DNA from: a phage
Direction: 5' to 3' (one strand)
Length of the DNA stretch: 64,000 nucleotides
Assembly: GCA_032986305.1 (NCBI GenBank)
Contig: GCA_032986305.1_3672.1
The position numbers were made by a program, and so were the translations under genes. Of this stretch, positions 1 to 64,000 are shown one piece after another; the stretch's first letter is position 1, and every line of letters begins with the position of its first letter. The notes beneath the pieces were generated by a model. It saw only the letters and a list, made by a program, of their open reading frames with translations, was not told the origin of the DNA and searched no databases.

Positions 1-1
1 G

Positions 2-289
2 TTGCGCCGGATGGCTGACTATTTGGAGAAAGACTACAGCGACTTCCCGCTCCACAAAAACTACAGAGATGATATGACAAAGTTCTTGAGGAGATGCTCT
101 AAAGCTACGATTATTGCACGAGCAGAATCAGATCTCAATCTTGTCATTAATCCGGAGTGCACCAAGCATGAGGCTATTGAGTTCTACATGCAGGAGTTTA
201 TAAAGAAAACTGAGGAGAGAGATTTCTATGGGGATGAAAAAGGTATTCAATCCTTGCGACTCAGTCCTGATCAGGATGAAATACCGTAA
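2..289 (+). CDS. hypothetical protein (no in-window start evident; may be 5' truncated at window edge)
   Basis: Open frame running from window edge; co-directional with neighbours. Confidence 0.3.
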   Translation: MRRMADYLEKDYSDFPLHKNYRDDMTKFLRRCSKATIIARAESDLNLVINPECTKHEAIEFYMQEFIKKTEERDFYGDEKGIQSLRLSPDQDEIP

Positions 290-449
290 CTGGAAAGGTG
301 TTGTTGCAGATCGCTGCGTTACTGAGCCTAATTTATGGTTTGGCTCTACAGAGTATCATAAAGAAGAGCAGTGGTTGATGCGTGCCTTCGATGTAGACAA
401 GGGCGAATATCGTGACTTCGCTTTAAAAGACATTCTTCAGTTTTACTAA
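228..449 (+). CDS. hypothetical protein
   Basis: 73-aa ORF, ATG start, overlaps previous ORF end in another frame. Confidence 0.3.
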   Translation: MGMKKVFNPCDSVLIRMKYRNWKGVVADRCVTEPNLWFGSTEYHKEEQWLMRAFDVDKGEYRDFALKDILQFY

Positions 450-461
450 GGAATCTTAACG

Positions 462-1445
462 ATGATGACAAAGTTAACTCTTGAGCAAATTTTAACACTA
501 AAGCAACAGGGATACACTAATAGACAAATTGCTCGTGAATTTTTAGGCCGTGAGTCACGTGAGAGCTGGATCCGACTACAGCTTAAACGTGCACAAGAGA
601 ATATGTCAGAGATTGTAGGAGAAGCAACGGAGCGCTTCCTTGAAGAGCACAAAGGTGCTAAAGTTTGGGTGTATGATACAGAGACATCCCCAACAAACGG
701 CTGGTTCTTTGGGCACTATAAGACCAACATTCAAACCTGTGGTATTGAAGTTATGCCTTATATGCTAACTTTCGCAGGTAAGTGGTTAGACAGCCCTAGT
801 GTGGTTGACTGCGCTCTTCCAGATTACAAAATGTGGGATGAGGATATTCACAATGATCTCGAATTGATTCAGGATTTGTGGTATTATCTGGATAAATGCG
901 ATGTCGCAGTAGCCCACAATTCAGGTTTTGACTGCGGGTGGGCCAACCAACGATTTGCATTTCACGGGTTGCCTCCAACAAGCCCCTACAAAGATGTTGA
1001 CACCCTTAAAATGATCAAAAAGGCATTCCGTTTGAATGCAAACACTTTGGAGTATGCATGCAAATACTTCCAACTGGCCCGACAGAAACTGATTGATCAC
1101 ACATTTGAAATGTGGATCAAGTGTGTCCATGGCGATCTTGAGGCATTTAAACAGATGCGGGAGTATAATGTTGGTGATATCCTGTCTCTGGAAGGACTGT
1201 ATTTGCTGGCTCGCCCGTTTGCTAAGCAGCACCCAAACATGTCATTGTACTACCAGGACGAGGAGCCAAAGGTTCGTTGCCCACGCTGTGGTGGAGAACA
1301 CTTTCACGAGGAAGAAGCTTTGGCATATACTCAGCTGAGTGCATTTAAAACATACCGCTGCGAAGGTTGTGGATCTGTTGTTCGTGACCGTAACAACATC
1401 CGTACCAGAGAAGAAATGAAAAACACCCTGATTCAGATAATCTAA
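462..1445 (+). CDS. DEDD-family (DnaQ-like) 3'-5' exonuclease with C-terminal zinc ribbon
   Basis: Motifs VYDTETS (Exo I D-x-E) and VAHNSGFDCGW (Exo II HN..FD), C-terminal CPRCG...CEGCG. Confidence 0.55.
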   Translation: MMTKLTLEQILTLKQQGYTNRQIAREFLGRESRESWIRLQLKRAQENMSEIVGEATERFLEEHKGAKVWVYDTETSPTNGWFFGHYKTNIQTCGIEVMPYMLTFAGKWLDSPSVVDCALPDYKMWDEDIHNDLELIQDLWYYLDKCDVAVAHNSGFDCGWANQRFAFHGLPPTSPYKDVDTLKMIKKAFRLNANTLEYACKYFQLARQKLIDHTFEMWIKCVHGDLEAFKQMREYNVGDILSLEGLYLLARPFAKQHPNMSLYYQDEEPKVRCPRCGGEHFHEEEALAYTQLSAFKTYRCEGCGSVVRDRNNIRTREEMKNTLIQII

Positions 1446-1453
1446 CAATTATA

Positions 1454-1481
1454 GGGAGGCTTGCGCCTCCCTTTTCCTTTT
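1454..1481 (+). terminator. rho-independent terminator
   Basis: Perfect stem GGGAGGC/GCCTCCC, loop TTGC, followed by TTTTCCTTTT; directly after stop of exonuclease gene. Confidence 0.6.
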
Positions 1482-1490
1482 GGAGGCACT

Positions 1491-2309
1491 TTGAGCAAGA
1501 AAGAGTCCAACGACAAATATTACACAAACCCTGAGTATGCAGAATATCTTGTTGGTAAAGTAAAAGACAAGTATGGGAATTGTGCATACGTTGAGCCTTC
1601 TGCTGGAAGGGGTTCTTTTTCAAAACTATTTTCAAAGATACTGTCGTACGATCTAGTACCAGATCCTGAATTTGAAGGACCAACACAGTGCATTCAGGCA
1701 AACTTCTTGGAGGTGCATCCCAAGGCAGATGTCTTCATAGGTAACCCACCATTTGGCAAGAATTCATCTTTAGCTTGCAAATTCTTTAACCATTGTGCAT
1801 CATTGCTAGAGCTTGGCGGGGCTATAGCCTTCATATTGCCACGGACATTTGAAAAAATATTTTTTGCAAACAAACTGGACATGTCTATGCACCTTGTCTA
1901 CAGCGAAAGGTGCCCTAAGAACTCGTTTTTACTTAATGGCAAACCTTACGACGTGCCATGTGTTTTCCAAATTTGGGAGAAAAAGGCGTGCAATAGGGAT
2001 CCTGTAGAGATTGGAGAGAATAAGTTATTTTCTTTTAGCACTCCAGATGACTACGACTTCTGTGTAAGACGTGTTGGGTATAATGCTGGAAAAGTATTGG
2101 GGGATGATGACCCAAAATCTGAAGAATCGACATATTTCATAAAATCTTTAGTTGACGGTGTTGACAGAGTGTTTGCCGAATGCTATTCTTCTTTTCAAGA
2201 AGAAGCAGGTAAGACTGCTGGAATGAAGAGTATAGGCAAGAAAGAACTACAATACATTTTGGAGACCCGGTATGATCAAAAGCATAGACTTGACCAAAGA
2301 ACTTACTGA
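1491..2309 (+). CDS. DNA N6-adenine methyltransferase (start uncertain, probably TTG 1491 after GGAGG)
   Basis: AdoMet motif EPSAGRGSF and catalytic motif IV GNPPFG; track ORF begins 1461 inside the terminator hairpin. Confidence 0.6.
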   Translation: MSKKESNDKYYTNPEYAEYLVGKVKDKYGNCAYVEPSAGRGSFSKLFSKILSYDLVPDPEFEGPTQCIQANFLEVHPKADVFIGNPPFGKNSSLACKFFNHCASLLELGGAIAFILPRTFEKIFFANKLDMSMHLVYSERCPKNSFLLNGKPYDVPCVFQIWEKKACNRDPVEIGENKLFSFSTPDDYDFCVRRVGYNAGKVLGDDDPKSEESTYFIKSLVDGVDRVFAECYSSFQEEAGKTAGMKSIGKKELQYILETRYDQKHRLDQRTY

Positions 2310-2730
2310 TGCAAAAGCTTTTGGTGAGACAGCGGTACAAAGAGGCCAGGCGATGGGACTGGCACTACCTTTCGTCTTAAAAGAGCACTTTACAGATTTT
2401 CAACTTATCAAAGGTGATAAGGGAATGCTTATCCTGGAGCATAAGTTGAGTAAGAAACGCTACAAAGTTGTTTTTAATTCTAAAGCCCCAACAAAACTTG
2501 GATTCAGAACTTACAATCTCAACCCATCCTATACTAAGGGTGTTGGAAGGGTAGAACAACAGCATTTCAGTGCTAGAGCTTCTTTAGCCCCTTTGATGCT
2601 AAATTTCTCAGGGGTGGCTTTAGGATACCTTGATAAGAAAAGAGTTCTTCATGTCCGTTTCACAGACTTTGTAACGCTTTTAGCTAACAACGAAGTTGAT
2701 GAAAAGGGACGTGTAAAAACAAACTTCTAA
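2272..2730 (+). CDS. hypothetical protein
   Basis: 152-aa ORF in co-directional operon. Confidence 0.4.
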   Translation: MIKSIDLTKELTDAKAFGETAVQRGQAMGLALPFVLKEHFTDFQLIKGDKGMLILEHKLSKKRYKVVFNSKAPTKLGFRTYNLNPSYTKGVGRVEQQHFSARASLAPLMLNFSGVALGYLDKKRVLHVRFTDFVTLLANNEVDEKGRVKTNF

Positions 2731-2745
2731 TAACGCATAGTATGA

Positions 2746-2949
2746 TTGGAGACCGCAATGACACTAAAGTTAACAATTACAGACAGCTTTTCAGAAAACT
2801 TTATCCCAGAAATGATGGGTAAGATGCGATCATTGCTTGATCAGATTGAGGAAGCTGTTTGGGAAGACGATGCTGTAGTGGCTAACGAGCTAGTAGATAA
2901 GTGTAAAAGTATTATTGATGCAGTTGAAGAATATCACGGAGGTTTTTGA
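2746..2949 (+). CDS. hypothetical protein
   Basis: 67-aa ORF; stop overlaps next start (ATGA). Confidence 0.4.
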   Translation: METAMTLKLTITDSFSENFIPEMMGKMRSLLDQIEEAVWEDDAVVANELVDKCKSIIDAVEEYHGGF

Positions 2950-3563
2950 TGGATATTATTGTTCTTAACGCCCCACCTAGCAGCGGCAAGGATCACATTG
3001 CAGATCTCTTGTTGGAAGCTATTCCTAACTCACACCACCGTGAGGTTAAGGAGATGCTCTTCAGTGTGGCAATTAAGGCAGCTGGTGTAACTCCTCAACT
3101 CTGGAATGCACTTTATGACCGCCACTACAAAGAAGAGCCTTGCCCTTTCTTAATGATAGACGGCAAGCATGTTTCTCCGCGAGAGTGGATGATCCATTGT
3201 AGTGAAAATCTGATTAAACCTATCTTTGGTGAAGATGCTTTCGGTAAGGCCGCAGTCACATCCTTGAAGAAAGATTTCCCTAAAGGTAAAGGGGTTGTTG
3301 TTTACTCCGATGGTGGATTCAAAGAGGAGCTGGCATGCCTTAGTGAGTACGCATACAGCACAGGTGGAGATCTGTTGTTGTTCCGTATTCACCGTGTCGG
3401 ATATGACTGGGGAAATGATTCCAGAACCTATCTAAGCCTGGAAAAGAACGGAATAAAAGGGATTGAGTTCGATGTTGTAAATCCTGAAGGTGCACCTTGG
3501 GAATGTGCATCGGAGATTGTGTGCAAGTATATTGATGCTAAAGAGGCCCAAGAAGAATGTTAA
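2949..3563 (+). CDS. deoxynucleoside monophosphate kinase-like protein
   Basis: N-terminal P-loop-like NAPPSSGKDHIAD resembling phage dNMP kinases (T4 gp1 type); SD GGAGG upstream. Confidence 0.5.
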   Translation: MDIIVLNAPPSSGKDHIADLLLEAIPNSHHREVKEMLFSVAIKAAGVTPQLWNALYDRHYKEEPCPFLMIDGKHVSPREWMIHCSENLIKPIFGEDAFGKAAVTSLKKDFPKGKGVVVYSDGGFKEELACLSEYAYSTGGDLLLFRIHRVGYDWGNDSRTYLSLEKNGIKGIEFDVVNPEGAPWECASEIVCKYIDAKEAQEEC

Positions 3564-4150
3564 TCGGAATTGATGTAGATTTGACACTGGTAGATTCAGG
3601 AACAGCATGGTGGGAGTGGTTGGAGCGTTTGTATGGTCCAGCCAGTAAGACAGTCGTTAAACCTTCTAATGGGCTGATGTATTACGATCTGTCAAAGTAT
3701 TGGCCTGATCGCCCCAAAGAAAACATCATAGGACCTTTTGATTTCTGGAGTGATCCGTTCCTCTACGACTTTCTTAAGCCTGAAGAGGGGGCTATTGAGG
3801 TTATGAAAGATTTGGTGGCTCGCGGTCACAAGCTCGCATTTATCTCGGTATGCAAGAAAGGTCACCTTGCATCTAAATCAAGGTTCTTAAAGCGCTGGAC
3901 CAGTGATTTTATGGATCTGGATGATCACACCCAGGGTCACGGCTTCTACGCCACACATTTCAAAGGTAATGTGGCTGTAGATGTTATAATTGATGACAGG
4001 CATGAATACCTGAACCAATTCGCTTCACGACCTGAAGTTATTAAAATCCTAAAAGACACGCCTTATGAGCAATTCGAAGAGTTAAAGGTCAGTGTTGACT
4101 ATACCGCTAATAGCTGGTATAAAATAGGAAAGTTTTTAGAAGGTATTTGA
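3557..4150 (+). CDS. HAD-superfamily phosphatase, 5'-deoxynucleotidase-like
   Basis: N-terminal HAD motif I IGIDVDLTL (DxDxT); context with nucleotide metabolism genes. Confidence 0.45.
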   Translation: MLIGIDVDLTLVDSGTAWWEWLERLYGPASKTVVKPSNGLMYYDLSKYWPDRPKENIIGPFDFWSDPFLYDFLKPEEGAIEVMKDLVARGHKLAFISVCKKGHLASKSRFLKRWTSDFMDLDDHTQGHGFYATHFKGNVAVDVIIDDRHEYLNQFASRPEVIKILKDTPYEQFEELKVSVDYTANSWYKIGKFLEGI

Positions 4151-4151
4151 A

Positions 4152-4352
4152 ATGGGCAGATGTTCTAAAGGTGGCGATCCTGTAGTCAGATACGGTGACT
4201 GGCTAGAGGTGTATGATCTGGGAGGTAAGCTGGTGTATGCCTCCAGGATCACCCAAGACATGTGCTCCGATATGTTCAACAGATACCTTGCATTTAAGGC
4301 TAACATAAACCCAGACGAAATTTCCAAAATTAAAACAAGGAGAGCTAAATAA
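4152..4352 (+). CDS. hypothetical protein
   Basis: 66-aa ORF, tight packing. Confidence 0.35.
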   Translation: MGRCSKGGDPVVRYGDWLEVYDLGGKLVYASRITQDMCSDMFNRYLAFKANINPDEISKIKTRRAK

Positions 4353-5335
4353 TGCTAAAACTGTGCACTGCAAAGATCATTGCTGACAGCATTTCCGAGA
4401 AAGGTAAGCGTATCACCACTTTTGAGCTAGAGTATCCTCGAATTATTCACTCAGAGCTTATGACACATCGAGTGTTCAGCCGAAACGCCATGTCTTCCCG
4501 TGCAGTGCCTGTAGGCAAGATGCTACAACAGATTGTGGAGAATCCGGCAATGCCAGTTCGCTTCGGTGTAAATAAGCGAGGGATGGAAGATGGTGGGAAG
4601 CACGATCAAAAGATCCGTGTAGAGTACACCGACATGGAGCTAACTCCTGAAGAGTTTTGGAAAGAAGCTGCAAAAAACGCCGCTTGGCATGCAGAGAAGT
4701 TCGCCCTTGCTGGTTACCATAAGCAAGTATGTAACCGCTTAGTGGAGCCGTTTCAGCGCATGAAAACAGTTGTAACAAGCACAGAGTGGAATAATTTCTT
4801 CCATCTCCGTTGTTGGCACGATGCTGACCCTACTATTCAGATGTTGGCTAATTGCATGTGGGAGGCTCTTATGAATAGCACTCCTGAAATCCTTAAACCG
4901 GGTCAATGGCACACTCCATATGTAGAGCACGTTTATTTGGACGGAGAGTTTAACTACGCTGTACGTGACACAGAAGGAAAGCTCTGTATTCTCGATACTA
5001 AAGAAGCTCTGTCTATTAGTGCTAGTTGCTGTGCACAAGTATCTTATCGAAATATTGACAGCACGTTTGAAAAGGCAGATAGTGTGGCTAAAAAATTGAT
5101 TGGTGGGGATCGTATTCATGCAAGCCCTTACGAGCACCAGGCAACACCTATGGATCACGATAACGCAATGGAACGTTTAAACTACTATCTATCTTCATGT
5201 GAAATCACACAAGACAGCTGTGTTTGGCAGGAAGGTGTAACCCATCAAGACCGTGATGGTAAATTCTGGTCTGCCAACTTTTGTGGGTGGGTTCAGCACA
5301 GACAACTGCTTAATAACCACTTTGTGAAAGGTTAA
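4352..5335 (+). CDS. thyX: flavin-dependent thymidylate synthase ThyX
   Basis: ThyX-type signature HR-x7-S-x-R (MTHRVFSRNAMSSRA); SD AAGGAG upstream. Confidence 0.6.
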   Translation: MLKLCTAKIIADSISEKGKRITTFELEYPRIIHSELMTHRVFSRNAMSSRAVPVGKMLQQIVENPAMPVRFGVNKRGMEDGGKHDQKIRVEYTDMELTPEEFWKEAAKNAAWHAEKFALAGYHKQVCNRLVEPFQRMKTVVTSTEWNNFFHLRCWHDADPTIQMLANCMWEALMNSTPEILKPGQWHTPYVEHVYLDGEFNYAVRDTEGKLCILDTKEALSISASCCAQVSYRNIDSTFEKADSVAKKLIGGDRIHASPYEHQATPMDHDNAMERLNYYLSSCEITQDSCVWQEGVTHQDRDGKFWSANFCGWVQHRQLLNNHFVKG

Positions 5336-5364
5336 TCCTATCACAGCGATAGGTAACTTTTGTG

Positions 5365-5393
5365 TTGACTAATAGTATCAGATAGTCTATAAT
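5365..5393 (+). promoter_or_regulatory. sigma70-type promoter (TTGACT-17-TATAAT) followed by 5' UTR hairpin 5397-5417
   Basis: Near-consensus -35/-10 with 17-bp spacer; stem GGCTCAC/GTGAGCC immediately downstream. Confidence 0.55.
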
Positions 5394-5433
5394 AATGGCT
5401 CACTTTGTTGGTGAGCCAGAAATGGAGACAGAT

Positions 5434-5895
5434 ATGAGTAATGTTATGATTCCTAAAAAGACATTTATTTCAGTTACTTTAGATTTCCTAGCTACCGTCC
5501 CTGGGTTTAACGTTCGCACACGAAACGGTCTCCGAGCTGCACTCTTCACCGTAGGGTTTGATTTAAAAAATATTGATGTTCTTCGTGGAAAAAACGTTAG
5601 ATGCAAAAATAAGCCAACCCATTATCGAAAGGCAGATGTATTTGCTGGTGTCATGCGTGCAGACTTTAGATACCCACAAATGTATAACGGTGTAGATATT
5701 TTAGATGTAGATAAAGCACCTGGTGAGGCAATGCTTGTTCAAGATCTTCCGTATGATATCTCTGTAGAGGATCGTGTTAATGTAAGAAAGTATACAAAAC
5801 AATCTGAAAAGGCTGAAGATATTCATATTGTTGATGAACCTTTCAATTTTGAAGATCTGCATCGCCTGGAAAAATTATTCGGTATTGAAAGCTAA
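5434..5895 (+). CDS. hypothetical protein
   Basis: ORF with SD GGAGACA 7 nt upstream of ATG 5434; track start 5395 lies at predicted TSS. Confidence 0.45.
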   Translation: MSNVMIPKKTFISVTLDFLATVPGFNVRTRNGLRAALFTVGFDLKNIDVLRGKNVRCKNKPTHYRKADVFAGVMRADFRYPQMYNGVDILDVDKAPGEAMLVQDLPYDISVEDRVNVRKYTKQSEKAEDIHIVDEPFNFEDLHRLEKLFGIES

Positions 5896-5905
5896 GGTGG
5901 TGAAG

Positions 5906-6136
5906 ATGAGTCATAACTCCAAGTGGAAGGATCTTGGTTTTGCAAGTCGGGCAGAATATGTTGGTTGGCTTTGGTTCAACGGCCTGACAAACGATATTAA
6001 AATGTATGATGATGTTTATTATGATGAGTATACAGGTAAAATTATAAATATCTCTGTAGAAGAGGATACCTTTATTCAGCAAGATACTGATACCTGCCTT
6101 GATAAATACGTTAATGAAGTGGAGGAAGCAAATTGA
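5906..6136 (+). CDS. hypothetical protein
   Basis: SD GGTGGTGAAG before ATG 5906. Confidence 0.4.
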   Translation: MSHNSKWKDLGFASRAEYVGWLWFNGLTNDIKMYDDVYYDEYTGKIINISVEEDTFIQQDTDTCLDKYVNEVEEAN

Positions 6137-8448
6137 TCACCAAGGTAATTAAAAGCAACGGATGTGAAGTGGCATTCGACCCAGAACGTTTAAATAAGGC
6201 AGCTATTTTCGGTGACGACGGTAACGGCAATTGGTCACACATTGCACTGGATGCATACAAACGACTGTATGATGGATGTACAACCAAAGAAGTTAACCAA
6301 GCTATCATAGACTCCTGTGTTAGCCGTAAAGACGAAGCACATTCCCGTATGGCTGGTCGTGTTCTTATTGGTCAGATTTATAAAGAGGCTTTTGGAGGGT
6401 TTACAAAGATCCCTTCCTTACCATCATTTTACAACGACATGGTTGAGAAAGGGTATTGGGAGGATATGGGTTATAGCTTTACCGAGCTAAATACTTTAGA
6501 CGCTGTTATTGACCACAGCAAAGATCTCGGTTACGGCTATGCAGTCCTTAAACAGTTTCGCGACAAATACGGGATCAAGGATACTCTTAAAGACACCCTG
6601 TTTGAATCTCCCCAGATGATGTTTATGGGGATAGCAATGGCTGTCATGAAGAATATGCCGAAAGAACGTCGTATCAACGATGTTGTAAAATTATACACTT
6701 ATCTGTCCGACTTAAAGATCAATGCTCCGACACCGTACTTAAACGGGCTGCGCACAGGTAAGACAGGGTATGCATCTTGTTGTGTAATAAAAGCGGATGA
6801 TACAGCAAAATCTATTGGTGTGGCACGTGAAGTTGCGTACACAATGACGGTTAACCAAGCAGGTATCGGCTACTATTTATCATCAAGATCTGCAGGCGAT
6901 GGTGTTCGTGGTAACACTATTAAACACATGGGTAAGATTCCATATTATCGAGGTATTGATGCTGGGGTTAAGGAGAACAGACAACAATCGCGTGGCGGTT
7001 CTGCAACAGTATCATTCCTTGCACTAGACCCGCAGATTGATGAGCTAATCCGTTTGAGAAACCCTATGACTGTTGCTTCAAAAAGAATCAACACCATGGA
7101 CTACTCTATAGGTATTAATAGGTCGTTTATCAACCGTGTGGCTAAGAATTTAGATTGGATGCTTGTTTCTTATAAGCACGCTCCTCAACTGCATGAAGGT
7201 ATCTTCACCATGTCTATGGAGGAGTTTGATGCAGAGGTTGATCGTATCGCTAAAGATGACAGTATTCCTAAAACATGGATCCGAGCTAGAGATCTTGCTG
7301 TTGAGCTGATCACGCAGCGTACCGAAGTGGGGAGGCTGTACGTATACTGGACAGATGAGATGAATAGACATACACCTTTTAAAGATGTGATCTACTCAAG
7401 TAACCTGTGTGCAGAAATAGCCCTCCCGACAAAAGGCTATTCAGATATGCGTAATATCTTCAAGTACGATGCTGATGATGGCGAGGTTGCATTGTGCTTC
7501 CTGTCATCTCTTGTAGCTGGAAGGGTTACCCCAGAGGAGTATGAGGATGTTGCATACTACACGGTGCTTATGATTGACAATGTTATGGAAATCATGACAT
7601 ATCCGTATGAAAATATGGAGAGCACTGTTAAAAAACGCAGATCCATCGGGGTTGGCCTTACCAATGTTGCACATTTTATTGCCAGCCACAAGGTTACTTA
7701 CGGATCTCCTGAAAGTAAACAGCTTGTTCACGATCTTGCAGAACTTCACAGCTACAGCTTGCATAAGGCAAGTTTACGGTTGGCAAAAGAGCGTGGTGTC
7801 TGCGAGTGGATGCATAAAACAAAATATCCAGAAGGTTGGTTACCAATCGACACCTATAACAAAGAGGTAGATAGCGTGGTGAAAGATCCTTCTCTTAAAC
7901 AGGATTGGGAAGGGTTACGTAAAGAAATCATTGAAAATGGTGGGCTACGTAATAGCGTTCTTGAAGCATATATGCCTAATGAAAGCTCTTCGCTGGCAAC
8001 AAACACCACTAATGGGGTTTATCCTGTCCGTGAGCACATTATCTTTAAAAAATCGCCACAAGGGCAGGTGCTGTTTATCGTTCCTGACTATGATGAGTTG
8101 AAAGAGTATTACACCTCGGCTTGGGACGTTGATACTAACGACATGATCGATATGTATGCTGTGATTCAAAAATTCACAGGTCAGGCAATCAGCGCGGATT
8201 TATACATAGACTACACCAAGTTGAAAGATGGTAAAATTTCAATGAAGGAGCAGCTAGGGTACCTTATCCGTGCCACTAAATTCGGGATGAAGACATGGTA
8301 TTATTTAAACTCTAGGGTTGGTGCTGGTGACTCCTTGGCAGAGGAACTTCATGCCAAGAAACAGGCTGAAGATGAAACCAGAAAGAACTACCCTTTGATT
8401 GCAGATAGTTCAGTTGAAGATCCGTATTGCGAAAGCTGTGCACTATAA
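6133..8448 (+). CDS. nrdA: ribonucleoside-diphosphate reductase large subunit NrdA (class Ia)
   Basis: ATP-cone N-terminus, motifs SNLCAEIALPT, NESSSLATNTTNG, C-terminal CESCAL; 771 aa; TTG start after GGAGGAAG. Confidence 0.9.
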   Translation: MITKVIKSNGCEVAFDPERLNKAAIFGDDGNGNWSHIALDAYKRLYDGCTTKEVNQAIIDSCVSRKDEAHSRMAGRVLIGQIYKEAFGGFTKIPSLPSFYNDMVEKGYWEDMGYSFTELNTLDAVIDHSKDLGYGYAVLKQFRDKYGIKDTLKDTLFESPQMMFMGIAMAVMKNMPKERRINDVVKLYTYLSDLKINAPTPYLNGLRTGKTGYASCCVIKADDTAKSIGVAREVAYTMTVNQAGIGYYLSSRSAGDGVRGNTIKHMGKIPYYRGIDAGVKENRQQSRGGSATVSFLALDPQIDELIRLRNPMTVASKRINTMDYSIGINRSFINRVAKNLDWMLVSYKHAPQLHEGIFTMSMEEFDAEVDRIAKDDSIPKTWIRARDLAVELITQRTEVGRLYVYWTDEMNRHTPFKDVIYSSNLCAEIALPTKGYSDMRNIFKYDADDGEVALCFLSSLVAGRVTPEEYEDVAYYTVLMIDNVMEIMTYPYENMESTVKKRRSIGVGLTNVAHFIASHKVTYGSPESKQLVHDLAELHSYSLHKASLRLAKERGVCEWMHKTKYPEGWLPIDTYNKEVDSVVKDPSLKQDWEGLRKEIIENGGLRNSVLEAYMPNESSSLATNTTNGVYPVREHIIFKKSPQGQVLFIVPDYDELKEYYTSAWDVDTNDMIDMYAVIQKFTGQAISADLYIDYTKLKDGKISMKEQLGYLIRATKFGMKTWYYLNSRVGAGDSLAEELHAKKQAEDETRKNYPLIADSSVEDPYCESCAL

Positions 8449-8454
8449 TTTTAA

Positions 8455-8476
8455 AGGGGCTTCGGCCCCATTTTAG
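8455..8476 (+). terminator. GC hairpin with UUCG tetraloop between nrdA and nrdB (terminator or attenuator)
   Basis: GGGGC-TTCG-GCCCC followed by ATTTTAG. Confidence 0.4.
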
Positions 8477-8486
8477 AGGTAGAATA

Positions 8487-9575
8487 ATGGCTGTATTTAA
8501 TGCTGAGAACACCGCTCATAAAACTGGTGACTATCCGCTGTTTCTGGGACAGCAAATGGGTATGTACGACTCTATCAACAAAAAATATCCACAACTGTTC
8601 GAACTGTACAAAAAACAAAAAGAACAAGACTGGGCAGAGGATGAAGTGGATTTGTCGCAATCTATTTCAGATTTTGTAACATGCTCCAAGTCAACTTATG
8701 ATGTGATGGTGCAGACCTTGATGTGGCAATGGGAGGCTGATAGCGTTGCGGCAAGATCGATCATCTGCCTCTTTTCACCATTCATCACTAATAGTGAGCT
8801 TTTCACTCTATTGATGAAACAGTCAGAGATTGAAGTTCTTCACGCGCTAACTTACTCAGAGATTGTTAGACAATGCCTCCCCAATGCCCGTGAGATTATA
8901 GAAGAGATTCAGGAAAACCAAAACGTTCTGAGCAGATCTGGCGTTATTGTCAAATACATGCAAGAGCTTGAGGTTATTGGTGCAAAATACCGACTGGATC
9001 CTTCTAGTGTTGAAGAAGATATTGTGCGGAAATGCATTCTTAGAGCGCTTTTTGCACTTTTAGCCCTGGAAAGTATTGAGTTTATTGCAAGTTTTGCATG
9101 CACTTTCGCAGTAGCTGAACAGGGTATTTTTGTTCAGGTGGCGCAGCTTGTTCAAAAAATCATGCTTGACGAAATGCTACATTCGAAAGGTGATTTTGCC
9201 ATCATTGATATCCTGCTTAATGATCCGGCATGGGAGAAAAGCTTCCTTGAGATAAAAGGGGAGTTAAAAGAGATTCTTGATGAAGTACGAACCAAAGAGT
9301 ACGGTTGGAGTGACTATATTTTCAGCGAAGGAAGAGCGATTATAGGTCTTAACTCACCATTGCTTAAAGAATGGGTTGACTATAACTGCTCACCGATTTA
9401 TGATTACTACGGCATCGACAAAGACTTTGTGCCGCCAACAAAGGACCCTCTACCGTTTATGCAGGTGTGGATGAAACCTTCATTGCAACAGACGGCGAAC
9501 CAAGAAATGTCGAACACTGACTACCGCGTCAACACAACTGTTAATGACGCTGAAGAAGAAATTTGGGAGTTTTAA
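8487..9575 (+). CDS. nrdB: ribonucleoside-diphosphate reductase small subunit NrdB
   Basis: Typical NrdB N-terminal region (WAEDEVDLSQSISDF) and length; SD GAGG before ATG 8487. Confidence 0.85.
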   Translation: MAVFNAENTAHKTGDYPLFLGQQMGMYDSINKKYPQLFELYKKQKEQDWAEDEVDLSQSISDFVTCSKSTYDVMVQTLMWQWEADSVAARSIICLFSPFITNSELFTLLMKQSEIEVLHALTYSEIVRQCLPNAREIIEEIQENQNVLSRSGVIVKYMQELEVIGAKYRLDPSSVEEDIVRKCILRALFALLALESIEFIASFACTFAVAEQGIFVQVAQLVQKIMLDEMLHSKGDFAIIDILLNDPAWEKSFLEIKGELKEILDEVRTKEYGWSDYIFSEGRAIIGLNSPLLKEWVDYNCSPIYDYYGIDKDFVPPTKDPLPFMQVWMKPSLQQTANQEMSNTDYRVNTTVNDAEEEIWEF

Positions 9576-9578
9576 TAC

Positions 9579-9857
9579 ATGAGCTGTGAAAAATCTTTTT
9601 TCTTTATTATTTACGGTAAAGATAACTGCCCACATTGTGTAAGAGCAAAAGAATTTGCAGTCAGTAAAGGTCTGCCTTTTGTATATAAGACACTTGGCGA
9701 GGGTTACACAAAAGAAGAGCTTATTGAGAAGTGCAGTCCAATCGTACCCAGAACGTTGCCGCAGATCTTCTTAGAAAGCAATCTTGAAAGTGCCCATATA
9801 GGCGGTGCCGACGATTTCATCTCTTTTGTTAAGAATGGTTTTGGAGAGAAAAAGTGA
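9579..9857 (+). CDS. glutaredoxin/NrdH-like redoxin
   Basis: 92 aa with CPHC active-site motif in thioredoxin-fold context, adjacent to RNR genes. Confidence 0.65.
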   Translation: MSCEKSFFFIIYGKDNCPHCVRAKEFAVSKGLPFVYKTLGEGYTKEELIEKCSPIVPRTLPQIFLESNLESAHIGGADDFISFVKNGFGEKK

Positions 9858-10714
9858 AAGTTGTAAAACGGGACGGTAGAGAAGAGGTCTATAACGGAAT
9901 TAAGGTGATCAAGGCGGCAGAGTCCGCCTTACTTGAGTCTGGACATACTGAAGAAGAAGCTTACCGGATCGCCTGCGCGGTTAATGAAGTTGTTGCTAAC
10001 AATCTACCAACCGACCAGTGCACGATCTCTGTAAAAAATATCCATATCCTTGTTGAAGACGCTCTTATGGATATGGGTTTAAAATGTGCAGCCAGAGAAT
10101 ACATCCAGTATAGGCAGACAAGAGATAATAACAGAGAGGCAGGTGGAAAACTGCTTGCAGATATTAGTGGCTTCTTGGATCGCACTTGTGATGAATTTAC
10201 AAAAGAAAACGCAAATAAGCCTACCAATCATGTACACACTCATCGTGACCTGCTTGCAGGCATCCTTAGCAAACACCTTGCATCAACACAGATCCTGCCA
10301 GACCGTGTCTCAGAAGAGCACAATAAAGGCTTCATCCATGTGCATGATCTTGACTACTTGATCAGTCCGTTAACAAACTGTTGTTTGGTAAATTATCCAG
10401 ATATGTTGGAAAACGGATTCAACATTGGTAACGCCCATGTCAGTAAGCCGAAGTCAATAGGGGTTGCAACAACAATCCTTAGCCAAATTTCTAGTGCAGT
10501 AGCTAGTGCTCAGTATGGGGGTCAGACTATGAGCCATATTGATCATTATCTGGCACAGTATGCTGAGGCGACCTATGAGAAGAATCTTAAATTTTGCCAG
10601 GAACACTGGTTGCCAGATGCTGAGACTGTTGCAATGCAAATGACAGATAAAGACGTATTTGACAGCATGCAGACTTTGCTCTATCAAATCAATACGTTAA
10701 CCTCTGTCAACGGT
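9854..10714 (+). CDS. nrdD: anaerobic ribonucleotide reductase NrdD, exon 1
   Basis: ATP-cone start MKVVKRDGREE..., conserved NCCLVNY; frame stops at TAA that begins intron-like sequence. Confidence 0.8.
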
Positions 10715-10962
10715 TAACAAACTGGCCGTTTTAAAACTCTGCTAACCTCAGTATGAGGGGTCAGCTGATCGCTGGCTAACGGGGAACGCTAAGGCGAAAG
10801 CTATGCCAATCCCGTGACTAGCTTCACAAGGAGTGAGGCGGTTGTAACGACTAACCTTTTGGTGTAGGGATTATGGAAGATTCCGAAACGCAGAGGTCTG
10901 ATTAAGAATCACACGGTGTGATTTCAGGCAAGAGATAGTCTGGCCTTGTGGAAACATAAGGG
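10715..10962 (+). mobile_element. group I intron 1 in nrdD (ORF-less; boundaries approximate)
   Basis: Contains CUAACGGGGAAC...CAAUCCCGUG core resembling P3-P7 of T4 td/nrdB/sunY-type introns; flanking frames are NrdD-like. Confidence 0.55.
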
Positions 10963-11271
10963 TGGGGACCGCAAACCCCTTTTATCACATTAAGTTTAGG
11001 TCTGGACACCTCAGTATTTGGTAGAATGATTACCAAAAACTACTTGAAAGTCCACAAAATGGGTCTTGGTGAAGAATGTATCACACCTGTGTTCCCTAAA
11101 GTGCTGTTCTTCCTAGAAGAGGGTGTCAACATGAACCCTGGAGATCCTAACTATGATTTGAAACGTTTAGCTCTGGAATGCTCTGCAGAGCGGATTTATC
11201 CTGACTTTGTTTCTGTTCCACTAAATCGTAAAGTGACAGGCTCGACAGATGGCAAAGTAACGAGCATGGGT
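10963..11271 (+). CDS. nrdD: NrdD exon 2 (inferred)
   Basis: In-frame segment (…GQTPFITL…ITPVFPKVLFFLEEG…YDLKRLALECSAERIYPD…) completing an approx 710-aa NrdD when joined to exons 1 and 3. Confidence 0.55.
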
Positions 11272-12033
11272 AAACTATAACTGCTCATGTAAAATCTATC
11301 TAAACGGGGAAACTCCAGAACGGACAATCCCGTGCTAAACGTAACAGAACTCCTGACCAAGAGGAGTCCTGAAATGAGAAAACAAATTCGTGATTTTGAA
11401 GGTTATGAAATTGACGAGATGGGCAATGTTTATTGCACCCGCTACGAAAATGAAAGAATTATTCATTCGTGGGAAGAGATAAACACAGGTTACCGTCTTG
11501 TTAGGATACGCAAGAACAAAAAGACTGTTTGCCTAAGGGTTCACAGACTTGTTGCTGAAGCGTTCTTACCAAATCCAGACAATTTACCCTATGTTAAGCA
11601 CAAAGGGGACAACAGGAAAGATAACAGTGTATACAACCTTGAGTGGGGAGCTTGCCCAGACAATACGCAAGAAGGATACAACAACAACTGTTATGCTTTT
11701 TACACAAGATGCCACGGTGTGAAAGCCACCAACAAATTAACTGGTGAGGTTTTCCACTTTAAAAGTCTGAGATGTTGTGCTGATGTTTTAGGAGTGGATA
11801 GAAAAAGAATATCTGCTATCCTGAAACGTGGTGCGCCTAATAACTATGATTACGAGTTCTGTTACGAAATGCCTAACGACTAACCGTGATGAATGTAGCG
11901 GTGTAGGGTGTAAGCCGATGACACTCGAAATGGTAGACACACTAAGTGTGAAGATATAGTCTGATCTGCATGGGAACATGCAGCAGCACGTAAAGGTGCG
12001 GGGGTGGACTTGCGAACCACCCTGAACATAATG
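11272..12033 (+). mobile_element. group I intron 2 in nrdD carrying HNH endonuclease ORF
   Basis: 5' part AAUCUAUCUAAACGGGG...CAAUCCCGUGCUAAA and 3' part GAUAUAGUCUGA...GCAUGG...CAUGCAG...AUAAUG strongly resemble T4 td-type group IA2 intron core. Confidence 0.65.
11374..11883 (+). CDS. intron-encoded HNH homing endonuclease
   Basis: HNH_3-type motifs GYRLVRIRK...VHRLVAEAF...HK.G...DN...NLEW; SD AAGAGGAG before ATG. Confidence 0.8.
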   Translation: MRKQIRDFEGYEIDEMGNVYCTRYENERIIHSWEEINTGYRLVRIRKNKKTVCLRVHRLVAEAFLPNPDNLPYVKHKGDNRKDNSVYNLEWGACPDNTQEGYNNNCYAFYTRCHGVKATNKLTGEVFHFKSLRCCADVLGVDRKRISAILKRGAPNNYDYEFCYEMPND

Positions 12034-12996
12034 TGTAGAAGTTTCTTATCGAAATATAGCGACCCTGTAACAGGCGAGGAGAAATACCTTGGCAGATTTA
12101 ACTTAGGCGTTGTTAGCCTTAACCTGCCAATGATTGCGGCAAAAGCCAAGACGGAAGGTGTTGATTTCTTTGCAGTTCTTGACGAATACTTGGATCTTGC
12201 ATACGAGGCTCACCTTGTAAGGGTTAATCGTCTAAAAGGAACAAAGGCAGGGCAGAACCCCATCATGTGGTGTGAAGGCGCTCTTGCTCGCCTGGATCCT
12301 GAAGAGAGTGTTGATAAACTCTTCTATGACGGGTACGCTTCCATCAGTATTGGGTATATTGGTGTGTATGAAACCTGTCAGATTTTGGGTAGAGAGGGTG
12401 ACAAGGCTTTAGCTCTTGGAATCCTTCAGCACATGAGAGATGCTTGTGAGCGATACAAGAAGGAAAGTAGACTAGCGTTTAGCTTGTACGGCACTCCTTC
12501 TGAGAGTCTATGCTATAAAGCTGCAACCTGTCTGGATCGTGAATATCCGGAAGTGTTGAAGCACGAGCATGAATATCTCACCAACAGTTTCCATCAGCCA
12601 GTATGGATAAATAGCTCTCCTTTTGATAAGTGGGAGTATGAGGAAGGTTTTGCTATGATCTCCTCTGGTGGCAACATCGGATACGTAGAAACACCTAACC
12701 TGAAAAACAACCTGGATGCTTTAGAGGCTCTTGTTGACTTCGGGTATAAACATATTATGTACTTCGGTATAAACCAGCCTGTTGACCAATGCTTCAAGTG
12801 CGGTTTCCAGGGAGAATTTAAAGCCTCTCCAAGAGGTTTTATATGCCCTTGTTGTGGAAACCATGAGGAGGGAACGATCAGTGTAATTAGACGTGTGTCT
12901 GGATACCTTTCCAGTCCTAACTCCCGTCCTTACAATAAAGGTAAGCAAGCGGAAGTTATAGAACGGGTTAAGCACTATGGAAGTTGTAGTTGCTGA
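12034..12996 (+). CDS. nrdD: NrdD exon 3 (glycyl radical domain)
   Basis: C-terminal zinc site CFKCG...CPCCG and glycyl-radical motif RRVSGYL. Confidence 0.8.
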   Translation, partial: CRSFLSKYSDPVTGEEKYLGRFNLGVVSLNLPMIAAKAKTEGVDFFAVLDEYLDLAYEAHLVRVNRLKGTKAGQNPIMWCEGALARLDPEESVDKLFYDGYASISIGYIGVYETCQILGREGDKALALGILQHMRDACERYKKESRLAFSLYGTPSESLCYKAATCLDREYPEVLKHEHEYLTNSFHQPVWINSSPFDKWEYEEGFAMISSGGNIGYVETPNLKNNLDALEALVDFGYKHIMYFGINQPVDQCFKCGFQGEFKASPRGFICPCCGNHEEGTISVIRRVSGYLSSPNSRPYNKGKQAEVIERVKHYGSCSC

Positions 12997-13062
12997 TACT
13001 TGACAGAAGCCACAAGGATGTGGCATACTTGGCTAATCTATGAGAACCAAGAGGGATCAAAG

Positions 13063-14019
13063 ATGCCTAGAGGAAAACAACTTACAACTGAAGAATTTAC
13101 AAAAAGAGCTAGAGAAGTACATGGCGATAAATATGACTATTCAAAAACCGTATATAAAACTGCTAAAAGTAAGGTTGTAATTGTATGCCCTGTTCATGGT
13201 GAGTTTACGCAGATCGCTGGACATCATATCCTTGACGGTAGTGGGTGTCCTAAGTGTGGTAGAGTGCCAGTAGGCAATAAGCTTAGAAACGATTCTAGTG
13301 ATATTATCAAAAAATTTGTAAAAATCCACGGTGACACCTATGATTATTCTAAGGTTGAATATGTTAACTATAAAACTCCTGTAAAAATTGTATGCCCTGA
13401 GCACGGAGTGTTCTTGCAATCCCCATCTAACCATTTGAAAGGCCAAGGGTGCCCTGAGTGTAGTAAACTCATTAGCGCAGCAAAAAGGAATAAAGGCCCT
13501 GAATTCATAGAAAGAGCCAAAGAAATCCATGGCGATAAATATGACTACTCTTTTGTAGATTATATGACTTGCGAAGATAAGGTAGAGATAATCTGCAACA
13601 CTTGTGGAAATCACTTCACCCAGACACCTTCTTGCCACCTGTCTGGTCGTGGATGCCCTAAATGTGCCAAAAACGGTTTCTTATCTCACAACTATGGGAA
13701 GCTTTACCTCATGGTTGATAACTTAGAAGCGCCAACACTTATGAAGATTGGTGTGAGCGTCAATGTAGAAGCGAGGAAGGGAAGGATATTAAGAGCATCC
13801 AAGAAGGCTGGTGCAGGTATTTATGATCTCCACATAGTAAAAACATGGGGCGGATCGACTGAAAACATGCTGAGTGTAGAAAAATCTGTGCATGAAGCCT
13901 TCAATAAGTATAAAATAAACTTCTCTAAAGTATTTAGTGGAAGCACTGAATTCTTTCACTACAGACCTGAAGTGTTTAGCATAGTGGAAGCAGTATACAA
14001 AGAGATCTGTGGTAAATGA
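13063..14019 (+). CDS. free-standing homing-endonuclease-like protein (Zn-ribbon repeats plus T5orf172/GIY-YIG-like C-terminal domain)
   Basis: Three repeats of HGDKYDYS...CP.HG.F......H..G.GCP.C, C-terminal KLYLMVD...MKIGVS....R motif. Confidence 0.55.
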   Translation: MPRGKQLTTEEFTKRAREVHGDKYDYSKTVYKTAKSKVVIVCPVHGEFTQIAGHHILDGSGCPKCGRVPVGNKLRNDSSDIIKKFVKIHGDTYDYSKVEYVNYKTPVKIVCPEHGVFLQSPSNHLKGQGCPECSKLISAAKRNKGPEFIERAKEIHGDKYDYSFVDYMTCEDKVEIICNTCGNHFTQTPSCHLSGRGCPKCAKNGFLSHNYGKLYLMVDNLEAPTLMKIGVSVNVEARKGRILRASKKAGAGIYDLHIVKTWGGSTENMLSVEKSVHEAFNKYKINFSKVFSGSTEFFHYRPEVFSIVEAVYKEICGK

Positions 14020-14071
14020 TCGTAGAAAGATACACATGTCTTAAATATGCTATTAACTAAGGAGGTGCAGT

Positions 14072-14188
14072 ATGTCATCGGGTATCTATAAAATCTGCAA
14101 GTGCGGTTGTCATTGTAATCTTCGTTGGTGCAAGGCACTGGACGATTTTATTTGGCATTGCCCTAAATGTGATGCGGAGTATCTATGA
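14072..14188 (+). CDS. small zinc-ribbon protein (38 aa)
   Basis: SD AAGGAGGTG before ATG; CKCGCHC...CPKC; stop overlaps nrdG start (ATGA). Confidence 0.4.
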   Translation: MSSGIYKICKCGCHCNLRWCKALDDFIWHCPKCDAEYL

Positions 14189-14658
14189 ATATTGCCGGAT
14201 ACACAGAAATATCTTACACCGAAGGGCCAGGTATTAGAACTGCCTTATGGGTATCTGGGTGCCCACACGCTTGCCCTGGTTGCTTTAATCAGGCATTTTG
14301 GTCAAAAGATAAGGGGAGAGAGTTTACTGAAGAAGACTTGCAAAAAATCTTGTCAGATTTAGATAACCCGTCTGTGTGCGGTATCTCTCTGCTGGGTGGA
14401 GAACCCTTAGCATACTATAATGAGCCAGATATTATTAGCCTGATGGAGAAAATTAAGGAAAAATTTGGTGACAAGAAAACTATTCTTGTATATACTGGGT
14501 TCACATTTGACCATATCTCTAGTGATGTTCTTAAACTGGCTGATATCATCATTGACGGTAAGTATGTAAAAGATTTACCAACCAAGAAACCGTTCCGAGG
14601 TAGTGATAACCAAAGAATGTTTAAAAAAGTATCAGGCGGTTGGGTTCAGGTAGACTAG
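14185..14658 (+). CDS. nrdG: anaerobic ribonucleotide reductase activating protein NrdG (radical SAM)
   Basis: Radical-SAM cluster motif CPHACPGC near N-terminus, approx 157 aa. Confidence 0.85.
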   Translation: MNIAGYTEISYTEGPGIRTALWVSGCPHACPGCFNQAFWSKDKGREFTEEDLQKILSDLDNPSVCGISLLGGEPLAYYNEPDIISLMEKIKEKFGDKKTILVYTGFTFDHISSDVLKLADIIIDGKYVKDLPTKKPFRGSDNQRMFKKVSGGWVQVD

Positions 14659-14662
14659 TTGT

Positions 14663-14691
14663 TGACAAAGCTTTGTTAAGTTGGTTATAAT
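14663..14691 (+). promoter_or_regulatory. consensus sigma70 promoter TTGACA-17-TATAAT
   Basis: Perfect -35 and -10 hexamers with 17-bp spacer. Confidence 0.55.
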
Positions 14692-14720
14692 TGTCGTAAT
14701 GAAAGCAGAGGAGGTGCCAA

Positions 14721-14834
14721 ATGGCTAAAAAAGCCTTGAAGAAGGCGTACAAGAAAGAGATTGCGCTTGAGCTTAAGAAAAAACACAAGCGTGAAAAGAA
14801 ACATCATGAGGATGAAGAGGGGGTGCAACAGTGA
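14721..14834 (+). CDS. small lysine-rich protein (37 aa)
   Basis: SD GAGGAGGTG before ATG; stop overlaps next GTG start. Confidence 0.4.
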   Translation: MAKKALKKAYKKEIALELKKKHKREKKHHEDEEGVQQ

Positions 14835-15181
14835 CACAAGAACGTATCGATTTGGCTAATAAGTTTGTAGATCTCATTTTGCCACGGTTAGTTACTCAAC
14901 ATGCAGACGCTATTTCTACTAATCTTGATGGCTTACGCCTAATGCTGAATCGCACAGATGACCCTCGTATTCGGGCTGATTTAGAAGCCTCTGCCAACAA
15001 ACTGGAAAAGTTCTTGCAAGTAGATACGCAAGAGGCCTTACACAAGATTATGGTGGAAGGTTTCTCTAAAGAATTTACCATTAAAGAGCTTAAGGAGCTG
15101 ATCCACCAAGAAGAGATGAATATCCGAGTTCAGGCTGTTGCAAGCAGCATGGAAGCGGCTATTGAAAAACTGTTGCAGTAA
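14831..15181 (+). CDS. hypothetical protein
   Basis: GTG start after GAGGGGG. Confidence 0.45.
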   Translation: MTQERIDLANKFVDLILPRLVTQHADAISTNLDGLRLMLNRTDDPRIRADLEASANKLEKFLQVDTQEALHKIMVEGFSKEFTIKELKELIHQEEMNIRVQAVASSMEAAIEKLLQ

Positions 15182-15219
15182 AAGTGCTTGGTACATCTCA
15201 ATCTGAAAGGAGTCCCAAC

Positions 15220-16008
15220 ATGGGTCGAGCTAAAGAAACAAAACGCATGCGTGATGAAGCTAGAGAGGCTCGCAAATCTGATCGCCTGCGTAAGGCTGCT
15301 GAGAAATTTGCTGACGAACGAGAGCACACCGCTCCAGCTCTCCGACCAATGAATAAGAAGCAGCAAAAGTATCTTGATTATCTAGGGTCACGTAAGATTA
15401 TTATTGTAAACGGTGTGTTTGGATCCGGTAAGACATTCATGGCATCTGCATATGCAGGTGATCTTCTGCGTAAGAACGAGATTGATAAGATCATTGTTGC
15501 ACGTCCTTATGTACAGACCGGAAAATCAAGCGGATACAAACCGGGAACGTCAATGCAGAAGCTTTGGCCTTACCTTCGTAGTATGATGGACACTATTTGT
15601 CGTCGTGTTGGCAAAGGTGCTTTTGCCGCAATGCTAGGAGACGGTCAGAACAGCCGTATCGAGATTTGTGAAGTTGAAAGCATTCGTGGTCGTAGTTTCG
15701 ATGAGCGATGCTTTGTCCTGATTGACGAGGCACAGCAAACTAACCCTGAAGAAATGTTGTCAATTATCACAAGGATCTCTGATCAGGCAACCCTTGTAAT
15801 TATGGGCGATAATAGCCAACGTGACATCCCTGGTAAATCTGGCCTTGCATGGGTGACGGATTTCTTTACTCGTCATCCAGATCCTGAGGTTGGAATGATC
15901 AGCTTTGATAGTCCAGACGATGTCGTTCGTTCCGGGTTGGGTCGTCAGATTGCACTCAATCTTATTGAGGATCGTGCAAATCATATTTGGACCCCTGTTT
16001 CCGAGTAA
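15220..16008 (+). CDS. phoH: PhoH-like ATPase
   Basis: Walker A GVFGSGKTF and typical PhoH length/organisation; SD AAAGGAG. Confidence 0.85.
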   Translation: MGRAKETKRMRDEAREARKSDRLRKAAEKFADEREHTAPALRPMNKKQQKYLDYLGSRKIIIVNGVFGSGKTFMASAYAGDLLRKNEIDKIIVARPYVQTGKSSGYKPGTSMQKLWPYLRSMMDTICRRVGKGAFAAMLGDGQNSRIEICEVESIRGRSFDERCFVLIDEAQQTNPEEMLSIITRISDQATLVIMGDNSQRDIPGKSGLAWVTDFFTRHPDPEVGMISFDSPDDVVRSGLGRQIALNLIEDRANHIWTPVSE

Positions 16009-16052
16009 TACAGAAGGGTGGTTATTCCACCCTTAAATATCTAAAACAGTTG

Positions 16053-16081
16053 TTGACAAATAGGCAAGCTTTAGATATTAT
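16053..16081 (+). promoter_or_regulatory. sigma70-type promoter TTGACA-17-TATTAT
   Basis: Consensus -35, 17-bp spacer, near-consensus -10. Confidence 0.5.
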
Positions 16082-16109
16082 TATCGGACAAAACAAGGAG
16101 GAGGACAGT

Positions 16110-16421
16110 ATGGCTACAATACAAGAGAAACTGAATAAAATATACTGCCTGTTTGTCTATAACGGCGAGACAATTTTGGCAAATAAAGGATCCAAGAATG
16201 TGTGGATCAAGGACAGTGGTGGTAATATAATCAACTTAGCGTTGCTACGTGAGCGCCGACACAGATTCTTTATCGAGTCTCGGATTATTGAAAGCAGCAC
16301 CTGCTACAGAACAGGCGATAAAGTAATTGTTGACAATGATACGTGGTATGTGGTAGACTGGCAATCATTGAGTTGTGATGCTTCTGACAATCGTAAGTAT
16401 TCCATAGTGATTGCTAAATAA
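16110..16421 (+). CDS. hypothetical protein
   Basis: SD AAGGAGGAGG before ATG 16110. Confidence 0.45.
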   Translation: MATIQEKLNKIYCLFVYNGETILANKGSKNVWIKDSGGNIINLALLRERRHRFFIESRIIESSTCYRTGDKVIVDNDTWYVVDWQSLSCDASDNRKYSIVIAK

Positions 16422-16481
16422 AGGTAAATGTGAATCAGGTTTAAATAAATAGCTTTCAACTTCCAATATTAAGGATTTCTC

Positions 16482-17531
16482 ATGAATTTAACACCTCGCA
16501 GCACCATGGTACACGGCATGAAAGAAAAACAGAACGGTTTCGAACCTATGAGTAATAAAATGTTTGGTATGCCGGGCGGTATCATGGAAACATACAGCTA
16601 CCCAACACCTGTTGTTGACCACGTTCTTTATATCGACGATTTGGAAGACCTACAGGATCATATGTCTCGTCTGCAGACGATCCGTATGGCTCAGCCGGAA
16701 GAAAGCATTCGGGTAATCATCAATAGCCCTGGGGGTTGCGTGCACATTGCAATGGCTTATCTGCAGGCATTCCGCGAGTCTCAGGCAAGCGTTGTTGCAC
16801 ATGCTGAAGGGATGTGCTGCTCTGCTGGAACAATCCTATGGCTGGGTTGCAAAGAACGCACCGTGGCTCCGGACACAGAGTTTATGTTCCACTACTATCA
16901 AGGCGGCACTTATGGTAACGGTGTGAACATGAATACTCAGGTCAGCTACTGGAAAAAACGTTTCGAACGCCTGATCGAAAAATACTACGGTGGGGTGCTT
17001 ACAGAAGATGAGATCGCATCCATCACAGCTGGTGGCGAAGTGTGGTTGGACGGAGAAGAGCTGGCAGCACGCACTGGAGCTATTATTCTGGATGAAGGCA
17101 ACATACAACGCATCCAGAACGGACAAAAACCGAAAAAGCTTCTGGCAAAAGGTGATGAAGAAGGCGTGTTAGGTGAAGCAGGTCTTCCGGAGATTCACCA
17201 GTGCACATCTTTAGATGAGTTAGTTCATGCTGTTGAATCTGCAAAAGCGGGTGGTTCGAAAGGTGATGTTCACACTGTGTTCCTGAATCTGCAGATGGAG
17301 AGTGGCGAGACCGTCAGAATTGCCCTGGGTGAGATTACTTCAGAAGATCTGCAGAGATTCTCTGTCGTTGAACTTCAGGATATTCTGTCTCAATTGAAGA
17401 CTACTCTGAACGGCGGTGAAGAGGTTAAGGTGAAAGATAAGACTCGCAAGCGTCTGGTGGACAATATTATTAAAACAGCAAAAGAGCTCAATGAAAAAAT
17501 CCTGGGTGCAGGAATTGTCGAAGAAGCTTAA
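16482..17531 (+). CDS. ClpP-family serine protease-like protein with C-terminal extension
   Basis: Motifs IINSPGGCV and GMCCSAGT resembling ClpP INSPGG and active-site serine region. Confidence 0.55.
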   Translation: MNLTPRSTMVHGMKEKQNGFEPMSNKMFGMPGGIMETYSYPTPVVDHVLYIDDLEDLQDHMSRLQTIRMAQPEESIRVIINSPGGCVHIAMAYLQAFRESQASVVAHAEGMCCSAGTILWLGCKERTVAPDTEFMFHYYQGGTYGNGVNMNTQVSYWKKRFERLIEKYYGGVLTEDEIASITAGGEVWLDGEELAARTGAIILDEGNIQRIQNGQKPKKLLAKGDEEGVLGEAGLPEIHQCTSLDELVHAVESAKAGGSKGDVHTVFLNLQMESGETVRIALGEITSEDLQRFSVVELQDILSQLKTTLNGGEEVKVKDKTRKRLVDNIIKTAKELNEKILGAGIVEEA

Positions 17532-17543
17532 ACATTAATTCTA

Positions 17544-17567
17544 AAGCCCTCTTCGGAGGGCTTTTAT
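17544..17567 (+). terminator. rho-independent terminator (UUCG tetraloop)
   Basis: AGCCCTC-TTCG-GAGGGCT followed by TTTATGAT. Confidence 0.55.
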
Positions 17568-17582
17568 GATCTGGAGATTTGC

Positions 17583-18116
17583 ATGACTTGTGCTAGAAAA
17601 CCTGATGAACAACGTAACGCCTACGATGAGTATGTGACACCGGAGTGGTGTGCAGAAGGGCTGTATGACCTTATTCCGTTCCCAGAAGACTGGACCTACT
17701 TAGAGCCTTGCAGGAATAGTGCCTCAGGTGTGTTCTACTCCCGTATGCCGTTAGGATCTGCATGGGGAGAAATCCAAGAAGGTGTTGACTATCTGAATAC
17801 AGAATACAACCATGTTGACTGTATTATCACCAACCCACCATACAGCCTGGCTCGTGAGTTTGTAGACAAGGCGTTGAAAGATGCTGACGTAGTTATTATG
17901 CTTTTGCGTCTTAATTTTCTGGAAAGCAAAACCAGATTCGAATGGTGGCTTGATAATGCACCTACCACTGTGATCACAATATCTAAGCGCCCGTCATTCC
18001 AATCCAATGGTAGAACGGATGGGCAGGCATATGCATATTTTGTATGGGACAAGAAAAACCGTCTAGACTTGCCGCCATTTATGTGGTTGGCACCACCAGA
18101 GGCAGACTTGAAATGA
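17583..18116 (+). CDS. DNA N6-adenine methyltransferase (small, NPPY type)
   Basis: Catalytic motif CIITNPPYS. Confidence 0.55.
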   Translation: MTCARKPDEQRNAYDEYVTPEWCAEGLYDLIPFPEDWTYLEPCRNSASGVFYSRMPLGSAWGEIQEGVDYLNTEYNHVDCIITNPPYSLAREFVDKALKDADVVIMLLRLNFLESKTRFEWWLDNAPTTVITISKRPSFQSNGRTDGQAYAYFVWDKKNRLDLPPFMWLAPPEADLK

Positions 18117-18397
18117 AAATGAGTGCTAAGGACAAGTTGCACCAGTTAGCGCTAAAACGTCCTGTAACGCTCCCTGACGAGCTTAACTCCATTTATGATG
18201 CGATTGTAGGGGAGATACAAAATAAAGCGTTAGCAGGCTTTCTGGGATGCGGATTTTCGATAAATCTACCCTCACATCTCTCAGATTACTTCCCACACAT
18301 TGTTGGGGATTTGAGGGCAGGAGGTCTGCAGGTGGATGTTGTTGGCATCTCTCCGGAGAAAAATAACACAGTTGCCTACTTGACAGTGACCTGGTAG
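18113..18397 (+). CDS. hypothetical protein
   Basis: ATG overlaps upstream stop (ATGA). Confidence 0.4.
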   Translation: MKMSAKDKLHQLALKRPVTLPDELNSIYDAIVGEIQNKALAGFLGCGFSINLPSHLSDYFPHIVGDLRAGGLQVDVVGISPEKNNTVAYLTVTW

Positions 18398-18434
18398 TAG
18401 TGTATTTTGTTTTCAACAAGAGGGGGGGTCATCC

Positions 18435-18674
18435 ATGTATAAGTCATTTTCAATTTACTCAAGACAGGCAAAACACTACACAGAGATTCTGATCACTCAG
18501 AAAAAATCTGTAGAAGGTGAGTGGGAATATCATCATAAAATGTTGCGTCCAGACTGGGTTTTTGATAGACTTATTGCTATGATCCCTCTTGGAGAAGTAT
18601 ACCCTATGACAGGCCATAGGGATGCTTGGGATTTAATTGACTATATAGATTCATTTAAGGAGCCCAGTGTATGA
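18435..18674 (+). CDS. hypothetical protein
   Basis: SD GAGGGGGGG before ATG. Confidence 0.4.
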   Translation: MYKSFSIYSRQAKHYTEILITQKKSVEGEWEYHHKMLRPDWVFDRLIAMIPLGEVYPMTGHRDAWDLIDYIDSFKEPSV

Positions 18675-19069
18675 AGATTGAGATCACTAAAGAAGGTAAG
18701 AAAGTGTCTGGAGACTATGCAACAGTAATTCGAGATTTAATGTTTGAAACCACCAAGTTCGGCACATCTAAAGTTGGTCAAACTGTTAGTGTGCAAGGTA
18801 ATATCGTCTCAGGAGAGAAGATAATCATCGTAATAAAAGGCCAGGACCCTGTAGAAGGGACAGTGGGCCGAGGAGGCTACCTGTGTATCTCTGAAGAGCC
18901 TCGTATGCTAGTTGCTGATAACTCTACAGGTAAAAAGCGGGTATGTAACACGGACGAGGTGATGATTATCTATCCAGTCAACCCAGATGATCCGGCAACA
19001 TGGATTGTGGGAAATGAAATCTTCTCTTTAGAAGAGTTATCCTTCCCAGCTCCGCGCTCTGTTCAGTAA
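18671..19069 (+). CDS. hypothetical protein
   Basis: SD AAGGAG; overlapping stop/start. Confidence 0.4.
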   Translation: MKIEITKEGKKVSGDYATVIRDLMFETTKFGTSKVGQTVSVQGNIVSGEKIIIVIKGQDPVEGTVGRGGYLCISEEPRMLVADNSTGKKRVCNTDEVMIIYPVNPDDPATWIVGNEIFSLEELSFPAPRSVQ

Positions 19070-19108
19070 TAATTTATCTTACCAGGGACGGTAGAAGTAG
19101 GAGGTAGC

Positions 19109-19342
19109 ATGAAAGTTAAATTTCTTACAGATTTAGGGTACCCTTCCTTGGTTGACTGCATTGGTAAAATTGTGGAAGCAAAACGGCTATCTGCAAACGA
19201 TAATGTTGTCATGGTTAAGGGAAAAGATTTATTAGCTGCAGGTGCAGAGTCTGGCAGGATCTCTCCTGACTATACATATTACCTATCTTTAAGTAATCTA
19301 CCAGAACGAGGTGGCAAAGGCCTTGAAGTTGTGGAGGAGTGA
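19109..19342 (+). CDS. small protein, MKVK.../DLLAAGA paralog family
   Basis: SD GTAGGAGG; shares N-terminal MKVK and K.KDL(I/L)AAGA motif with ORFs 22783 and 22997. Confidence 0.45.
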   Translation: MKVKFLTDLGYPSLVDCIGKIVEAKRLSANDNVVMVKGKDLLAAGAESGRISPDYTYYLSLSNLPERGGKGLEVVEE

Positions 19343-19347
19343 CAGGT

Positions 19348-19872
19348 ATGCTTCTTATTAACTGGGAAGACCTCTATGGGGACAAAGACCCTGTTGCGTT
19401 TGTTGATCGTAGATGGAGATATACTGAAGAACAACTGGCTGCAAAAAATTTAACTGCGAAACGCAGAAAGATCATCCAGTGCAAGTATAAATACGCACAG
19501 TTTGCTGCAAAAGTGTCTCCACAAATCGAGAGCTTTGTGCTTAAATTGTATGACGAGTACCTCAAATTCAGATTGGATTTTGTACAGGTATACCGTACAC
19601 AGTTGCGCCCAGATACTAGCATTTGTAGATGGAAGGTTGTTTGTGACGGTAAAGATTTGCCGCTCAGCTTGACAATTGAGCAGCGTTGTGGGTATCATGA
19701 GTGCGGTCTGTATGAGACTTGGGATGTCATTGTAGATCCTGCTAAGTACCTGAACACGGAGGAGCTGGAATATATCAATAAGGTTATTCTAGATATGTTT
19801 TTCAGCTACACCTGTGAAAACTCCAAGAAAGAACGGGATACTTTTCTTGACACCATAAGCAACCATCTGTAG
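19348..19872 (+). CDS. hypothetical protein
   Basis: SD GGAGGAG before ATG 19348. Confidence 0.45.
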   Translation: MLLINWEDLYGDKDPVAFVDRRWRYTEEQLAAKNLTAKRRKIIQCKYKYAQFAAKVSPQIESFVLKLYDEYLKFRLDFVQVYRTQLRPDTSICRWKVVCDGKDLPLSLTIEQRCGYHECGLYETWDVIVDPAKYLNTEELEYINKVILDMFFSYTCENSKKERDTFLDTISNHL

Positions 19873-19902
19873 TATACAATTTAACCTACAAAGGGAGGGC
19901 TA

Positions 19903-20139
19903 ATGAGTATAAATGTTGTGTTAATAGGTTACCTGGTAATATCCGTTATAACAGCGGTATTCTTGACAGGTATATGCATCGTGTCCAGACGAAGGGTGAA
20001 GTTTGATGATTTTATCACCATCATCACTGCTGCACCTTTTTGGCCTGTTGTTATCTTCATAGTGATAATGTGTCTGGTTGATTACTACAAGAATATCCGT
20101 AAGGAGAAAAAGGAGAGTAGAGATGGATACCGCACCTAA
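19903..20139 (+). CDS. small membrane protein
   Basis: Hydrophobic N-terminal half; SD AAGGGAGGG. Confidence 0.4.
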   Translation: MSINVVLIGYLVISVITAVFLTGICIVSRRRVKFDDFITIITAAPFWPVVIFIVIMCLVDYYKNIRKEKKESRDGYRT

Positions 20140-20275
20140 AACTATCTATGCTGTTCTTAAAGAGATTGCGTTCTACGCAGATCTTAGCAAGGCACCTTTA
20201 TGGGAAAAGAGCATGTATTTAAAATGGTGCGTTAATTTAGGGAGACCTTCTAGTGTTTCAAGCCATGTTTATTGA
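20123..20275 (+). CDS. hypothetical small protein
   Basis: SD GAGAGTAGAG before ATG 20123. Confidence 0.25.
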   Translation: MDTAPKTIYAVLKEIAFYADLSKAPLWEKSMYLKWCVNLGRPSSVSSHVY

Positions 20276-20358
20276 GATGCTATCCGGGGTATTGTTACTG
20301 GTAGCCATCTTAGGTGGTGCAGTTCTGATGTATAACTATCTTGAAAAAGGAGACAGCA

Positions 20359-20544
20359 ATGGTAAAAAATAAATCTTTAGAGCAGGCTGAAAACCTTCTC
20401 CACGAGCTGGTAAAGGAGTGGAAAGTTGAATACTCAGATTTTAATGCACGAGAGGGTGAAGATTATTGGCCTACGGAGCGCTCAGAGGGAGAGTGGTATC
20501 AAGATTTTATAGAATGGCTATATCAGACGTGTGATGAGGGGTGA
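20359..20544 (+). CDS. hypothetical small protein
   Basis: SD AAAGGAGA before ATG 20359. Confidence 0.35.
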   Translation: MVKNKSLEQAENLLHELVKEWKVEYSDFNAREGEDYWPTERSEGEWYQDFIEWLYQTCDEG

Positions 20545-20546
20545 CG

Positions 20547-21002
20547 ATGTTTGTTAAATATGTAAAAACGTGCCTCAACAATCTTGGTAGAGAGCATTGG
20601 TACACCTTGCTTGAAAAAGGAGAAATTTTAACAAAATCTGGAAAGATAACTTTGATACCCTTGGACGATAAAGATCCGTCACTACTTATCATAGATGATT
20701 ACGTTACAGGTGTGTCGTACGAGGTCTCTGTGGAGAGGTTAATACGTAGATCTGGAGGTCCTTATGACCGAAGAGAGTATGTTTTCGATTCTGTTACAGA
20801 GAAGGAAGATCCGTCTCTAATGTTTAGGATGGTAATCAGGGATATGAAATCATCTATAAATAGGATCGTAAAGGACATTAAGGAGCCTTTTAGGGTAAAA
20901 GTTAAGAAGTTTTTTGATTCTAAGATTAACATACTTGCCGTTGTGCTAGGCGTAATTCAACTTCTGTTAATTTTGCACTATCTTGAACTGTTGTTTAAGT
21001 AG
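20547..21002 (+). CDS. hypothetical protein with C-terminal transmembrane segment
   Basis: SD GAGGGG before ATG; hydrophobic C-terminus. Confidence 0.4.
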   Translation: MFVKYVKTCLNNLGREHWYTLLEKGEILTKSGKITLIPLDDKDPSLLIIDDYVTGVSYEVSVERLIRRSGGPYDRREYVFDSVTEKEDPSLMFRMVIRDMKSSINRIVKDIKEPFRVKVKKFFDSKINILAVVLGVIQLLLILHYLELLFK

Positions 21003-21062
21003 CGTGCAATAAGGCACAAAGGATGTGCCATAATTAAATAGGTTAAGAAAGAGGTAGAGAGA

Positions 21063-21428
21063 ATGACAAATATTAAATCGATATTAAAATGGGTAGCTGC
21101 TATGGGGCTGGTAACCGTCGTGGCTTTTATAGGGTACTGGGTTTGGGAAACTGAATTAAAAGATATCGGATATACCAGTCTTGAGAGCAAGGCGTGTATT
21201 GGCATAACCGATGCATTCAGGCAAAATGCCATGGATCACGAATGTGTCGATGCAGATATAGATGAGAAACTGTCTAAGGACAAAGATTTTTACCATGGTC
21301 ATGCCTTGCTTGATAGTGGTGACACTGTAGAATTCTGGTCGTGGTTCCGTGAAGATGGAACAATAAAGACAGCAGTAAAGATTTCCAACAAAGAGTTAAT
21401 GCTGTTGCAGCAGAAGGAGGTGCAATGA
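21063..21428 (+). CDS. membrane-anchored protein
   Basis: N-terminal TM helix; SD AAGAGGTAGAGAG. Confidence 0.4.
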   Translation: MTNIKSILKWVAAMGLVTVVAFIGYWVWETELKDIGYTSLESKACIGITDAFRQNAMDHECVDADIDEKLSKDKDFYHGHALLDSGDTVEFWSWFREDGTIKTAVKISNKELMLLQQKEVQ

Positions 21429-21712
21429 TTTGGATATCCTACACTGATGGCACCATGCTGTATACTGCAGGTACTAGGTATGAAGTCCAGGAGGACGATA
21501 AAAAATTTATCGTAAAAACATTTGACAAGGACGACAACCTTTTGTTAGAATTGACTTACAAGGTTGGGGAGGTATCTAGCATCCAATTGGATTGCGGTCA
21601 TAAAGATAACCCGCTCAAGAAACCTGGGGTAGGTAAAGCTTCAGAAGAACGCCTGTCTCGTATTGCAGAAAGCGTTTCTGCACAAAAATCTAAGAAGGGG
21701 ACTAGAAAATGA
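21425..21712 (+). CDS. hypothetical protein
   Basis: SD GAAGGAGGTG; overlapping stop/start. Confidence 0.4.
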   Translation: MIWISYTDGTMLYTAGTRYEVQEDDKKFIVKTFDKDDNLLLELTYKVGEVSSIQLDCGHKDNPLKKPGVGKASEERLSRIAESVSAQKSKKGTRK

Positions 21713-21903
21713 AAAACTTACGTTTTAACACTTATTACTACAACACTTTGAATGATTTGTATTATATTATTCGAAGTAAAAGTCCTGAAACAGTCCTATT
21801 CTGCCGCGAACCTTTCAAAGGAGAGGAAGTAGAGTCTGAGATGAATGTTAGCCATATTACCTCTTTGTTGCTCTCAGGTGCAATGGAAGAAGCAATATTC
21901 TAA
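21709..21903 (+). CDS. hypothetical protein
   Basis: Overlapping stop/start coupling. Confidence 0.35.
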   Translation: MKNLRFNTYYYNTLNDLYYIIRSKSPETVLFCREPFKGEEVESEMNVSHITSLLLSGAMEEAIF

Positions 21904-21920
21904 ACCGGGCGGGAGGGTTT

Positions 21921-22106
21921 ATGAAGCACTATTGCCTGTTTGGTAGGATGGGTGTAGAGTGTGATTGGGTTTTCTTAAAACTTGTCAGCATCCGAGAGTC
22001 AATCCCAGAGGAAGAGCAAGAAAGTGAGCTGATGTCATGGATCAACTATTACGGCAACACTTTCCGGTATGTCAAAATGGAAGGGCTGCCAAGCGAGGAT
22101 GATTGA
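21921..22106 (+). CDS. hypothetical protein
   Basis: SD GGGAGGG before ATG. Confidence 0.35.
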   Translation: MKHYCLFGRMGVECDWVFLKLVSIRESIPEEEQESELMSWINYYGNTFRYVKMEGLPSEDD

Positions 22107-22108
22107 TT

Positions 22109-22198
22109 ATGATTGCATCAATATTAACGTTTATGGGTGGCGTGGCAGTCGGATTCATTATTTGCCTGTTTATAGTGATTATGTCTATGCGAGGCTGA
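22109..22198 (+). CDS. small hydrophobic peptide (29 aa)
   Basis: Single TM-like segment; below ORF-track threshold. Confidence 0.25.
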   Translation: MIASILTFMGGVAVGFIICLFIVIMSMRG

Positions 22199-22201
22199 CT
22201 T

Positions 22202-22486
22202 ATGAAACTGTTCGAGTGGTTTAAAAAGTTTAAATATCGGGCCGTTGCTGTATCGAAATGGACCGTCCGCTGGGTGGACAATGATGGAACACAAATTCCC
22301 GGTGATCAGGATACCGGATACTGGGTTATGATGGAGAACGGATTTGGGAAAAGGAAGTTTAAATGTGTTGGTGCTCCTACTCTTTTAAATGTTAGAAGTG
22401 TGCCAGGGTACAGCACTATGGTTGTTTGGGAGCTATCCGGTGTTCCTCCTGCCAATGTGCAATATCTGCCAAACCCAGAAAAATAA
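22202..22486 (+). CDS. hypothetical protein
   Basis: 94-aa ORF in operon. Confidence 0.4.
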   Translation: MKLFEWFKKFKYRAVAVSKWTVRWVDNDGTQIPGDQDTGYWVMMENGFGKRKFKCVGAPTLLNVRSVPGYSTMVVWELSGVPPANVQYLPNPEK

Positions 22487-22498
22487 AAGGAGAAGATA

Positions 22499-22783
22499 AT
22501 GAGCAATGGTGTTAGCAATAGTGCTGCAGAGTTTAAAGTGATCTGTGAAGGAACTTATTGGATAGTGAAACAGAAAGTGTACCTATTCGGTTTCATACCG
22601 TTTTGGCAGAGATTTTGCTGGGGAGCTAACGAGCTTAAAAGATACGCCACCAAGTCTATGGCACTTATTGGTATAGCTGAATACATTGCTGCCAGAGACA
22701 GAGAGGGGAAAACTTGTTACTACACTGCTGACGAGATTCGTAACAGTGTTTACGTTCCACAGCCGCCCGATGGAGACCGCTGA
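22499..22783 (+). CDS. hypothetical protein
   Basis: SD AAAGGAGAAG. Confidence 0.4.
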   Translation: MSNGVSNSAAEFKVICEGTYWIVKQKVYLFGFIPFWQRFCWGANELKRYATKSMALIGIAEYIAARDREGKTCYYTADEIRNSVYVPQPPDGDR

Positions 22784-23007
22784 TGAAAGTGAAAGTTTTA
22801 GATTCAAACTTCTATATTGGTCAAGAGCCTTTAGTTGGAAAAGTGTTTACCGCTATCCCTAACGAAGATTATCCTGACCTTTTAAAAATAAAAGGGGCAG
22901 ATCTTATTGCCGCTGGCGCGTCTCAGGAATGCTTTGACAGTCAGTGGGCCTACAACTTTGCCCTAGGGGAGGATGTGGAGATAGTGGAGGACGATTATGA
23001 AGGTTAA
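22783..23007 (+). CDS. small protein, MKVK.../DLIAAGA paralog family
   Basis: Paralogous to 19109 and 22997 ORFs. Confidence 0.45.
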   Translation: MKVKVLDSNFYIGQEPLVGKVFTAIPNEDYPDLLKIKGADLIAAGASQECFDSQWAYNFALGEDVEIVEDDYEG

Positions 23008-23251
23008 AATTCTTGACTCTAACGTCTACTTGGGACAATCATTCCTGAAGGGAAAGGTAGTACCTGCTGTATACTTCGAAGGGTTGCCGTGGGATGATCC
23101 TGTGCGGCAAAATCACAGCTATGTAGGCCACAATGTGGTGTTCATTTTGGGATCAGACCTGATCGCGGCTGGTGCTCCGGAATATTATTTCGGAGAGGAC
23201 TCGTATTATGCCTTTGGGGTAGGGTCAGATGCAGATATTTTAGAGCCGTGA
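22997..23251 (+). CDS. small protein, MKVK.../DLIAAGA paralog family
   Basis: Paralogous to 19109 and 22783 ORFs; SD GAGGA. Confidence 0.45.
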   Translation: MKVKILDSNVYLGQSFLKGKVVPAVYFEGLPWDDPVRQNHSYVGHNVVFILGSDLIAAGAPEYYFGEDSYYAFGVGSDADILEP

Positions 23252-23662
23252 TTGGGGACTGTTGTGAAAAATAAACTGTTCAAAGTTACAATGAAAATTC
23301 GCGGAGCTTGGAGCGTAAAGCAAGGGCGTATCCCAGAGTTTGAGAAAGACTTCTACGTAGTCTCCACCTCTAAAGAGGCTGCATGCTGGCAGGCTGGATA
23401 TGCCTATGCAAGAACCTGGTACGAAGGATACCAGACTGGAGGCTATGACGGAGAAATTGTCAGCAAGGGTGTGGAAGAAATTAATGTGTTGACAAGTGAA
23501 AAAGTTTTTGTTATAGTGCATCCTGATTCCAGAGTGAAGCATTACTGGAATGCCAGAACAAAAACTTGGACACCGTTTGCAGATTCTGCTACACCACTTT
23601 TAAACCAAAAAGCTCTTGACTCTGCCCCGAGCTATGGGGTTGTTGAAGAAAAGCTAGACTGA
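23252..23662 (+). CDS. hypothetical protein (paralog of 25472..25867; start uncertain)
   Basis: Shares HP.S...YW...TK.WTP region with ORF 25472. Confidence 0.45.
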   Translation: MGTVVKNKLFKVTMKIRGAWSVKQGRIPEFEKDFYVVSTSKEAACWQAGYAYARTWYEGYQTGGYDGEIVSKGVEEINVLTSEKVFVIVHPDSRVKHYWNARTKTWTPFADSATPLLNQKALDSAPSYGVVEEKLD

Positions 23663-23679
23663 AACAGTGAGGTGCCACT

Positions 23680-23970
23680 ATGATGGATTTAGTTCTGAAT
23701 ATTGATAACGCAGGAGAGGTTAAAGACGATGGTGTAACAAGCATGGACCAACCATGCCCTGCCAAGATTGACTCAAAATGGACATATAAGTTTGACGGAG
23801 AGATCTTTGCAAATGATGAAAAGGTTGTAGATGCTGCAGCCATTTTGAACGCTCTAGGGTACGACCCTGTGAATTCTTTGATCAAGGATCCTGTTGAGTT
23901 TGCAGAGTATGTTCGAAAAATGGCAGATCTTGCTGTAGATATTTTAGATACTATCGACAACAATCTGTAA
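23680..23970 (+). CDS. hypothetical acidic protein
   Basis: SD GTGAGGTG. Confidence 0.4.
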   Translation: MMDLVLNIDNAGEVKDDGVTSMDQPCPAKIDSKWTYKFDGEIFANDEKVVDAAAILNALGYDPVNSLIKDPVEFAEYVRKMADLAVDILDTIDNNL

Positions 23971-23976
23971 AAACTG

Positions 23977-24005
23977 TTGACACAACGCTTCAGCTATAGT
24001 ATTAT
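23977..24005 (+). promoter_or_regulatory. sigma70-type promoter TTGACA-17-TATTAT followed by 5' UTR hairpin (24015-24033)
   Basis: Consensus -35; stem AGAGGG/CCCTCT before SD AAAGGAG. Confidence 0.5.
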
Positions 24006-24052
24006 TGTTTTCAAAGAGGGTTTGGTTCCCTCTTCTTTAAAAGGAGCACGTT

Positions 24053-24370
24053 ATGCAAATTGAAATCACTGGCAACGTAGAAATCACTGAAGGCATGGTG
24101 TCTTTCATTTCCCACAAAATGTCAAAACTGGAGCGTCTACATCCTTCTGTAAATCATGCACGTGTAAGTGTAAAAGTTGAAAATGACCACCAGGAAGTTA
24201 TGGCGTTCATTTTTGACAATTCTGGAAAAGAAGTTATTGCCAAAGCTAAAGGTAGTGATGCTTACGAGGCAACTGACCGTATGGTAGATGTTGCAGCACG
24301 TCAGCTGGCTAAGTGCGGTGGAAAGAAAGGTAAGGGGAAAGGCAAAGTAAAGATTGACTTTGGAGAATGA
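24053..24370 (+). CDS. hypothetical protein
   Basis: SD AAAGGAG; lysine/glycine-rich C-terminus. Confidence 0.45.
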   Translation: MQIEITGNVEITEGMVSFISHKMSKLERLHPSVNHARVSVKVENDHQEVMAFIFDNSGKEVIAKAKGSDAYEATDRMVDVAARQLAKCGGKKGKGKGKVKIDFGE

Positions 24371-24379
24371 GGTGCTATA

Positions 24380-24481
24380 ATGGGAGTGATTAAGAAATTA
24401 GTCCCAAATGTAGAGATTGCATGCTTTGAAATTATGTTTGCAATCGCAGTTGTAGTTAATGTGTTAGGTTACGGCTATTAA
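24380..24481 (+). CDS. small hydrophobic peptide (33 aa)
   Basis: SD GAGGTG; below track threshold. Confidence 0.25.
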   Translation: MGVIKKLVPNVEIACFEIMFAIAVVVNVLGYGY

Positions 24482-24507
24482 TATCAAATAATTGAGGAGA
24501 CCTCTAA

Positions 24508-24777
24508 ATGAAAATTAAATTATTCAAAACTGAGCTGGCAGACAAAAACTGTGGACTGGTTGAAGGCATGATTGTTGAAGCACAACCAGTGGACTATATG
24601 AAGGTGGTTCGTGATGCACTGGGTGAAGGCTTTGATCTGATGGAGCCAGCTCTGCGAGAAGATGTTATCGAGATGGCTAAAAAGCACACACCTGAAGGCT
24701 TGGTGGTGTTTGTTGCACCAGGTAACGGAGAAGAGTTGATTGTAACTCCTGATGTGTATGAGATTGTAGAAGGGTAA
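24508..24777 (+). CDS. small acidic protein
   Basis: SD GAGGAGA. Confidence 0.4.
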   Translation: MKIKLFKTELADKNCGLVEGMIVEAQPVDYMKVVRDALGEGFDLMEPALREDVIEMAKKHTPEGLVVFVAPGNGEELIVTPDVYEIVEG

Positions 24778-24871
24778 TCCTGCTTGGATTAGCATACTCC
24801 CTCAATAAAAAGAAAAGTTTGTAATTATTTGTGGGAAAGGAATCCCCATCTCTTGCCAGAGGTGATACTAT

Positions 24872-25135
24872 ATGATTGTTTATTTTAAAACTTCAGGTGG
24901 ATACCCTGATTCTCAAAGCTTGATCGGAAAAACGTGCACAGCATACTCACCTCTTGATGAGGAGGTAAGCGATATCCTACGAGATATGTATCGGATTGAT
25001 CCCCAAGAAGCTTTTGATCAAAACCTTGTATTTGTCAAGGGCTCAGACATGAAGTCTTTGGGAGCATTTCCTGAAGCAGATGATGATGCCGTTTATTCGT
25101 TCATGACCCCTTTTGAAGCTATGGTTGTTGGGTGA
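24872..25135 (+). CDS. small acidic protein (second copy of duplicated three-gene module)
   Basis: SD GAGGTG; resembles 22783/22997 family (VKGSD...GA). Confidence 0.4.
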   Translation: MIVYFKTSGGYPDSQSLIGKTCTAYSPLDEEVSDILRDMYRIDPQEAFDQNLVFVKGSDMKSLGAFPEADDDAVYSFMTPFEAMVVG

Positions 25136-25139
25136 GAAT

Positions 25140-25472
25140 ATGAAAGTACGATTTATTGGTGAAACAATTCCTGTGCATCTCCGGTCTCCTGAAGATTCTG
25201 CAGATCTTGCATCTCAGAAGGCGAGAGGTTATGATAAGAAAGTAATCTCAACCGATGTAGAACTTGAGGCTACTAGTTTACCTGACCCTGCTGCATTCTT
25301 TAATCATTATGGATACTATTTCAGCAATCTTATGAATATCGGTGAGCTTGTGTTTATTAGTGGTGGAGAAATTGTTAGCAAGCTTGGCGGCGATCCGGAT
25401 ATCTTTCATGAAACCTGTCCTTTTGCATTTGTGGTGGGTTCAGATGTGGAAGTTATTGAGGAGGTGCGGTAA
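25140..25472 (+). CDS. small acidic protein
   Basis: SD GGGTGAG before ATG 25140. Confidence 0.4.
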   Translation: MKVRFIGETIPVHLRSPEDSADLASQKARGYDKKVISTDVELEATSLPDPAAFFNHYGYYFSNLMNIGELVFISGGEIVSKLGGDPDIFHETCPFAFVVGSDVEVIEEVR

Positions 25473-25867
25473 TGGTAAGCCTATACCGTGTTGAGTATAG
25501 CTCAGATACTGTATACAACGTAAGAAGCAAAGATCGCAGCGACAGAGTGCAAGAAATGTATGTTCTTGCCGACAGTCCGTTATCTGCAGCGTTCAAGGCA
25601 GGGGCTCTTGCATCTCGTTGGAAATTTGAAGGCGGATCTTTCTATGAAGAAACCCTTGAAGATTCTGTTGTTATTTCTTCTGTAGAGGTTTCAGATGACT
25701 ACGAAGGGAAAAAGTTCGTAATGCGGCACCCACACAGCAACATTGCGTACTACTGGGATGTTCTGAACAACGAGTGGACCCCAGATCTTCAGAAGGCTAC
25801 TGTGCTAACACCGTTTTTGGCAGATAAGTTTCCACCAGAAGGTAATTTATCCGCACTGTTTCAGTAA
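25472..25867 (+). CDS. hypothetical protein (paralog of 23252..23662)
   Basis: Shared HP.S...YW...EWTP motif; SD GAGGAGGTG. Confidence 0.45.
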   Translation: MVSLYRVEYSSDTVYNVRSKDRSDRVQEMYVLADSPLSAAFKAGALASRWKFEGGSFYEETLEDSVVISSVEVSDDYEGKKFVMRHPHSNIAYYWDVLNNEWTPDLQKATVLTPFLADKFPPEGNLSALFQ

Positions 25868-25946
25868 TTTTCTTGCACACAGGTGTTGACAACGCCAACC
25901 CTGTGTGAAATAATACCTTCATCTTAACAAGACAGGAGACCGATTG

Positions 25947-26204
25947 ATGAAGATTAAATTGAAAAACCTTGAAACGGCAGAGATTCAGGACGGTGTGGAT
26001 TTCCGTTCTAAAGATGGTGACATCTTAGAGGTAAATATTCCAACCTACGAGCTGATCAAAGGTTTTGGCAACGTCCCCGAGGAAGGTATCGCAGACGTTC
26101 TTCTAATGTTAATCGTTAGTGGGACAGTGTTCTTGGGGGAAGGTGAGAACGCTATTGCAATCCCAAGCCATTTTTATGAAGTAGTTGACGAAGAGGTGCT
26201 GTAA
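25947..26204 (+). CDS. small acidic protein
   Basis: Promoter-like TTGACA at 25891 upstream; SD GGAGA. Confidence 0.4.
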   Translation: MKIKLKNLETAEIQDGVDFRSKDGDILEVNIPTYELIKGFGNVPEEGIADVLLMLIVSGTVFLGEGENAIAIPSHFYEVVDEEVL

Positions 26205-26555
26205 ATGAAAGTAGAAATTACTGGTTTTGATGTGAATGTGGTTCCGGAAGATATTTTAGCTAAACTCCCGGAAGGTTTTGGTAACGGTGTTGTGGTGGAT
26301 GCTGTTCCTCCTACCAAAGACATTCTGCTGCAGTATGGTGTAGCAGAGGAAGATGTTGATAAAGTTCTTACAATGATGGCAATCGATCGTGTTGTCGTTG
26401 TTAAGGGTCTCGATAATTTTGAGAGTGATCCCCTGATTATTCGTGGAGATGACTACAAAGTCATCGATAATGAAGGCCAAGAGTTCTATGAGCCTTGTGC
26501 AGAAGATATTCTTAACTTATTACTGGAAGCAGGCACCGAAGAGGAGGACGAATAA
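26205..26555 (+). CDS. small acidic protein
   Basis: Tight packing, SD GAGG. Confidence 0.4.
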   Translation: MKVEITGFDVNVVPEDILAKLPEGFGNGVVVDAVPPTKDILLQYGVAEEDVDKVLTMMAIDRVVVVKGLDNFESDPLIIRGDDYKVIDNEGQEFYEPCAEDILNLLLEAGTEEEDE

Positions 26556-26884
26556 TGAAGATTGACCAGTTACTGAAGGCTCGTGCAGAAAAAGCTTACA
26601 CCATTAAGCTTACCAACCTGGTCCCTACTTGTCATCCGGATGTAGGTTGGCCCGAAGGTTTGGTGGAGGGAACTGTAACAGCTGCATACCTTCCTAACAT
26701 CAAATACCTCATGGAGATCTTAGAGATGGATGAGGAAACTGCAGAACAGTTCCAGTTGGATATGAAACAGAGTGGGACTCTGGTTATTCACGGGTGGTAT
26801 AATACTAAAGATGCAGAAGACCCTCTGGTAACTTCTAATCTGGCATATGAAATCTTAGGGCCTTTGAACCTGGAGGAAGACTAA
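26555..26884 (+). CDS. small acidic protein
   Basis: SD GAGGAGG. Confidence 0.4.
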   Translation: MKIDQLLKARAEKAYTIKLTNLVPTCHPDVGWPEGLVEGTVTAAYLPNIKYLMEILEMDEETAEQFQLDMKQSGTLVIHGWYNTKDAEDPLVTSNLAYEILGPLNLEED

Positions 26885-27171
26885 TGAAAGATCTGGTTAA
26901 GATTAAGATTAAAGATACCAATGGGGAGCTCAGCCATTTTGGAATTAATGATGGTGACGAGCTGATCGCACACCTGCCTACCAAGGAGGTTGTAAGCAAA
27001 GCAGTTGCCGGAGAAGAAGCTGCAATGCAGGCTGCAGGTGTGGATGAAAACTATGTAGCTATGTGCATGTGCCGAGATCAGGTTGTTCTGTATAAAGCGT
27101 ATCGACCAAGCGGAGCCACGGAGTGGCTTGTATTCCGACCCGAAGGGTATGAAATCTTAGAGGCACTATGA
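26884..27171 (+). CDS. hypothetical protein
   Basis: SD GGAGGAAG. Confidence 0.4.
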   Translation: MKDLVKIKIKDTNGELSHFGINDGDELIAHLPTKEVVSKAVAGEEAAMQAAGVDENYVAMCMCRDQVVLYKAYRPSGATEWLVFRPEGYEILEAL

Positions 27172-27260
27172 TAAATCTTGCCAAGGTTGCAACGGCACTG
27201 CTAATTATTTGCTGGTCAGTAACCTTAACACTGTGTCTTGTATTTCAGTGAGGTGCTTGT

Positions 27261-27524
27261 ATGAACATCCTGATGTGGGTTATAGCAGTGGCGTTTGTTG
27301 CATGTTTTTGCTGCTGGGTTGCGGTGAGGATTTCTGTAGCTACCCTTCGGAAGTTAGGGTTCTCAGAATGGGATATTAATATCCTTTCTTTTCGCAATGA
27401 GACAATATCAGCCGCCCTGCTTTGTAAGAAATTCAAGTGGGAACCTTGTGAGGTCATGAACTATCTAAGAACTGGAGATATCCCTGAAAGATTTAAAAAA
27501 GTTCTTGACGGTAAGGATAAATGA
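27261..27524 (+). CDS. membrane-anchored small protein
   Basis: N-terminal TM helix; SD GAGGTG. Confidence 0.4.
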   Translation: MNILMWVIAVAFVACFCCWVAVRISVATLRKLGFSEWDINILSFRNETISAALLCKKFKWEPCEVMNYLRTGDIPERFKKVLDGKDK

Positions 27525-27552
27525 TAGTATAGTGACTAACAAGAGGTGAGGA

Positions 27553-27693
27553 ATGACAGATTTTACTGAAGCTTTAATGATGGCCTTGTCTGTTTTAGCG
27601 CTATCGGTGTGTTTTGGGGCGTTATTCACATCTCTGGTTAAAGTTTTACATACAGTATTATTACCCAAGGAGCGCAGTAATGACGAAGATTGA
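27553..27693 (+). CDS. small hydrophobic peptide (46 aa)
   Basis: SD AGAGGTGAGG; below track threshold. Confidence 0.3.
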   Translation: MTDFTEALMMALSVLALSVCFGALFTSLVKVLHTVLLPKERSNDED

Positions 27694-27931
27694 CTTGAAT
27701 GCTGGCGACCATGTTGTTGTCAAATGCATCGGAGATTATCTTGGATTCACAATCGGCAATACTTACGAGGCGGTAGTGGCGAAGGTTTATCATGATAAAG
27801 TCCTCAGTCTTGTATTTGACTGCGATGATGATGGGGATGACCGATACGTTTGTGAGGTGCTGGCACGAGACGATAGTGAAGACCAGAAATTCCTGGTTAT
27901 TGAACTGAACGGTATTTTTGTAGAACGTTAA
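27680..27931 (+). CDS. hypothetical protein
   Basis: ATG 27680 within operon; acidic. Confidence 0.4.
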   Translation: MTKIDLNAGDHVVVKCIGDYLGFTIGNTYEAVVAKVYHDKVLSLVFDCDDDGDDRYVCEVLARDDSEDQKFLVIELNGIFVER

Positions 27932-27959
27932 TTTAAAACAACATAAGGAGACTCTTACT

Positions 27960-28265
27960 ATGGCTAAATCTAAAGTTGAACTGTTCACCTCTCTTCCTTC
28001 TGACACTGCAGAGCGTGATCGCCTTCGCAAGACAATCGAAGAACTGGTTGAACTCCAACTTCAGATTAAAGATCTGAAAGATGCCATTAAGGATATCATT
28101 CTCGTTGAGAAGCAGGATCATCTGTATTCTCCTAAATTCATCAAATCTCTGGTGGCTACCGAGTTCGATATTCGCTATGAGGCTGAAAAACGTCGAGCTA
28201 AAATCGAAGAAGAGGTTGAGCACATGTCTGAGGCAGACATTCTGTTCAAACGCTCTGTAGAATAA
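27960..28265 (+). CDS. hypothetical protein
   Basis: SD AAGGAGA. Confidence 0.45.
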   Translation: MAKSKVELFTSLPSDTAERDRLRKTIEELVELQLQIKDLKDAIKDIILVEKQDHLYSPKFIKSLVATEFDIRYEAEKRRAKIEEEVEHMSEADILFKRSVE

Positions 28266-28271
28266 TGACAA

Positions 28272-28298
28272 AGAGGGGCTTTGACCCCTCTTTTTACT
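28272..28298 (+). terminator. rho-independent terminator
   Basis: AGAGGGG-ctttga-CCCCTCT followed by TTTTTACT. Confidence 0.6.
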
Positions 28299-28318
28299 AT
28301 CTATGAAGGAGATTTGAG

Positions 28319-28645
28319 ATGGGTATACCGGTCACTGTAAAAGAATTGAATGAACGTGATGCAGGTGGTCTATGGCCTGCACGAAAAATACGCTGCGTCT
28401 ACATGAAAGAGAACCTTGAACATCTTGATCAACAGATCAAGGTCGGTGATATTTTCGAGGTCTTCTATTCCAATCGTCGCAACTGGGAAACCATTCAGCC
28501 TTCTGGTTTTGTTCTTGCCAAACTTGACACTGGAGAAGTGATTATTCCAGGGTTGGATATTGTCTTCGAAATTATCCAGGAGTGGGATCCGGATAAGATT
28601 AGATACGAAGAGTTATTCGGTAAAGGTATTATCAAACCTGTGTGA
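28319..28645 (+). CDS. hypothetical protein
   Basis: SD GAAGGAGA. Confidence 0.45.
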   Translation: MGIPVTVKELNERDAGGLWPARKIRCVYMKENLEHLDQQIKVGDIFEVFYSNRRNWETIQPSGFVLAKLDTGEVIIPGLDIVFEIIQEWDPDKIRYEELFGKGIIKPV

Positions 28646-28653
28646 GGTGGATT

Positions 28654-28953
28654 ATGTCTACAAAGGCGGCTAAATACTCTTACATGCCATCAACCTCTGC
28701 AGAGGTAGACTTTAGTTTTGATGTGTTTCCACTGTTCGAGGTGGTTCTGGCATACCCAACAATACTATCTACCCCTGAATCACTTGTGCCTGTTAAGTTG
28801 CAGAACGCTATGCATTCTATGCATTACAACAATAAATGTAGGCACAGATGGTGTCAGGACGAGGAAAAGGATCTGGACAGTTTGAGAGATTTTGACAATC
28901 ACCTTTTGACACCTTTCAGCTACTCCAACCTTGATAAGCCCTCATGGATATAG
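28654..28953 (+). CDS. hypothetical protein
   Basis: SD GAGGTGG before ATG 28654. Confidence 0.4.
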   Translation: MSTKAAKYSYMPSTSAEVDFSFDVFPLFEVVLAYPTILSTPESLVPVKLQNAMHSMHYNNKCRHRWCQDEEKDLDSLRDFDNHLLTPFSYSNLDKPSWI

Positions 28954-28978
28954 CAAAATATCAAATTTAAGACACCTA

Positions 28979-29009
28979 GGACGCTCTGTGGCGTCCTTTT
29001 CTTTATTTA
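28979..29009 (+). terminator. rho-independent terminator
   Basis: AGGACGC-tctgtg-GCGTCCT followed by TTTTCTTTATTT. Confidence 0.6.
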
Positions 29010-29165
29010 GTGCACGATTGCATACCTTGGACAGATAATCTCATTACAGAGCGTTTAAGAGCTTCCTGCAAACAACTCCATATTTCGAGCGTAGCGAGAA
29101 CGCACGTCCGTTTTGACCAAAATCACCATACGCTCGGATTTTAACCAAACCCTCGCGGCGTTTAT

Positions 29166-29194
29166 GTTGACACATTACCGCTCTCGTGATAGTA
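29166..29194 (+). promoter_or_regulatory. sigma70-type promoter TTGACA-17-TAGTAT
   Basis: Consensus -35 with 17-bp spacer. Confidence 0.45.
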
Positions 29195-29227
29195 TCCACA
29201 CATAGTTTGTAGAATATGGAATACACA

Positions 29228-29320
29228 ATGAAAACATTGTCCGAAGTTTTGGTAGTGATCCTGATGATCATTACGTCCATAGCAGCTGTTGCCGGAATAC
29301 TCACGGGTGGAACATGATCA
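29228..29320 (+). CDS. small hydrophobic peptide (30 aa)
   Basis: Downstream of promoter; TM-like sequence. Confidence 0.3.
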
Positions 29321-29526
29321 ACACACATGTATCTGAAGAGACATCCAAAGGGGTGACCATCTGTCACTTGGCTGAGCCAGTGCAAGAGGAAAACTTCGAT
29401 TCTGAAGATTCTCCATCTTCGCTACAGGTAGATCCTGAGGCTGATGACCTGACGTGGGAGGACATCGTAGATATCTGGTTCTCTATTATGCCTGAGCACG
29501 AAGAGTTCAGGGGTGGTAGACTATGA
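29314..29526 (+). CDS. small acidic protein
   Basis: ATGA overlap with preceding peptide. Confidence 0.35.
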   Translation: MINTHVSEETSKGVTICHLAEPVQEENFDSEDSPSSLQVDPEADDLTWEDIVDIWFSIMPEHEEFRGGRL

Positions 29527-29565
29527 AGCACCGAGCCCACACAGGTTCCTCATGCTAAAGCATGG

Positions 29566-30754
29566 CCTGAAGAGGCAAACGTGCATAATTCCTGTGCATT
29601 GGAACGTATGAAACCCTGTTCACACTCTCATTTCCAGAGGAGATTTCATGAAGATAGAAATATTTGGTGGAGCTGACAACACTCGTGGCCTGATTTACCT
29701 TGAATTCGATGAATCATACCTGCCAGAGGTGTTAAATATAAACTCTGTTGCTGAGGCTTTGGGAGTAAACCCTAAAGAACTCCACTCTTGTGCTGAGATC
29801 GATGGTTGGGAAGAGACCATGAACATTGATTTCAGTGAAGTAGAGGATGAACCGCTGGACTGACACACAATTAGCTGCCCGGCTAAAGTGCTGGAAGCAC
29901 CTATAACACATCTTTCAACTAAATTTCCCACCACCACAATCACTTACCTCCCACACATGACTGTTTGCTTGTTTAGTGAGCAGTCATGCCTTGACATTCT
30001 TGCCTATCCTGATAAAATTAAGTTCTTCTCTTTTCTTTTACCGAGTAATTCGGGTTTTCTGTTCTCTTCGGTTTGAAGAGGTATGGAGATACACCTGAGT
30101 GAACAGGGTGAACAACCGAACCATTGGCTATGGCATTAGCATGGCGAAGCGGACGGGTGACGAAAGAGGGGCCGGAGGACACCAGTCACTGCCATATGAT
30201 ATACGGGTGATAACCTGAAGAGTCTGAATAAGTGTTTAAGTACCAGTCAGAGGAAAAGGTGAATGGTAGCCGAAGGGGGAGGGGGGTTTCTTGTATCTTT
30301 AATTTGTATATTATGTATACACTTGTAAACCAATCTCATCTGAATCTGTTTACTACACAAAGCTGATAGGGACAAATATTACCTATTAAACTTGAATTAT
30401 TTATAGAAAATACCACAACACAACTTAAGTCTTTGATTTTACACACAAATCCTGCAGATATTCACCCTCCATATTTAACATACTTGTAACATATTCCATA
30501 CTCTACCTACCTGATCAATTTACCCACCAACATCCTCCATATTTTCCCTGTCTGTACCACCCCTGCCCCGCCGGGAGTCCCGTCATATCTGGCTTTCCAG
30601 CAAATATCACACCCACAAATATCATTGCCTGAAGAGGATTTCATCTCATAATACATGCCTTGCCTGAAGAGCGCTTCATACACCACGTAAATTTTTTAAT
30701 TGACCCCCTCCCCGCCGCCGGAGAGGTTGGCTTTTCCCACACAGACCTGAAGAG
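29566..30754. repeat. five dispersed copies of 9-mer CCTGAAGAG
   Basis: Exact copies at 29566, 30214, 30628, 30663, 30746 within non-coding DNA. Confidence 0.6.
29648..29863 (+). CDS. small acidic protein
   Basis: SD GAGGAGA; last plus-strand gene before noncoding region. Confidence 0.4.
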   Translation: MKIEIFGGADNTRGLIYLEFDESYLPEVLNINSVAEALGVNPKELHSCAEIDGWEETMNIDFSEVEDEPLD

Positions 30755-31279
30755 TCAGCCAGAAATATCTGAATGGACCCAATTCTGCCCTGTTATGAGC
30801 CGTAGCTACTGGAGTGCTGCCAGGCGGACGAAATGGGAATACTTCTCATTCTTATAACAATTCTCAAATATCAAGGCAGTGAGTCAAATTAATAGGCGAG
30901 GCCGTTCACACAGTGGCACAACATTTGCAACCTATCTTGTGGGGGTGAATGAGAATACCTATCATTGTGAGAATAGTTATCATTACGGGCAATTTAACAT
31001 AATACCCATTATGCGCACCACTGGCGATACATACAGGGATTGATAACATGAGTTACTGTTTACGCATATAACAATTATATTTCTTACTATTTGTGTGGGA
31101 TATAGTTAGCAGCCAATAGATTAGATATTGACCTGTAGACTTCCAACCGTCTAGACGTCTAAACGCCCACACAGCAAGGGTTATACATACACTTCTGAAT
31201 GTAAACAGGGCCGCAAAAATGCTACCATACCAGTTTGTAAATTTTTCATGCAGCACTTGACAAAGAGGAGAAAAACTTG

Positions 31280-31440
31280 TCTGACACTTTAGACACAATA
31301 GTGACATACTATGACACCTTTGACACTTTTGCATACCTGATTGTTTGCATGTCTAATAGTTTACATGGATAACTGTTCACATACTTATCATTTACATGAT
31401 TGACTGTTTACACAAATATGATAAGCCATGACATTCGTTT
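31280..31440. repeat. iteron-like direct repeat arrays (TGACAC(T)TT x3; GTTTRCAY x7 at about 16-bp period)
   Basis: Read directly: tttgcat, gtttgcat, gtttacat, gttcacat, atttacat, gtttacac, gtttgcat in series. Confidence 0.55.
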
Positions 31441-31500
31441 GCATGAAAACAATTAACAAGATAACAATTGACAAGCTAACAGCCAACAAGCTGACAATTA
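31441..31500. repeat. four tandem 15-bp repeats (consensus NTAACAATTRACAAG)
   Basis: aaaacaattaacaag / ataacaattgacaag / ctaacagccaacaag / ctgacaattaacagg. Confidence 0.55.
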
Positions 31501-31517
31501 ACAGGTTAATAATATAT

Positions 31518-31687
31518 GACATAATATAAAAGCAGGGCAACTATTAGCAGATCTATAGTTGCCTTGCTTGTTATGTCATGATTAACTAAATACAAGGCAA
31601 CTATGATCTGATTAATAGTTTGCAGACAAACTATCACGGGGGTGATTGTTACTGCTTTTATATTATGTCGCGACTCCGTCGCGACAT
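31518..31687. repeat. nested inverted repeats (18-bp IR GACATAATATAAAAGCAG, inner palindromes, GTCGCGAC x2)
   Basis: 18-bp perfect inverted repeat at 31518-31535 and 31654-31671; GGCAACTAT-n-ATAGTTGCC; ATAGTTTG-caga-CAAACTAT. Confidence 0.55.
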
Positions 31688-32307
31688 GTCATTCGTTTGC
31701 ATAGTTGCCTTATTGTTACGGATAAAATAATTGTATTGTTAATTATTTCTTATCTTTCTCTTAGTCATCTAATGATTCCAGTCAGTATAGTAATGTACAG
31801 TAAACATTAGACGACTAAATATTTCTCTGATTATAGTAACCTATCGTGACAATTTCGGACTGTTTACGAAAAATGTTGACACCTGGGCAGGTTTATGTTA
31901 TGCAGTTTGTACGAATAATTATTTTATACAGGTATTGACTATTCCGTTATTCTGTGGTTGGAATAAATACTTTGCAGGCTATAGAATGATGTTCGTACGT
32001 GAATTCTGAGATCTGTCGGCTATAGTTACACCCGATTTTTCACGTAGGACACGCTTTTTGGTTTGTGTAAGTGTATGACTTATAAGGGTTTTTAATTGTT
32101 GACAGTATGCTGAAAATGTGCATCAGGTTAAATTTTGTGCAATAGCTGCATTACGTGCGTTTTTGGAAGGAAAAACGTGTAAAAATGACCCTGCTACCAC
32201 AAGATGAAAGATTATGCAATAGTTATTTTATATGTATATTTGTACAGTGTGCGGGATTAATGGCTCGTCAATTATTCCACTTGCCAGGTAGGGCCGTTTA
32301 TGGTAGG

Positions 32308-32344
32308 AAAAGAGCAAACAAAAAGAAAGGGGCCTAAGCCCCTT
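32308..32344 (-). terminator. rho-independent terminator (minus strand; potentially bidirectional)
   Basis: AAGGGGC-ctaa-GCCCCTT with U-run on minus strand, immediately downstream of minus gene stop at 32356. Confidence 0.55.
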
Positions 32345-32355
32345 GATAATGTTTA

Positions 32356-32703
32356 TTATTTGTTTCTCATCCAGCTTTCCCAAGCTGCCTGATAATCTGC
32401 CTCACTGCGGCGGATCTCTTCTTGCTCTTCAAGCCGGATCTCTTCTTCCAGGTACCCCAGGATATCAGCCTTTTTGGTCTGGCGTAACATCCAATCATCT
32501 TTTTTACGAGTAAAGATCTTGTACGCTTTCTCGCAAACCTCCTTTTTACTACCTTTTTGGACTTCAATAACTTTGTAGGCCATGTACTGAACTAGTTTGA
32601 GCTGATCAAGGCGTTTCATGATGTTTTCCTCTTTATGGGGTTCTGGTTTGGTGGGCCTTTTGGCCCGTGTCATTATCTTATTACTTACGGCGGCAAAATT
32701 CAA
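32356..32703 (-). CDS. hypothetical protein
   Basis: 115-aa ORF followed by terminator. Confidence 0.45.
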   Translation of the reverse strand: MNFAAVSNKIMTRAKRPTKPEPHKEENIMKRLDQLKLVQYMAYKVIEVQKGSKKEVCEKAYKIFTRKKDDWMLRQTKKADILGYLEEEIRLEEQEEIRRSEADYQAAWESWMRNK

Positions 32704-32953
32704 GTGTTTTTAATTGATAATCTTCTTCAGCCTGAAGTACAACCGCTTCAATCATTTCGTTGGCATTGTTGAAGCCATACCCTTGAGCGAACTCATCCGC
32801 GCCACCTTTGTGATCATGTTCTGCGTTCATCGCTTCCACAAAATGGAATTCAAGATTATTGAGGTAAGGGCTTGATGTTCCGTCCTCTTTTTCGATGAGA
32901 TCCCAGATAGCATTAAAACGTGATTCAACTTTTTGATTAATCCAGCTTGACAT
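32681..32953 (-). CDS. hypothetical acidic protein
   Basis: Own promoter (TTGACA-17-TAACAT at 33008-33036) and 5' UTR hairpin. Confidence 0.45.
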   Translation of the reverse strand: MSSWINQKVESRFNAIWDLIEKEDGTSSPYLNNLEFHFVEAMNAEHDHKGGADEFAQGYGFNNANEMIEAVVLQAEEDYQLKTLEFCRRK

Positions 32954-33062
32954 AATGTTTTCCTCTCTTCTGGTTGTTGTGTGGGCACTTTTGCCCCTTC
33001 AAGATAAATGTTACCTAACCACCTGGCAGATGTCAACTGTTTTTATAGTTTTTATATAACGG

Positions 33063-33100
33063 GCACCCCCGGTGATTGTCTCCCCCCCGTCGCCAGGTGC
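33063..33100 (-). repeat. conserved GC-rich element (GGGAGACAATCACCGGG-GTGCCCGTTAT), copy 3
   Basis: Reverse-complement match to elements at 41484-41520 and 41625-41660; here just upstream of a minus-strand promoter. Confidence 0.5.
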
Positions 33101-33156
33101 CACCCGTGAGATAAGTATAACAAAAAACAGGACCATTGCAAGCCCTGTTTATTATC

Positions 33157-33291
33157 TTAAAACCAGTTGCCAACCGTTTCCAATAGATCACTGACTATCA
33201 GGACAATACTGATCAGCACATACCTAACCATAAAGGGAAAGATCGCCAACATTGCCGCCACGATCCCTATGGTGATAATTATCTTTCTCAT
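33157..33291 (-). CDS. small membrane peptide (44 aa)
   Basis: Hydrophobic; followed by hairpin plus U-run terminator (33117-33150). Confidence 0.3.
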   Translation of the reverse strand: MRKIIITIGIVAAMLAIFPFMVRYVLISIVLIVSDLLETVGNWF

Positions 33292-33381
33292 GTTTTTGTA
33301 TTCTCTTTCTGTTGCGTTCAAGGCGGTCACCGCCGCCTGCTTATGCTTTGTTAGTTAATGGGGCGTACGGTATAGATTAAA

Positions 33382-33597
33382 CTATGCTGTACGCTCAACT
33401 ATAACAACGGCTTGAGGGATCTCACCTTCCACCACTATCAAGGCTTTTTTCTGCGTGATAGATATCTTTACCCGCTTCAGCGTGGCGGTAAAATCTTTCA
33501 TTTCGTCACGTGGTGTTTTAGTGCAATACCAGATCTCAGGCTTACCTATTTGCAAGCCGCGTAAAAATTCCGTTTTGCCTGTTTTGTTCGTGATCAT
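33382..33597 (-). CDS. hypothetical protein
   Basis: SD GGTG before ATG 33597. Confidence 0.4.
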   Translation of the reverse strand: MITNKTGKTEFLRGLQIGKPEIWYCTKTPRDEMKDFTATLKRVKISITQKKALIVVEGEIPQAVVIVERTA

Positions 33598-33607
33598 TTG
33601 TTTCACC

Positions 33608-33712
33608 TTACCCGATACCGTGGGGAGATAGGATCATGTTAGCCATAGTTGCAACCACTCCAACCGATAATGCCATGCCAACTACTACAACCGTGAAAAT
33701 TTTTTCTAACAT
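33608..33712 (-). CDS. small membrane peptide (34 aa)
   Basis: SD GAGGGTGG; hydrophobic. Confidence 0.3.
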   Translation of the reverse strand: MLEKIFTVVVVGMALSVGVVATMANMILSPHGIG

Positions 33713-33784
33713 GATTCCACCCTCATTAATGGGCGTTGCCTTATTGCCCCGCCCTATGTCGTACACTTTTCTTCTGATCCTCTG

Positions 33785-34048
33785 TTAGCATACGATAGCG
33801 ATCACGCCGCCACAAATAAAAGGTAAATCAAAACGGTCTACCTTGCAAGCTATTTTTAAACGAAAGGCAACATAAAAGAAAAGTTGCAAACAATCGATCA
33901 TTGTGTTAGCTGTTGAAACACTGCCAGCATTAAACACCACCCCGCCCACGGCGTTAAACGTTGCGTTACTCACGAAAGCGAAAAGGCAAGCGATCACGGT
34001 GGCGATCATGATGTTGCGTTTTGTCAATCTGTAAATGATGTTTTTCAT
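33785..34048 (-). CDS. small membrane protein
   Basis: Two predicted TM segments. Confidence 0.4.
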   Translation of the reverse strand: MKNIIYRLTKRNIMIATVIACLFAFVSNATFNAVGGVVFNAGSVSTANTMIDCLQLFFYVAFRLKIACKVDRFDLPFICGGVIAIVC

Positions 34049-34118
34049 TCTGTCATGTTGGCGGCATCGCTGCCGCCTTATGTATTATGCTTTGTAAGAT
34101 GGCTGTTGTCAAACTATT

Positions 34119-34298
34119 TTAACGATAATCATCGTACGCTTTATTAACCTGGCGGATATAACATTCAAAAGCCAGATCAATGGATTTATATTCACGGGTA
34201 TATTCACCATAGGAAACTACATACATTTCTATAGCTTCCTCATATGCGAGGAGAATAGAATCCAAGCCTACGATCTCAGTCTTTGCAATAATAGCCAT
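34119..34298 (-). CDS. hypothetical protein (59 aa)
   Basis: SD GAGGATAAAA; own promoter TTGACA-16-TAATAT and 5' UTR hairpin GGGGC-aacaa-GCCCC. Confidence 0.35.
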   Translation of the reverse strand: MAIIAKTEIVGLDSILLAYEEAIEMYVVSYGEYTREYKSIDLAFECYIRQVNKAYDDYR

Positions 34299-34373
34299 GA
34301 TTTTTTATCCTCTTTGTGGTTGGTGGGGCTTGTTGCCCCCTTGATTTATATATTACAGTCTTATATGGTCATG

Positions 34374-34607
34374 TCAACTATTTTCAAAAAATTTTTCTGC
34401 TGTGATATTCTTCCCGGTAGGGTTCGCTACTTTCAAAATTTTATCATGCACTGGACGCCCAAAAGAATAAGCGCCGTACACAGTAAACCAATAATCGCCG
34501 TCAGGTTGTACTATTACTGCCGCATATGGTACGCCTTTTTCGTTTTTGCTGACAGAATAGATCACGTTGCCATTAATAGCCTCGGCGCGTTTAATTTGTT
34601 CCATCAT
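34374..34607 (-). CDS. hypothetical protein
   Basis: 77-aa ORF. Confidence 0.4.
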   Translation of the reverse strand: MMEQIKRAEAINGNVIYSVSKNEKGVPYAAVIVQPDGDYWFTVYGAYSFGRPVHDKILKVANPTGKNITAEKFFENS

Positions 34608-34662
34608 GATGATTTGCCTCTCTTTATTTTCATAATTGGGGGCCTTTTCGGCCCCGCCAGGT

Positions 34663-34947
34663 TTATTTATTGATAGCGTGCAGCGGGAAAGGTACGCCAG
34701 GTTGATAGATAACTTTTACAACCTCATCAGGGCAAAAGAAGTTGCAGAACTCACCGCAATAGGCCTCATCCTCTTTCAACTCTTCATCAACATACTCAAA
34801 AAAGTAGTCGATGCTTGGATAATCTTGCCCTGGGTTATAGTCAACCATTGTCAGGACTAGTTCAAGATCGTTGCGTAGGATATGCATACCCGCTTTTAAG
34901 TATTTTGCTTCCATTTCTACTACATCGCCAACGGTAACAATAGCCAT
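34663..34947 (-). CDS. hypothetical acidic protein
   Basis: SD GGAG; 94 aa. Confidence 0.45.
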   Translation of the reverse strand: MAIVTVGDVVEMEAKYLKAGMHILRNDLELVLTMVDYNPGQDYPSIDYFFEYVDEELKEDEAYCGEFCNFFCPDEVVKVIYQPGVPFPLHAINK

Positions 34948-35172
34948 GATTTTAACTCCTATCTATCCGGTTAATGATTGGGGGCCGCCCCCCTGACACG
35001 TCCTATTATCCATATTGTAGGGCTTGATGCAAGTACTTCTTTAAAAATTTTTTAAGCGCCTTGGGGGCCGCTGTAGCGCCAAAATAATAAAGGCCATGCA
35101 ACCGCATAGCCTTTATGTGATTATATCGCTGCAGGCCCTGCCATGGGCCTTATTTTGCATCATTTGCTGGAA

Positions 35173-35493
35173 TTATTCAGAGAAAACATCGTTCACAATA
35201 GCGATCACAATGCCGCCCACCTTGTCACGGTCAACAATGCACAAATCACCATAGATCATGTGGTAGTCTGGATGATCTTTCACGGAATAGTCAATGAGTG
35301 TTTTCTTATCGTCCAGCTTCGTAACTTCCATTCTCATAACGATATGAGAATCATCAAAGGCATTATTGCGAAAAGTCATAGCCTGACCGCCAGGGCACCC
35401 GGTGATCTCCACTTCCACACCGTCTACGATCTGACCATCAAAGAAATAAAGATTATTGGCGGGTATAAACATGATCATTACTCCTTTTTGCAC
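35173..35493 (-). CDS. hypothetical protein
   Basis: SD AAAGGAG; preceded by palindromic element. Confidence 0.45.
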   Translation of the reverse strand: MQKGVMIMFIPANNLYFFDGQIVDGVEVEITGCPGGQAMTFRNNAFDDSHIVMRMEVTKLDDKKTLIDYSVKDHPDYHMIYGDLCIVDRDKVGGIVIAIVNDVFSE

Positions 35494-35514
35494 TGATTAT
35501 TTTAACAGGGTTTA

Positions 35515-35567
35515 AATTTACTTTATTGATGGCCTTGGAGTCAAGGCCATCTAAAAATAAATTTTAC
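35515..35567. repeat. about 50-bp repeated intergenic element with 24-bp perfect palindrome GATGGCCTTGGAGTCAAGGCCATC (copy 1)
   Basis: Near-identical copies at 39235-39287 and 39827-39876. Confidence 0.6.
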
Positions 35568-35764
35568 AGGCCTACAATCTCTTTGATTCGTTTTACTGCT
35601 GCCTCAGCGCCTTGAGGGTAGAAATTATGATAACCAATCACGCGGGTAATACTGATCGCCGCTTGGTGGTCCTCGTAGTCGCCTTTGAATATTTCTTGAC
35701 CATCAACCAGCACAGCAATTTTTTCTTCTTTTTTGAAGTTAATAACGCGGATATTGTTGCTCAT
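35564..35764 (-). CDS. hypothetical protein
   Basis: SD AAAGGAGAAA. Confidence 0.4.
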   Translation of the reverse strand: MSNNIRVINFKKEEKIAVLVDGQEIFKGDYEDHQAAISITRVIGYHNFYPQGAEAAVKRIKEIVGL

Positions 35765-35859
35765 TTTGTTTCTCCTTTGGAACTTTGTCTGTGTGGTGGG
35801 GAGTGTCTCCCCGTTGATTGTTATTATCCATATTCAGGACCGGATTGCAACACCCCGGA

Positions 35860-35905
35860 AGAAAAATTTTTTTGAAAAAAGTTAGGCCCCCAGGGATCGG
35901 GGGCC
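35860..35905 (-). terminator. rho-independent terminator (minus strand)
   Basis: GGCCCCC-agggatc-GGGGGCC; U-rich on minus strand. Confidence 0.5.
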
Positions 35906-35909
35906 GTTA

Positions 35910-36029
35910 TCAGGTGCGTACAGCGATAAAATACATCCCTACGCCTAACAATATTTCAAGGGCGATAATCTCCAGCCATACCATAACACGGCGCGCCTTA
36001 TCGGTGCGGGGCTTATCCTTGGGTGTCAT
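35910..36029 (-). CDS. small membrane peptide (39 aa)
   Basis: Hydrophobic C-terminal half; followed by terminator. Confidence 0.3.
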   Translation of the reverse strand: MTPKDKPRTDKARRVMVWLEIIALEILLGVGMYFIAVRT

Positions 36030-36049
36030 CGTCTCCCCCTTTCCTCCTG

Positions 36050-36271
36050 TTAGTAGTGACGTGGTTTACAATGGTCCCCAGGAGTACTATCGCCACGCAC
36101 ATTACGAGAAAAATTATTTCTTCCGTTGTTCGGTCCATTGTTATAAAACCTCTCAAGATCAGGTCTAAAAGTAAATCTTTCGTTATTGAATCCGTCACGC
36201 CAGGCGGCTGGCTTCAAATCTTCACTAAATGGATTAATTAACGTGGCATTATTTAAACGGTTGGCCCACAT
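36050..36271 (-). CDS. hypothetical Asn-rich protein
   Basis: SD GAGAGG before ATG 36271. Confidence 0.3.
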   Translation of the reverse strand: MWANRLNNATLINPFSEDLKPAAWRDGFNNERFTFRPDLERFYNNGPNNGRNNFSRNVRGDSTPGDHCKPRHY

Positions 36272-36620
36272 ATTTTCTATTCCTCTCAAATAGGCGATCC
36301 GCCTCAGTTAAACATATCTCATGGGCGTGATCTCTGGTTTTAGCTTCATCGAAAACCTGTTGTGCAAGGCTGCAACGTAGGGAGACTGGAAGATCACTAT
36401 AATAGGCGTTGACAAACGTTTGAGCGTCGTACAGGTCTGAAAATACTTTACCCTTTCTATTATTTCCCTTGTCAACAATTGCAAGGATAACCAATACAAT
36501 AGTTGCAACCACCCCCAGGAAAATAGATATAATAAACCATAAAAAGGCGGATCTCCCCATCTTGCCAGCGATCCAGGCGTTAAACAAGGCAACCAATATA
36601 GCCAAAATAATAAATTCCAT
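36249..36620 (-). CDS. membrane protein
   Basis: SD AAGAGG before ATG 36620; two TM helices. Confidence 0.4.
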   Translation of the reverse strand: MEFIILAILVALFNAWIAGKMGRSAFLWFIISIFLGVVATIVLVILAIVDKGNNRKGKVFSDLYDAQTFVNAYYSDLPVSLRCSLAQQVFDEAKTRDHAHEICLTEADRLFERNRKYVGQPFK

Positions 36621-36684
36621 TCTATGTACCTCTTTTACAGTTCTGATTAACAATAAGGCGGCAAATATGCCGCCTGTTACCTGA

Positions 36685-37065
36685 TTAAAAATTATCGCCG
36701 TAAATCTTTCCGCTTTCTACCCATACCACCACGCGAGGCATACTATCCCACACGTCTTGTTTTAGATTGAGCGCGTGCAATTCTTCGGTGGTGCTCATAC
36801 CGGGCACGGGCTGATTGTATACTGCAAAACGACCGCCTGCATAATCATAGGCCAGGGTTAAATCACACTGGATCATCTTTTTGATCATGGCATTAAGCAT
36901 GGCGTTAGCCGCATATTGATCACGTTTTAAAGGCAACTCTTTGATTAGTTTGCGATAGTTTTCGATATGGTCGCACACTGTTTCACGAGGAAGATCTTTC
37001 ATATCCTCGCGAAAGGTAACCAGGTTAAACATAACGGTGTCAATGGCCTTGGTAGTGTTTTTCAT
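36685..37065 (-). CDS. hypothetical protein
   Basis: SD GAGAGGA before ATG 37065. Confidence 0.45.
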   Translation of the reverse strand: MKNTTKAIDTVMFNLVTFREDMKDLPRETVCDHIENYRKLIKELPLKRDQYAANAMLNAMIKKMIQCDLTLAYDYAGGRFAVYNQPVPGMSTTEELHALNLKQDVWDSMPRVVVWVESGKIYGDNF

Positions 37066-37154
37066 AATGTTATCCTCTCTGTTTTGTGTTGGGCAAGTCA
37101 TCTCGCCCCTTGAGTTTTAATATAGCAGGTTTTTAGATTATTGCAACACTTTAT

Positions 37155-37778
37155 TTATGAAAAACTCATCTCCCCATATTCATCCACATCAAACCGCCAA
37201 TCATTGGCTTCAATAAGGCCGATCAGGTTTTCGGTAGTAAACTGTTCAAGATAGGCCCCCTCCAGGTCTACGTAAACCTTGCGGGATAGCTCCCGTACCG
37301 TCTCGGTGATCAGCTCTTCCAGCTCTTCAACTTTATCCTCTTGCTTGGTGGTCAGGTCTAGCCAATTAGTATCGATGCACCCTCCTATTGTGTTTTCGTG
37401 GTGATAATGGCTAAACGGGATACGTTCAACACTAGCTGATAACTCGCCATCGTGCATTGTGCCGAACAAGTGACGAATTGATCGGAACTTGGTCAGGGCC
37501 TTGACTTTACGCAAGAATTTTTCTAAATCCACGTTTTCAGCACTGATTGACGCGCCATCGCCTTGACACCAAAAGCCGGACCAACGTACTTCGGTATCTT
37601 CAAGGCCGTACTCTGGAAAGACATATTCTTTATAGTGTTCAATTACGCTTTCTGCAAAAAAATTATCCCCGCTGTGTTCTTCTCTTTCGCGTACCATTTC
37701 AATGGCTTTTTCTTTTTGTTCGTCGGTCAGCACATCGAAAGATAAATTGTAACCTGTGGTAATGTTAACGGTGGTCAT
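37155..37778 (-). CDS. hypothetical acidic protein
   Basis: 207 aa, strongly acidic; SD AGGAGAAAAT. Confidence 0.45.
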   Translation of the reverse strand: MTTVNITTGYNLSFDVLTDEQKEKAIEMVREREEHSGDNFFAESVIEHYKEYVFPEYGLEDTEVRWSGFWCQGDGASISAENVDLEKFLRKVKALTKFRSIRHLFGTMHDGELSASVERIPFSHYHHENTIGGCIDTNWLDLTTKQEDKVEELEELITETVRELSRKVYVDLEGAYLEQFTTENLIGLIEANDWRFDVDEYGEMSFS

Positions 37779-37799
37779 GATATTTTCTCCTGTTTTCTT

Positions 37800-37864
37800 T
37801 GTTAGTGGCGGGAAGTTTTCCCGCCTGTGTGTTTAATTATACTTATTGAGATTTACTTGTCAAC
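37800..37864 (-). promoter_or_regulatory. promoter (TTGACA-16-TATAAT) plus 5' UTR hairpin GGCGGGAA/TTCCCGCC cassette
   Basis: Minus-strand consensus hexamers at 37858-37863 and 37836-37841; palindrome 37807-37825. Confidence 0.55.
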
Positions 37865-38113
37865 ACTATTTTTTAAATTATTGTGGCGCAAAATGTTTAA
37901 AATCTCTTCAACGTCATCAACACGGCGGCAATTTTTAAACGCTACCAATTGCCCCATGATTTTAATCACTGGGCGGCCTTGCCAGTGCCCTTGGAGAAAG
38001 CGCGCCTTGACTTTATCGGTGGAACTATCACGCCACCAAATAGCCTTGTTGTTGCAGTAGTAAAAATTATTCAGGATAACATCAACTTTATCAAAATTTT
38101 TTAATTTACGCAT
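37853..38113 (-). CDS. hypothetical protein
   Basis: SD AAGGAG. Confidence 0.45.
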   Translation of the reverse strand: MRKLKNFDKVDVILNNFYYCNNKAIWWRDSSTDKVKARFLQGHWQGRPVIKIMGQLVAFKNCRRVDDVEEILNILRHNNLKNSVDK

Positions 38114-38292
38114 GGCGTTTACTCCTTCCTCTCTTTGATGTGGTTAGTATAGCTAACCTGTTGACGATGTCAATGATATTTTTAACGCCATAAAACGGCC
38201 CTGGGCGATGTTTTCAGGTTAAAGGGGGCGATTGCATAGGTGGGGGCCTTTTTGGCGCTTACAGGGCCAACCAGGGGCGCTATTCGTATGAT

Positions 38293-38323
38293 AGAAATAA
38301 AAAGCCCCGCACAATGGCGGGGC
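38293..38323 (-). terminator. rho-independent terminator (minus strand)
   Basis: GCCCCGC-acaatg-GCGGGGC then U-run on minus strand. Confidence 0.55.
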
Positions 38324-38331
38324 GTTGGTTG

Positions 38332-38529
38332 TTATTTGTCTTTATGGCGGTATCGTTCTGCCTGTCGTTCACGTTCCAAAAGTAGGCCGGGCAATTTACG
38401 ATCATAATGATTACGCCAGATCTTCCCAAACCTTTTTGGCTTATTCAGTTTATTGTTACGCTGGCGGCGTTCTGGCAGCTCTTCGGAATCATGAGGGCGC
38501 TTTACAATTTTCTCGAAATTAATTTTCAT
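38332..38529 (-). CDS. small basic protein
   Basis: Arg/Lys-rich 65 aa; terminator immediately downstream. Confidence 0.4.
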   Translation of the reverse strand: MKINFEKIVKRPHDSEELPERRQRNNKLNKPKRFGKIWRNHYDRKLPGLLLERERQAERYRHKDK

Positions 38530-38873
38530 ATATTCCCCCCCTTGCTAACTTCAATATTGGCCTGAATAGCTCGGATACGGCGCTTTATAACTTCCTGATC
38601 TGTGTGGTCGTATCCCCAAAAGTCTACAATTTTTGCGCCCCCCGCCTCCAGGCGGTATAGTGTTTCCTGCATTTTGTAAGCCGGGATCGGGCGCGGTGTT
38701 ACTTGGTCACCTTCTTTATTTTTATACTTTATAATATAATCTTCGTTATCGTTGAATGCCCAAAATGGATATTCTGCAAGGGCGGTACTTCCTCTTTCCT
38801 TTTTATCCTGGATCTTATTTACAATTAAAGCCGTAGCAATAGCGCCAATAATAAAACTAGCCCCGCTAATCAT
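38526..38873 (-). CDS. membrane-anchored protein
   Basis: N-terminal TM helix. Confidence 0.45.
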   Translation of the reverse strand: MISGASFIIGAIATALIVNKIQDKKERGSTALAEYPFWAFNDNEDYIIKYKNKEGDQVTPRPIPAYKMQETLYRLEAGGAKIVDFWGYDHTDQEVIKRRIRAIQANIEVSKGGNI

Positions 38874-38949
38874 GTGTACTTTCTCCTTTCATGGTGTTAA
38901 TAAATTATCTTTATAGATGGCCCTGCAACCAGGACCACCGAAAAAATAA

Positions 38950-39195
38950 CTATTTCACAATGCCTACAAAACAGATCCCGCCTTCACCTATGTAAGCAAT
39001 ATCGGTAACTTTATAATTTGTCAAGATCTGTTTATTTAGTTCATTAATAAAATCGGTCATTGCGTTGGTGTAGTTGTCTTCCATATCTAAGGCATAATCC
39101 CAGGCGTAAACCTTTTTACGTCCGAAGCCTTTTACCATGATACGGGCGCTTTTGGTGTTGGTGGGCGCATAATATTTTGTGATTAGTGCTGCCAT
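38950..39195 (-). CDS. hypothetical protein
   Basis: SD GAGGAG. Confidence 0.45.
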   Translation of the reverse strand: MAALITKYYAPTNTKSARIMVKGFGRKKVYAWDYALDMEDNYTNAMTDFINELNKQILTNYKVTDIAYIGEGGICFVGIVK

Positions 39196-39234
39196 GGTTT
39201 TAACTCCTCATTAGTTCAGTGTTAACAGTGTAAA

Positions 39235-39287
39235 GTTTACTTTATTGATGGCCCTGGAGTCAAGGCCATCTAAAAATAAATTTTACT
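39235..39287. repeat. repeated palindromic intergenic element (copy 2)
   Basis: gatggccctggagtcaaggccatc with one mismatch in stem. Confidence 0.6.
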
Positions 39288-39594
39288 CGTTTTCTTCCAG
39301 CTCTGTCTGCAATTCCTGGTATTCTTCATCGTCCTCAATATCCAGGCTGTCGATGTAGTCGCTAAATCCGCAGCGGTAAGCGATAGGATCTAACTCCTTG
39401 AGGATACGCGACGGAAGAAAAGAAATGTTTCCGATCATAATTTCGCCGTAGATCTCGTCTAGCCATTCGTCATAGTTTTCGTCGTACTTGTCCTCGTCGA
39501 TTTCAAAGTTATCGATCTTGTTCTCAAGGTCTGCGATCTGTTTTTTCAGCGCGGCGATCTGCATAGCTTTTTCTGCGGCGGTCATAGTAGTCAT
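39283..39594 (-). CDS. hypothetical acidic protein
   Basis: SD AAAAGGAGAAA; Asp/Glu-rich. Confidence 0.45.
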   Translation of the reverse strand: MTTMTAAEKAMQIAALKKQIADLENKIDNFEIDEDKYDENYDEWLDEIYGEIMIGNISFLPSRILKELDPIAYRCGFSDYIDSLDIEDDEEYQELQTELEENE

Positions 39595-39675
39595 GGTGTT
39601 TTCTCCTTTTGTGTGTTCTGGGAAGTTTTCCCGTTTACGTGTTTAAGTATACCGATTTGGGTTAGCTTGTCAATT
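39595..39675 (-). promoter_or_regulatory. promoter (TTGACA-16-TATACT) plus 5' UTR hairpin cassette
   Basis: Same architecture as 37800-37864. Confidence 0.5.
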
Positions 39676-39793
39676 AAAAATTTAAGAAAAATTTTGCAAA
39701 ACTGTTGGCGCTACTCATTAACATTTGCGCCAGGATGTAACCGACAACGCAAACGATAATAGTTACCTTTGTGTATTGGCGTGTAGTGCTCAT
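39674..39793 (-). CDS. small membrane peptide (39 aa)
   Basis: SD GGGGG; hydrophobic. Confidence 0.3.
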   Translation of the reverse strand: MSTTRQYTKVTIIVCVVGYILAQMLMSSANSFAKFFLNF

Positions 39794-39826
39794 CTTAAAG
39801 CCCCCTTTTCGCTTAGTTGAGACTAG

Positions 39827-39876
39827 TTTACTTTATTGATGGCCCTGGAGTCAAGGCCATCTAAAAATAAACTTAA
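39827..39876. repeat. repeated palindromic intergenic element (copy 3)
   Basis: Identical core to copy 2. Confidence 0.6.
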
Positions 39877-40277
39877 TAAGTTTTCAGTACTTTACCGTCC
39901 AACCTGTCAAGCTGGATCTCAATAGCTGCAGAAAACCTATTGTACACCACGTCGCCCATAGAATCCAACCAATCTATGACGTTATATACCTGCTCTTTAT
40001 TCTTACAGGTCCGGATCCGTTTCATGATGTAAGCCGGATCAATATTGGTACTCTCGTTGGTGTTCCCCTGTACCTGGTTTGCCGTATTAGTTACATCTTT
40101 AATGGCCTTTACCACCACCTGGAATGGCTTTAAGGTGCCTTTTGCGTTCATCTCACGCGCTTTTGCGGCGCGGTTGTTATATGTTACACAACGGCGGCAA
40201 ATATTGATCAAATGCATGTCAATAATTTTTTCATCGTTTGCCAACTCGTTCATGATGCGGCGTACGTTCTTATTCAT
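39873..40277 (-). CDS. hypothetical protein
   Basis: 134 aa; own promoter/hairpin cassette at 40278-40352. Confidence 0.45.
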   Translation of the reverse strand: MNKNVRRIMNELANDEKIIDMHLINICRRCVTYNNRAAKAREMNAKGTLKPFQVVVKAIKDVTNTANQVQGNTNESTNIDPAYIMKRIRTCKNKEQVYNVIDWLDSMGDVVYNRFSAAIEIQLDRLDGKVLKTY

Positions 40278-40352
40278 GGTCTTTTTCCTTTATGTTGGCG
40301 GGAAACATTCCCGCCTTTTGTGCCCAGTTTACTTGAATTTTGCAGCGTGTCA
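40278..40352 (-). promoter_or_regulatory. promoter (TTGACA-16-TAAACT) plus 5' UTR hairpin GGCGGGAA/TTCCCGCC
   Basis: Palindrome 40296-40314, SD AAGGAAAAAG. Confidence 0.5.
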
Positions 40353-40359
40353 ACAATTT

Positions 40360-40758
40360 TTATTCATGGGCGCATGTTACAATGTGCTTTTTATAGCCCA
40401 GGCGGTCAGCAAGTGCCGACAAAAACTCTTCTTCGTAGATCCAGCCGTCGGCAGTGATCCCCATAGTATTTAATGCGCTCTCAAGTGCTGCGTTGGCCTT
40501 ATCATAACCGTGACCGCTCGCCTTGCCGCCAGTATAGCCGTACTTATTGTTCTTGTTGTCGTGTATCCAAAAAACGCAGTAGTAAGTGTTCCCGCTGGCG
40601 GCGGCATAGTACCGGATCTCCGCTACTTCGTGCAAATTATTATCATCGTCCAGGCCAACCAGATTATAAGCCTTGTAAAATCCACGATCACGGCGGCAAT
40701 TTTTAACATCAGAAAAAGAGAAGTCGGCATTGTCAAAATTAAAGGTTGTGGTTTTCAT
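40360..40758 (-). CDS. hypothetical protein
   Basis: SD GAGAGGATAAA. Confidence 0.45.
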   Translation of the reverse strand: MKTTTFNFDNADFSFSDVKNCRRDRGFYKAYNLVGLDDDNNLHEVAEIRYYAAASGNTYYCVFWIHDNKNNKYGYTGGKASGHGYDKANAALESALNTMGITADGWIYEEEFLSALADRLGYKKHIVTCAHE

Positions 40759-40822
40759 GATTTTATCCTCTCAGTGTCTTTTTTGATTTCAGTATATTTT
40801 GTGTCAGGCCATATGTCAATAC

Positions 40823-41020
40823 TTATTTTTTATTAAACCAGTGGTTGATCTGGCCTTTTGTCAGGGCGCAACGATTAAGTTGGTGCCGTGTATAGCTCTG
40901 ACCGCGACGGAATTTATAAAGGCCTTGCCCGTTGTTGATGGTTACATCCACCCGGCAAACCATTTGATCGGTGACCACCTGGCGAGTGTTGCGACGTACT
41001 TTGATTCCGTAGGCGTTCAT
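40823..41020 (-). CDS. small basic protein
   Basis: SD AGAGAGGATAAAAAAT. Confidence 0.4.
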   Translation of the reverse strand: MNAYGIKVRRNTRQVVTDQMVCRVDVTINNGQGLYKFRRGQSYTRHQLNRCALTKGQINHWFNKK

Positions 41021-41105
41021 GATTTTTTATCCTCTCTGTTAATTGGTGTGGTGTTGTTCACCTTGCGAGGATAAGAATAACAATAACTGTACGAGCTGTC
41101 AACCA

Positions 41106-41282
41106 TCAGTTAAAATTATTTTTTGGGTAGAATTCTCCAGCCGCCGCCCCTGCCAGGTTAACCATCATTTTTTCGTACTCTTCTTTATGTTCCAACGCTC
41201 CCGCCATAGCCTTTTCAACCAGGGCGATAGCCTCAGCGTCATTAATAGCTACATTTTCCAGGGGGATCATGTTACCTTTCAT
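41106..41282 (-). CDS. hypothetical protein (58 aa)
   Basis: SD AGGAGG before ATG 41282; below track threshold. Confidence 0.4.
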   Translation of the reverse strand: MKGNMIPLENVAINDAEAIALVEKAMAGALEHKEEYEKMMVNLAGAAAGEFYPKNNFN

Positions 41283-41440
41283 TTTTGTACCTCCTCTTCA
41301 ATTGTTACCTATCCTATAGCATAGGCCCACCAGGTTTGCAAGCCTTCATTCTCTCCTACCTGGTCAGTTAGGTCCTACCAGGCTGGCCCCGCCAGGTTGC
41401 AGCGGTTAGCGCATCAGGTTAGAAAATTTTTTTGAAAAGT

Positions 41441-41580
41441 GTTGACAGCGGCCCAGCCAGGTGGCACAATATACCTATCGAAAGGACGGCAGGCACCGGT
41501 GACGGGGGAGACAACCACCGGGGATGGGCGCTGCATAAAATGAGAACGGTTATCATTATCCTTTAAAAATTTATGCAAAA
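41441..41580 (+). ncRNA. candidate small RNA unit 1 (promoter TTGACA-17-CACAAT plus structured GC-rich transcript)
   Basis: No ORF; contains conserved element GGGAGACAACCACCGGGG and GAGAACGGTTATCATT. Confidence 0.35.
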
Positions 41581-41589
41581 ATCCTTGCT

Positions 41590-41720
41590 TTCTTTGTCCT
41601 GTGTGATACTATAATAACAAGCCGGGGCAACAGGGGCCGGGAGACAATCACCGGGCCTGCCCGTTATTCTGCAAACGAGAATGATTATCATTCAAAATTC
41701 TAAATGAGAACTCCTCGCAT
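41590..41720 (+). ncRNA. candidate small RNA unit 2 (promoter TTGCTT-16-TACTAT plus structured transcript)
   Basis: Paralogous to unit 1: GGGAGACAATCACCGGG ... GAGAATGATTATCATTC (AU hairpin). Confidence 0.35.
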
Positions 41721-41814
41721 TTAATAAATTTAATTAGCATGCTAATTACCCTCCGTAACAATTTCCTATAAAACAGTATCCCATAAAATATTCCCATACA
41801 GAAATTTTAAAAAT

Positions 41815-41990
41815 CCATTTCTGAAAACGAAAAATCGATTTCGTCCCCAAAAATTTCAGGTCGAGATCCGGAACGATTTCTAGAAAATCCGATTTAGAAA
41901 ACGAAAAACAGATCGAGTACTGAGAAATTTATCGAGAAAAATTTTCAGAAAATTCAATCTTTGAAACGAAAAACAGATCGAGTACCTGGA
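41815..41990. repeat. tandem direct repeats (about 66-73 bp period) containing GAAAACGAAAAACAGATCGAGTAC
   Basis: Three copies at about 41824, 41897, 41963. Confidence 0.55.
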
Positions 41991-42298
41991 AAGCTGCACT
42001 GCAACTTCAAGATAGTGGTTAGATTATTACCATAGAAGGTCAAGGGTAAGTGGAGGAAGTTCTAGTAGAAGGATGTGAGCATGTGTGGGAAATCTGTAAT
42101 GGTGGCCTGAAATATGGTGCAAACGATAGGATGAGTGATTCAGCTTGTCGCGCCTACTCTGAAAAAATCCATTTTAGTTTTCGATCCATTTTCTGATTTT
42201 CTAAGGATTTTAAAATATCCGGCCCGGTGAAATATCAAAAGGAGGAAATCCATTTTAGAAATCCCCCTTATACTTGATATGCCAGGAATTTTCAAGTA

Positions 42299-42628
42299 TC
42301 AGCTGTCTTTGTTTTTAGGTTTGTACATGCGCAGAGGTATGGTCTTTGTAACATTCCATTTCCTCAACCCTTCCCAGCTCCAGTTGTGGGCGTGATACCC
42401 GGTTATGCATGCACTGCTGGCGTGATCATAAGCATAAGAGAACGCTATGTGCACCAGGTGGGGCCAGTCCTTCCACGGCTGTGGACCGTAAGCCTTTCTC
42501 CAACACCGACACAAACTAATTGTCTCAAGAATAGGGAGAATAACAATTCCATATACCACCACCAGAATGGTCAGTGCAATGATTGTCAGGAACACATACC
42601 CTGCAGTTGAAATGATGATCTCTGTCAT
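42299..42628 (-). CDS. membrane protein
   Basis: N-terminal TM helices. Confidence 0.4.
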   Translation of the reverse strand: MTEIIISTAGYVFLTIIALTILVVVYGIVILPILETISLCRCWRKAYGPQPWKDWPHLVHIAFSYAYDHASSACITGYHAHNWSWEGLRKWNVTKTIPLRMYKPKNKDS

Positions 42629-42828
42629 TTGTCGTCCCCTTTCTTACGAATATAGATGTGAGAGCCTGCCTGTATATAAATTTCTCGACCATCCTCTGCA
42701 AAGATATGAAATACACGATCACCTTCGTACTCGATACGAGATATCTTCATAATGGTCTTTCCACCTGGGGTACGGATCTCGTCCCCCACAGCGATGTTCC
42801 ATGCAGATTTAAGCTTAAACATCTGCAC
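42625..42828 (-). CDS. hypothetical protein
   Basis: 67 aa, coupled overlaps. Confidence 0.4.
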   Translation of the reverse strand: MQMFKLKSAWNIAVGDEIRTPGGKTIMKISRIEYEGDRVFHIFAEDGREIYIQAGSHIYIRKKGDDK

Positions 42829-43060
42829 CCTCCTTTGGGAACTTGAACTCTGGCATAGCCATATACGCTACAACAGGGTTGTGATCAAAGTAGAACTGAC
42901 CGTTAATTATCCCGGTTTTGTCCACATAGTTACCAGATCCTGCAAGAACAACCTCACAAGCTCCGAAATCTACATTGCCATCCTCATCAGCCATGGCTAC
43001 GATATACTTTCCAAGAGGCATGTTTTTAACGCCGTCTACAAATGTCCACCCTTTGCTCAT
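42815..43060 (-). CDS. hypothetical protein
   Basis: 81 aa. Confidence 0.4.
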   Translation of the reverse strand: MSKGWTFVDGVKNMPLGKYIVAMADEDGNVDFGACEVVLAGSGNYVDKTGIINGQFYFDHNPVVAYMAMPEFKFPKEGADV

Positions 43061-43080
43061 ACTTTATCTCCTGCGCTTTC

Positions 43081-43413
43081 TTAAGGTAACCAGTAAACAA
43101 TCTCGCCTTTCAGCTTCATGTCGTTTCCAACATAAATTTCCCAGCCATCCATCTTAGCAACTGTAGGCCCAAAGTCATCCGCACCCCTTACCTCTTTCCA
43201 GGCTCCGTAGTCAGGTTGCCAGATATAGAATCCACCTTCTTTGTCCCATGCTCCGTACACTACGTTTAACAGGTTTCCCATTGCAACAATGGTGGGCCGT
43301 GGGAATAATACATCTACAGATGCGCCACAATTTCGAGTATCTTTTAAGTTGCAATCCCAAAAGATGTCTGCCAGTGTGGCGGCAATAGCTTTACGTCTTT
43401 CCAATGTTACCAT
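43081..43413 (-). CDS. hypothetical protein
   Basis: 110 aa. Confidence 0.45.
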   Translation of the reverse strand: MVTLERRKAIAATLADIFWDCNLKDTRNCGASVDVLFPRPTIVAMGNLLNVVYGAWDKEGGFYIWQPDYGAWKEVRGADDFGPTVAKMDGWEIYVGNDMKLKGEIVYWLP

Positions 43414-43423
43414 GGCACGATAC

Positions 43424-43615
43424 TCACTTGTTGTTAATAAGTTCTAAAACTTTCTGTCTTACTTTGTCAAGGTCTGTTGATTCAAAAACTGTGCGATATC
43501 CCCAACTTTGCCCATAAGAGTGACTGCAATCCCCGTAGCACCATTGCTCAATTTGATAGTATTCAAGGAATGGGTGCTGCCTGACTATGATACCGTCTCG
43601 ATTAAAAATTACCAT
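43424..43615 (-). CDS. hypothetical protein
   Basis: 63 aa. Confidence 0.4.
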   Translation of the reverse strand: MVIFNRDGIIVRQHPFLEYYQIEQWCYGDCSHSYGQSWGYRTVFESTDLDKVRQKVLELINNK

Positions 43616-43678
43616 AATATATCCCTCTCTGCTAGTTTATGTTTGTACTATACCCCGCAGTTTTCAGATGTCAACCTC

Positions 43679-43873
43679 TTACAGATTGCTCCAGTACAAT
43701 CGGCATTTACATTTTGGGCAATGAGGTTCTTTTATGTAATAACCGTCAGTCTTTGGAACACTTTTTGGTGCAGTTTTAAGATTGTACCTGGTAAAACATC
43801 GGAAGCAGGTTACCTCTCCCACCTGTTGATCGTTGATCCACTCACCAGAGTAAAGCTCTTTCTTGTTTCTCAT
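43679..43873 (-). CDS. small zinc-ribbon protein
   Basis: SD GGGAGAG before ATG 43873; CxxC...CxxC. Confidence 0.4.
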   Translation of the reverse strand: MRNKKELYSGEWINDQQVGEVTCFRCFTRYNLKTAPKSVPKTDGYYIKEPHCPKCKCRLYWSNL

Positions 43874-43899
43874 AATTCTCTCCCAAATCCTCTGCAATC

Positions 43900-44070
43900 T
43901 TATACCAAAATCTCCAGCCAGAAAGCACACGGGAACACCTTGAGGATTGAATCTTTACTTGGCTCGGAAGTTCTTTTTCCGTATGGTAGGTAGAAATACC
44001 CCCCTGCAGATTCGAATATAGCTCCTTCGGTTGTATCTACCACAGCAAGAATTAAGATTTTAGTCTCCAC
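43900..44070 (-). CDS. hypothetical small protein (56 aa)
   Basis: GTG start after AGAGAGGAGAG; below track threshold. Confidence 0.25.
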   Translation of the reverse strand: METKILILAVVDTTEGAIFESAGGYFYLPYGKRTSEPSKDSILKVFPCAFWLEILV

Positions 44071-44124
44071 AGTGCTCTCCTCTCTTAGTTGTTGTGGAAA
44101 CTATATCACCTCAGAAGATGGTCG

Positions 44125-44589
44125 TCAACACTTTTTGTACTCTACTACAACCACATCAATATCTGTGGTTGCAAGATTAATTACATCTTCTACATGTTCC
44201 CACTTTAGACCGCCAATACCGCATCCAATTTTAGGAATGTAGAACGGCAATGACACACCTTTGAATACCTCGTTGACTCGCTCAAAACCTTTCATTATTG
44301 AGAAGTATTCAGCATTGGGCCCTGGGTAGAACTGGGTATACAGGTTGATTCCATATACGACCCTGTTCTTGGCAAAATGCTCCCAACAAGAAAACATACC
44401 CAGCTTGTCCAGATTACCATAGGCAGTCTCTTTGTCGGCTGCCAGTGCTTGAGGGAACTCACGGGCAATATCTTTCGCTATGCCTGCACCCATTGTATGA
44501 AAGCAGTTACAACCGTGGATCAGGTGACCAGCACCGCTCTTAAAAAGGGAGATTAAATCTCCCGCTACAGTATCAATAATCGCGGTATG
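44125..44589 (-). CDS. TARG1/OARD1-like macro domain protein (N-terminus extends upstream of first ATG; no canonical start codon)
   Basis: Motif GDL...GHLIHGCNCFHTMGAGIA resembles OARD1 GDLF...AHCISEDCRMGAGIA; open frame 44493-44589 lacks ATG/GTG/TTG. Confidence 0.5.
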   Translation of the reverse strand, partial: HTAIIDTVAGDLISLFKSGAGHLIHGCNCFHTMGAGIAKDIAREFPQALAADKETAYGNLDKLGMFSCWEHFAKNRVVYGINLYTQFYPGPNAEYFSIMKGFERVNEVFKGVSLPFYIPKIGCGIGGLKWEHVEDVINLATTDIDVVVVEYKKC

Positions 44590-44998
44590 TCAGCTCCTCT
44601 TCCGCAATTTCAAAAAACTCATCCCAACCTTGTGGCATATTTGAGTTGCCGAAGTGGCTTTCATAGTAAAGGTTCTCACCACTTGGGAGATAGAAATCTG
44701 TTACCTCGTAGAATCCACAATCGTCGCACTCGCCTTCTTCAAACTTGGCCTCAACCTTAATACCTAGGAAGGTGAAAAGTTTATGGATATCTTCAGTTTC
44801 GAACTCCCAGCAGATATTGTTTTCCGCATCGGTGTAGAACTGGATCAGCAGACCATTATCCAGTTTACCAAAATATTCTGTGAAGTAACTACCTTCCCAG
44901 AAATCTTTATGACAAATAATATCCATGCGCTTGCCCATGATAAAGGTGTGGGCGTTTTGGGCATCGTCACGAATCAGTTTTGGCATTTCATAGATCAT
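44573..44998 (-). CDS. hypothetical protein
   Basis: 141 aa; 3' end overlaps macro-domain frame. Confidence 0.45.
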   Translation of the reverse strand: MIYEMPKLIRDDAQNAHTFIMGKRMDIICHKDFWEGSYFTEYFGKLDNGLLIQFYTDAENNICWEFETEDIHKLFTFLGIKVEAKFEEGECDDCGFYEVTDFYLPSGENLYYESHFGNSNMPQGWDEFFEIAEEELTYRDY

Positions 44999-45066
44999 CT
45001 TAGTTCTCCGGGTTCAACAGGTGGTGGTGCTACAGGAAGATCATAAAACATAGCTATCACAGTCTC

Positions 45067-45264
45067 TTACACAGGAATTGCTTCAAACAGGCCGTTATCT
45101 ATACCGTCCTTCAGATAGAGATTATATTCTATGTCGGTATCTGTATAAAGGGCAGCATCCAGCATTCTATCTGTGAGTCCATCCATTGGGTGGAGAAACC
45201 ACCACCCACGCCAGTCAAAGTAACAGCCTGGTGCATCTTCTCTTACACGGATTCGATAAATCAT
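45067..45264 (-). CDS. hypothetical protein
   Basis: 65 aa. Confidence 0.4.
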   Translation of the reverse strand: MIYRIRVREDAPGCYFDWRGWWFLHPMDGLTDRMLDAALYTDTDIEYNLYLKDGIDNGLFEAIPV

Positions 45265-45360
45265 GGGCAGTGGCCTCCTGTTAGTTATACATCCCAGTTT
45301 TCTTCGTTCATCACGTCCTCCCGTTCTATGAAGTTATAATTGCACACCTTTCCACCTGTG

Positions 45361-45777
45361 TCAACAGAAAACTTCAACAAACTCTTCCACAGTTTTAATG
45401 TCGTGGGAAAAAGGTTTACGGCTATAACGGGCAATAGCACTATCAACCACCGCCCGGTACTCCAAATCTTCAGAATATTTCATGAAGCATTGCAGCGTCT
45501 CTGGGCAGATAGCTAAATAGCTCCACCACCCTTCTTCAGATTGGTAGTCGAATCCCATACTTTCCAACCATGAAGCATATACTCCTGCACCCTCAAGCCA
45601 GTGAGTATTTTCATCCAGAAACTTGTTAATAGACATGTGAGCTTCTAAGCATTTATCCAGCTCTTTTCCGTTAACCAGCCACGCACTGACCGTGGCGCAT
45701 CCAAGGTCTACAGATTGAGTTGACAGGTTGTATTGGTCATAGTTCTCAGGTTTAACAATGATATCTTCTAATGTCAT
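45361..45777 (-). CDS. hypothetical protein
   Basis: SD AAGGAGA. Confidence 0.45.
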   Translation of the reverse strand: MTLEDIIVKPENYDQYNLSTQSVDLGCATVSAWLVNGKELDKCLEAHMSINKFLDENTHWLEGAGVYASWLESMGFDYQSEEGWWSYLAICPETLQCFMKYSEDLEYRAVVDSAIARYSRKPFSHDIKTVEEFVEVFC

Positions 45778-45792
45778 TTTTCAGATCTCCTT

Positions 45793-45824
45793 ATACAAAA
45801 ATGCCCCACCCTTTCGGGCAGGGC
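45793..45824 (-). terminator. rho-independent terminator (9-bp stem, GAAA loop), duplicated at 56862-56895
   Basis: GCCCTGCCC-GAAA-GGGTGGGGC then UUUUUGU on minus strand. Confidence 0.55.
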
Positions 45825-45839
45825 TATGTTAACTAATTG

Positions 45840-47066
45840 TTAAAAAGGGATGTCATCATCAAAGGAGTACTGTGCTGGATTCTGATCCATCGGGTCATCT
45901 TCCCCATCATTTACAGGAGGAGCGTCTACAGTGTTTTGCTGTGGAGCTGCTTCCTGTTTGGCAGCCTTAGGTTCTTGATGGTCAGTTGACCCAGCACCGT
46001 TCTTGATCCAATCGTACAACGGCTCAGCCAGATTAGTCAAGACATCTTTTGCTTCTGCAGTAATTGCCGCTGCAAAATCATCAACTTTCGTTTTCTTGTC
46101 AATACGGCGACAAGCGTTCAACACCGCATTACCGACACTGGCACCTACTTCATCTTCAGTTCGGTTGGTGGCTTGAGCATACTCTTTCTTAAGCTCAATG
46201 GTGACTACGTGCAGTGTTTTAGCCACGCCCAGTGGGTCGTCTACCTTAAACCCGCGATCCAGGATGATCTGCAACGCATTGATGCTATGCCCCGTTTCCA
46301 CACCGATAGGGTCGTAAGAGGATTTACGCTTGCCACCAGAGCCTTGAGTGCCGTTCTCTGCCTTAGGAGGATAGGCCTTGAAACCACTGATAATGTTTCC
46401 GGTGTCTTTGTCAACAATGGCTGCAACACGACCACCTACCACCAGGTCTTTAAGCTGCTCATCAGTTACAACCATAGCACCTTCGCCAATCTTGTGGTCA
46501 TTAACAGTAACCACGTTGCCAACAATCTGAGTCACATCACCATAGATGCGTAAAACGTCCTGATTGGCATTCTGCTGAGGTTTCTGCTTCTGGCCTTGTG
46601 ATTGTGCACCTTGTTGCTGTTTTTGCTGCTGAGTCGCTGCTGGAGCCTCTCCTGCACCCAGCTTGACCATCTTAGCCAGTGAGCCTTTGTAATAGGTCTT
46701 ACCGTTATGCTCGTTTGCCTTCAAAGGAATATTTACGATCCATCCCGGCGTTACGGTTTCCCACTTGTCATCAATTTTAACAGAGACAGAGTCTTGATGA
46801 CCAGGTTTAAGCAGCTTATCACCCATGCTGATCCAAACTTCTTCACCACCTTGAAGCAGGTTATCAGAGGAATCCAGTTCAGAAATCAGTAAAGAGATGG
46901 TGTGGCTGGATTCAATTTTCTTACCTTGCCACACAGTGGTTTTAATACCTGTTGTAGGATCAGCACCTTTGATAGGCTTGATGCTGACACGTTTAATCAT
47001 GCCGTGAGCCAGTAAAACAGTTTCACGCGGATTCATCGGGTTAGCGAATTGTTGAATAACGCTCAT
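45840..47066 (-). CDS. putative ssDNA-binding protein with C-terminal acidic tail ending DDDIPF
   Basis: C-terminus ...SFDDDIPF is the E. coli SSB tail motif; Q-rich linker. Confidence 0.45.
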   Translation of the reverse strand: MSVIQQFANPMNPRETVLLAHGMIKRVSIKPIKGADPTTGIKTTVWQGKKIESSHTISLLISELDSSDNLLQGGEEVWISMGDKLLKPGHQDSVSVKIDDKWETVTPGWIVNIPLKANEHNGKTYYKGSLAKMVKLGAGEAPAATQQQKQQQGAQSQGQKQKPQQNANQDVLRIYGDVTQIVGNVVTVNDHKIGEGAMVVTDEQLKDLVVGGRVAAIVDKDTGNIISGFKAYPPKAENGTQGSGGKRKSSYDPIGVETGHSINALQIILDRGFKVDDPLGVAKTLHVVTIELKKEYAQATNRTEDEVGASVGNAVLNACRRIDKKTKVDDFAAAITAEAKDVLTNLAEPLYDWIKNGAGSTDHQEPKAAKQEAAPQQNTVDAPPVNDGEDDPMDQNPAQYSFDDDIPF

Positions 47067-47431
47067 TATTTGTCTCCTTGTTCTTCGTTAGTGTTTGCCG
47101 TGTGTGCAAACCCTGCTTGAATTAATTTGTCCTGAACTTGAGCCAACAGCCCCATTGCAAAACTTGTGGTCCCAGAGAGGGCCATCAGCATATCTCGTTG
47201 TTGAGCTACCCAACCTAAGGCATAGTCCAAACGACGATATTTTTCTTCTTCACGCAGAGCTTGAAATAATTGTTCAGCCTCTGGTTGTTGTGTGAGCTCC
47301 TGAAGTCTTCCCATGAAAGAAGAAAGCACTAGTAGAAGAGACACTTGATCTTTACTTAACCCTAAGAAAAATTCTTGAGGTTGTTCTTGCTCGTTCATCG
47401 CAACCGACGCTTGATCGTTCATTTGTTCCAT
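47066..47431 (-). CDS. hypothetical protein
   Basis: 121 aa, coupled to downstream gene. Confidence 0.4.
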   Translation of the reverse strand: MEQMNDQASVAMNEQEQPQEFFLGLSKDQVSLLLVLSSFMGRLQELTQQPEAEQLFQALREEEKYRRLDYALGWVAQQRDMLMALSGTTSFAMGLLAQVQDKLIQAGFAHTANTNEEQGDK

Positions 47432-47514
47432 TATGGAATCTCCGATTTTATTTGAACAACATAGAAGGAGACACTATTTTAGCATCCCCTTCTGCAAATT
47501 ACAATAGGTATTTG

Positions 47515-47760
47515 TTAGCCAATCACTTCGAAAGTTCCCCAATTCCCGTCCAGCAGGCAGGTGATCGGATCCCCATCGTCGTCAAAGATTTCAAAGTTTT
47601 CAGCATCCAGGATGTGGCCCTCGAACACAATACTTTCGTCGCCACCACCAGAAATAACAGCGTATTCCTTACCTTCAGTCAAGTTTTGACACCCTTTGCC
47701 ACCAAAACCTACTTCAACACAACGTACTTTCTGTCCTGCGCGAGCAACTACTTCAGTCAT
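47515..47760 (-). CDS. hypothetical protein
   Basis: 81 aa. Confidence 0.4.
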   Translation of the reverse strand: MTEVVARAGQKVRCVEVGFGGKGCQNLTEGKEYAVISGGGDESIVFEGHILDAENFEIFDDDGDPITCLLDGNWGTFEVIG

Positions 47761-47777
47761 CTTAAGGTCTCCTGATA

Positions 47778-48098
47778 TTAATCGTCAAGTTCAAAATAGA
47801 TTTTAACAGCTTCATCAAAGATTGGAATCCCAATGTTGTTGATAAGCTGCCAAACTACCATATCTTTACCTGGATCTGGGAGAATGTCAACCTTTCTCCA
47901 TGCGCTGTATATCCAGTTCGGACCACCTTCTGCACTAACTGGCAGATTTTCACCAGCCTCCTGCAGATACTTATACAGCAAAAGATATTCTGGATACTCT
48001 AGAACACTGTCCTCTGTAGTATATAGCAGTTCACGGTATACTTTTAAGAACCCTGCTGGGGTAATGTTTTCAGTCTTCATTTGCCGCTTCTCCTGCAT
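47778..48098 (-). CDS. hypothetical protein
   Basis: 106 aa. Confidence 0.4.
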   Translation of the reverse strand: MQEKRQMKTENITPAGFLKVYRELLYTTEDSVLEYPEYLLLYKYLQEAGENLPVSAEGGPNWIYSAWRKVDILPDPGKDMVVWQLINNIGIPIFDEAVKIYFELDD

Positions 48099-48462
48099 TC
48101 ATCAGGTCTGCCATAGCGTCACCTACGAAGAGAACAACCACATCGTTGACAGCGTCAGCATCATCTTTATTGACGTTGCTGAATTTAGGACACACCGCAA
48201 TGATCATATAGACACCGTTACCAACCTGAACTGTCCGTGTGGTGCACATCATGGCGGTATTTGTGCCTTCTTTGAAGGCGAAGCCTTGAAGACGCTCCTC
48301 TAAAGTGTTACCGGTAGATTTCAGAAGCGCCAGCTCGTCCAAGGCATAGATGATATCTCCGGAAGTTAGTGTTGCCTTGCCATCAGACACCATAATAACT
48401 CCATCAGCACCGTCAAGCTTAGAGGCTTCAAAGATATCAATATCCCAAATATTTTTCATCAC
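48070..48462 (-). CDS. hypothetical protein
   Basis: 130 aa. Confidence 0.4.
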   Translation of the reverse strand: MMKNIWDIDIFEASKLDGADGVIMVSDGKATLTSGDIIYALDELALLKSTGNTLEERLQGFAFKEGTNTAMMCTTRTVQVGNGVYMIIAVCPKFSNVNKDDADAVNDVVVLFVGDAMADLMNAGEAANED

Positions 48463-48779
48463 GCTTCCTCGTCGTCTAAAGAGTTGAAGATTTCACCGAA
48501 GTATTCTAAGACTTCTAGCTCCCGTGTGGTGCAGAAAACACAGTCACCGTTGTCATCCTCGATAACGGCCTCTTTACCCAGCACATCTACTTCAAGTTTA
48601 TCGTTCAACAGGACAGCCCCTGTGTAAACTTTGTCGGCTGTGCAGTCCCGAAAAGCAGAGTCTTTCTCCAGATAGTCTGGCTTAACCTTGGCTTTAATTC
48701 GTTGGTATTGTTTGGTCATTGCTGTGGTCCCCTTTCGTTTTGATAGGGCCATTATATTAGGCCCCATCACTGTTGTCAA
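48459..48779 (-). CDS. hypothetical protein (tandem paralog of 48783..49037)
   Basis: Shared motifs DCT...Y and DDNGDCVFCT / DDEGDSVWCT. Confidence 0.4.
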   Translation of the reverse strand: MTTVMGPNIMALSKRKGTTAMTKQYQRIKAKVKPDYLEKDSAFRDCTADKVYTGAVLLNDKLEVDVLGKEAVIEDDNGDCVFCTTRELEVLEYFGEIFNSLDDEEA

Positions 48780-48782
48780 GTA

Positions 48783-49037
48783 TTAATGTTCAGGTTTTAC
48801 AAAAACTACTTCATTAACAGTGCACCAGACAGAGTCTCCTTCATCATCTTTAAAGGTAAGGCACTGTGCTGAGTTTTCCAGCTCATCAATCTCTTCTTGT
48901 GATAAAGGGGCCCCTTCTTCCAAAAGGGCTTTTACCAAAGGGTTCTCACAAAACTCTGCTTCATAAATAGTGCCAAGTGTGCAATCTTTAAAAGCTCGGT
49001 CGTTTGCAACGCATTCTGGTTTCAACATGATTTTCAT
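48783..49037 (-). CDS. hypothetical protein (tandem paralog)
   Basis: See 48459..48779. Confidence 0.4.
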   Translation of the reverse strand: MKIMLKPECVANDRAFKDCTLGTIYEAEFCENPLVKALLEEGAPLSQEEIDELENSAQCLTFKDDEGDSVWCTVNEVVFVKPEH

Positions 49038-49113
49038 CTTGGAGGTCTCCTTAATTATTTAACAATCAATACTCTGTTTGTGGGGAGTATCTTACATCTA
49101 ACCTTACTTCTTG

Positions 49114-49512
49114 TCAACGACTATTTTCAATCATCCACCAAGGATCAAGGTAGGTTTGTTGACTTTTTGCCCACTGGCAAACATCTTCGTACATCTGAAC
49201 TTCGTTTTCAGTCAGTTCACGAATAGGCTCATCTATACCCTCATTTTTGTGGTAATCCCAGTCGGCATCGATCTCCCACAACCACGACTTGTTGTCACCA
49301 CGCTTACGCACACAGAAGTCACCGGGACGGCCTGCCAATGCATTTAAGAACTCGTTCTCCGCTCGCTCCTGAAGAATACTAAGGAGCAAAACGTTGGAGC
49401 ATGACCGTAAAATATGCTTCAGCTCACAATCATCAATCTCAACTTCAATACGTTGTTTGACTGTGTGGGTACCTTTTACTAACATCCTACCTCCTCTAAA
49501 CGAACTCTGCAA
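49114..49512 (-). CDS. hypothetical protein
   Basis: 132 aa. Confidence 0.4.
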   Translation of the reverse strand: MQSSFRGGRMLVKGTHTVKQRIEVEIDDCELKHILRSCSNVLLLSILQERAENEFLNALAGRPGDFCVRKRGDNKSWLWEIDADWDYHKNEGIDEPIRELTENEVQMYEDVCQWAKSQQTYLDPWWMIENSR

Positions 49513-49690
49513 GAGTTGTGTTGTTCACTGCACCGCAGTAAATGGAGTATCCCAGCCCATTAGAGTGCAGAAACCACGGCGTGCCGAAATTATCTTTCAC
49601 GTAGACATCGCCGTTGTTTGTAAAGGGCCAATATTCTTCACCAAGGGTAAAATACCTATTCATATCTTCAGCAAGATACTTTACTTTCAT
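49496..49690 (-). CDS. hypothetical protein
   Basis: 64 aa. Confidence 0.35.
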   Translation of the reverse strand: MKVKYLAEDMNRYFTLGEEYWPFTNNGDVYVKDNFGTPWFLHSNGLGYSIYCGAVNNTTLAEFV

Positions 49691-49914
49691 AGGTCCTCTT
49701 CAACAACTACAAACTTGGCAAGCAAAGTGGTTCCGTAGATATGATACTCACCGTTTGCCAGGTGAGAGATATACCAGGCAACCCCTTCCTCGTCTTTAAT
49801 CATTTTGTTTGCACGAGCTTTATCGTAATAAACCTCGTAGGTCTTTCCTTCTTTAAAGAAGGACAGGTCTGTCATCTTTTCTTCTACAAAAGTAGCTTTA
49901 ACCAAAGTTGTCAT
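49687..49914 (-). CDS. hypothetical protein
   Basis: 75 aa. Confidence 0.4.
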   Translation of the reverse strand: MTTLVKATFVEEKMTDLSFFKEGKTYEVYYDKARANKMIKDEEGVAWYISHLANGEYHIYGTTLLAKFVVVEEDL

Positions 49915-50285
49915 TGATCGGTCTCCTTCTTGTTAAGTCTGAATACTGCAATAATAGCATTCCCAAGGTGCAGTGTCAAATCATTTCCAAGATACCACAA
50001 CATTCCACGGTCATCTTTAATGAAAGGGTAACAATCTGGTGCCTTCCAGACATTGTACACTTTCCCAACCTGAAAGAAATCAGGCCCTGTTGGGATTTTG
50101 GTGCCAGGCCACACTTGAGATACCTGAACACACTCCACCTGCATAATAACAGGAATGGTCATGGATGTAAATGTTTTTGTTGGCTCTACTACCATAAAAG
50201 TCTCCTCTTTGCTCAACAACACTTCCATGTGTTGATAGTTTACATTAGTGACAATCACCCCAGTTACGACCACACAAGTATTCAC
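49911..50285 (-). CDS. hypothetical protein
   Basis: 124 aa. Confidence 0.4.
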   Translation of the reverse strand: MNTCVVVTGVIVTNVNYQHMEVLLSKEETFMVVEPTKTFTSMTIPVIMQVECVQVSQVWPGTKIPTGPDFFQVGKVYNVWKAPDCYPFIKDDRGMLWYLGNDLTLHLGNAIIAVFRLNKKETDQ

Positions 50286-50601
50286 CTGTGATCTGGAACG
50301 GGACTCCCATCATTTTAGAAGCTTGCCAGAAGCAATGCACCACCATTTCACCCACAGGGCTCCAGATAAGTTCAAGCTTTCCGTCATCGTTCAGGATAGG
50401 ATCGTACACCGTGTTTCCGTCTCTGTCAACCACCTCGTTTCCGTTTTCATCCTTGCGTGCCTTTTTGTACTTATGACCGTCGAACACATGAAGTTTGGCT
50501 TCCTGCTCTGCCTTAAATGCTTCCAGTTCTTCAATTGTGTCGAAGGTGTACACAGTCTTATACTTAGGTGTGTCAGGGACCTGAAGTTGGTACTCATCCA
50601 A
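50245..50601 (-). CDS. hypothetical protein
   Basis: 118 aa. Confidence 0.4.
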   Translation of the reverse strand: MDEYQLQVPDTPKYKTVYTFDTIEELEAFKAEQEAKLHVFDGHKYKKARKDENGNEVVDRDGNTVYDPILNDDGKLELIWSPVGEMVVHCFWQASKMMGVPFQITGEYLCGRNWGDCH

Positions 50602-50868
50602 TAGTTCAGGTAGGTCGTTAAGCTACCCCGCACCATTACGTGCATAGCCATACGTTTTCACGTAGGATCGGACCATCTCATATTCCTATGATAAGCAACC
50701 ACAGGAATCCTCCCATTTCGACCGCACTTGCTGGTCTACTTCCTTTCGGAATGGCCTCTGAGCGTTCGCTCTTTTGAGCGCTTCGTTGCGGATTACCTTG
50801 CCATAAGGTTTAGGCTTCCCGCAGTTAAAGAGGTTATTCGACATAGATTACTCTATGAAGCCACAATG

Positions 50869-53298
50869 TTATTTATGGTAATAAATAATACGACGAACAC
50901 CTTCATCGTACCACCCACGCTTCACCATTTGGTGGTGCATGAGTATCCCAACTAAGTCACACAGCGATGCACCACCATTCTGTTGGTATGCATTAAGTAA
51001 AGAGTGTTTAGATCGGGTCCAGATGGCATGACCATCAAAAGAGTAGATAAACTTCTTACCCGTTGCTTCCCAGAATTTCTCCAGATCCTCTTTACGCCCC
51101 TTAAGACCAGGGTTGGCATCCCAAAGTGCATCGATTACCCTTTGTCCCAACTCTGGAGAGATGTCCAGCATATCTGCAACTTTATCTTTTTGTGCCCCGT
51201 ACATAACCCCATACGTGATAGGTTTACCGTCGTTACGGGACACCTCTCTGCCTGCTACTTTTGTATATGCCTCAGCATTGTTTTGGTGTGCGTCTCCGTT
51301 ACTTACAACATCGTAATACAGGCCGTTGTCGAACTCAAAGGCACCCCAAGCCCCGATAAGCTGCTCTAAGTTGGACCCGTCGATACCGATCTCAAAGTAT
51401 CCTGGAGGAACACCCCACAAGCTACGCATCTCTTTACCCATAACCACTTTAGGAGAGGGTTTAGGCATGTTTGCACAAATACTGTGTTTCTGTCTGGAAG
51501 TGTTTGTTAATCCAGAGCTTTTAGCAGGAAGCTTATGGTCAATCTTCAAGCGTGGGTGATTAAGAAGACCAGTATCAACCTTATCCTCCTTGATCGGATC
51601 AAGGACCGATCTGCGGTTTCGCAATGATAACCACAAGACGATATCTTTAGCCATCTCTCCGTTCAATTTTTCAAGATTCGGACATAGGTGTCCAAACGTA
51701 TCTTTCAGTTGCGGAGAAGTAATAAGTGCCCTAGCTTTTCTACGTATTTTCCTGAATACTTCCTTTTTAATCCTTTCGGAGTTAGGAAAGCTTCGGAACT
51801 TGTGCACAGTTGTCTGGAACTTAGCATCAGTTTTGTTCCAGAAGTTGATAATTAGGTCACAATACTCTGACTCCAAAAGCTCGTCCATATATGCATATAC
51901 TCGTGCATCAACATCTGCATCAGGTAAAGCTTTCTTCTTGCTGTCTTTAGTTACATCCTTAGTTCTCCACATTGTCGGAAGCCAGCCAGCACTGATCAGG
52001 TATCGCTTAATGTCGTCCTGGTTGCTGATTTTCATAGGTATCTTGCAGTCCGGCATTCGCTTCTGCTGTAGATCACTTATTGCCTGATCCATCAACTCTT
52101 TAGGTAAAGGGTGTGGTGTGGAAGTGCCCTTAATATAGCCTCTCAAGAAATCAGCCATCTTATCGGGGTCTTTGCATCCCATCTCTTCACACCATTTTAT
52201 CCCCATCTTGCTGACATCTCCTGTAGAGGTAAATGCTCTCTTAGGCGGGGCTTTGAACTCTAAAGCGCTCATGTCTACAGGATATCCAAGCTTATCTTTT
52301 AACCATTTCCAACCATTATTAGAGATTGTCCCGTCTTGGTTAAACGGCTTTTCAGGGAACTTGGGCCGCTGAGACATTGACAGCTCTTTTAAAGGCAGTT
52401 GTGGTTCAACACGATCAGCGATTTCTTTCATCCACGCATCGCAACGGTCACGTAAAGCAATAGCTCCATCTATGTCGAAATATACGCCCTGACGGGCCTG
52501 CAGCTCCATCAGGAAGTGCTGCAGCATACCTCGGCGCAATGCGTTCTTCCAGGTGATCTTCTTGAACCCTTTTGGCTTCTCTTTGGCAGGATCGTACATA
52601 AAGTTCTGCATGTCAGATTTGCCGTAGAATACACCTTTTGATTCCGCTACCAGCTCTTTCCAGAGCAACTCCTGGATGATAACGTCCTCGAATACACGAT
52701 CCACATACTTCCACAACGGAAGATCGCGCCAGTCATCAATTTGAACTTTCTGGTTACCAAGGGCGTAGCCCCATGCCATAAGGCCGTGAGGACCAACAGG
52801 CTGCATTTTCTTAGTAACCGGGTTGAATACAGCGTCCGGACAACCTTTTGGTAAAGGGCGATCAGGCCACAAGATTCGGCTCATCGCCAACGTATCAAAC
52901 AGGTTAACCTGGTGGTCGTTGATAGTCCCCATACATTTAGGATCACGGAACATATCAAAATGAATACCGGATAATCTCTCCATCAGCATAAAGTCATAAC
53001 TATAGCAGTTATGGCAGTTCAAAGCTGTTGGTGACCAGTCGGAATTGCCTGTAAGCCAACCTTCCAACTCCGAAAAATCTGCTATGCGAACTTCAAAATC
53101 TTTATAAAGAGCTTTCTTTGCCAGAATAAAGTTCTTAGCCTTCTCTATATCCTCCTCGGAGTAGTGTGTGCGGTCATTTAGAGGGAGGAACAGCATAAAA
53201 CGGTTCTTATTCAGCTCTTTAAACAGGCCGCAGTGATAATAAAGATCTGGGTCTTCCAAAAGCCCGGAGGCCTCAAAATCGAAGCTATACATGCTCAT
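50869..53298 (-). CDS. family A DNA polymerase (T7 gp5-like) with 3'-5' exonuclease domain
   Basis: Exo I FDFEASGL; motif A GIDGSNLEQL (cf. T7 DASGLELR); motif B RNDGKPITYGVMYG; SD AAGGAG. Confidence 0.75.
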   Translation of the reverse strand: MSMYSFDFEASGLLEDPDLYYHCGLFKELNKNRFMLFLPLNDRTHYSEEDIEKAKNFILAKKALYKDFEVRIADFSELEGWLTGNSDWSPTALNCHNCYSYDFMLMERLSGIHFDMFRDPKCMGTINDHQVNLFDTLAMSRILWPDRPLPKGCPDAVFNPVTKKMQPVGPHGLMAWGYALGNQKVQIDDWRDLPLWKYVDRVFEDVIIQELLWKELVAESKGVFYGKSDMQNFMYDPAKEKPKGFKKITWKNALRRGMLQHFLMELQARQGVYFDIDGAIALRDRCDAWMKEIADRVEPQLPLKELSMSQRPKFPEKPFNQDGTISNNGWKWLKDKLGYPVDMSALEFKAPPKRAFTSTGDVSKMGIKWCEEMGCKDPDKMADFLRGYIKGTSTPHPLPKELMDQAISDLQQKRMPDCKIPMKISNQDDIKRYLISAGWLPTMWRTKDVTKDSKKKALPDADVDARVYAYMDELLESEYCDLIINFWNKTDAKFQTTVHKFRSFPNSERIKKEVFRKIRRKARALITSPQLKDTFGHLCPNLEKLNGEMAKDIVLWLSLRNRRSVLDPIKEDKVDTGLLNHPRLKIDHKLPAKSSGLTNTSRQKHSICANMPKPSPKVVMGKEMRSLWGVPPGYFEIGIDGSNLEQLIGAWGAFEFDNGLYYDVVSNGDAHQNNAEAYTKVAGREVSRNDGKPITYGVMYGAQKDKVADMLDISPELGQRVIDALWDANPGLKGRKEDLEKFWEATGKKFIYSFDGHAIWTRSKHSLLNAYQQNGGASLCDLVGILMHHQMVKRGWYDEGVRRIIYYHK

Positions 53299-53356
53299 AA
53301 AGTGTTCTCCTTAAAGGGGAGGCGGTTGTACTACCCCTCCCACTCTTGGTTAAACA

Positions 53357-55435
53357 TTAAAAAGGCGTTTCATCATCCTCAAAACCAGGGACAGGGTCAG
53401 AGGACGGATCATCGTACTGGAGGTCTTCCTGCGTGTCAACAGGCTTAACAGTAGGAGTTACAACCTTATCAGCCACAACCTTGCCCATAGGTGTTTCTAC
53501 AACTGCATGCTCCTGATCCTCAAACATAGCCTGAGGTCTCCAAACAACCTCCCCACCTTCTCCATCTGTAAACATTTGCATTTCTTTGTCCCAGTACCAA
53601 TTACTGGCATCATGGAACTTACCTGTATGTGGGTCCATAACCAAAGTGTCTGCAATACCCAATGTTTTTGCTGGGCGGTTTTTAAGACCTACTAAACGGA
53701 CACGCCCACGAGAACGATCCACCATTTCTTCGGCCTCAACACCTATGACTACCCAACTCAACTGTTCAAGCCCAGCCGATCCTCGCAAATTCTCTTTTCG
53801 CACAGGATACCAGAAAGGTAATGGGTTACCATCCTTGTCCTTAGGAGGCACAATCTCTGTACGTTTGAGGTGAGCGATCACCAAGATAAACACGTTAAAC
53901 TGCTTACAAAACGCAGCCAGCTGAGTCATAGCCATGTCCAGTTCTTTTCGCTCATCTTTAACATTAAGCCCTGAAATTACCATAGACAGGTGATCCAGCA
54001 CAATATAGCGACAATGATACAGGCAGACCATTTGCTTAAGCTTGGTAATCAACTCGTCCACTGGAATAGACCCGAAATGTTTGAACACTTTGATTTTTCC
54101 AGCTTTTGCCCATGATTGGTGAATCTCTGCGTGTTCTTGATCAGTTAAAAACTGGCTAGGATCTTCAACAAACTCTTTAACATCAAACCCTAGCTGGTTT
54201 GCATACAAGGAGTTAATTGCTTCCTCTGGGTCCTCCTCAAGATGGATCATGCATAGACGATCATCCTCTTCATAGTCATCGGCCTTCGGGCATGTCGGGT
54301 CCATCAAGTATCTTGCAATACAATGTTCCAGTTTTTTAGCTACAGTTGTTTTACCGCCCCCTGATGGCCCTGTAAGCATTACGAGTGTCCCTTTGTGCAA
54401 GCCTTTTAGCATTTTTTGCAGTTTTGGAAACTCTGCGCTGATATCTACCCCGTTGGAAGTCTTTTTCCGCAAAGATTCGATAGAGAAGTCTTCTAAATCC
54501 GACACAGCATCCGGCACATACTTAACAGGATGCCGGAACATGTTTACAATATCTTCCAGCTTTTTAGCCTTCAGCATGTCACGGATATCTTTTACACCAT
54601 CAGGGTCGTTTACCTCGCCAGGATATTCCACGTGGTAAACGTTGTCAGCCATCAAAAATGCTGCGATATTATGTGTGGCTTCAACACCTTTGATAACGTG
54701 TTTTTGCTTCTCTACCTCGTTAGCTGCATCGTTGTCCATTGCAAGGACCACTGTTCCGTAGCTACGGATAAATTTCTCATTGTTTGCAAAAGTGTCTACT
54801 GCGTTTGCACATCCACAGTTAATTCCAACAAAAGGCAGGCAGGGTTTTCCTGCCAGATCACCCCCGTTGATAACTGCATCGATCCCGTCCTGAACCTCTT
54901 TAGCCCACTGTTTCACCTTTGCCGGGGCTTTAGCGTTGGTGAGAATCCCTTTTACTTGTATCTGATATGCAGCCTGCCATGCTGCAATAACATCACCTTC
55001 CCCCTCACAAACGTTAATCTGCTTACGGTTGTTGGAAGATGCACACAGCTTTTGACCAAACATCTGGGAGTTAGCCTTTACGATGCCTACTACAGACCAG
55101 TGTCCTTTTTGCTCTTTCGGCTTAGACCAATCACGCTTTTTGAAACCGGACAGATTCCCGTATCGGTCGTAATATGGGAAATATGTTGCAGTAACTGTCA
55201 CACCGTCTTCTTGGGATAATGCTGATCGCACACCAAAATATTGTGCAGCCATCAGACCGATATTCTGTTGTGGAACAGGGACAATTTTAGTATTTTCTAA
55301 AACAGTCTCTACAGTTTCAACCTCTTTTTCATCACGATAGTCTCGTTTCATACTGCCCCCACTTTTGTATCTTGTTGCAACCGGGTTAGGTTCTCCATAG
55401 CGGCTATATGCAGAGGATATAAACTTATTCCCCAT
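53357..55435 (-). CDS. primase-helicase (TOPRIM primase plus DnaB-like helicase, T7 gp4-like)
   Basis: TOPRIM CEGEGD and AMDNDAAN; Walker A LTGPSGGGKTT; C-terminus ...FEDDETPF; SD GAGGAG before ATG 55435. Confidence 0.8.
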   Translation of the reverse strand: MGNKFISSAYSRYGEPNPVATRYKSGGSMKRDYRDEKEVETVETVLENTKIVPVPQQNIGLMAAQYFGVRSALSQEDGVTVTATYFPYYDRYGNLSGFKKRDWSKPKEQKGHWSVVGIVKANSQMFGQKLCASSNNRKQINVCEGEGDVIAAWQAAYQIQVKGILTNAKAPAKVKQWAKEVQDGIDAVINGGDLAGKPCLPFVGINCGCANAVDTFANNEKFIRSYGTVVLAMDNDAANEVEKQKHVIKGVEATHNIAAFLMADNVYHVEYPGEVNDPDGVKDIRDMLKAKKLEDIVNMFRHPVKYVPDAVSDLEDFSIESLRKKTSNGVDISAEFPKLQKMLKGLHKGTLVMLTGPSGGGKTTVAKKLEHCIARYLMDPTCPKADDYEEDDRLCMIHLEEDPEEAINSLYANQLGFDVKEFVEDPSQFLTDQEHAEIHQSWAKAGKIKVFKHFGSIPVDELITKLKQMVCLYHCRYIVLDHLSMVISGLNVKDERKELDMAMTQLAAFCKQFNVFILVIAHLKRTEIVPPKDKDGNPLPFWYPVRKENLRGSAGLEQLSWVVIGVEAEEMVDRSRGRVRLVGLKNRPAKTLGIADTLVMDPHTGKFHDASNWYWDKEMQMFTDGEGGEVVWRPQAMFEDQEHAVVETPMGKVVADKVVTPTVKPVDTQEDLQYDDPSSDPVPGFEDDETPF

Positions 55436-56096
55436 CTTTAAACTCCTCAATCTCTTTCATCACTCTATCTCTTACAGCTTTTGCTTCTTCTAAAGTATTG
55501 TAAGTGCCATAGCTCTTTCTCTTTTTGCCGCTTTGCACTCTAACTCTCCACCTTCCAGAGCTCGGCACATAGAACACCCCTGTTACACCGCTAGTGTTTC
55601 TAACATCCAAATCTTGCGGGACGAATTTTCCCTTCTCCCATAACTTTCTGCATGCAATTGCATCTTCTTTTGTCTTAAAACACCCTAAGTATATGTCTCC
55701 AACAGATGCAATCCATCTTTTTATACCTCTAGGGTAGCGTACACCTCGACACCCTGAGGTATTGTTAATGCTCAGTTTGTCACTGTAGATCATGTCTCGT
55801 GCATTATCGCCCTGTGTACCTAGGACTAAGTTCTCTACCCTATCATCGCCTGCTATGTCGTTCTTGTGCCGCACAACAAGTCCTTCTGGTATCTCCCCGT
55901 AATGCATCTCCCAAACTATTCTATGCCTACGAACACTCCCAACACCTGACACATATATCACTCTATAGCCATTTTTATCTGTACCTGTGGCCTCCTCACC
56001 TGCGTAATGTATAACCCTGCCCCTTCCGGCTTTTGCAGTGTACGCCCAGAACAGTTTGCCGTCACTGTAGGTGAAATACTTGCTCCAGTCAACCAT
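55425..56096 (-). CDS. HNH homing endonuclease with two AP2 DNA-binding domains (free-standing)
   Basis: HNH_3 motif HRIVWEMHYGEIP...RHKN...DDRVENL; AP2-like SGCRGVRY... and SGVTGVFY... repeats. Confidence 0.75.
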   Translation of the reverse strand: MVDWSKYFTYSDGKLFWAYTAKAGRGRVIHYAGEEATGTDKNGYRVIYVSGVGSVRRHRIVWEMHYGEIPEGLVVRHKNDIAGDDRVENLVLGTQGDNARDMIYSDKLSINNTSGCRGVRYPRGIKRWIASVGDIYLGCFKTKEDAIACRKLWEKGKFVPQDLDVRNTSGVTGVFYVPSSGRWRVRVQSGKKRKSYGTYNTLEEAKAVRDRVMKEIEEFKDGE

Positions 56097-56850
56097 TGGC
56101 CCTTCTCCTTACTACAGGCTCGTTTGCTAAGAATACAGCTTTTGCCCAACCACGTGGTGTGAGGCTTCGAATCATCTTTGTTCTTGCACTCTTTCCACCC
56201 AGCTTGGCGTGTTGCATGGAATACCCGCTAACCGCGTCAACTATTTGCGGGACAGGTTTTGTGGCCGGGATTATAAATCCATTACCTATCCAGCCGCAAG
56301 TTATTTTTGGATAGGCATCGCGTGGAGCTATAAATTCAGGAAACCAAGGGTTTACATCATCCTCCGGTAAATACCCGCCATAGTCAGAAGGATGAAAACG
56401 GTAATCAGGTTTGCGCCACAGTGTGGACATAACACCCACAGGATTTTCTACATGCCACGGGCAATCGTAAATCTCTCCCAGCTCTTCAGCAACCCGAGCA
56501 TCCTTTACAGCATTAATTTGGATCATAGGGTCCTTATCCAGCTTTTTCTTAAAATGTGCAGCACCTGATACCGCTAAATGCGTGCACGGAGGAAATGCAA
56601 GAATAAAGTCTGGAGCTGGGTACATGCAAAAAGTTTCCTGAGGGAACCATGGGTCAATCCAATAATCCACATAGTGAATGTTGGGATGATCGGTTATCAC
56701 CTCTGCATAACTGCCGTGGTCAGCACCTTCTGCGTTAAAGCACAGGCACAGATATCCAGCTTTTGCCCAGTCAATGACTGCACCGCCAGATCCGTCAAAT
56801 AGACTCCACACAACACCTTTGTGGTAGTGTTCTTTATAGATAAATTTCAA
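56089..56850 (-). CDS. putative DNA methyltransferase (cytosine-5-like motifs); start probably TTG 56850
   Basis: Motif I-like SLFDGSGG, FPPC, ENPVG in correct order; track start at 56880 lies inside terminator hairpin. Confidence 0.4.
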   Translation of the reverse strand: MKFIYKEHYHKGVVWSLFDGSGGAVIDWAKAGYLCLCFNAEGADHGSYAEVITDHPNIHYVDYWIDPWFPQETFCMYPAPDFILAFPPCTHLAVSGAAHFKKKLDKDPMIQINAVKDARVAEELGEIYDCPWHVENPVGVMSTLWRKPDYRFHPSDYGGYLPEDDVNPWFPEFIAPRDAYPKITCGWIGNGFIIPATKPVPQIVDAVSGYSMQHAKLGGKSARTKMIRSLTPRGWAKAVFLANEPVVRRRANG

Positions 56851-56861
56851 TTTGCTGTCTC

Positions 56862-56895
56862 CTAATGCAAAAAGCCCCACCCTTTCGGGCAGGGC
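56862..56895 (-). terminator. rho-independent terminator (second copy of 22-bp hairpin)
   Basis: Identical GCCCCACCCTTTCGGGCAGGGC to 45803-45824. Confidence 0.55.
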
Positions 56896-56901
56896 CTAGT
56901 G

Positions 56902-57384
56902 TTAAACCCGGATACCTATTGTATACTCGGTGGATACCAATGTCAAATCTAAATTTAAAATTTCTTGCATCTCATAGTATGCGTCCAGGGTGAGATACAT
57001 TTCCCCATCCTTTTCTACATACTTGTCCAAGTGCTTGAGGCATTTCGGATAACTATCAAGTGCAGCTTTCAGGCACTCAAACTCTGTGCTGTTGATGAAT
57101 CCTTCCATCTTGGCTACCCGTTCTGGGGTAACGATAGCACTGTAGTGAGATTTAGCTTCCTGAATGCAATGGGTCCAAGCATCAACTTTCTCTTCGAAAA
57201 GTCCGAAGAATTTCTTTTTGGTGAGCTTCAGATTCTTTAAGTGCTTAAGCACTCGGTTGCCGATCACAGCCACATCACGAAACTTAAGGATCACTTTGTC
57301 GATATCCTCGCGGCCTATTTTCACAAAGCAAGCCTCACACATTTCAGGAGCTGCGTAACCTACTTTCCACATAAAATCTGACAT
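56902..57384 (-). CDS. hypothetical protein
   Basis: 160 aa. Confidence 0.45.
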   Translation of the reverse strand: MSDFMWKVGYAAPEMCEACFVKIGREDIDKVILKFRDVAVIGNRVLKHLKNLKLTKKKFFGLFEEKVDAWTHCIQEAKSHYSAIVTPERVAKMEGFINSTEFECLKAALDSYPKCLKHLDKYVEKDGEMYLTLDAYYEMQEILNLDLTLVSTEYTIGIRV

Positions 57385-57396
57385 AACACTATCTCC

Positions 57397-57795
57397 TTAT
57401 TCTTCCTGAAAAGCAACGATATCATATGAACTTGCAGACGATCCTGGTGAAGAATGACTCCAGTCTAGGTCATCAGAGTAGTCAGCGTACTGTGCACCAC
57501 TACGTAGTTTATATTTTACCCACTTACCTGGTGCAGGGTTTTCACCACCTTCCCATACTTCCCAGCCTTCTGGCAGGCCGTCCTGGGGATAGTCCTCCAC
57601 CTCACTAATAATCTTAGGGTTTGGCACCAAGATCCCTGCAGGCTCTTCCTTCCGGATAAGTGTCCACACAACGTAGGTGTCTGAGCAGGCGCATGATAGC
57701 AAAGTATATCCCCTATTCAGAACTTCTGCAAGCTCTTTTTCAGCATCTTCCAATTTGGTTAAGTGGTATTGGATAACCTTCACACCTGTAATCAT
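57397..57795 (-). CDS. hypothetical protein
   Basis: 132 aa. Confidence 0.4.
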   Translation of the reverse strand: MITGVKVIQYHLTKLEDAEKELAEVLNRGYTLLSCACSDTYVVWTLIRKEEPAGILVPNPKIISEVEDYPQDGLPEGWEVWEGGENPAPGKWVKYKLRSGAQYADYSDDLDWSHSSPGSSASSYDIVAFQEE

Positions 57796-58097
57796 CAGAA
57801 ACCTCCCACTTCTTCAGCAAATGCAGCTGCTGTCGTCGCTGCATCCAGATAGGACTCTAGTTCACGGGCTGCACGTTTGTAAATTGAGTGGCGAATATCG
57901 TTTGGCAGTTGGTGGAAGTCAACCTCTTCACCGTTGCGGTAAACATGCACATCAGTGATCTGTCTAAATCCGTAATAGTCAACATCAGAATCACGGCACT
58001 CCGGGTCTGGCAACTGGACAACTGCCTGAGCTTCTACAGTGAACATATCGTCAAGTTCGAAATCGATTTCAAAAGTGTATGGTTTATAACGTTTCAT
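57795..58097 (-). CDS. hypothetical protein
   Basis: 100 aa. Confidence 0.4.
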   Translation of the reverse strand: MKRYKPYTFEIDFELDDMFTVEAQAVVQLPDPECRDSDVDYYGFRQITDVHVYRNGEEVDFHQLPNDIRHSIYKRAARELESYLDAATTAAAFAEEVGGF

Positions 58098-58157
58098 CGT
58101 TTAGGGCTTCCTTAGTTTTTGTGGGGAGGAGTGCCTCCCCTTTAGACTCACATCTTA

Positions 58158-58499
58158 CTACTGAAGGTCTTCAGAGTCAAGCTCAAAAAGAATCAAACTG
58201 TGCATGCCTGCAGAGAGATCAACACACCCTGCAACAATAAGGGTCTGATAGTAAGGTTCAGCACCCTCGATGTCTTCGTTAAAATCTACAACAAGGTAGT
58301 CACCTTTGTTAAAGGTGTATTTGTCCGATGTAAACGCAAAACCTGCCCAGTCCCCTACTGCAGGATCTTTATCAGTCACCTTTGTCAGCAGTAGATCTTT
58401 TTCACGAGATCTTTTAGTAAAATCGTGAATCACAACATCCTTCTCTTCCGGAGTTGGATTGCCACACACGTAGTTAACTATATTTCTCCACAAACTCAT
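58158..58499 (-). CDS. hypothetical protein
   Basis: 113 aa. Confidence 0.4.
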   Translation of the reverse strand: MSLWRNIVNYVCGNPTPEEKDVVIHDFTKRSREKDLLLTKVTDKDPAVGDWAGFAFTSDKYTFNKGDYLVVDFNEDIEGAEPYYQTLIVAGCVDLSAGMHSLILFELDSEDLQ

Positions 58500-59866
58500 A
58501 CGTCCCCCTCTTCTGCTCTGGTTTCAAAATCTTTCCTGACAATCTTGTCTAAGTCAGGGAATGTTGTATTGTAAAACTCTACGACTCGCGGGTCAACAAT
58601 AATGTCAACTTCTCTTAGTGGACGCAACAAGTTTATTCCTTGTATTGTCTTAACTCGACTCAAAGCAACATACGTCATCCCAGGAGAGAAAGCTCCGTTC
58701 TTTCCAAGGTCCAGGTTGTAACAATCTAGCGTAAGTCCTTGACTTTTATGAGATGTTACGGCGTACCCAGATTTCAGAGGGAGTTGCTTGTATGATCCAA
58801 TCACTACCCTCTCTATAAACTTCTCCATCTTCCTTTCTGCAATGTTGTATCTTTGAGATGGCTTATACTCGTTATTCTCCCACAACCTTTGCTCTATGTC
58901 AACCTGTGTTCCATCTTCAAGCTCCACCACCACCGCCTTGTTCTTAAATTTAACAATCGTGGCACGTGTTCCGTTAACATAATAAGGTACTTTGTGCGTC
59001 GGGTCAACATCGTTGGCGGTTATCATAACCTTCATGCCAATTTTCAACTTCATCTCCTGCTCAACTGGCAGGGTGGAGGGAAACTTACCTTTCATTTCCC
59101 CAGTGTATACCTTCTCTGGGGCGTTGATGGCATCATAGAACCTTCTGTTCACTTCCTCTGCTTGTTTATTGGTGGCGCAAATTGTGAGAGCGTCTGTTGG
59201 TACACCACCTTTGTAACAGCGAGCATTAAGTTCTGCTACAACCTCTTTTATGCGACGACCCTCACGAACACAGTTGAGCATTGTGGCAAATCGAATAGAC
59301 TCCTGTCGGAACTGATCTACTAGGGCTATGTTGTGGAGGTCAAGCTCTTTCCAAGATTCGGTATAGCAACACAGGTCCGTAGGGTAGAAGTTGAAGTAGG
59401 CTTCCTTCTCCATAGAAGAGACAACAGGAGGTGCCTGGTAAAAGTCGCCAAACAATATGACCTGTATGCCTCCGAAAGGTTTGTCATTTTTTCGAAGGAA
59501 GCGAAGTTTCCTATCCATCTCTATAAACTTATCAGCACGGATCATAGAGATTTCATCGATAATTAGGATGGTAAATGCCTTGCTTTTCAAAGGCTTTGCT
59601 GTTTTTGCCCTTATTGCGGTCCAGTCTGACTCCATGCTCACACCTGCTGCAAGATCGAAGGTTCGGTGTGCTGTTGCTCCATTAACGTTTAAAGCGGCTA
59701 CCCCTGTCGGGGCAACCGTTATGCAAGAGTCTCCATACATTGACTGGATCATGTTGATGAGGTACGTCTTCCCACAACCTGCGGGTCCTGAAACGAAGAC
59801 ATTCTCACCGCTCATGATTGCAACGAGGGCAGCATCTGTGCCTACATCATACTGCCCTTTTTCCAT
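58496..59866 (-). CDS. Dda/Pif1/RecD-family SF1 DNA helicase
   Basis: Walker A VSGPAGCGKTY, Walker B IIDEISMI, C-terminal motif YAVTSHKSQGLTLD. Confidence 0.8.
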   Translation of the reverse strand: MEKGQYDVGTDAALVAIMSGENVFVSGPAGCGKTYLINMIQSMYGDSCITVAPTGVAALNVNGATAHRTFDLAAGVSMESDWTAIRAKTAKPLKSKAFTILIIDEISMIRADKFIEMDRKLRFLRKNDKPFGGIQVILFGDFYQAPPVVSSMEKEAYFNFYPTDLCCYTESWKELDLHNIALVDQFRQESIRFATMLNCVREGRRIKEVVAELNARCYKGGVPTDALTICATNKQAEEVNRRFYDAINAPEKVYTGEMKGKFPSTLPVEQEMKLKIGMKVMITANDVDPTHKVPYYVNGTRATIVKFKNKAVVVELEDGTQVDIEQRLWENNEYKPSQRYNIAERKMEKFIERVVIGSYKQLPLKSGYAVTSHKSQGLTLDCYNLDLGKNGAFSPGMTYVALSRVKTIQGINLLRPLREVDIIVDPRVVEFYNTTFPDLDKIVRKDFETRAEEGDV

Positions 59867-61071
59867 TACGCCTCCTCGTAAAGAATGTCGATAGTGTTAC
59901 CGTCTCGGTCAACAACGTATTCAATCGGGTCTCCGTCCTTGCGTGCTTCCGGAGCTACCACAATCTCATAGCGGCATGCACGGCACTTAGCGCTATTGTG
60001 TTGGTATGGCACACTAACCACATCTGCAGGGTCAACCATGACAGTCATTACAGTGCCGTAGCTCTTTGCATACTCCTTGCTGGCGCAATGTAAGCCATAG
60101 GAGCACGCAGCTTCAGGATCATCCTCTACAAAGTTGCGAGGCATGGATACAAAAGCACCCTGGTACTGTGGAACTTTACCACTGTGCCAATCAACCCACT
60201 TGCTGCCGTTAAACTGAACCCCTTTGTAGCAAATGATTCGACCATCTTCTGCAATCTGGATATCGTTGGCCTGCATAAAATCGTAGAGCATGTTTACAGA
60301 TTTTGCAGAAGGATTGCGCAGCAGGCGAACGAGGAATTTCACATAGCGGTCATCCAGTGTTCCGTCTGCATAATCTTTCTCAATTTTCTTTGCAATGGTG
60401 GATCGCATCTCTACACCGTAGTAGTAGAGCTTACCATCTTTCATGATCAGGTTGTCTGCAAGTGTGGTGAACTCATTCTTGCGTTCCAGCCAGACAAGGA
60501 TTTCACCAATTGCCTCATCATATTCCTGAACAGAGATATGGTCGAAGACTTTCTGGTAAACTTCCTCACTTTCGCTGCGGCGAATCTCAAAAATGCCTTC
60601 GTTGCAGGTGATCTGGAGGAGTTCCCCGCAAATAACTACCAAAGGCTCGATGCTTCGAGTCTGTTGCTGAGACACACTGCTCACCACTTCCAGCACCGGA
60701 TCTTTGACTTCTACTAAAGGTTCTTCTGACTTGATTGCTACCCCAGTGAACCCCACACCGTGAACAACACACAGTGGGTATACCACGCCCCAACGTTTAA
60801 CGGAACCTTCGCCTAAGTCTAAGATCATGGCGTACTTACCATTATCTTCCAATCCATAGCGGAATAAACGGGCCTCTTCGCGGGTTTCAAAATCCTCACG
60901 GGTGTAGCAGACGCTGTCACGGTCAGGATCGAACAACTCTGGGGCACCCACTGCCAGTGTCCAGGTTGTGTCACCTTTCTCAATAGCACATGTGAAACCC
61001 TTCTTCTCAAGTTCTGCACGGCGGTCTCGTGCTTCTTTACGAGTTTTGAAATGTTCGTAGATGAAAATCAT
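59866..61071 (-). CDS. hypothetical protein with N-terminal tandem repeat
   Basis: Two approx 45-aa repeats (F.TR.EAR..R..LE..G) at N-terminus; 401 aa. Confidence 0.45.
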   Translation of the reverse strand: MIFIYEHFKTRKEARDRRAELEKKGFTCAIEKGDTTWTLAVGAPELFDPDRDSVCYTREDFETREEARLFRYGLEDNGKYAMILDLGEGSVKRWGVVYPLCVVHGVGFTGVAIKSEEPLVEVKDPVLEVVSSVSQQQTRSIEPLVVICGELLQITCNEGIFEIRRSESEEVYQKVFDHISVQEYDEAIGEILVWLERKNEFTTLADNLIMKDGKLYYYGVEMRSTIAKKIEKDYADGTLDDRYVKFLVRLLRNPSAKSVNMLYDFMQANDIQIAEDGRIICYKGVQFNGSKWVDWHSGKVPQYQGAFVSMPRNFVEDDPEAACSYGLHCASKEYAKSYGTVMTVMVDPADVVSVPYQHNSAKCRACRYEIVVAPEARKDGDPIEYVVDRDGNTIDILYEEA

Positions 61072-61081
61072 AGCTGTCTCC

Positions 61082-63064
61082 TTATTTGGTGTTATTCTTT
61101 GTGTCGATCAGTTCACGGTATTCAATCATAGCAGGAGTGTCCCAATATTTCAAGCCCACATGCTTCAAAAGTGGATATTTCTTTTCCAATCTTGCAATAT
61201 AGGCCTTCCCGCACTTGACTCGGTTGGCGATTAAGATTTTGGCACGATGATTTAGCTCACTGTGCTTCCACGCGGTATTACCTTCCCACTTGTGGAAATG
61301 TGGCCGATAATTTCCAAAATCTTGCATGGGGATAATTTTCCCTAATTGTCTATACAGGCTGTCATATGAAGTTTCATTTGCTGCGCGAGTCAGTAAGAAT
61401 TTCCAGGCGTCCTCTTTCAACAAATGTTCCACATTTTTCTCTGTAACATACTGGCAATCAGGATCAGTCCAAAGCAGACGGGATTCTGATACCAGATACA
61501 AGTCCTCCCCTTCAGGAATCTGGAGTGCCGCACGCACACGGTCATAATTTTGCTGGTAGATGTTACTCAGCTGTCCCAGCCAACAACTTCCACGTTGGAT
61601 ATCACCCTCATAAGGAATGCAGTGCTTAATCTTCTTGAACTCTGCCTTAGTAATACGCTCACGACGGAAGTAACCATCCTTCTCAAGTTTTTTAACCCAA
61701 TAACCTGGCTCATAACGAGTTTTGGTTTCACCTTTCTTCGCAGGTCGGCGTGGAAGCTCTGATAACAATTTGACTGTATCTGCAAAGAACGGATGGTGTG
61801 CCACCTCTTTAAACTCTTTCACCAGATCCATGTTCCGGCAATAGAAAACGTTGCGTCCGGTGATCTCGCTTAAGTAGTTACACTTATTTCGGTTATATTT
61901 GCCGTCTCCGTCGTTAAATACTAAGTAGACCCCCCGTAAGAACTCCGACTTTCCGTAGCAGGCGTAACCTATGCGGCCTTTATTTAAGCCTCCAGCGAAG
62001 ATCTCACAATCTCCCAAACTTCCTAGTCCTGTCTCTTCCCATCGATCCCACATAAAATTCTTACCGAAGATGTGCCCAAACACTCCACTGTTCTTCATCA
62101 TCTCACGTGCTTCTGAGGATGTTTTTGCTGTCTCCAATTCCGCAACAACTTCTGCCCCACGAAGACGGATACCCTCTTTGACAAAAGCCTCTAGGCGATC
62201 CTGGAATCCACCGTCGTCATGGCCCTCTATGGTCCATTCACGCCCAGGGTTAATATTGCAATCCCCAATAGGAATTTCCACGCAGATCGCAGGGTAATCG
62301 GTCAATGTCTCCAGGAACTTAGAGCGGTAAGGTTGGTGACCCATCACAACACGGCTCTCATCAGAACTGGTATAACCTTTCAGGATGGTCATTTTCCAGC
62401 CATCCTTCTCGTAATGATACTGTGCCTCAACCTTGTCACCTTCTAACATCTTACTGGTCATGGGATCGGTGACGGTGAACGGAAACTTCGCATAGCGTAG
62501 GCATGATGCAATAGCAGTGCGATATTTCAGAACATGCTCTTTCTCAACATGGAACTGAACTTTTACCCCGTTGTGCTCTTCAGTCTTCCGCTCGCGGATC
62601 TTGGTAACGTTTGGGATACCCTGATCCAAGAACAACAGATATGTGCTTTCAACACCGTTGTGCACACTGATCACATCGAAAGTGTCCACCATGCTGAACG
62701 GGGCCTTTGAACCTACACCTTTATTACCTACCAGAGCGTTGCTGTTGCGCTTGGTTGACTCCCCGAGGTTCATGAAAGTGTTGCGGACCATCTCTTCTGA
62801 CATGCCTAATCCAACGTCCTGCACAAAGAAGTATGGTTCAAGGTCTGTAGGGGAGTGAATAATGATCGGTACATCACCCCGTCCAGACTCAACATGGGAG
62901 TCCACAGCATTGAAGATTGGTTCACGGCAGCTTGCCAGCACCTTATCTTCGTAAATCCCTTTAATGATCAGCCCAAAAGTCTCTTTGTTCAGAGAAATTG
63001 AGCCCCGGGTAACCTCCATATTCCCGGTTAGTACTGCTTTAGTTTCATTACTGTTTACGATCAT
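61082..63064 (-). CDS. GHKL-superfamily ATPase domain protein
   Basis: Bergerat-fold motifs in order: E-PIF-NAVD (N box), DVGLG (G1), GNKGVG (G2). Confidence 0.5.
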   Translation of the reverse strand: MIVNSNETKAVLTGNMEVTRGSISLNKETFGLIIKGIYEDKVLASCREPIFNAVDSHVESGRGDVPIIIHSPTDLEPYFFVQDVGLGMSEEMVRNTFMNLGESTKRNSNALVGNKGVGSKAPFSMVDTFDVISVHNGVESTYLLFLDQGIPNVTKIRERKTEEHNGVKVQFHVEKEHVLKYRTAIASCLRYAKFPFTVTDPMTSKMLEGDKVEAQYHYEKDGWKMTILKGYTSSDESRVVMGHQPYRSKFLETLTDYPAICVEIPIGDCNINPGREWTIEGHDDGGFQDRLEAFVKEGIRLRGAEVVAELETAKTSSEAREMMKNSGVFGHIFGKNFMWDRWEETGLGSLGDCEIFAGGLNKGRIGYACYGKSEFLRGVYLVFNDGDGKYNRNKCNYLSEITGRNVFYCRNMDLVKEFKEVAHHPFFADTVKLLSELPRRPAKKGETKTRYEPGYWVKKLEKDGYFRRERITKAEFKKIKHCIPYEGDIQRGSCWLGQLSNIYQQNYDRVRAALQIPEGEDLYLVSESRLLWTDPDCQYVTEKNVEHLLKEDAWKFLLTRAANETSYDSLYRQLGKIIPMQDFGNYRPHFHKWEGNTAWKHSELNHRAKILIANRVKCGKAYIARLEKKYPLLKHVGLKYWDTPAMIEYRELIDTKNNTK

Positions 63065-63561
63065 TTATTGCGCTCCTTGTAGTAGATATGACTCCCGAAT
63101 TGAGCTGTCCTCTGCATCTTTTTTGCCCATTTCGGTCGTACTTTGGTTGTATGGTAGTGTGTTGCTCCACCTGTTATGTCCATAGCCATGTATGCAACAT
63201 GGTTGTTATTATAGACCTTTAGAAGCATCTTTGCAAGACTTTTAGCGTGATCCCATGAATCTTTTTCTGTCACCTTAAAAGTTTTGCCGTGGTTTGTCCA
63301 CGAAAACTGGTTAGGTTGGTAGACAATCTTTCTTATAGTGTCTGGGTATTTGGGGTGAGCTTTCCTGTTTAGTGTGGCAAACCCGGATGCCAGCATACCC
63401 ATCGTGCCATCCCCTCTAGCCTCCCTGTAGATATTGCATGCCAGAATGTTTTCCTTAGTATCTGAGGGCTTGCAAGTATGATATACTTTTTGTTTTGGTG
63501 CTGCAACAACAGGCAGCGATAAAAATGCGCTCAAAATAATAGCAAAGATCTTAATTTTCAC
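63061..63561 (-). CDS. secreted cell-wall hydrolase (SleB/Hydrolase_2-like)
   Basis: N-terminal signal peptide; motif NIYREARGDG...QFSWT; GTG start after GGAG. Confidence 0.55.
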   Translation of the reverse strand: MKIKIFAIILSAFLSLPVVAAPKQKVYHTCKPSDTKENILACNIYREARGDGTMGMLASGFATLNRKAHPKYPDTIRKIVYQPNQFSWTNHGKTFKVTEKDSWDHAKSLAKMLLKVYNNNHVAYMAMDITGGATHYHTTKVRPKWAKKMQRTAQFGSHIYYKERNK

Positions 63562-63569
63562 AATAACTC

Positions 63570-63598
63570 CAAATAGAAAATCCCCGCCGAAGCGGGGG
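63570..63598 (-). terminator. rho-independent terminator (minus strand)
   Basis: CCCCGC-cgaa-GCGGGG with U-run on minus strand. Confidence 0.5.
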
Positions 63599-63610
63599 AG
63601 GTATTAGAAA

Positions 63611-63991
63611 TTAATCGTAGTGTGCCAAAATCTCTCCATCGTTGCAAGTTCCCTCTACAAAGTTATGAAGATTCATGCACTCATCTTGATAGAAGAATTT
63701 ACCGCTTTTCAGCCGTAAGCCAAACAACTCCGCATCTCCACGATGGCAAGCTTCTACAAGTTCATAGATTTCATACGGCAACTCTCCGTCGTCATGGAAG
63801 AACCCAGCTTTATCGTTGACATAGATGAAGAAATAATCACTGCTGTCGCAAGCGTCTAGTATTTTAAACCAGATTTCATCTACATCTTTTTCTCGGATAT
63901 CGATCACGCAAGTGGAGCTGCATTCGTACTCCTTCTCTGGCTCCTCGGTCAATACCACCAGGTAGTTTCCCCGCTTACCTACTTTAGCCAT
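63611..63991 (-). CDS. hypothetical protein
   Basis: 126 aa, ATG at 63991. Confidence 0.4.
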   Translation of the reverse strand: MAKVGKRGNYLVVLTEEPEKEYECSSTCVIDIREKDVDEIWFKILDACDSSDYFFIYVNDKAGFFHDDGELPYEIYELVEACHRGDAELFGLRLKSGKFFYQDECMNLHNFVEGTCNDGEILAHYD

Positions 63992-64000
63992 ACGACCTCC

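Follow-up and report, generated by a model that had tools for sequence, protein, structure and literature searches.

Why should a lytic bacteriophage carry three DNA methyltransferase-like genes, and what do their products methylate? The question is raised by a 64-kb stretch of phage DNA (GCA_032986305.1, contig GCA_032986305.1_3672.1; hereafter the window), in which a preliminary description had noticed two N6-adenine-type methyltransferase genes and one gene with cytosine-5-like motifs, and had taken them as a sign of extensive self-methylation that protects against host restriction, or of epigenetic control. The count of three was right. All three open reading frames exist, at positions 1491-2309 (gene A), 17583-18116 (gene B) and 56089-56850 (gene C), a six-frame motif scan found no further (D/N/S)PP(Y/F/W/H) gene in the window besides A and B, and the annotation of the collinear phage HeinrichReichert (Bas58) contains the same three methyltransferase genes. 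The answer that we consider probable is that three orphan enzymes each methylate a short motif in the DNA of the phage itself, at a narrow benefit and at a cost imposed by retrons.

The window originates from a Vequintavirus, i.e., a lytic rV5-like myophage of E. coli. Megablast searches with both window ends matched more than 100 rV5-like phages (Vequintavirus, Vequintavirinae) with about 95-97% nucleotide identity over most of the query. Among these matches are HeinrichReichert (Bas58), EmilHeitz (Bas49), RudolfGeigy (Bas52) and WalterGehring (Bas51) of the BASEL collection, whose phages are about 96-97% identical to the window; gene order is collinear between the window and Bas58. Genes for nucleotide metabolism and for replication are present in the window along with a long series of small early genes and rIIA/rIIB, and the three methyltransferase-like genes are located inside the nucleotide-metabolism/replication gene blocks. 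All three are named in the GenBank records of the BASEL phages, two as “putative N6 adenine methyltransferase” and one as “Dcm-like C5 cytosine methyltransferase.” The finding of three methyltransferases is thus correct yet known already, both by annotation and through two published experimental studies, and carries little weight as a discovery: the genes have names, for one of them activity and phenotype have been published with a 99%-identical orthologue, and another is a member of a characterised family. The rV5 genome paper reports neither methylation nor restriction data, and other Vequintavirinae papers repeat the annotations of these genes and give nothing beyond them.

None of the three proteins passes a Pfam gathering threshold or reaches an NCBIfam cut-off, and searches of the PDB sequences, by single sequence and by profile, returned no significant match for any of them. 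Because no curated Pfam or NCBIfam threshold is passed, the motifs by themselves constitute weak evidence, and the identification is carried by phage protein family profiles, predicted folds and published experiments. The profile matches far exceed what chance would produce, homologues of each gene number from hundreds to thousands, about 117-121 phage records contain each of the three at ≥90% identity, and the TTG start codons of A and C are kept in relatives. Comparison with BASEL and Danish relatives gave dN/dS values of 0.008-0.041 overall (0.035-0.041 for A, 0.028-0.040 for B and 0.008-0.037 for C), about the same as those of the neighbouring exonuclease, ClpP-like and helicase genes (0.000-0.038). 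By these ratios, strong purifying selection acts on all three genes, which are conserved across the genus. The missed curated thresholds might suggest that the genes have no activity and persist as relics or selfish cargo; such low dN/dS values, together with catalytic motifs that are invariant, make this extremely unlikely, and for B the idea is already refuted by the direct activity of a 99%-identical copy.

This activity concerns gene B (17583..18116, plus strand), which encodes a 177-aa N6-adenine DNA methyltransferase orthologous to the GATC enzyme of Bas51. The gene begins with ATG, and its product bears the motif YVTP followed by TNPPY and matches phrog_799 with an E-value of 5.7e-67. 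It is identical at 176 of 177 positions to bas51_0176 of Escherichia phage WalterGehring (Bas51, MZ501111), a protein of equal length encoded at the same position, after the ClpP-like gene; the single substitution is T117A. Both the profile match and this near-identity to a tested enzyme confirm the earlier designation of the NPPY protein as an N6-adenine-type methyltransferase. Mutants of Bas51 that escape the retrons Asa1 and Squ1 have been isolated, and in re-engineered Bas51 the substitutions D69G, D79G and T83P abolished defence and left plaquing in the absence of a retron equal to that of the wild type (Nakamura et al., 2025; PMC12548924). The residues D69, D79 and T83, the last of which lies next to NPPY, are all present in B, while A has Q, A and I at positions 69, 79 and 83; the published enzyme is therefore the orthologue of B. 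The same enzyme is toxic on expression in E. coli and triggers the retrons Asa1 and Squ1 (PMC12548924). Nanopore sequencing of Bas51 grown on the dam+ host MG1655 counted 1405 GATC adenines as methylated in wild-type phage and 35 in the T83P mutant (PMC12548924), hence the GATC mark of the virion comes from the phage enzyme and not from host Dam. Synthesis of Gm6ATC, for which host Dam is no substitute, has thus been demonstrated for the 99%-identical orthologue and is to be expected of B. For the related phage CB7, ClaI digests point to Dam-type methylation. GATC sites are not avoided in the window (observed/expected ratio of 1.04).

E. coli Dam and T4 Dam (alpha-class, PF02086) make the same product as the orthologue of B, Gm6ATC, and are likewise solitary. 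Both are about 260-280 aa long and have a motif order unlike that of B, in which YVTP comes before NPPY within 177 aa, and no PF02086 match for B was present among the Pfam matches at E ≤ 1. In size B is similar to the phage “Dam” families PF05869 and TIGR01712, small N6A methyltransferases of about 165-170 aa, with which it has a weak local match around NPPY, but it falls far below their cut-offs (19.1 vs. 28.1 bits for PF05869 and 16.6 vs. 97 bits for TIGR01712). These comparisons place B as a protein that functions like Dam yet lies outside the Dam (alpha-class) and the small phage Dam families.

Gene C (56089..56850) encodes a 253-aa compact C5-cytosine DNA methyltransferase (“Dcm-like”), as assigned by its motifs, by phrog_757 and by its fold. 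The gene and the cytosine-5-like motifs attributed to it in the preliminary description are both confirmed, to which must be added its strand, left unstated there, which is the minus strand. It starts with TTG, with AGGAG upstream, and its product contains FDGSGG (motif I), FPPC with the catalytic Cys89 (motif IV) and ENP with Glu135 (motif VI); PPC and ENP are invariant in all 37 aligned homologues. The protein matches phrog_757 “DNA methyltransferase” (E 4.2e-87). C itself has no PF00145 match in Pfam; two members of its family, P0053 at 24.7 bits and P0071 at 28.5 bits, exceed the PF00145 cut-off of 22, over motifs I-IV only. Its predicted fold is that of a C5 methyltransferase, DNMT3A/B-like, C being a minimal C5 enzyme whose target-recognition region is small and DNMT3-like.

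The Dcm-like enzyme of phage K42 (236 aa) makes 5mC at CCWGG and triggers the retron Ec86 (bioRxiv 10.1101/2023.08.16.553469). C belongs to the same compact family as the K42 and Bas06 (KarlJaspers) Dcm-like enzymes, whose members are roughly 220-260 aa long; it is 54% identical to the Bas06 protein over 235 residues, and a DNMT3A/B-like fold is predicted on both sides of the comparison. Residues C82, E128 and the first Lys (K175) of the K42 enzyme align with C89, E135 and K182 of C. On the other hand, where K42 has its second Lys (K176), C has Ile, and it differs from the K42/Bas06 enzyme by a 9-residue N-terminal extension and by a divergent loop after GNGF. By extrapolation across 46% sequence divergence, C most likely makes 5mC at CCWGG.

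Gene A (1491..2309, plus strand) encodes a 272-aa gamma-class (M.TaqI-like) N6-adenine methyltransferase-like protein, as judged by its motifs and fold. Its TTG start codon lies 4 nt downstream of a GGAGG Shine-Dalgarno sequence. The motifs follow each other in the order X-I-IV, as DKYYTNP (X), EPSAGRGSF (I) and GNPPFG (IV), with a compact C-terminal domain; this is the order that defines the gamma class, along with (D/E)PxxGxGxF and (N/D)PP(Y/F/W), and the residues of motifs I and IV are invariant in 38 sequences. A matches phrog_5172 (E 6.8e-129) and phrog_799 “DNA methyltransferase” (E 3.9e-13), remains below threshold in Pfam (16.3 vs. 25.3 bits for Eco57I and 15 vs. 23 bits for MTS) and has no match in NCBIfam. 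In the predicted model (pLDDT 91.8), a catalytic Rossmann domain is followed by a C-terminal target-recognition domain, and fold searches aligned 228-254 residues to M.TaqI, M.BseCI, CamA and MmeI. Sequence identity to these gamma-class enzymes is 15-18%, and A comes without a partner nuclease. With 272 aa, as compared with 382-751 residues for the matched chains of M.TaqI, M.BseCI, CamA and the methyltransferase part of MmeI, it also has a much smaller recognition domain. In motifs and modelled fold, A conforms to the gamma class of N6-adenine DNA methyltransferases, its target-recognition domain being small; the assignment of the NPPF protein to the N6-adenine type in the preliminary description is borne out by these gamma-class motifs and this fold, though by no curated family threshold.

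The best catalytic-domain fold scores of A were obtained with RNA m6A methyltransferases, and one A homologue passes the Pfam family RrnaAD. Could A instead be an RNA N6-adenosine methyltransferase whose catalytic core is METTL5/Erm-like and whose substrates are host rRNA or the tRNAs of host or phage? This is unlikely, since the matches to RNA enzymes are confined to about 150 Rossmann-domain residues, whereas the C-terminal domain is aligned only by the DNA enzymes M.BseCI, MmeI, CamA and M.TaqI. Furthermore, DNA N6 methyltransferases typically have the YYTxP form of motif X that A shows, and the annotation of the phage family relates it to DNA methyltransferases (phrog_799). A was also suspected of being a split or frameshifted gene, as its end is overlapped by the ORF at 2272-2730, which bears the label “N6 methyltransferase” in phage nom, and as the phrog_5172 profile is longer than A. 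This possibility was rejected: the ORF at 2272-2730, which has no Pfam match, corresponds end to end (152/152) to a family of its own, phrog_9938.

As a DNA enzyme, A has a candidate target: GTAC, because Bas51 carries 6mA at GTAC that is independent of B. A firm assignment was rejected, given that Bas51 also carries an accessory PF01555 enzyme, missing in the window, which could equally be the source of this mark; should A act on RNA, the GTAC 6mA of Bas51 would stem from that accessory beta-class enzyme. The accessory gene (bas51_0070, bas52_0070) encodes a 441-aa beta-class N6/N4 methyltransferase (PF01555, E 4e-42; only sub-threshold generic adenine-methyltransferase matches in NCBIfam), occurs in 88 phage records at ≥90% identity, and is placed between the orthologues of the ORFs at 58158-58499 and 57795-58097. 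Comparison with these relatives reveals its empty slot at 58098..58157 (minus strand) in the window. The gene is cleanly missing here and in Bas58, and the junction of the slot runs from ATG to ATG, the start codons of the accessory gene and of the gene that follows it. The phage of the window and Bas58 naturally have no accessory gene, so that in them GTAC methylation could be traced cleanly to its source and the target of A determined. Two other clues to this target were considered and set aside. Site avoidance does not discriminate (observed/expected ratios of 1.04 for GATC, 0.67 for GTAC and 0.57-1.13 for other palindromes), and the context of A homologues consists of two long contigs without restriction genes, in which the neighbours are unannotated and phage-like or giant-virus-like.

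Inspection of the neighbours revealed no cognate restriction endonuclease gene adjoining A, B or C. A is flanked by an exonuclease gene and an ORF of no assigned function, B by the ClpP-like gene and an ORF of no assigned function, and C by genes for a homing endonuclease and a primase/helicase and by ORFs of no assigned function. All three are, in our judgement, probably solitary (“orphan”) DNA methyltransferases and core genes of rV5-like phages. That such a phage methylates its own DNA is supported by the GATC data on Bas51, with its 176/177-identical orthologue of B, and by the CCWGG 5mC made by a 54%-identical relative of C. What this methylation is for is a separate matter. Three enzymes in one genome, with 337 GATC, 130 GTAC and 121 CCWGG sites in the 64 kb of the window, fit the classical view of phage methyltransferases as anti-restriction factors (bioRxiv 10.1101/2023.08.16.553469), by which they would jointly protect the genome from host restriction in general. 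However, Vequintavirinae with the same genes are “exceptionally susceptible” to all six restriction-modification systems of the BASEL study, the one systematic survey of restriction, namely EcoKI, EcoCFT_I, EcoRI, EcoRV, EcoCFT_II and EcoP1_I, and seemingly lack effective protection (Maffei et al., 2021; PMC8594841). Short-motif marks, moreover, mask only those sites that overlap them. A broad shield is thus quite improbable, and the “extensive” protection against host restriction proposed in the preliminary description is contradicted for these six systems. To our knowledge, none of the six systems recognises GATC, CCWGG or GTAC, so that narrow protection may still be afforded; it would be limited to enzymes whose sites overlap GATC, CCWGG or the target of A.

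The other function first suggested, epigenetic regulation, would mean that replication, packaging or gene expression of the phage is governed by the marks. A parallel exists in phage P1, the packaging of which is controlled by Dam, and the strict conservation of A, B and C, their purifying selection and their position inside nucleotide-metabolism/replication blocks would all suit such a role. Yet no regulatory site was found, and Bas51 with a dead orthologue of B reaches wild-type plaque counts when no retron is present. As this orthologue is dispensable for plaquing in the laboratory, epigenetic control is left without support and appears very doubtful.

In the preferred explanation, that of three orphan enzymes marking short motifs, the marks would be written on the rapidly replicating DNA of the phage as well as on whatever other DNA the infected cell contains. 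B and C would copy the two “self” marks of E. coli, those of Dam and Dcm, onto DNA whose replication outpaces the host enzymes, and A would add a third mark. The benefit would consist of narrow protection against nucleases that cut unmethylated motifs rather than of a general anti-restriction shield. The cost would arise when the same activities methylate retron msDNA and thereby cause abortive infection, as seen for the orthologue of B and for the 54%-identical relative of C; since retrons are triggered by them, the marks would be a liability. The methylome predicted for this phage comprises 6mA at GATC, probably 5mC at CCWGG, and one further mark. With such a methylome, the phage would be expected to trip retrons set off by msDNA methylation, such as Asa1, Squ1 and Ec86, and it would not be expected to escape common restriction systems; both predictions are relevant to the choice of phages for therapy.

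Hairpins were observed in the DNA upstream of these genes. A GC-rich hairpin followed by a T-tract, resembling an intrinsic terminator, is located at 1453..1472 (plus strand), 18 nt upstream of the TTG start codon of A; with 8 pairs, 6 of them GC, it is the best terminator-like match in positions 1-20000. Between the ClpP-like gene and B, at 17543..17564 (plus strand) and 18 nt upstream of the ATG of B, lies the hairpin AAAGCCCTC-TTCG-GAGGGCTTT, which was read by eye and is not listed by the terminator scan, probably since its stem takes in part of the T run. A strong terminator-like hairpin with an 11-bp stem and TTTTT is found at 56872..56897 (minus strand), 21 nt upstream of the TTG start codon of C, and is the best terminator-like match in positions 44001-64000. 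Upstream of the latter hairpin, at 56918..56946 (minus strand), is a sigma-70-like promoter match, TTGACA-17-TACAAT, which agrees with the consensus at 11 of 12 positions and is a match to consensus only.

Each of the three methyltransferase genes of the window, namely A (N6-adenine methyltransferase-like), B (N6-adenine methyltransferase) and C (a compact, Dcm-like C5-cytosine methyltransferase), is preceded by a GC-rich terminator-like hairpin 18-21 nt upstream of its start codon (3/3). These hairpins lie at 1453-1472 (+) before A, 17543-17564 (+) before B and 56872-56897 (-) before C. Upstream of the hairpin of C lies a sigma-70-like promoter match (11/12; 56918-56946, -), giving the order promoter match, hairpin and gene, and a TTG start codon is conserved in both A and C. 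The hairpin arrangement may throttle the expression of toxic enzymes; alternatively, the presence of a hairpin before all three genes could merely reflect the many terminators of this genome.

A and B are each followed by an overlapping small ORF coding for a putative product without assigned function. The ORF after A (2272-2730, +; 152 aa, phrog_9938) overlaps it by 38 nt, and certain GenBank records wrongly call it a methyltransferase. The ORF after B (18113-18397, +; 94 aa, phrog_12158) shares a 4-nt ATGA overlap with B. Homologues of A with ~43% identity are carried by metagenomic contigs of 230-250 kb (L012 and L013), which are rich in unannotated genes and code for ankyrin, ART-PolyVal, patatin and RCC1 domains. 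Both have the appearance of jumbo-phage or giant-virus DNA, and not of a bacterial restriction-modification locus.

The orthologue (19348-19872, +) of the Bas51 "putative glycosidase" is located five genes downstream of B; in Bas51, the R87* mutation of this protein is a contributing factor in evading retron Asa1 (PMC12548924). A Pfam search with this orthologue returned nothing significant, the best match being WbqC (E 0.055).

C is separated from the primase/helicase gene by an HNH/AP2-type homing endonuclease gene (55425-56096, -; phrog_99, E 6.5e-52), and this gene shares the last 8 nt of C. Among the Vequintavirus relatives of the BASEL collection, Bas58 and Bas49 carry it and Bas51 and Bas52 lack it, and the last few residues of C vary with its presence or absence. 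At 58098-58157 the window has an empty slot where an accessory N6/N4 methyltransferase of the beta class (PF01555, 441 aa) would lie; 88 phage records contain this enzyme at ≥90% identity. The junction between presence and absence extends precisely from the start codon of the accessory gene to that of the next gene. Bas49 has a broken or shortened copy, annotated at 344 aa, whose tblastn match is split in two pieces.

Dozens of GenBank records (MG0656xx; e.g., matches H4-H10, H91 and H92) named "Campylobacter phage," with C. jejuni as host, share 96-99% identity with the E. coli Vequintavirus of the window and are probably mislabelled or contaminant assemblies.

Follow-up and report, generated by a model that had tools for sequence, protein, structure and literature searches.

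In the phage analyzed here, an Escherichia coli Vequintavirus (rV5-like), nrdD very probably contains two mobile group I introns that splice themselves out to leave a single NrdD reading frame of 707 codons, the second of them presumably homing by way of the HNH endonuclease gene that it carries. Positions are those of the window, that is, the whole stretch of 64,000 nt that was analyzed, and the features of the locus are collected in Table 1.

Exons and the predicted spliced NrdD product

The three co-linear segments that the original prediction had assigned to nrdD match the Pfam NRDD profile in order (profile positions 1–154, 153–263 and 264–562 of 562), so that homology to NrdD extends to the middle segment as well. 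Exons 1 and 3 and the end of exon 2 lie where they had been placed, but exon 2 starts at 10972 and not at 10963, a difference of 9 nt. Phage phiWec191, which is intron-less here and also sets the 3′ boundary of exon 1, lacks exactly 257 nt, placing the 3′ splice site of intron 1 after G10971; a start at 10963 would add three residues (W-G-P) that are absent from T4 NrdD. Frame continuity and U/G boundary rules, from which the splice sites had been derived, had given both ends of intron 2 and the 5′ site of intron 1 exactly, and failed only at the 3′ site of intron 1. The single co-linear product, forecast at approximately 710 aa, comes to 707 aa.

Aligned to T4 NrdD (PDB 1h78; E = 1.3e-166), the 707-aa spliced protein shows no gap over either junction, including the exon 1/exon 2 junction SVNG/QTPF, and it is also ungapped at both junctions against another solved NrdD (PDB 9d3x). 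The anticipated ATP-cone, zinc site and glycyl-radical motif are all found, both by Pfam matches (ATP-cone, 1–87 of 88, 1.7e-14, in exon 1; Gly_radical, 6.8e-23, in exon 3) and in the T4 alignment, where the RRVSGYL motif and the Cys4 site (CFKC...CPCC) each have their counterpart. Residue numbers counted on this alignment put intron 2 directly ahead of the codon equivalent to T4 C290, which we take to be the catalytic cysteine. The features of a class III NrdD (NRDD domain, RVxGY radical motif, Cys4 site and active-site Cys) are complete only once both introns have been removed.

Table 1. Coordinates of nrdD, its two introns and neighboring features in the window
Feature	Position	Strand	Description
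nrdD exon 1	9854–10714	+	287 codons; ATP-cone and N-terminal part of NRDD; begins at a GTG that overlaps the glutaredoxin stop codon; last base U10714
Intron 1 P1	10709–10730	+	Exon AACGGU (10709–10714)/guide sequence GCCGUU (10725–10730); all positions paired, U-G wobble at the splice site
Intron 1	10715–10971	+	257 nt; ORF-less group I intron; starts with an in-frame UAA; last base G10971
Intron 1 P3	10737–10895	+	CUCUGC (10737–10742)/GCAGAG (10890–10895)
Intron 1, inside P3	10746–10758, 10759–10777		Two extra hairpins, then P4 (10779–10784/10810–10815), P5, P6 (10821–10839), P7.1 and P7.2
Intron 1 P7 pseudoknot	10849–10940	+	GACUA (10849–10853)/UAGUC (10936–10940)
Intron 1 P7.1/P7.2	10854–10863 and 10867–10884	+	Extension typical of subgroup IA
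Intron 1 P8	10897–10928	+	
Intron 1 P9	10944–10961	+	
nrdD exon 2	10972–11271	+	100 codons; last base U11271
Intron 2 P1	11264–11290	+	Exon GCAUGGGU (11264–11271)/guide sequence GCUCAUGU (11283–11290); all positions paired
Intron 2	11272–12033	+	762 nt; IA2 group I intron of the T4 nrdD (sunY) family; last base G12033
Intron 2 P10	11275–11279/12034–12038	+	CUAUA/first five bases of exon 3, UGUAG
Intron 2 P6a	11340–11866	+	13-bp stem, CGUAACAGAACUC (11340–11352)/GAGUUCUGUUACG (11854–11866), closing the endonuclease-ORF loop
RBS hairpin	11345–11371	+	Inverted repeat, ACUCCU/AGGAGU pairing; buries the endonuclease RBS AGGAG (11362–11366); ends 2 nt before the AUG
HNH homing endonuclease gene	11374–11883	+	169 aa, I-HmuI-like; in the P6 loop of intron 2
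Intron 2 3′ core	11878–12022	+	P7 GACUA (11878–11882)/UAGUC (11957–11961), P7.1, P7.2, P3′ (11932–11937), P8, P9 (11966–11983), P9.1, P9.2
nrdD exon 3	12034–12996	+	320 codons and stop; first codon Cys (T4 C290); Cys4 zinc site and RVSGYL
Exon tract linked to intron 2	12034–12073	+	Intron 2-lacking alleles differ at 11 of 40 positions, carriers at 0 of 40
Free-standing endonuclease gene	13063–14019		Between nrdD and nrdG, 70 nt downstream of nrdD
nrdG	14185–14658	+	Activating enzyme of NrdD; ORF with CPHACPGC; equivalent gene annotated as activase in relatives including 241Ecol014PP

Intron folds and the HNH gene

Both inserts contain the group I core motifs that had been quoted for them, and their assignment as group I introns is strongly favored by their exact absence in relatives, a U-G pair in P1, a terminal G, matches to Rfam RF00028 and, for intron 2, covariation. 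Intron 1 is precisely missing from phiWec191, Murica and rV5_ev156, and intron 2 from AlexBoehm, WalterGehring, Murica and rV5_ev156, in each case with the reading frame intact. As foreseen, the stop codon that ends exon 1 is the first codon of intron 1 (TAA, 10715–10717); past the end of exon 2 the frame reads AAA CUA UAA.

In a permissive covariance-model scan, RF00028 matched intron 1 with 29.2 bits (E = 4.6e-5) and the 3′ half of intron 2 with 35.3 bits (E = 6.7e-7), both below the gathering threshold of 50 bits, which is an operational cut-off and no biological criterion; neither nrdD intron was detected when the whole window was scanned at that threshold. The alignment to RF00028 is broken in intron 1 because of a 35-nt insert before P4, and in intron 2 because of the ORF in P6. 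The ORF-less homologue of intron 2 in phage phi92 scores 70.6 bits, above the threshold, and the T4 nrdD intron 105.3.

Folding yielded the group I helices in both inserts, with strong covariation for the P1–P10 structure of intron 2. Across eight relatives of intron 2, including the T4 nrdD intron, 97.9% of the proposed pair cells form, with compensatory changes at 28 of the 80 pairs; none of 500 shuffles matched this result, and slid controls were only 30–43% paired. The extension helices of subgroup IA take part in this covariation (three of four pairs in P7.1, four of six in P7.2), the splice-site U-G pair of P1 is invariant in the eight relatives, and the P10 of Vibrio phage F89 has changed in step with the exon (UGCCGAUC/GAUUGGCA).

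The minimum-energy fold of intron 1 has a z of −3.9, and none of 200 shuffles was as stable. The same architecture reappears in an independent fold of the phita32 variant, in which the part that can be aligned, the 5′ 141 nt, shares 86.7% identity with the window copy; every helix is present in both minimum-energy folds, with compensatory changes in P3 (CUCUCC/GGAGAG), in P9 (U-A to C-G) and in hairpin B. This covariation comes from two sequence variants only and supports the fold less strongly than does that of intron 2; the MAFFT alignment of the variants is out of register from P7.1 to P8, for which reason independent folds were used in place of a formal pair count. An atypical feature of intron 1 is the two-hairpin insert of 35 nt that separates P3 from P4. 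J3/4 is usually restricted to 3 nt, and the insertion into it may be real. The P3 suggested by Rfam, beside P4, was rejected as it does not pair. A degenerate pattern of the P4–P5 core, searched against viral contigs, found one further Vequintavirus contig and no added diversity. The sole distant BLAST hit of intron 1, in Bacillus phage S4-2, proved to lie in another kind of group I intron, whose P1-P2-P3-P4 order is ordinary, and does not help to account for the insert.

The prediction that intron 2 encodes an HNH endonuclease is borne out by matches to phrog_59 (HNH endonuclease, 2.8e-32), phrog_959 (2e-25) and I-HmuI (PDB 1u3e, E = 1.8e-7), the HNH nicking endonuclease of the SPO1 DNA polymerase intron. 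The last of these matches runs end to end (residues 3–166 against 4–172). Both proteins are intron-encoded and have in common the HNH His and Asn residues and a C-terminal NUMOD-like DNA-binding part; His76, Asn88 and Asn97 are invariant in an alignment of seven sequences that includes I-HmuI. However, identity to I-HmuI is only ~25%, the Asp before its catalytic His is a Lys in the window protein, and Pfam HNH_3 scores 19.7 bits against a cut-off of 24.8, with the I-HmuI NUMOD-like hits also below threshold. Because of this Asp-to-Lys change and the low HNH_3 score, the endonuclease may be weak or inactive. The copy in VEcB is 91% identical in protein and only ~85% in DNA, which suggests that the ORF is under purifying selection. 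Within Vequintavirus, the 18 copies of intron 2 share 96.8–100% identity, and since their spread is recent this conservation says little about selection.

The final codons of the gene run into P6a, J6/7 and the 5′ strand of P7, and its stop codon UAA lies inside GACUAA. The hairpin that buries its ribosome-binding site covaries in VEcB (ACUCCC/GGGGGU).

Distribution, and proposed splicing and homing

Among ~120 Vequintavirus records, intron 1 occurs in 42, intron 2 in 18 and both in 7, and nrdD is uninterrupted in ~66. The two introns thus show every one of the four possible patterns of presence and absence, and each is known in ORF-bearing and ORF-less forms; 28 related records have an intron 1 with a different HNH gene, sited in P8. 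In WalterGehring-type copies this is an ORF of 177 aa, which is absent from intron 1 of the window. In AlexBoehm, from the BASEL collection, intron 1 is 99% identical to that of the window; unlike the window, AlexBoehm and WalterGehring have no intron 2. The boundaries of intron 1 in these two phages came from comparative genomics (PMC8594841). The exon tract of ~40 nt that distinguishes carriers of intron 2 from alleles lacking it is found only 3′ of the intron and begins exactly at the insertion site; such co-travelling of exon and intron indicates, as far as sequence comparison goes, homing.

From the exon structure, the boundaries, the covarying folds, the family of the endonuclease, the pattern of presence and absence and the linked tract, we infer the chemistry of splicing, the activity and target of the endonuclease, and homing, as follows. 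nrdD would be transcribed as a single pre-mRNA from which two group I ribozymes excise themselves. In each, the guide sequence would form P1 with the last six to eight exon bases, with a U-G wobble where the RNA is cut. The bond that follows U10714 or U11271 would be attacked by an exogenous guanosine, and docking of the terminal G (10971 or 12033) would lead to ligation of the exons. The in-frame UAA (10715 in intron 1, 11278 in intron 2) would stop ribosomes short of the ribozyme. In mixed infections, the HNH enzyme of intron 2 presumably nicks or cuts intron-lacking nrdD near the Gly/Cys290 codons, and through repair the recipient would gain the intron along with the next ~40 nt of exon downstream.

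It is very unlikely that one or both inserts are instead decayed introns that no longer splice, leaving nrdD a pseudogene or a source of separate polypeptides that assemble after translation, as is reportedly the case for the split nrdA of Aeromonas phage Aeh1. Decay would fit the sub-threshold Rfam scores of the window copies, the odd insert between P3 and P4 of intron 1, the annotation of nrdD as three separate CDSs in all seven records with both introns, and the insertion of an HNH gene without splicing reported in the related phage CB7 (PMC7344957). Yet all core helices pair and are kept through compensatory changes, the intact exons differ from intron-less alleles chiefly at synonymous positions, and exon 2 does not open with a start codon, its first in-frame ATG being at 11026, 18 codons in. 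Moreover, the second junction lies directly before the catalytic Cys codon, and expression in separate pieces would divide the active-site loop. It is hardly conceivable that the inserts are inteins, group II introns or some further type of insertion element, in favor of which nothing was found. In-frame stops, placed at the very 5′ end of intron 1 and shortly after that of intron 2, exclude inteins; group I core elements with RF00028 matches are present; and neither a reverse transcriptase nor a group II signature appeared in any Rfam scan. Programmed frameshifting or bypassing was rejected, since the inserts greatly exceed the length that it would allow and have ribozyme folds.

Rather different is the possibility that the introns do splice, but that intron 2 was moved through ordinary recombination or through cleavage in trans by a different endonuclease, such as the free-standing one whose gene follows nrdD after 70 nt or the HNH enzyme from intron 1 of co-infecting phages. 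A precedent is said to exist in T4, where mobE drives trans-homing of the intron with the defunct I-TevIII; the Lys at the position of the I-HmuI metal-ligand Asp, together with the persistence and spread of ORF-less copies of both introns, points the same way. We nevertheless consider this unlikely, as the ORF is intact and retains its three invariant residues, its protein is better conserved than its DNA toward VEcB, its RBS hairpin is kept by covariation, and the linked tract begins exactly where intron 2 is inserted. Homing by the intron's own HNH enzyme is the preferred reading.

The nrdD introns are a clear, ordinary case of a well-known phage phenomenon, partly annotated already: BASEL records join the CDS across intron 1, and those of phi92 and ECGD1 annotate the spliced CDS. 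How such introns are understood to work is unchanged by them. In the literature, no paper on introns in Vequintavirus nrdD was found, and the rV5 paper reports introns in the terminase gene only. What does change is the annotation of nrdD, which here and in at least seven database relatives appears as three genes or as starting at an internal ATG, where the correct product is one enzyme of 707 aa with an ATP-cone. The locus is also a compact natural experiment in intron mobility and suits tests of nick-induced homing by I-HmuI-like enzymes.

Related introns in other phages

A ribonucleotide reductase gene broken twice near conserved catalytic residues, with one of the introns encoding an HNH endonuclease, is also found in nrdE of Staphylococcus phage Twort, whose two group I introns were shown experimentally to splice (PMC3653736). 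That gene differs in being of class Ib and in belonging to another host lineage.

A close known relative of intron 2 is the IA2 intron of T4 nrdD (sunY), with which it shares the host gene, the guide sequence GCUCAUG, the 3′ end CUGAACA-AUG and an IA2 layout that includes P7.1 and P7.2. Compared from the 5′ end as far as P9, the core of intron 2 is 70% identical to the T4 copy and 77% to that of the T-even phage F2, which is as close as the T4 and F2 copies are to each other (75%). The two introns occupy different sites, the T4 intron lying inside codon Y180 and intron 2 between G289 and C290 (T4 numbering), ~110 codons downstream. They also differ in their endonucleases: that of T4, I-TevII, is a GIY-YIG enzyme encoded past P9, downstream of the core, and that of intron 2 is an HNH enzyme encoded in P6.

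That copies at the Y180 and Cys290 sites form one sequence family, and that the common guide sequence is an equally good partner for AUGAGU at the first site and for AUGGGU at the second, raises the possibility, which we regard as doubtful but worth stating, that a sunY-type lineage changed its site within nrdD by guide-sequence-directed reverse splicing. After such a change the sub-lineages would have gained their different endonucleases. If true, the pair would preserve in nature the trace of a group I intron that transposed through reverse splicing; such transposition has, to our knowledge, been much discussed and rarely documented in phages. Two nrdD sites with one guide sequence are, in any case, suited to testing how group I introns reach new sites.

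The insertion site of intron 2 is shared with the nrdD intron of the Justusliebigvirus phages phi92 and ECGD1 (annotated as 'spliced variant', gp192A), whose core is 89% identical to that of intron 2. The first bases of exon 3 in these phages (UGUAGAAGUUUCUU) match those of the window, although their nrdD, which is without intron 1, is only ~66% identical to the window gene. VEcB-type relatives have the same HNH ORF as intron 2, whereas the phi92 and ECGD1 copies are ORF-less, that of ECGD1 retaining ~30 nt of the ORF end.

Exon structure and the predicted spliced NrdD

The reading of nrdD as a gene interrupted by two group I introns is supported at the sequence level, with one boundary shifted by 9 nt. 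The three co-linear segments are real and far beyond chance: they correspond to successive parts of the Pfam NRDD profile (positions 1-154, 153-263 and 264-562), the ATP-cone is complete in exon 1, the glycyl-radical domain lies in exon 3, and exon 1 is followed directly by a TAA stop, with another stop three codons beyond exon 2. About 120 database records carry the nrdD stretch, many of them uninterrupted, and records lacking one or both inserts fix the intron boundaries. Phage phiWec191 lacks exactly positions 10715-10971 (257 nt), so exon 2 starts at 10972, nine bases after the 10963 of the original prediction; AlexBoehm lacks exactly 11272-12033 (762 nt), and both predicted boundaries of intron 2 stand unchanged. 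U precedes both 5' splice sites and G terminates both introns.

The predicted spliced coding sequence (861 + 300 + 963 nt) encodes 707 aa. Its product aligns with T4 NrdD (E 1.3e-166) without a gap at either junction, and likewise with a second solved NrdD (PDB 9d3x). The junction residues are SVNG/QTPF and TSMG/CRSF; the first residue of exon 3 is a cysteine equivalent, counted along the T4 alignment, to Cys290, the cysteine that carries the radical in the T4 NrdD active site. T4 NrdD also conserves both the Cys4 zinc site and the RVSGYL radical motif ascribed to this protein. In several database records the annotated nrdD start is an internal ATG corresponding to 10067, which leaves out the ATP-cone; the GTG at 9854 overlaps the glutaredoxin stop and yields a complete one.

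The phenomenon itself is already known in phages, and the nrdD introns of this phage are a well-resolved instance: group I introns interrupt ribonucleotide reductase genes in T4 (nrdD and nrdB), Twort (two in nrdE), SPbeta and A9 (PMC3653736). The rV5 genome paper reports introns in the terminase gene only (PMC3606486), and none of the papers that literature searches turned up describes nrdD introns in Vequintavirus.

Features of the nrdD region and the polymerase-gene intron
Feature	Coordinates	Strand	Details
Glutaredoxin gene	9579-9857		
nrdD	9854-12996	+	
Two extra hairpins, intron 1	10746-10777	+	between P3 and P4; flanked by direct repeat CUAAC; in both sequence variants
4-bp hairpin GGGG(ACCG/CAAA)CCCC	10964-10979	+	spans intron 1 3' splice site
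HNH ORF of intron 2	11374-11883		inside loop of perfect 13-bp P6a
Free-standing endonuclease gene	13063-14019	+	phrog_681, 1.3e-67; T5orf172/MUG113 domain and repeated DUF723/zinc-ribbon modules
nrdG	14185-14658		
Group I intron	50649-50884	-	Rfam 64.7 bits

Intron RNAs and the predicted intron 2 endonuclease

The covariance-model search proposed as a check (Rfam RF00028, threshold 50 bits) gave 29.2 bits for intron 1 (E 4.6e-5) and 35.3 bits for intron 2 (E 6.7e-7), both below threshold; the intron 2 match is confined to the 3' half because a 510-nt ORF lies in P6. An ORF-less homologue at the same insertion site in phi92 reached 70.6 bits, and the T4 nrdD (sunY) intron 105.3 bits. P1-P10 of intron 2, including the P7 pseudoknot, were written out on an alignment of the window copy (ORF loop removed), HMD-6, phi92, ECGD1, two Vibrio phage copies, T4 and F2, and the pairs were then counted. 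Standard pairs filled 97.9% of cells and 28 of 80 pairs had changed on both sides, values reached by none of 500 shuffles; sliding the pairing partners reduced pairing to 30-43%. Covariation strongly supports the P1-P10 fold. P10 pairs CUAUA with exon UGUAG; in Vibrio phage F89 the corresponding helix has 8 bp of other sequence, GAUUGGCA pairing with exon UGCCGAUC.

The unconstrained minimum-energy fold of intron 1 gives P1, with its splice-site U-G pair, along with P3, P4, P5, P6, P7.1, P7.2, P8 and P9 (z = -3.9; 0 of 200 shuffles equally stable); P7 (GACUA/UAGUC) was added by inspection. Between P3 and P4 lie two extra hairpins, whereas the usual length of J3/4 in group I introns is 3 nt. 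A diverged variant in 28 records, 86.7% identical over the alignable 5' 141 nt, has a 177-aa HNH ORF in P8 and, minus this ORF, folds independently into the same architecture. Between the variants, compensatory changes turn P3 from CUCUGC/GCAGAG into CUCUCC/GGAGAG; others fall in P9 and in one extra hairpin. P7.2 retains its pairing with a wholly different sequence. The splice-site hairpin has the counterpart GGAG...CUCC in the ORF-bearing phita32, where the exon-side change is synonymous and covarying. Records of the BASEL collection already join the nrdD coding sequence across intron 1, their authors having set boundaries by comparative genomics (PMC8594841).

The HNH endonuclease predicted in intron 2 has PHROG HNH families among its matches (2.8e-32) and can be aligned over its full length with I-HmuI (PDB 1u3e; E 1.8e-7). 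The catalytic His and two Asn are invariant; the Asp preceding that His in I-HmuI is Lys here. The last codons of the ORF also make up J6/7, together with the 3' side of P6a and the 5' side of P7, and the ORF's ribosome-binding site AGGAG is hidden in a hairpin at 11345-11371, which covarying bases preserve in VEcB. The ORF-less intron 2 of ECGD1 (L016 201-490; compare VEcB, L008 1801-2570) retains the last ~30 nt of the ORF, TATGATTATGAGTTCTGTTACGAAATG; ORF-less copies thus arise through deletions within the endonuclease gene.

Distribution, probable homing and insertion sites

Intron 1 is present in 42 records: 14 are ORF-less, with an identity to the window of at least 99%, and 28 hold an ORF. 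Among Vequintavirus records, 18 have intron 2 complete with its ORF (96.8-100% identity); phi92-like phages have it too, at ~85%. Seven records carry both introns, all annotated as three separate coding sequences, and four of these (navn, A147, A135 and 241Ecol014PP) share the window's exact configuration; ~66 carry neither. The first 40 nt of exon 3 are identical in every intron 2-bearing allele, and intron 2-less alleles show 11 differences there, then 0-2 per 40 nt; no comparable linked tract was found in the 5' flank. Endonuclease-initiated homing with co-conversion would leave just such a short exon tract on one side of the intron, and it probably acted here.

The same intron family occupies the same nrdD Gly/Cys site in marine Vibrio phages F89 g2 (L011 1376-2128) and 1.084.O (L017 ~893-1700), with a related HNH ORF (52% amino acid identity), so this site is in use across distant phage groups. 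In T4 the nrdD intron interrupts codon Y180, which precedes the intron 1 site by 10 codons and intron 2 by ~110. Despite its different position, intron 2 resembles the T4 and F2 introns: it has the same guide, GCUCAUG, and the same terminal segments at both its 5' and its 3' end, and its core is 70-77% identical to theirs (T4 versus F2, 75%). GCUCAUG pairs with the 5' exon hexamer at both the T4 site (AUGAGU) and the intron 2 site (AUGGGU). Together, the related cores and shared guide pairing suggest, but do not prove, that this family has moved from one nrdD site to another, perhaps through reverse splicing.

Gene neighbourhood and a third intron

The window comes from an rV5-like E. coli myovirus (Vequintavirus); its 3.1-kb nrdD region is matched over its full length by Escherichia phage 241Ecol014PP (95.6% identity) and over 94% by navn (98% identity). 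The gene order is nrdB, glutaredoxin, nrdD, a free-standing endonuclease gene and nrdG. A sigma-70-like site lies at 13000-13029. The endonuclease gene is absent from the matching position in 241Ecol014PP and AlexBoehm. GenBank MG0656xx 'Campylobacter phage' records (hits H3, H5, H6, H13-H17 and H134-H144) match E. coli Vequintavirus DNA at 98-100% identity in the nrdD and polymerase regions, and their host label looks doubtful.

The only group I intron in the window above the Rfam threshold interrupts the 3' part of the minus-strand gene for the family-A DNA polymerase (50869-53298, an 809-aa ORF). Vequintavirus records show this intron in three states: without an ORF, with an HNH ORF, or absent.

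Follow-up and report, generated by a model that had tools for sequence, protein, structure and literature searches.

I-HmuI and I-HmuII are HNH nicking enzymes encoded in the DNA polymerase introns of the Bacillus phages SPO1 and SP82, two phages for which Goodrich-Blair and Shub are said to have described the exclusion of flanking markers in 1996. In T4, the mobE gene is free-standing and lies between nrdA and nrdB. The passages considered here of the survey by Barth, Dunham and Seed (2023; PMC10448857) treat T5orf172 genes with CapR/DUF723 repeats and HNH-AP2 genes as homing endonuclease genes that stand near ribonucleotide reductase or replisome genes (ribonucleotide reductase was present in 33% of the T5orf172 neighbourhoods) and that cluster at boundaries of genetic exchange, and they cite the HNH-AP2 family of phages and cyanobacteria as the source of plant AP2 domains. 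The paper on the BASEL collection refers to heavy ‘infestation’ of larger phage genomes (PMC8594841), and loss or swapping of endonuclease genes between close relatives is well documented and ordinary in large lytic phages. The pattern described below is already known: near-identical genes in GenBank relatives bear the annotation of homing endonuclease, and the pattern itself has been published, as the same passages of PMC10448857 show.

The stretch of DNA analysed here (64 000 nt, referred to as the window) originates from a Vequintavirus, an rV5-like coliphage of the rV5 group infecting E. coli, and very probably has three genes for homing endonucleases. Their architectures are all known and differ from one another, and each gene adjoins or lies inside a highly conserved DNA-metabolism gene (Table 1). 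The initial annotation had interpreted three ORFs as selfish endonucleases inserted at nucleotide-metabolism and replication genes; all three lie at the coordinates it gave, and comparison with relatives (exact sites, patchy presence, recoded flanks) supports its reading. They are not conserved syntenic core genes, the elements being missing from many relatives. When the full 64 kb of the window was aligned colinearly with phage AlexBoehm, exactly three insertions of more than 500 bp emerged, and these are the three elements (770 versus 9, 1032 versus 20 and 672 versus 10 bases in the window and AlexBoehm respectively). The junctions were read base by base and indicate precise insertion points with the expression signals of the neighbouring genes preserved. 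In all three genes the ORF is full length and the catalytic-type residues or motifs are intact; that the proteins cut DNA, where they would cut it and that the genes home are inferences. A phmmer search covering the 506 ORFs of 50 aa or more in the six frames of the window revealed no further paralogues of the three endonucleases.

Table 1. Positions of the genes, introns, signals and sequence patches discussed in the text (window numbering)
Feature	Position	Strand	Remarks
nrdD exon 1	9854–10714	+	ATP-cone and N-terminal part of NrdD; Pfam NRDD 142.6 bits, ATP-cone
nrdD intron 1	10715–10971	+	257-nt intron without ORF, probably group I
nrdD exon 2	10972–11271	+	100 codons; colinear with phiWec189 NrdD; Pfam NRDD
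nrdD intron 2	11272–12033	+	762-nt group I intron; mapped against intron-less phiWec189 and AlexBoehm alleles
Putative intron-encoded HNH endonuclease gene	11374–11883	+	169 aa, I-HmuI-like
nrdD exon 3	12034–12996	+	Glycyl-radical domain and C-terminal zinc ribbon; Pfam NRDD 282.6 bits, Gly_radical 81.6 bits
Recoded patch at start of exon 3	12036–12070	+	~13 changes within 35 nt spanning CRSFLSKY, most of them synonymous
Promoter-like site	13000–13029	+	TTGACA, 18 nt, TG-CATACT; 10 of 12 consensus matches; a consensus match alone
Inserted block with T5orf172 gene	13028–14059	+	1032 nt replacing 20 nt of the AlexBoehm nrdD–nrdG spacer
Putative free-standing T5orf172 endonuclease gene	13063–14019	+	318 aa, between nrdD stop (12996) and nrdG (14185)
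Cys-rich 38-aa ORF	14072–14188	+	Conserved, 5′ of nrdG and overlapping it
nrdG (NrdD activase)	14185–14658	+	Pfam Fer4_12 146.2 bits, Radical_SAM
Primase-helicase gene	53357–55435	−	ATG at 55435; Pfam DnaB_C, AAA_25; start matches annotated homologues
Diverged primase patch	55350–55432	−	First ~28 codons (~85 nt), linked to HNH-AP2 gene
Putative free-standing HNH-AP2 endonuclease gene	55425–56096	−	223 aa; between Dcm-like methyltransferase and primase-helicase
Primase-helicase ribosome-binding site, GAGGAG	55443–55448	−	Within HNH-AP2 coding sequence
Dcm-like cytosine methyltransferase gene	56089–56880	−	Upstream of HNH-AP2 gene; homologues bas49_0074 and bas56_0071 annotated

The nrdD gene is interrupted by two introns, which explain the three nrdD ORFs seen in the window. 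Removing both restores one continuous conserved frame relative to phiWec189: the predicted spliced NrdD has 707 aa, 688 of them identical, without gaps, to the uninterrupted phiWec189 protein. At gathering thresholds Rfam reported only the DNA polymerase intron in the whole window and missed those of nrdD, which were detected by a permissive local Rfam search and by means of ORF-less homologues. Intron 1 separates codon 287 (Gly) from codon 288 (Gln); the exon 1 boundary was derived from an alignment with the phiWec189 allele, which has no intron. Exon 1 ends in GGT, which supplies the U of the 5′ splice site, P1 (AACGGU/GCCGUU) has the U–G pair at that site and the intron has a terminal G; alleles bearing intron 1 have GGT and intron-less alleles GGG at the same spot. 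Against the Rfam model RF00028 (gathering score 50) intron 1 scores 29.2 bits (E 4.9e-5). It is missing from phiWec189, SYGMH1 and A142, and takes an ORF-bearing form of 797 nt in JEP1, slur16 and MaxBurger.

Intron 2 follows codon 387 (Gly) and precedes codon 388, the Cys of the SMG/CRSF motif, which we take to be the equivalent of the catalytic thiyl-radical cysteine of E. coli NrdD. It is missing from phiWec189, AlexBoehm and six other sequences; it occurs with its ORF in 29 records and is absent from many close relatives. Against RF00028 (gathering score 50) the window intron matches at 35.3 bits over its 3′ part only, and it is assigned to group I by homology because near-identical ORF-less forms, of 251 nt in an IMG/VR contig (L016) and 279 nt in phi92, score 70.5 and 70.6 bits respectively. 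Compared with the ORF-less form the window intron has a 511-nt insertion after the P5/P6 sequences and before J6/7–P7, and the ORF thus lies in a peripheral loop. P1 (CAUGGGU/GCUCAUG) again has the U–G pair and the intron a terminal G. These comparisons with intron-less alleles bear out the earlier placement of the HNH ORF inside nrdD intron 2. The ORF has an AGGAG seven nt 5′ of its ATG, and its last 17 nt overlap the conserved J6/7–P7 ribozyme core.

The intron-encoded protein aligns end-to-end with I-HmuI (PDB 1u3e, E 1.8e-7), with the HNH motif VKHKGDNRKDN...NLEW falling on VDHKDGNKDNN...NLRW and the catalytic His and metal-binding Asn both present. It matches PHROG 59, ‘HNH endonuclease’ (E 2.8e-32), while its Pfam matches lie under their cut-offs (HNH_3 19.8 bits, cut-off 24.8; the NUMOD-like match of I-HmuI 20 bits). 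It is similar to I-HmuI in length (169 versus 174 aa), in that the alignment spans both the HNH motif and the C-terminal helix–turn–helix-like domain, and in its location, a group I intron that interrupts a gene essential to the DNA metabolism of a lytic phage. It differs in that the host gene is nrdD rather than DNA polymerase, in phage lineage and in the low sequence identity. The recoded exon 3 patch is present in all six alleles with intron 2 and in none of the eight without it, and in the same 14 alleles the 45 nt of the upstream exon had no such linkage; this diverged 3′-exon sequence recalls the flanking-marker exclusion of SPO1 and SP82. As in T4, where the nrdD (sunY) gene carries the intron with I-TevII, a group I intron interrupts a phage nrdD gene, and over 118 nt the 3′ ribozyme cores of intron 2 and of the T4 nrdD intron share 79% identity; I-TevII, however, is a GIY-YIG enzyme whereas that of intron 2 would be an HNH enzyme. 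The T4 intron site was considered as a possible counterpart of that of intron 1 or 2 and matches neither, lying ~10 codons upstream of the former and ~110 codons upstream of the latter.

The gene between nrdD and nrdG had been described as endonuclease-like with T5orf172 and zinc-ribbon repeats, and both its position and its Pfam domains agree with this (T5orf172 26.4 bits, cut-off 20; MUG113 28.3, cut-off 22.3; DUF723 39.3, cut-off 20.9; DUF4379 37.4, cut-off 24.5). The protein has three zinc-ribbon repeats of ~65 aa each, with an invariant C..H...C..C pattern (CxxH...CxxC) of the CapR/DUF723/DUF4379 type, which form a separate DNA-binding module, followed by a C-terminal T5orf172/GIY-YIG domain. 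The best structural matches of the T5orf172 model are GIY-YIG structures, and the domain has a GIY-YIG-type fold and the conserved Tyr, Arg and Glu positions, with the YIG motif reading KIG. As alternatives to ATG 13063, the start given by the initial annotation, the mechanical ORF begins at TTG 13000 and the phiWec189 annotation at ATG 13018; ATG 13063 is more plausible, as it has a better ribosome-binding site (GAGGG, 8-nt spacing) and is located within the inserted block. The insertion starts directly after the −10 element of the promoter-like site, which lies directly 3′ of the nrdD stop and is kept in empty-site phages according to the AlexBoehm alignment. The 38-aa Cys-rich ORF is also found in empty-site phages (annotated as bas56_0179) and is a resident of the operon outside the mobile block.

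As a free-standing endonuclease gene in an nrd intergenic spacer the nrdD–nrdG gene resembles T4 mobE. It is also like the T5orf172 genes of Vibrio phage ICP1 and others in the passages of PMC10448857 considered, with which it shares the N-terminal zinc-finger repeats and C-terminal T5orf172 domain, the preference for a ribonucleotide reductase neighbourhood, and a modular allele structure in which DNA-binding regions are swapped and the nuclease domain is shared; a difference is that those passages do not list Vequintavirus among the lineages rich in T5orf172. The window allele occurs in the same form only in phiWec189 (99.9%) and one Logan contig. Many other relatives are empty at this site and about 28 have diverged alleles; among 14 sequences compared, six are empty (176 nt) and the rest have at least four allele sizes. 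In CM1 the intergenic gene is truncated inside the T5orf172 domain (269 aa). In other proteins the same zinc-ribbon repeats are joined to different nuclease domains, such as PF04480 with its Vsr-like fold.

Apart from a small number of substitutions in the final ~45 nt of nrdD, no flanking patch confined to bearers of the window T5orf172 allele was found. A recoded ‘GNHEEGT..ISVIRR’ patch in nrdD was considered as a target or immunity mark of this allele and was rejected, being present also in four empty-site phages and missing from the Logan contig with the same allele. The three genomes with this allele have three different versions of the nrdD 3′ segment. That of the window is a 95-nt version with no match above 81% in the public collections searched, and no source for it was found in phage records, E. 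coli genomes, IMG/VR or JGI metagenomes. Another allele class shows perfect linkage with a recoding of the GYLSSPNSRPYN codons. One possibility, which we regard as doubtful, is that the 3′ end of nrdD (zinc ribbon and glycyl-radical loop) is the cleavage target of the spacer T5orf172 family and that cutting, repair and escape have made it a hypervariable mosaic; if so, selfish nucleases would drive amino-acid diversification of the zinc ribbon of a catalytic enzyme.

The third gene lies directly upstream of the primase-helicase gene, whose Shine–Dalgarno sequence is inside the endonuclease ORF as originally proposed. The last 11 nt of the HNH-AP2 gene overlap the primase-helicase ATG. The AAGGAG that stands before the endonuclease ATG in the window serves the primase in empty-site phages; the HNH-AP2 gene takes over this old primase ribosome-binding site and provides a new one within its own 3′ end. 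On the other side the methyltransferase stop overlaps the endonuclease ATG (ATGGTTGA); the methyltransferase protein itself gave no Pfam match. The HNH-AP2 protein is matched by HNH_3 (61.7 bits, cut-off 24.8), AP2 (37.6 bits, cut-off 33.3) and PHROG 99 (E 6.5e-52), has a second AP2-like stretch at about residues 112–153, and is annotated as a ‘putative homing endonuclease’ in EmilHeitz, HeinrichReichert and Phage 203. It resembles the HNH-AP2 family of phages and cyanobacteria in having an N-terminal HNH and a C-terminal AP2 domain and in being free-standing next to replisome genes. The related IPA-HNH genes of ICP1, by contrast, are defined in the passages considered of PMC10448857 as too divergent for Pfam HNH_3 and were detected with a custom profile, and the strong HNH_3 match suggests that the window gene belongs to the canonical HNH-AP2 group rather than to IPA-HNH. 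Its two AP2-like stretches are a further point of difference.

The HNH-AP2 gene is present at the same site in four complete genomes among 121 matching Vequintavirus records and in one 1.4-kb fragment. The diverged patch of the primase gene is found in all four genomes with the gene (window included) and in none of four without it: its identity is 92–100% to the three other bearers and 70–76% to the four genomes without the gene, to which identity elsewhere is 92–100%. A uniform AAGGAG-N8-ATG junction is found in four genomes without the gene. In V18 the HNH-AP2 gene has been lost and the linked flank retained, the deletion being imprecise and having removed the primase ATG.

Related loci were sought via NrdG in IMG/VR, which yielded two loci only, and individual GenBank records were used instead. 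In 14 sequences the nrdD introns and the nrdD–nrdG gene assort independently and occur in many combinations (intron 1 of 0, 257 or 797 nt; intron 2 of 0, 251 or 762 nt; nrdD–nrdG interval of 176 nt or 1168–1410 nt). The window is itself a mosaic, 99–100% navn-like over 9800–12100 and 100% phiWec189-like over ~12900–14600, and the elements account for the change across nrdD from navn-like to phiWec189-like sequence. That such elements mark likely recombination hotspots, as had been remarked, fits the breakpoints seen in the identity profiles at or near them. The elements are 97.7–100% identical between phages with more divergent flanks, which indicates recent transfer.

Homing of the three elements might work as follows. 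The I-HmuI-like enzyme would be made from the peripheral loop of the group I intron that interrupts nrdD before the Cys codon, the T5orf172 enzyme from the free-standing insertion just 3′ of the promoter-like site, and the HNH-AP2 enzyme from the insertion that parted the primase-helicase start codon from its original ribosome-binding site, with a replacement site carried along. In a mixed infection each enzyme would nick or cut the allele without its own gene at or near the insertion point, and repair from the endonuclease-bearing genome would copy the gene into the cut genome along with part of its flanks. Protection of the bearer would come from interruption of the site, in the case of the intron, or from the recoded flanking sequence.

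We consider it improbable that the three genes are instead former homing endonucleases, now inactive or domesticated (for exclusion of co-infecting phages or attack on satellites) and kept by linkage to essential genes. Degenerate copies do exist in relatives, the truncated CM1 gene being an example, V18 has the linked flank without the HNH-AP2 gene, and domestication of T5orf172 nucleases and of DNA-binding domains is documented for the ICP1–PLE system in the passages of PMC10448857 considered. The full-length window ORFs with their intact motifs speak against this, however, as does the recent transfer indicated by near-identical elements in differing flanks, and a role in exclusion is partly no rival to homing since flanking-marker exclusion is a known behaviour of such enzymes. 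V18 also shows that loss occurs, with a bearer-type flank left in place, and this speaks for a reading in which presence and absence stem from accessory genes of the ancestor having been deleted again and again, and not from homing insertions. Such a reading seems very unlikely, because V18, the one clear deletion, is imprecise at the primase start, whereas the empty sites are uniform and functional (the AAGGAG-N8-ATG junction in four genomes and the 176-nt spacer in six) and the intron-less nrdD alleles are seamless in frame; the several unrelated or diverged alleles at the nrdD–nrdG site and the greater similarity of elements than of flanks between genomes likewise argue for insertion.

For the nrdD–nrdG protein there is in addition the reading as a CapR-like sequence-specific DNA-binding regulator of nrdG or the nrd operon, not a nuclease. 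The N-terminal two thirds of the protein consist of the CapR-type repeats, the gene stands directly after a promoter-like site and CapR, according to the passages considered of PMC10448857, evolved from such domains. CapR-type regulators, however, are without the T5orf172 domain, which is complete here and follows the repeats with its conserved Arg and Glu positions; most relatives do without the gene, and the fusion of the same repeats to nuclease domains in other proteins favours an endonuclease. There is, in our opinion, only a very slight chance that the protein is such a regulator, and we retain the homing endonuclease interpretation for all three genes.

The value of these results is practical rather than conceptual, and current understanding stands. 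Exact splice junctions and insertion points are now given for annotation, and whole-genome alignments of Vequintaviruses are unreliable around the nrd and replisome genes. The filled and empty alleles, with flanks 92–100% identical, form a natural system in which to measure homing and marker exclusion, and the allele set covers three families of endonuclease within a single E. coli phage. One detail had escaped the initial annotation: the DNA polymerase intron of the window, a group I intron, and intron 1 of nrdD, probably another, both lack an ORF, and relatives hold endonuclease genes within both.

Colinearity with Escherichia phage AlexBoehm (MZ501048) extends over the whole stretch, with 92-97% identity, and megablast comparison of its nrdD and primase regions with 50,697 phage records gave 90-98% identity to Vequintavirus (rV5-like) coliphages. 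On the evidence of the sequence, the best-supported reading is that it holds three putative homing endonuclease genes. The initial annotation had described an HNH gene in the second nrdD intron, a T5orf172 gene between nrdD and nrdG and an HNH-AP2 gene in front of the primase-helicase gene, and both its coordinates and its descriptions of these ORFs proved correct (see table). The intron-encoded ORF aligned end to end with PDB 1u3e (E 1.8e-7) with the HNH motif in register and matched PHROG 59 (E 2.8e-32), while its scores for Pfam HNH_3 and an I-HmuI NUMOD-like domain were under the cut-offs; its closest known relatives are I-HmuI and I-HmuII. The T5orf172 gene matched PHROG 681 'endonuclease' (E 1.3e-67). 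This gene is closest to the T5orf172 genes with CapR/DUF723 repeats of ICP1 and other phages, and the gene before the primase to the HNH-AP2 family (PMC10448857). Such genes are already known in kind, and near-identical copies are annotated 'putative homing endonuclease' in EmilHeitz, HeinrichReichert, Phage 203, JEP1, SYGMH1 and WalterGehring, and the T4 nrdD intron and free-standing genes of T4 provide a general precedent. The BASEL collection paper describes larger phage genomes as under 'infestation' by such genes (PMC8594841), and in the rV5 genome paper the terminase introns are the only ones reported (PMC3606486).

Positions of the nrdD exons and introns and of the three endonuclease genes, with their occurrence in other records
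Feature	Position (strand)	Properties	Basis of boundaries	Occurrence
nrdD exon 1	9854-10714		alignment to phiWec189	
nrdD intron 1	10715-10971	257 nt	alignment to phiWec189	257-nt form in 14 records; variant form in 29
nrdD exon 2	10972-11271		alignment to phiWec189	
nrdD intron 2	11272-12033	762 nt	alignment to phiWec189	with ORF, 29 records covering at least 80% of its length
Intron-encoded HNH ORF	11374-11883	169 aa; I-HmuI type		
nrdD exon 3	12034-12996		alignment to phiWec189	
T5orf172 gene	13063-14019	318 aa; Pfam T5orf172, MUG113, DUF723 and DUF4379 above cut-offs		block at 99.9% identity in phiWec189 only among phage records; same allele in one Logan contig
HNH-AP2 gene	55425-56096 (-)	223 aa; Pfam HNH_3 61.7 bits and AP2 37.6 bits, both above cut-offs		among 121 matching records, four complete genomes; also a 1.4-kb fragment; no DNA-level match elsewhere

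The uninterrupted nrdD gene of phiWec189 (707 codons) was the reference for the exon and intron boundaries, and the predicted spliced NrdD is likewise 707 aa, aligning gap-free with the phiWec189 protein and identical to it at 688 positions. Both introns are in phase 0 and end in G, and the U preceding each pairs with a G of the internal guide sequence (AACGGU with GCCGUU for intron 1, CAUGGGU with GCUCAUG for intron 2). Neither was detected by Rfam at gathering thresholds; in a permissive search intron 1 scored 29.2 bits and the 3' part of intron 2 35.3 bits (gathering score 50), whereas two ORF-less versions of intron 2, one of 251 nt from an IMG/VR contig and one of 279 nt from phi92, where it occupies the same nrdD site, scored 70.5 and 70.6 bits against the same gathering score of 50. 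Intron 2 of the window consists of this ribozyme plus an insertion of 511 nt, and the final 17 nt of the HNH ORF overlap its J6/7-P7 core. It lies between Gly387 and Cys388, in the SMG/CRSF motif of NrdD, Cys388 being what we take to be the thiyl-radical cysteine (Cys384 in E. coli NrdD). In T4, the nrdD intron encoding the GIY-YIG enzyme I-TevII is found some 10 codons before the position of intron 1 and so represents a different insertion site. Intron 1, ORF-less in the window, is 797 nt long with an ORF of 177-186 aa in JEP1, slur16 and MaxBurger (annotated HNH or putative homing endonuclease in the latter two), so that the same intron occurs with and without an endonuclease gene.

Sequences flanking the insertions are in several cases recoded in linkage with them. 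Within the initial 35 nt of exon 3, all six alleles with intron 2 have about 13 substitutions in common, mostly synonymous changes across CRSFLSKY that include CGG to AGA and AGC to TCG, and the eight alleles without it have none of them; in the exon upstream no linkage to intron presence was seen among the same alleles. Where intron 1 is present, alleles have GGT in place of GGG at the splice site and a few synonymous changes in common where exon 2 begins. For the T5orf172 family, a recoded nrdD patch over GYLSSPNSRPYNTGK occurs in 4/4 phages with alleles of 1168, 1222 or 1230 nt and in 0/10 others; for the window's own T5orf172 allele the only exclusive flanking changes are a few substitutions in the final ~45 nt of nrdD. 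Between nrdD and nrdG, 1032 nt of the window (13028-14059) stand in place of 20 nt in AlexBoehm. The block starts immediately downstream of the -10 element in a promoter-like site (13000-13029), which phages with an empty site also have, and stops just short of the ribosome-binding site belonging to a conserved Cys-rich ORF of 38 aa (14072-14188 (+), MSSGIYKICKCGCHCNLRWCKALDDFIWHCPKCDAEYL). Relatives keep this ORF, which overlaps the nrdG start, whether or not they have the endonuclease gene; its annotation is odd in some records.

At the primase, the initial annotation had placed the Shine-Dalgarno sequence within the endonuclease gene, and GAGGAG is indeed found there (55443-55448). Four genomes that lack the HNH-AP2 gene have the junction AAGGAG-CAGAATTA-ATG, in which the ATG is that of the primase, with the stop of the Dcm-like methyltransferase gene overlapping the start of the primase. 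The window and three other bearers have the same AAGGAG in front of the endonuclease ATG instead, and it is this ATG that the stop of the methyltransferase overlaps (ATGGTTGA). The end of the HNH-AP2 gene, ...GAGGAGTTTAAAGATGGGGAATAA, supplies a new primase ribosome-binding site and an overlap with the primase ATG, which at 55435 overlaps the endonuclease stop (55425-55427). Translational coupling within the operon is thus preserved by the insertion. Over the first ~85 nt of the primase gene the window has 92-100% identity to the other bearers and 70-76% to genomes that lack the HNH-AP2 gene, against 92-100% in adjacent sequence. Escherichia phage V18 (KY683736) lacks the HNH-AP2 gene and keeps the primase 5' flank otherwise found in bearers only; its junction, AAGGAGA/GGGGAATAAG (equivalent to window 55433-56100), lacks the primase ATG, the annotated primase being shorter; either the endonuclease gene was lost imprecisely or the assembly is in error.

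Across 14 sequences intron 1 measures 0, 257 or 797 nt and intron 2 0, 251 or 762 nt, while 176, 1168, 1188, 1191, 1222, 1230 or 1410 nt separate the stop codon of nrdD from the ATG of nrdG, these states combining freely; about 28 Vequintaviruses have partial matches of 72-80% identity to the T5orf172 block at the same locus. What is observed comprises the domain content, the exact insertion points, the retained expression signals, a patchy distribution in which the elements assort independently, and recoded flanks linked to them; together these support the homing endonuclease reading of the initial annotation. It is unlikely that the three genes are inactive or domesticated remnants, or that repeated deletion of ancestral genes produced the pattern; it is also unlikely that the zinc-ribbon protein encoded between nrdD and nrdG acts purely as a regulator. 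If the three are homing endonucleases, each enzyme would nick or cut alleles without its gene, and repair from the bearer genome would then transfer the gene, along with markers close to it, to the genome that was cut; nuclease activity, cleavage positions and homing are what we infer for the three enzymes. In Shigella phage CM1 the gene between nrdD and nrdG ends within the T5orf172 domain (269 aa) and is therefore probably a decaying copy.

The suggestion that the insertions mark recombination hotspots fits the mosaic structure around nrdD. Over ~9800-12100 the window matches phage navn at 99-100% identity and over ~12900-14600 it matches phiWec189 at 100%, identity falling between the two parts, and the end of exon 1 is of the intron-less phiWec189 type despite the presence of intron 1. 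This agrees with the published view that such genes are placed at boundaries of genetic exchange (PMC10448857). The full combination of nrdD, introns and spacer was found in no phage record, the best coverage of 9800-14700 being 88%. A hypervariable patch of ~95-130 nt within 12770-12900 (+) encodes the C-terminal zinc ribbon of NrdD and is 58-63% identical to relatives that are otherwise 99-100% identical, with nine amino-acid changes and the Cys ligands retained. It had no match above 81% in the 50,697 phage records and none among 5,426 genomes of E. coli, and neither IMG/VR nor the JGI metagenomes contained an exact 33-mer of it. In three genomes that share the same T5orf172 allele, the segment takes three different forms. 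Another short patch, of 79% identity, lies in the PhoH-like gene (15511-15611 (+)), the rest of the alignment with a Logan contig (comparison locus L026) being 95-100% identical.

Two further sites were noted in the replisome region. The DNA polymerase gene is interrupted by an ORF-less group I intron (approximately 50649-50884 (-); RF00028, 64.7 bits, E 4e-14), which in AlexBoehm contains bas56_0074, a homing endonuclease gene of 507 nt (643 nt versus 69 nt in the window). In navn and JES2013 an extra 'putative HNH endonuclease' gene lies between the primase-helicase and DNA polymerase genes; its absence from the window makes this a further variable endonuclease site in the replisome operon. 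Finally, more than 20 UNVERIFIED GenBank records (MG0656xx, for example 'Campylobacter phage A142') labelled as Campylobacter jejuni phages are Vequintaviruses ~95% identical to this E. coli phage, and their host labels are probably wrong or derived from contamination.
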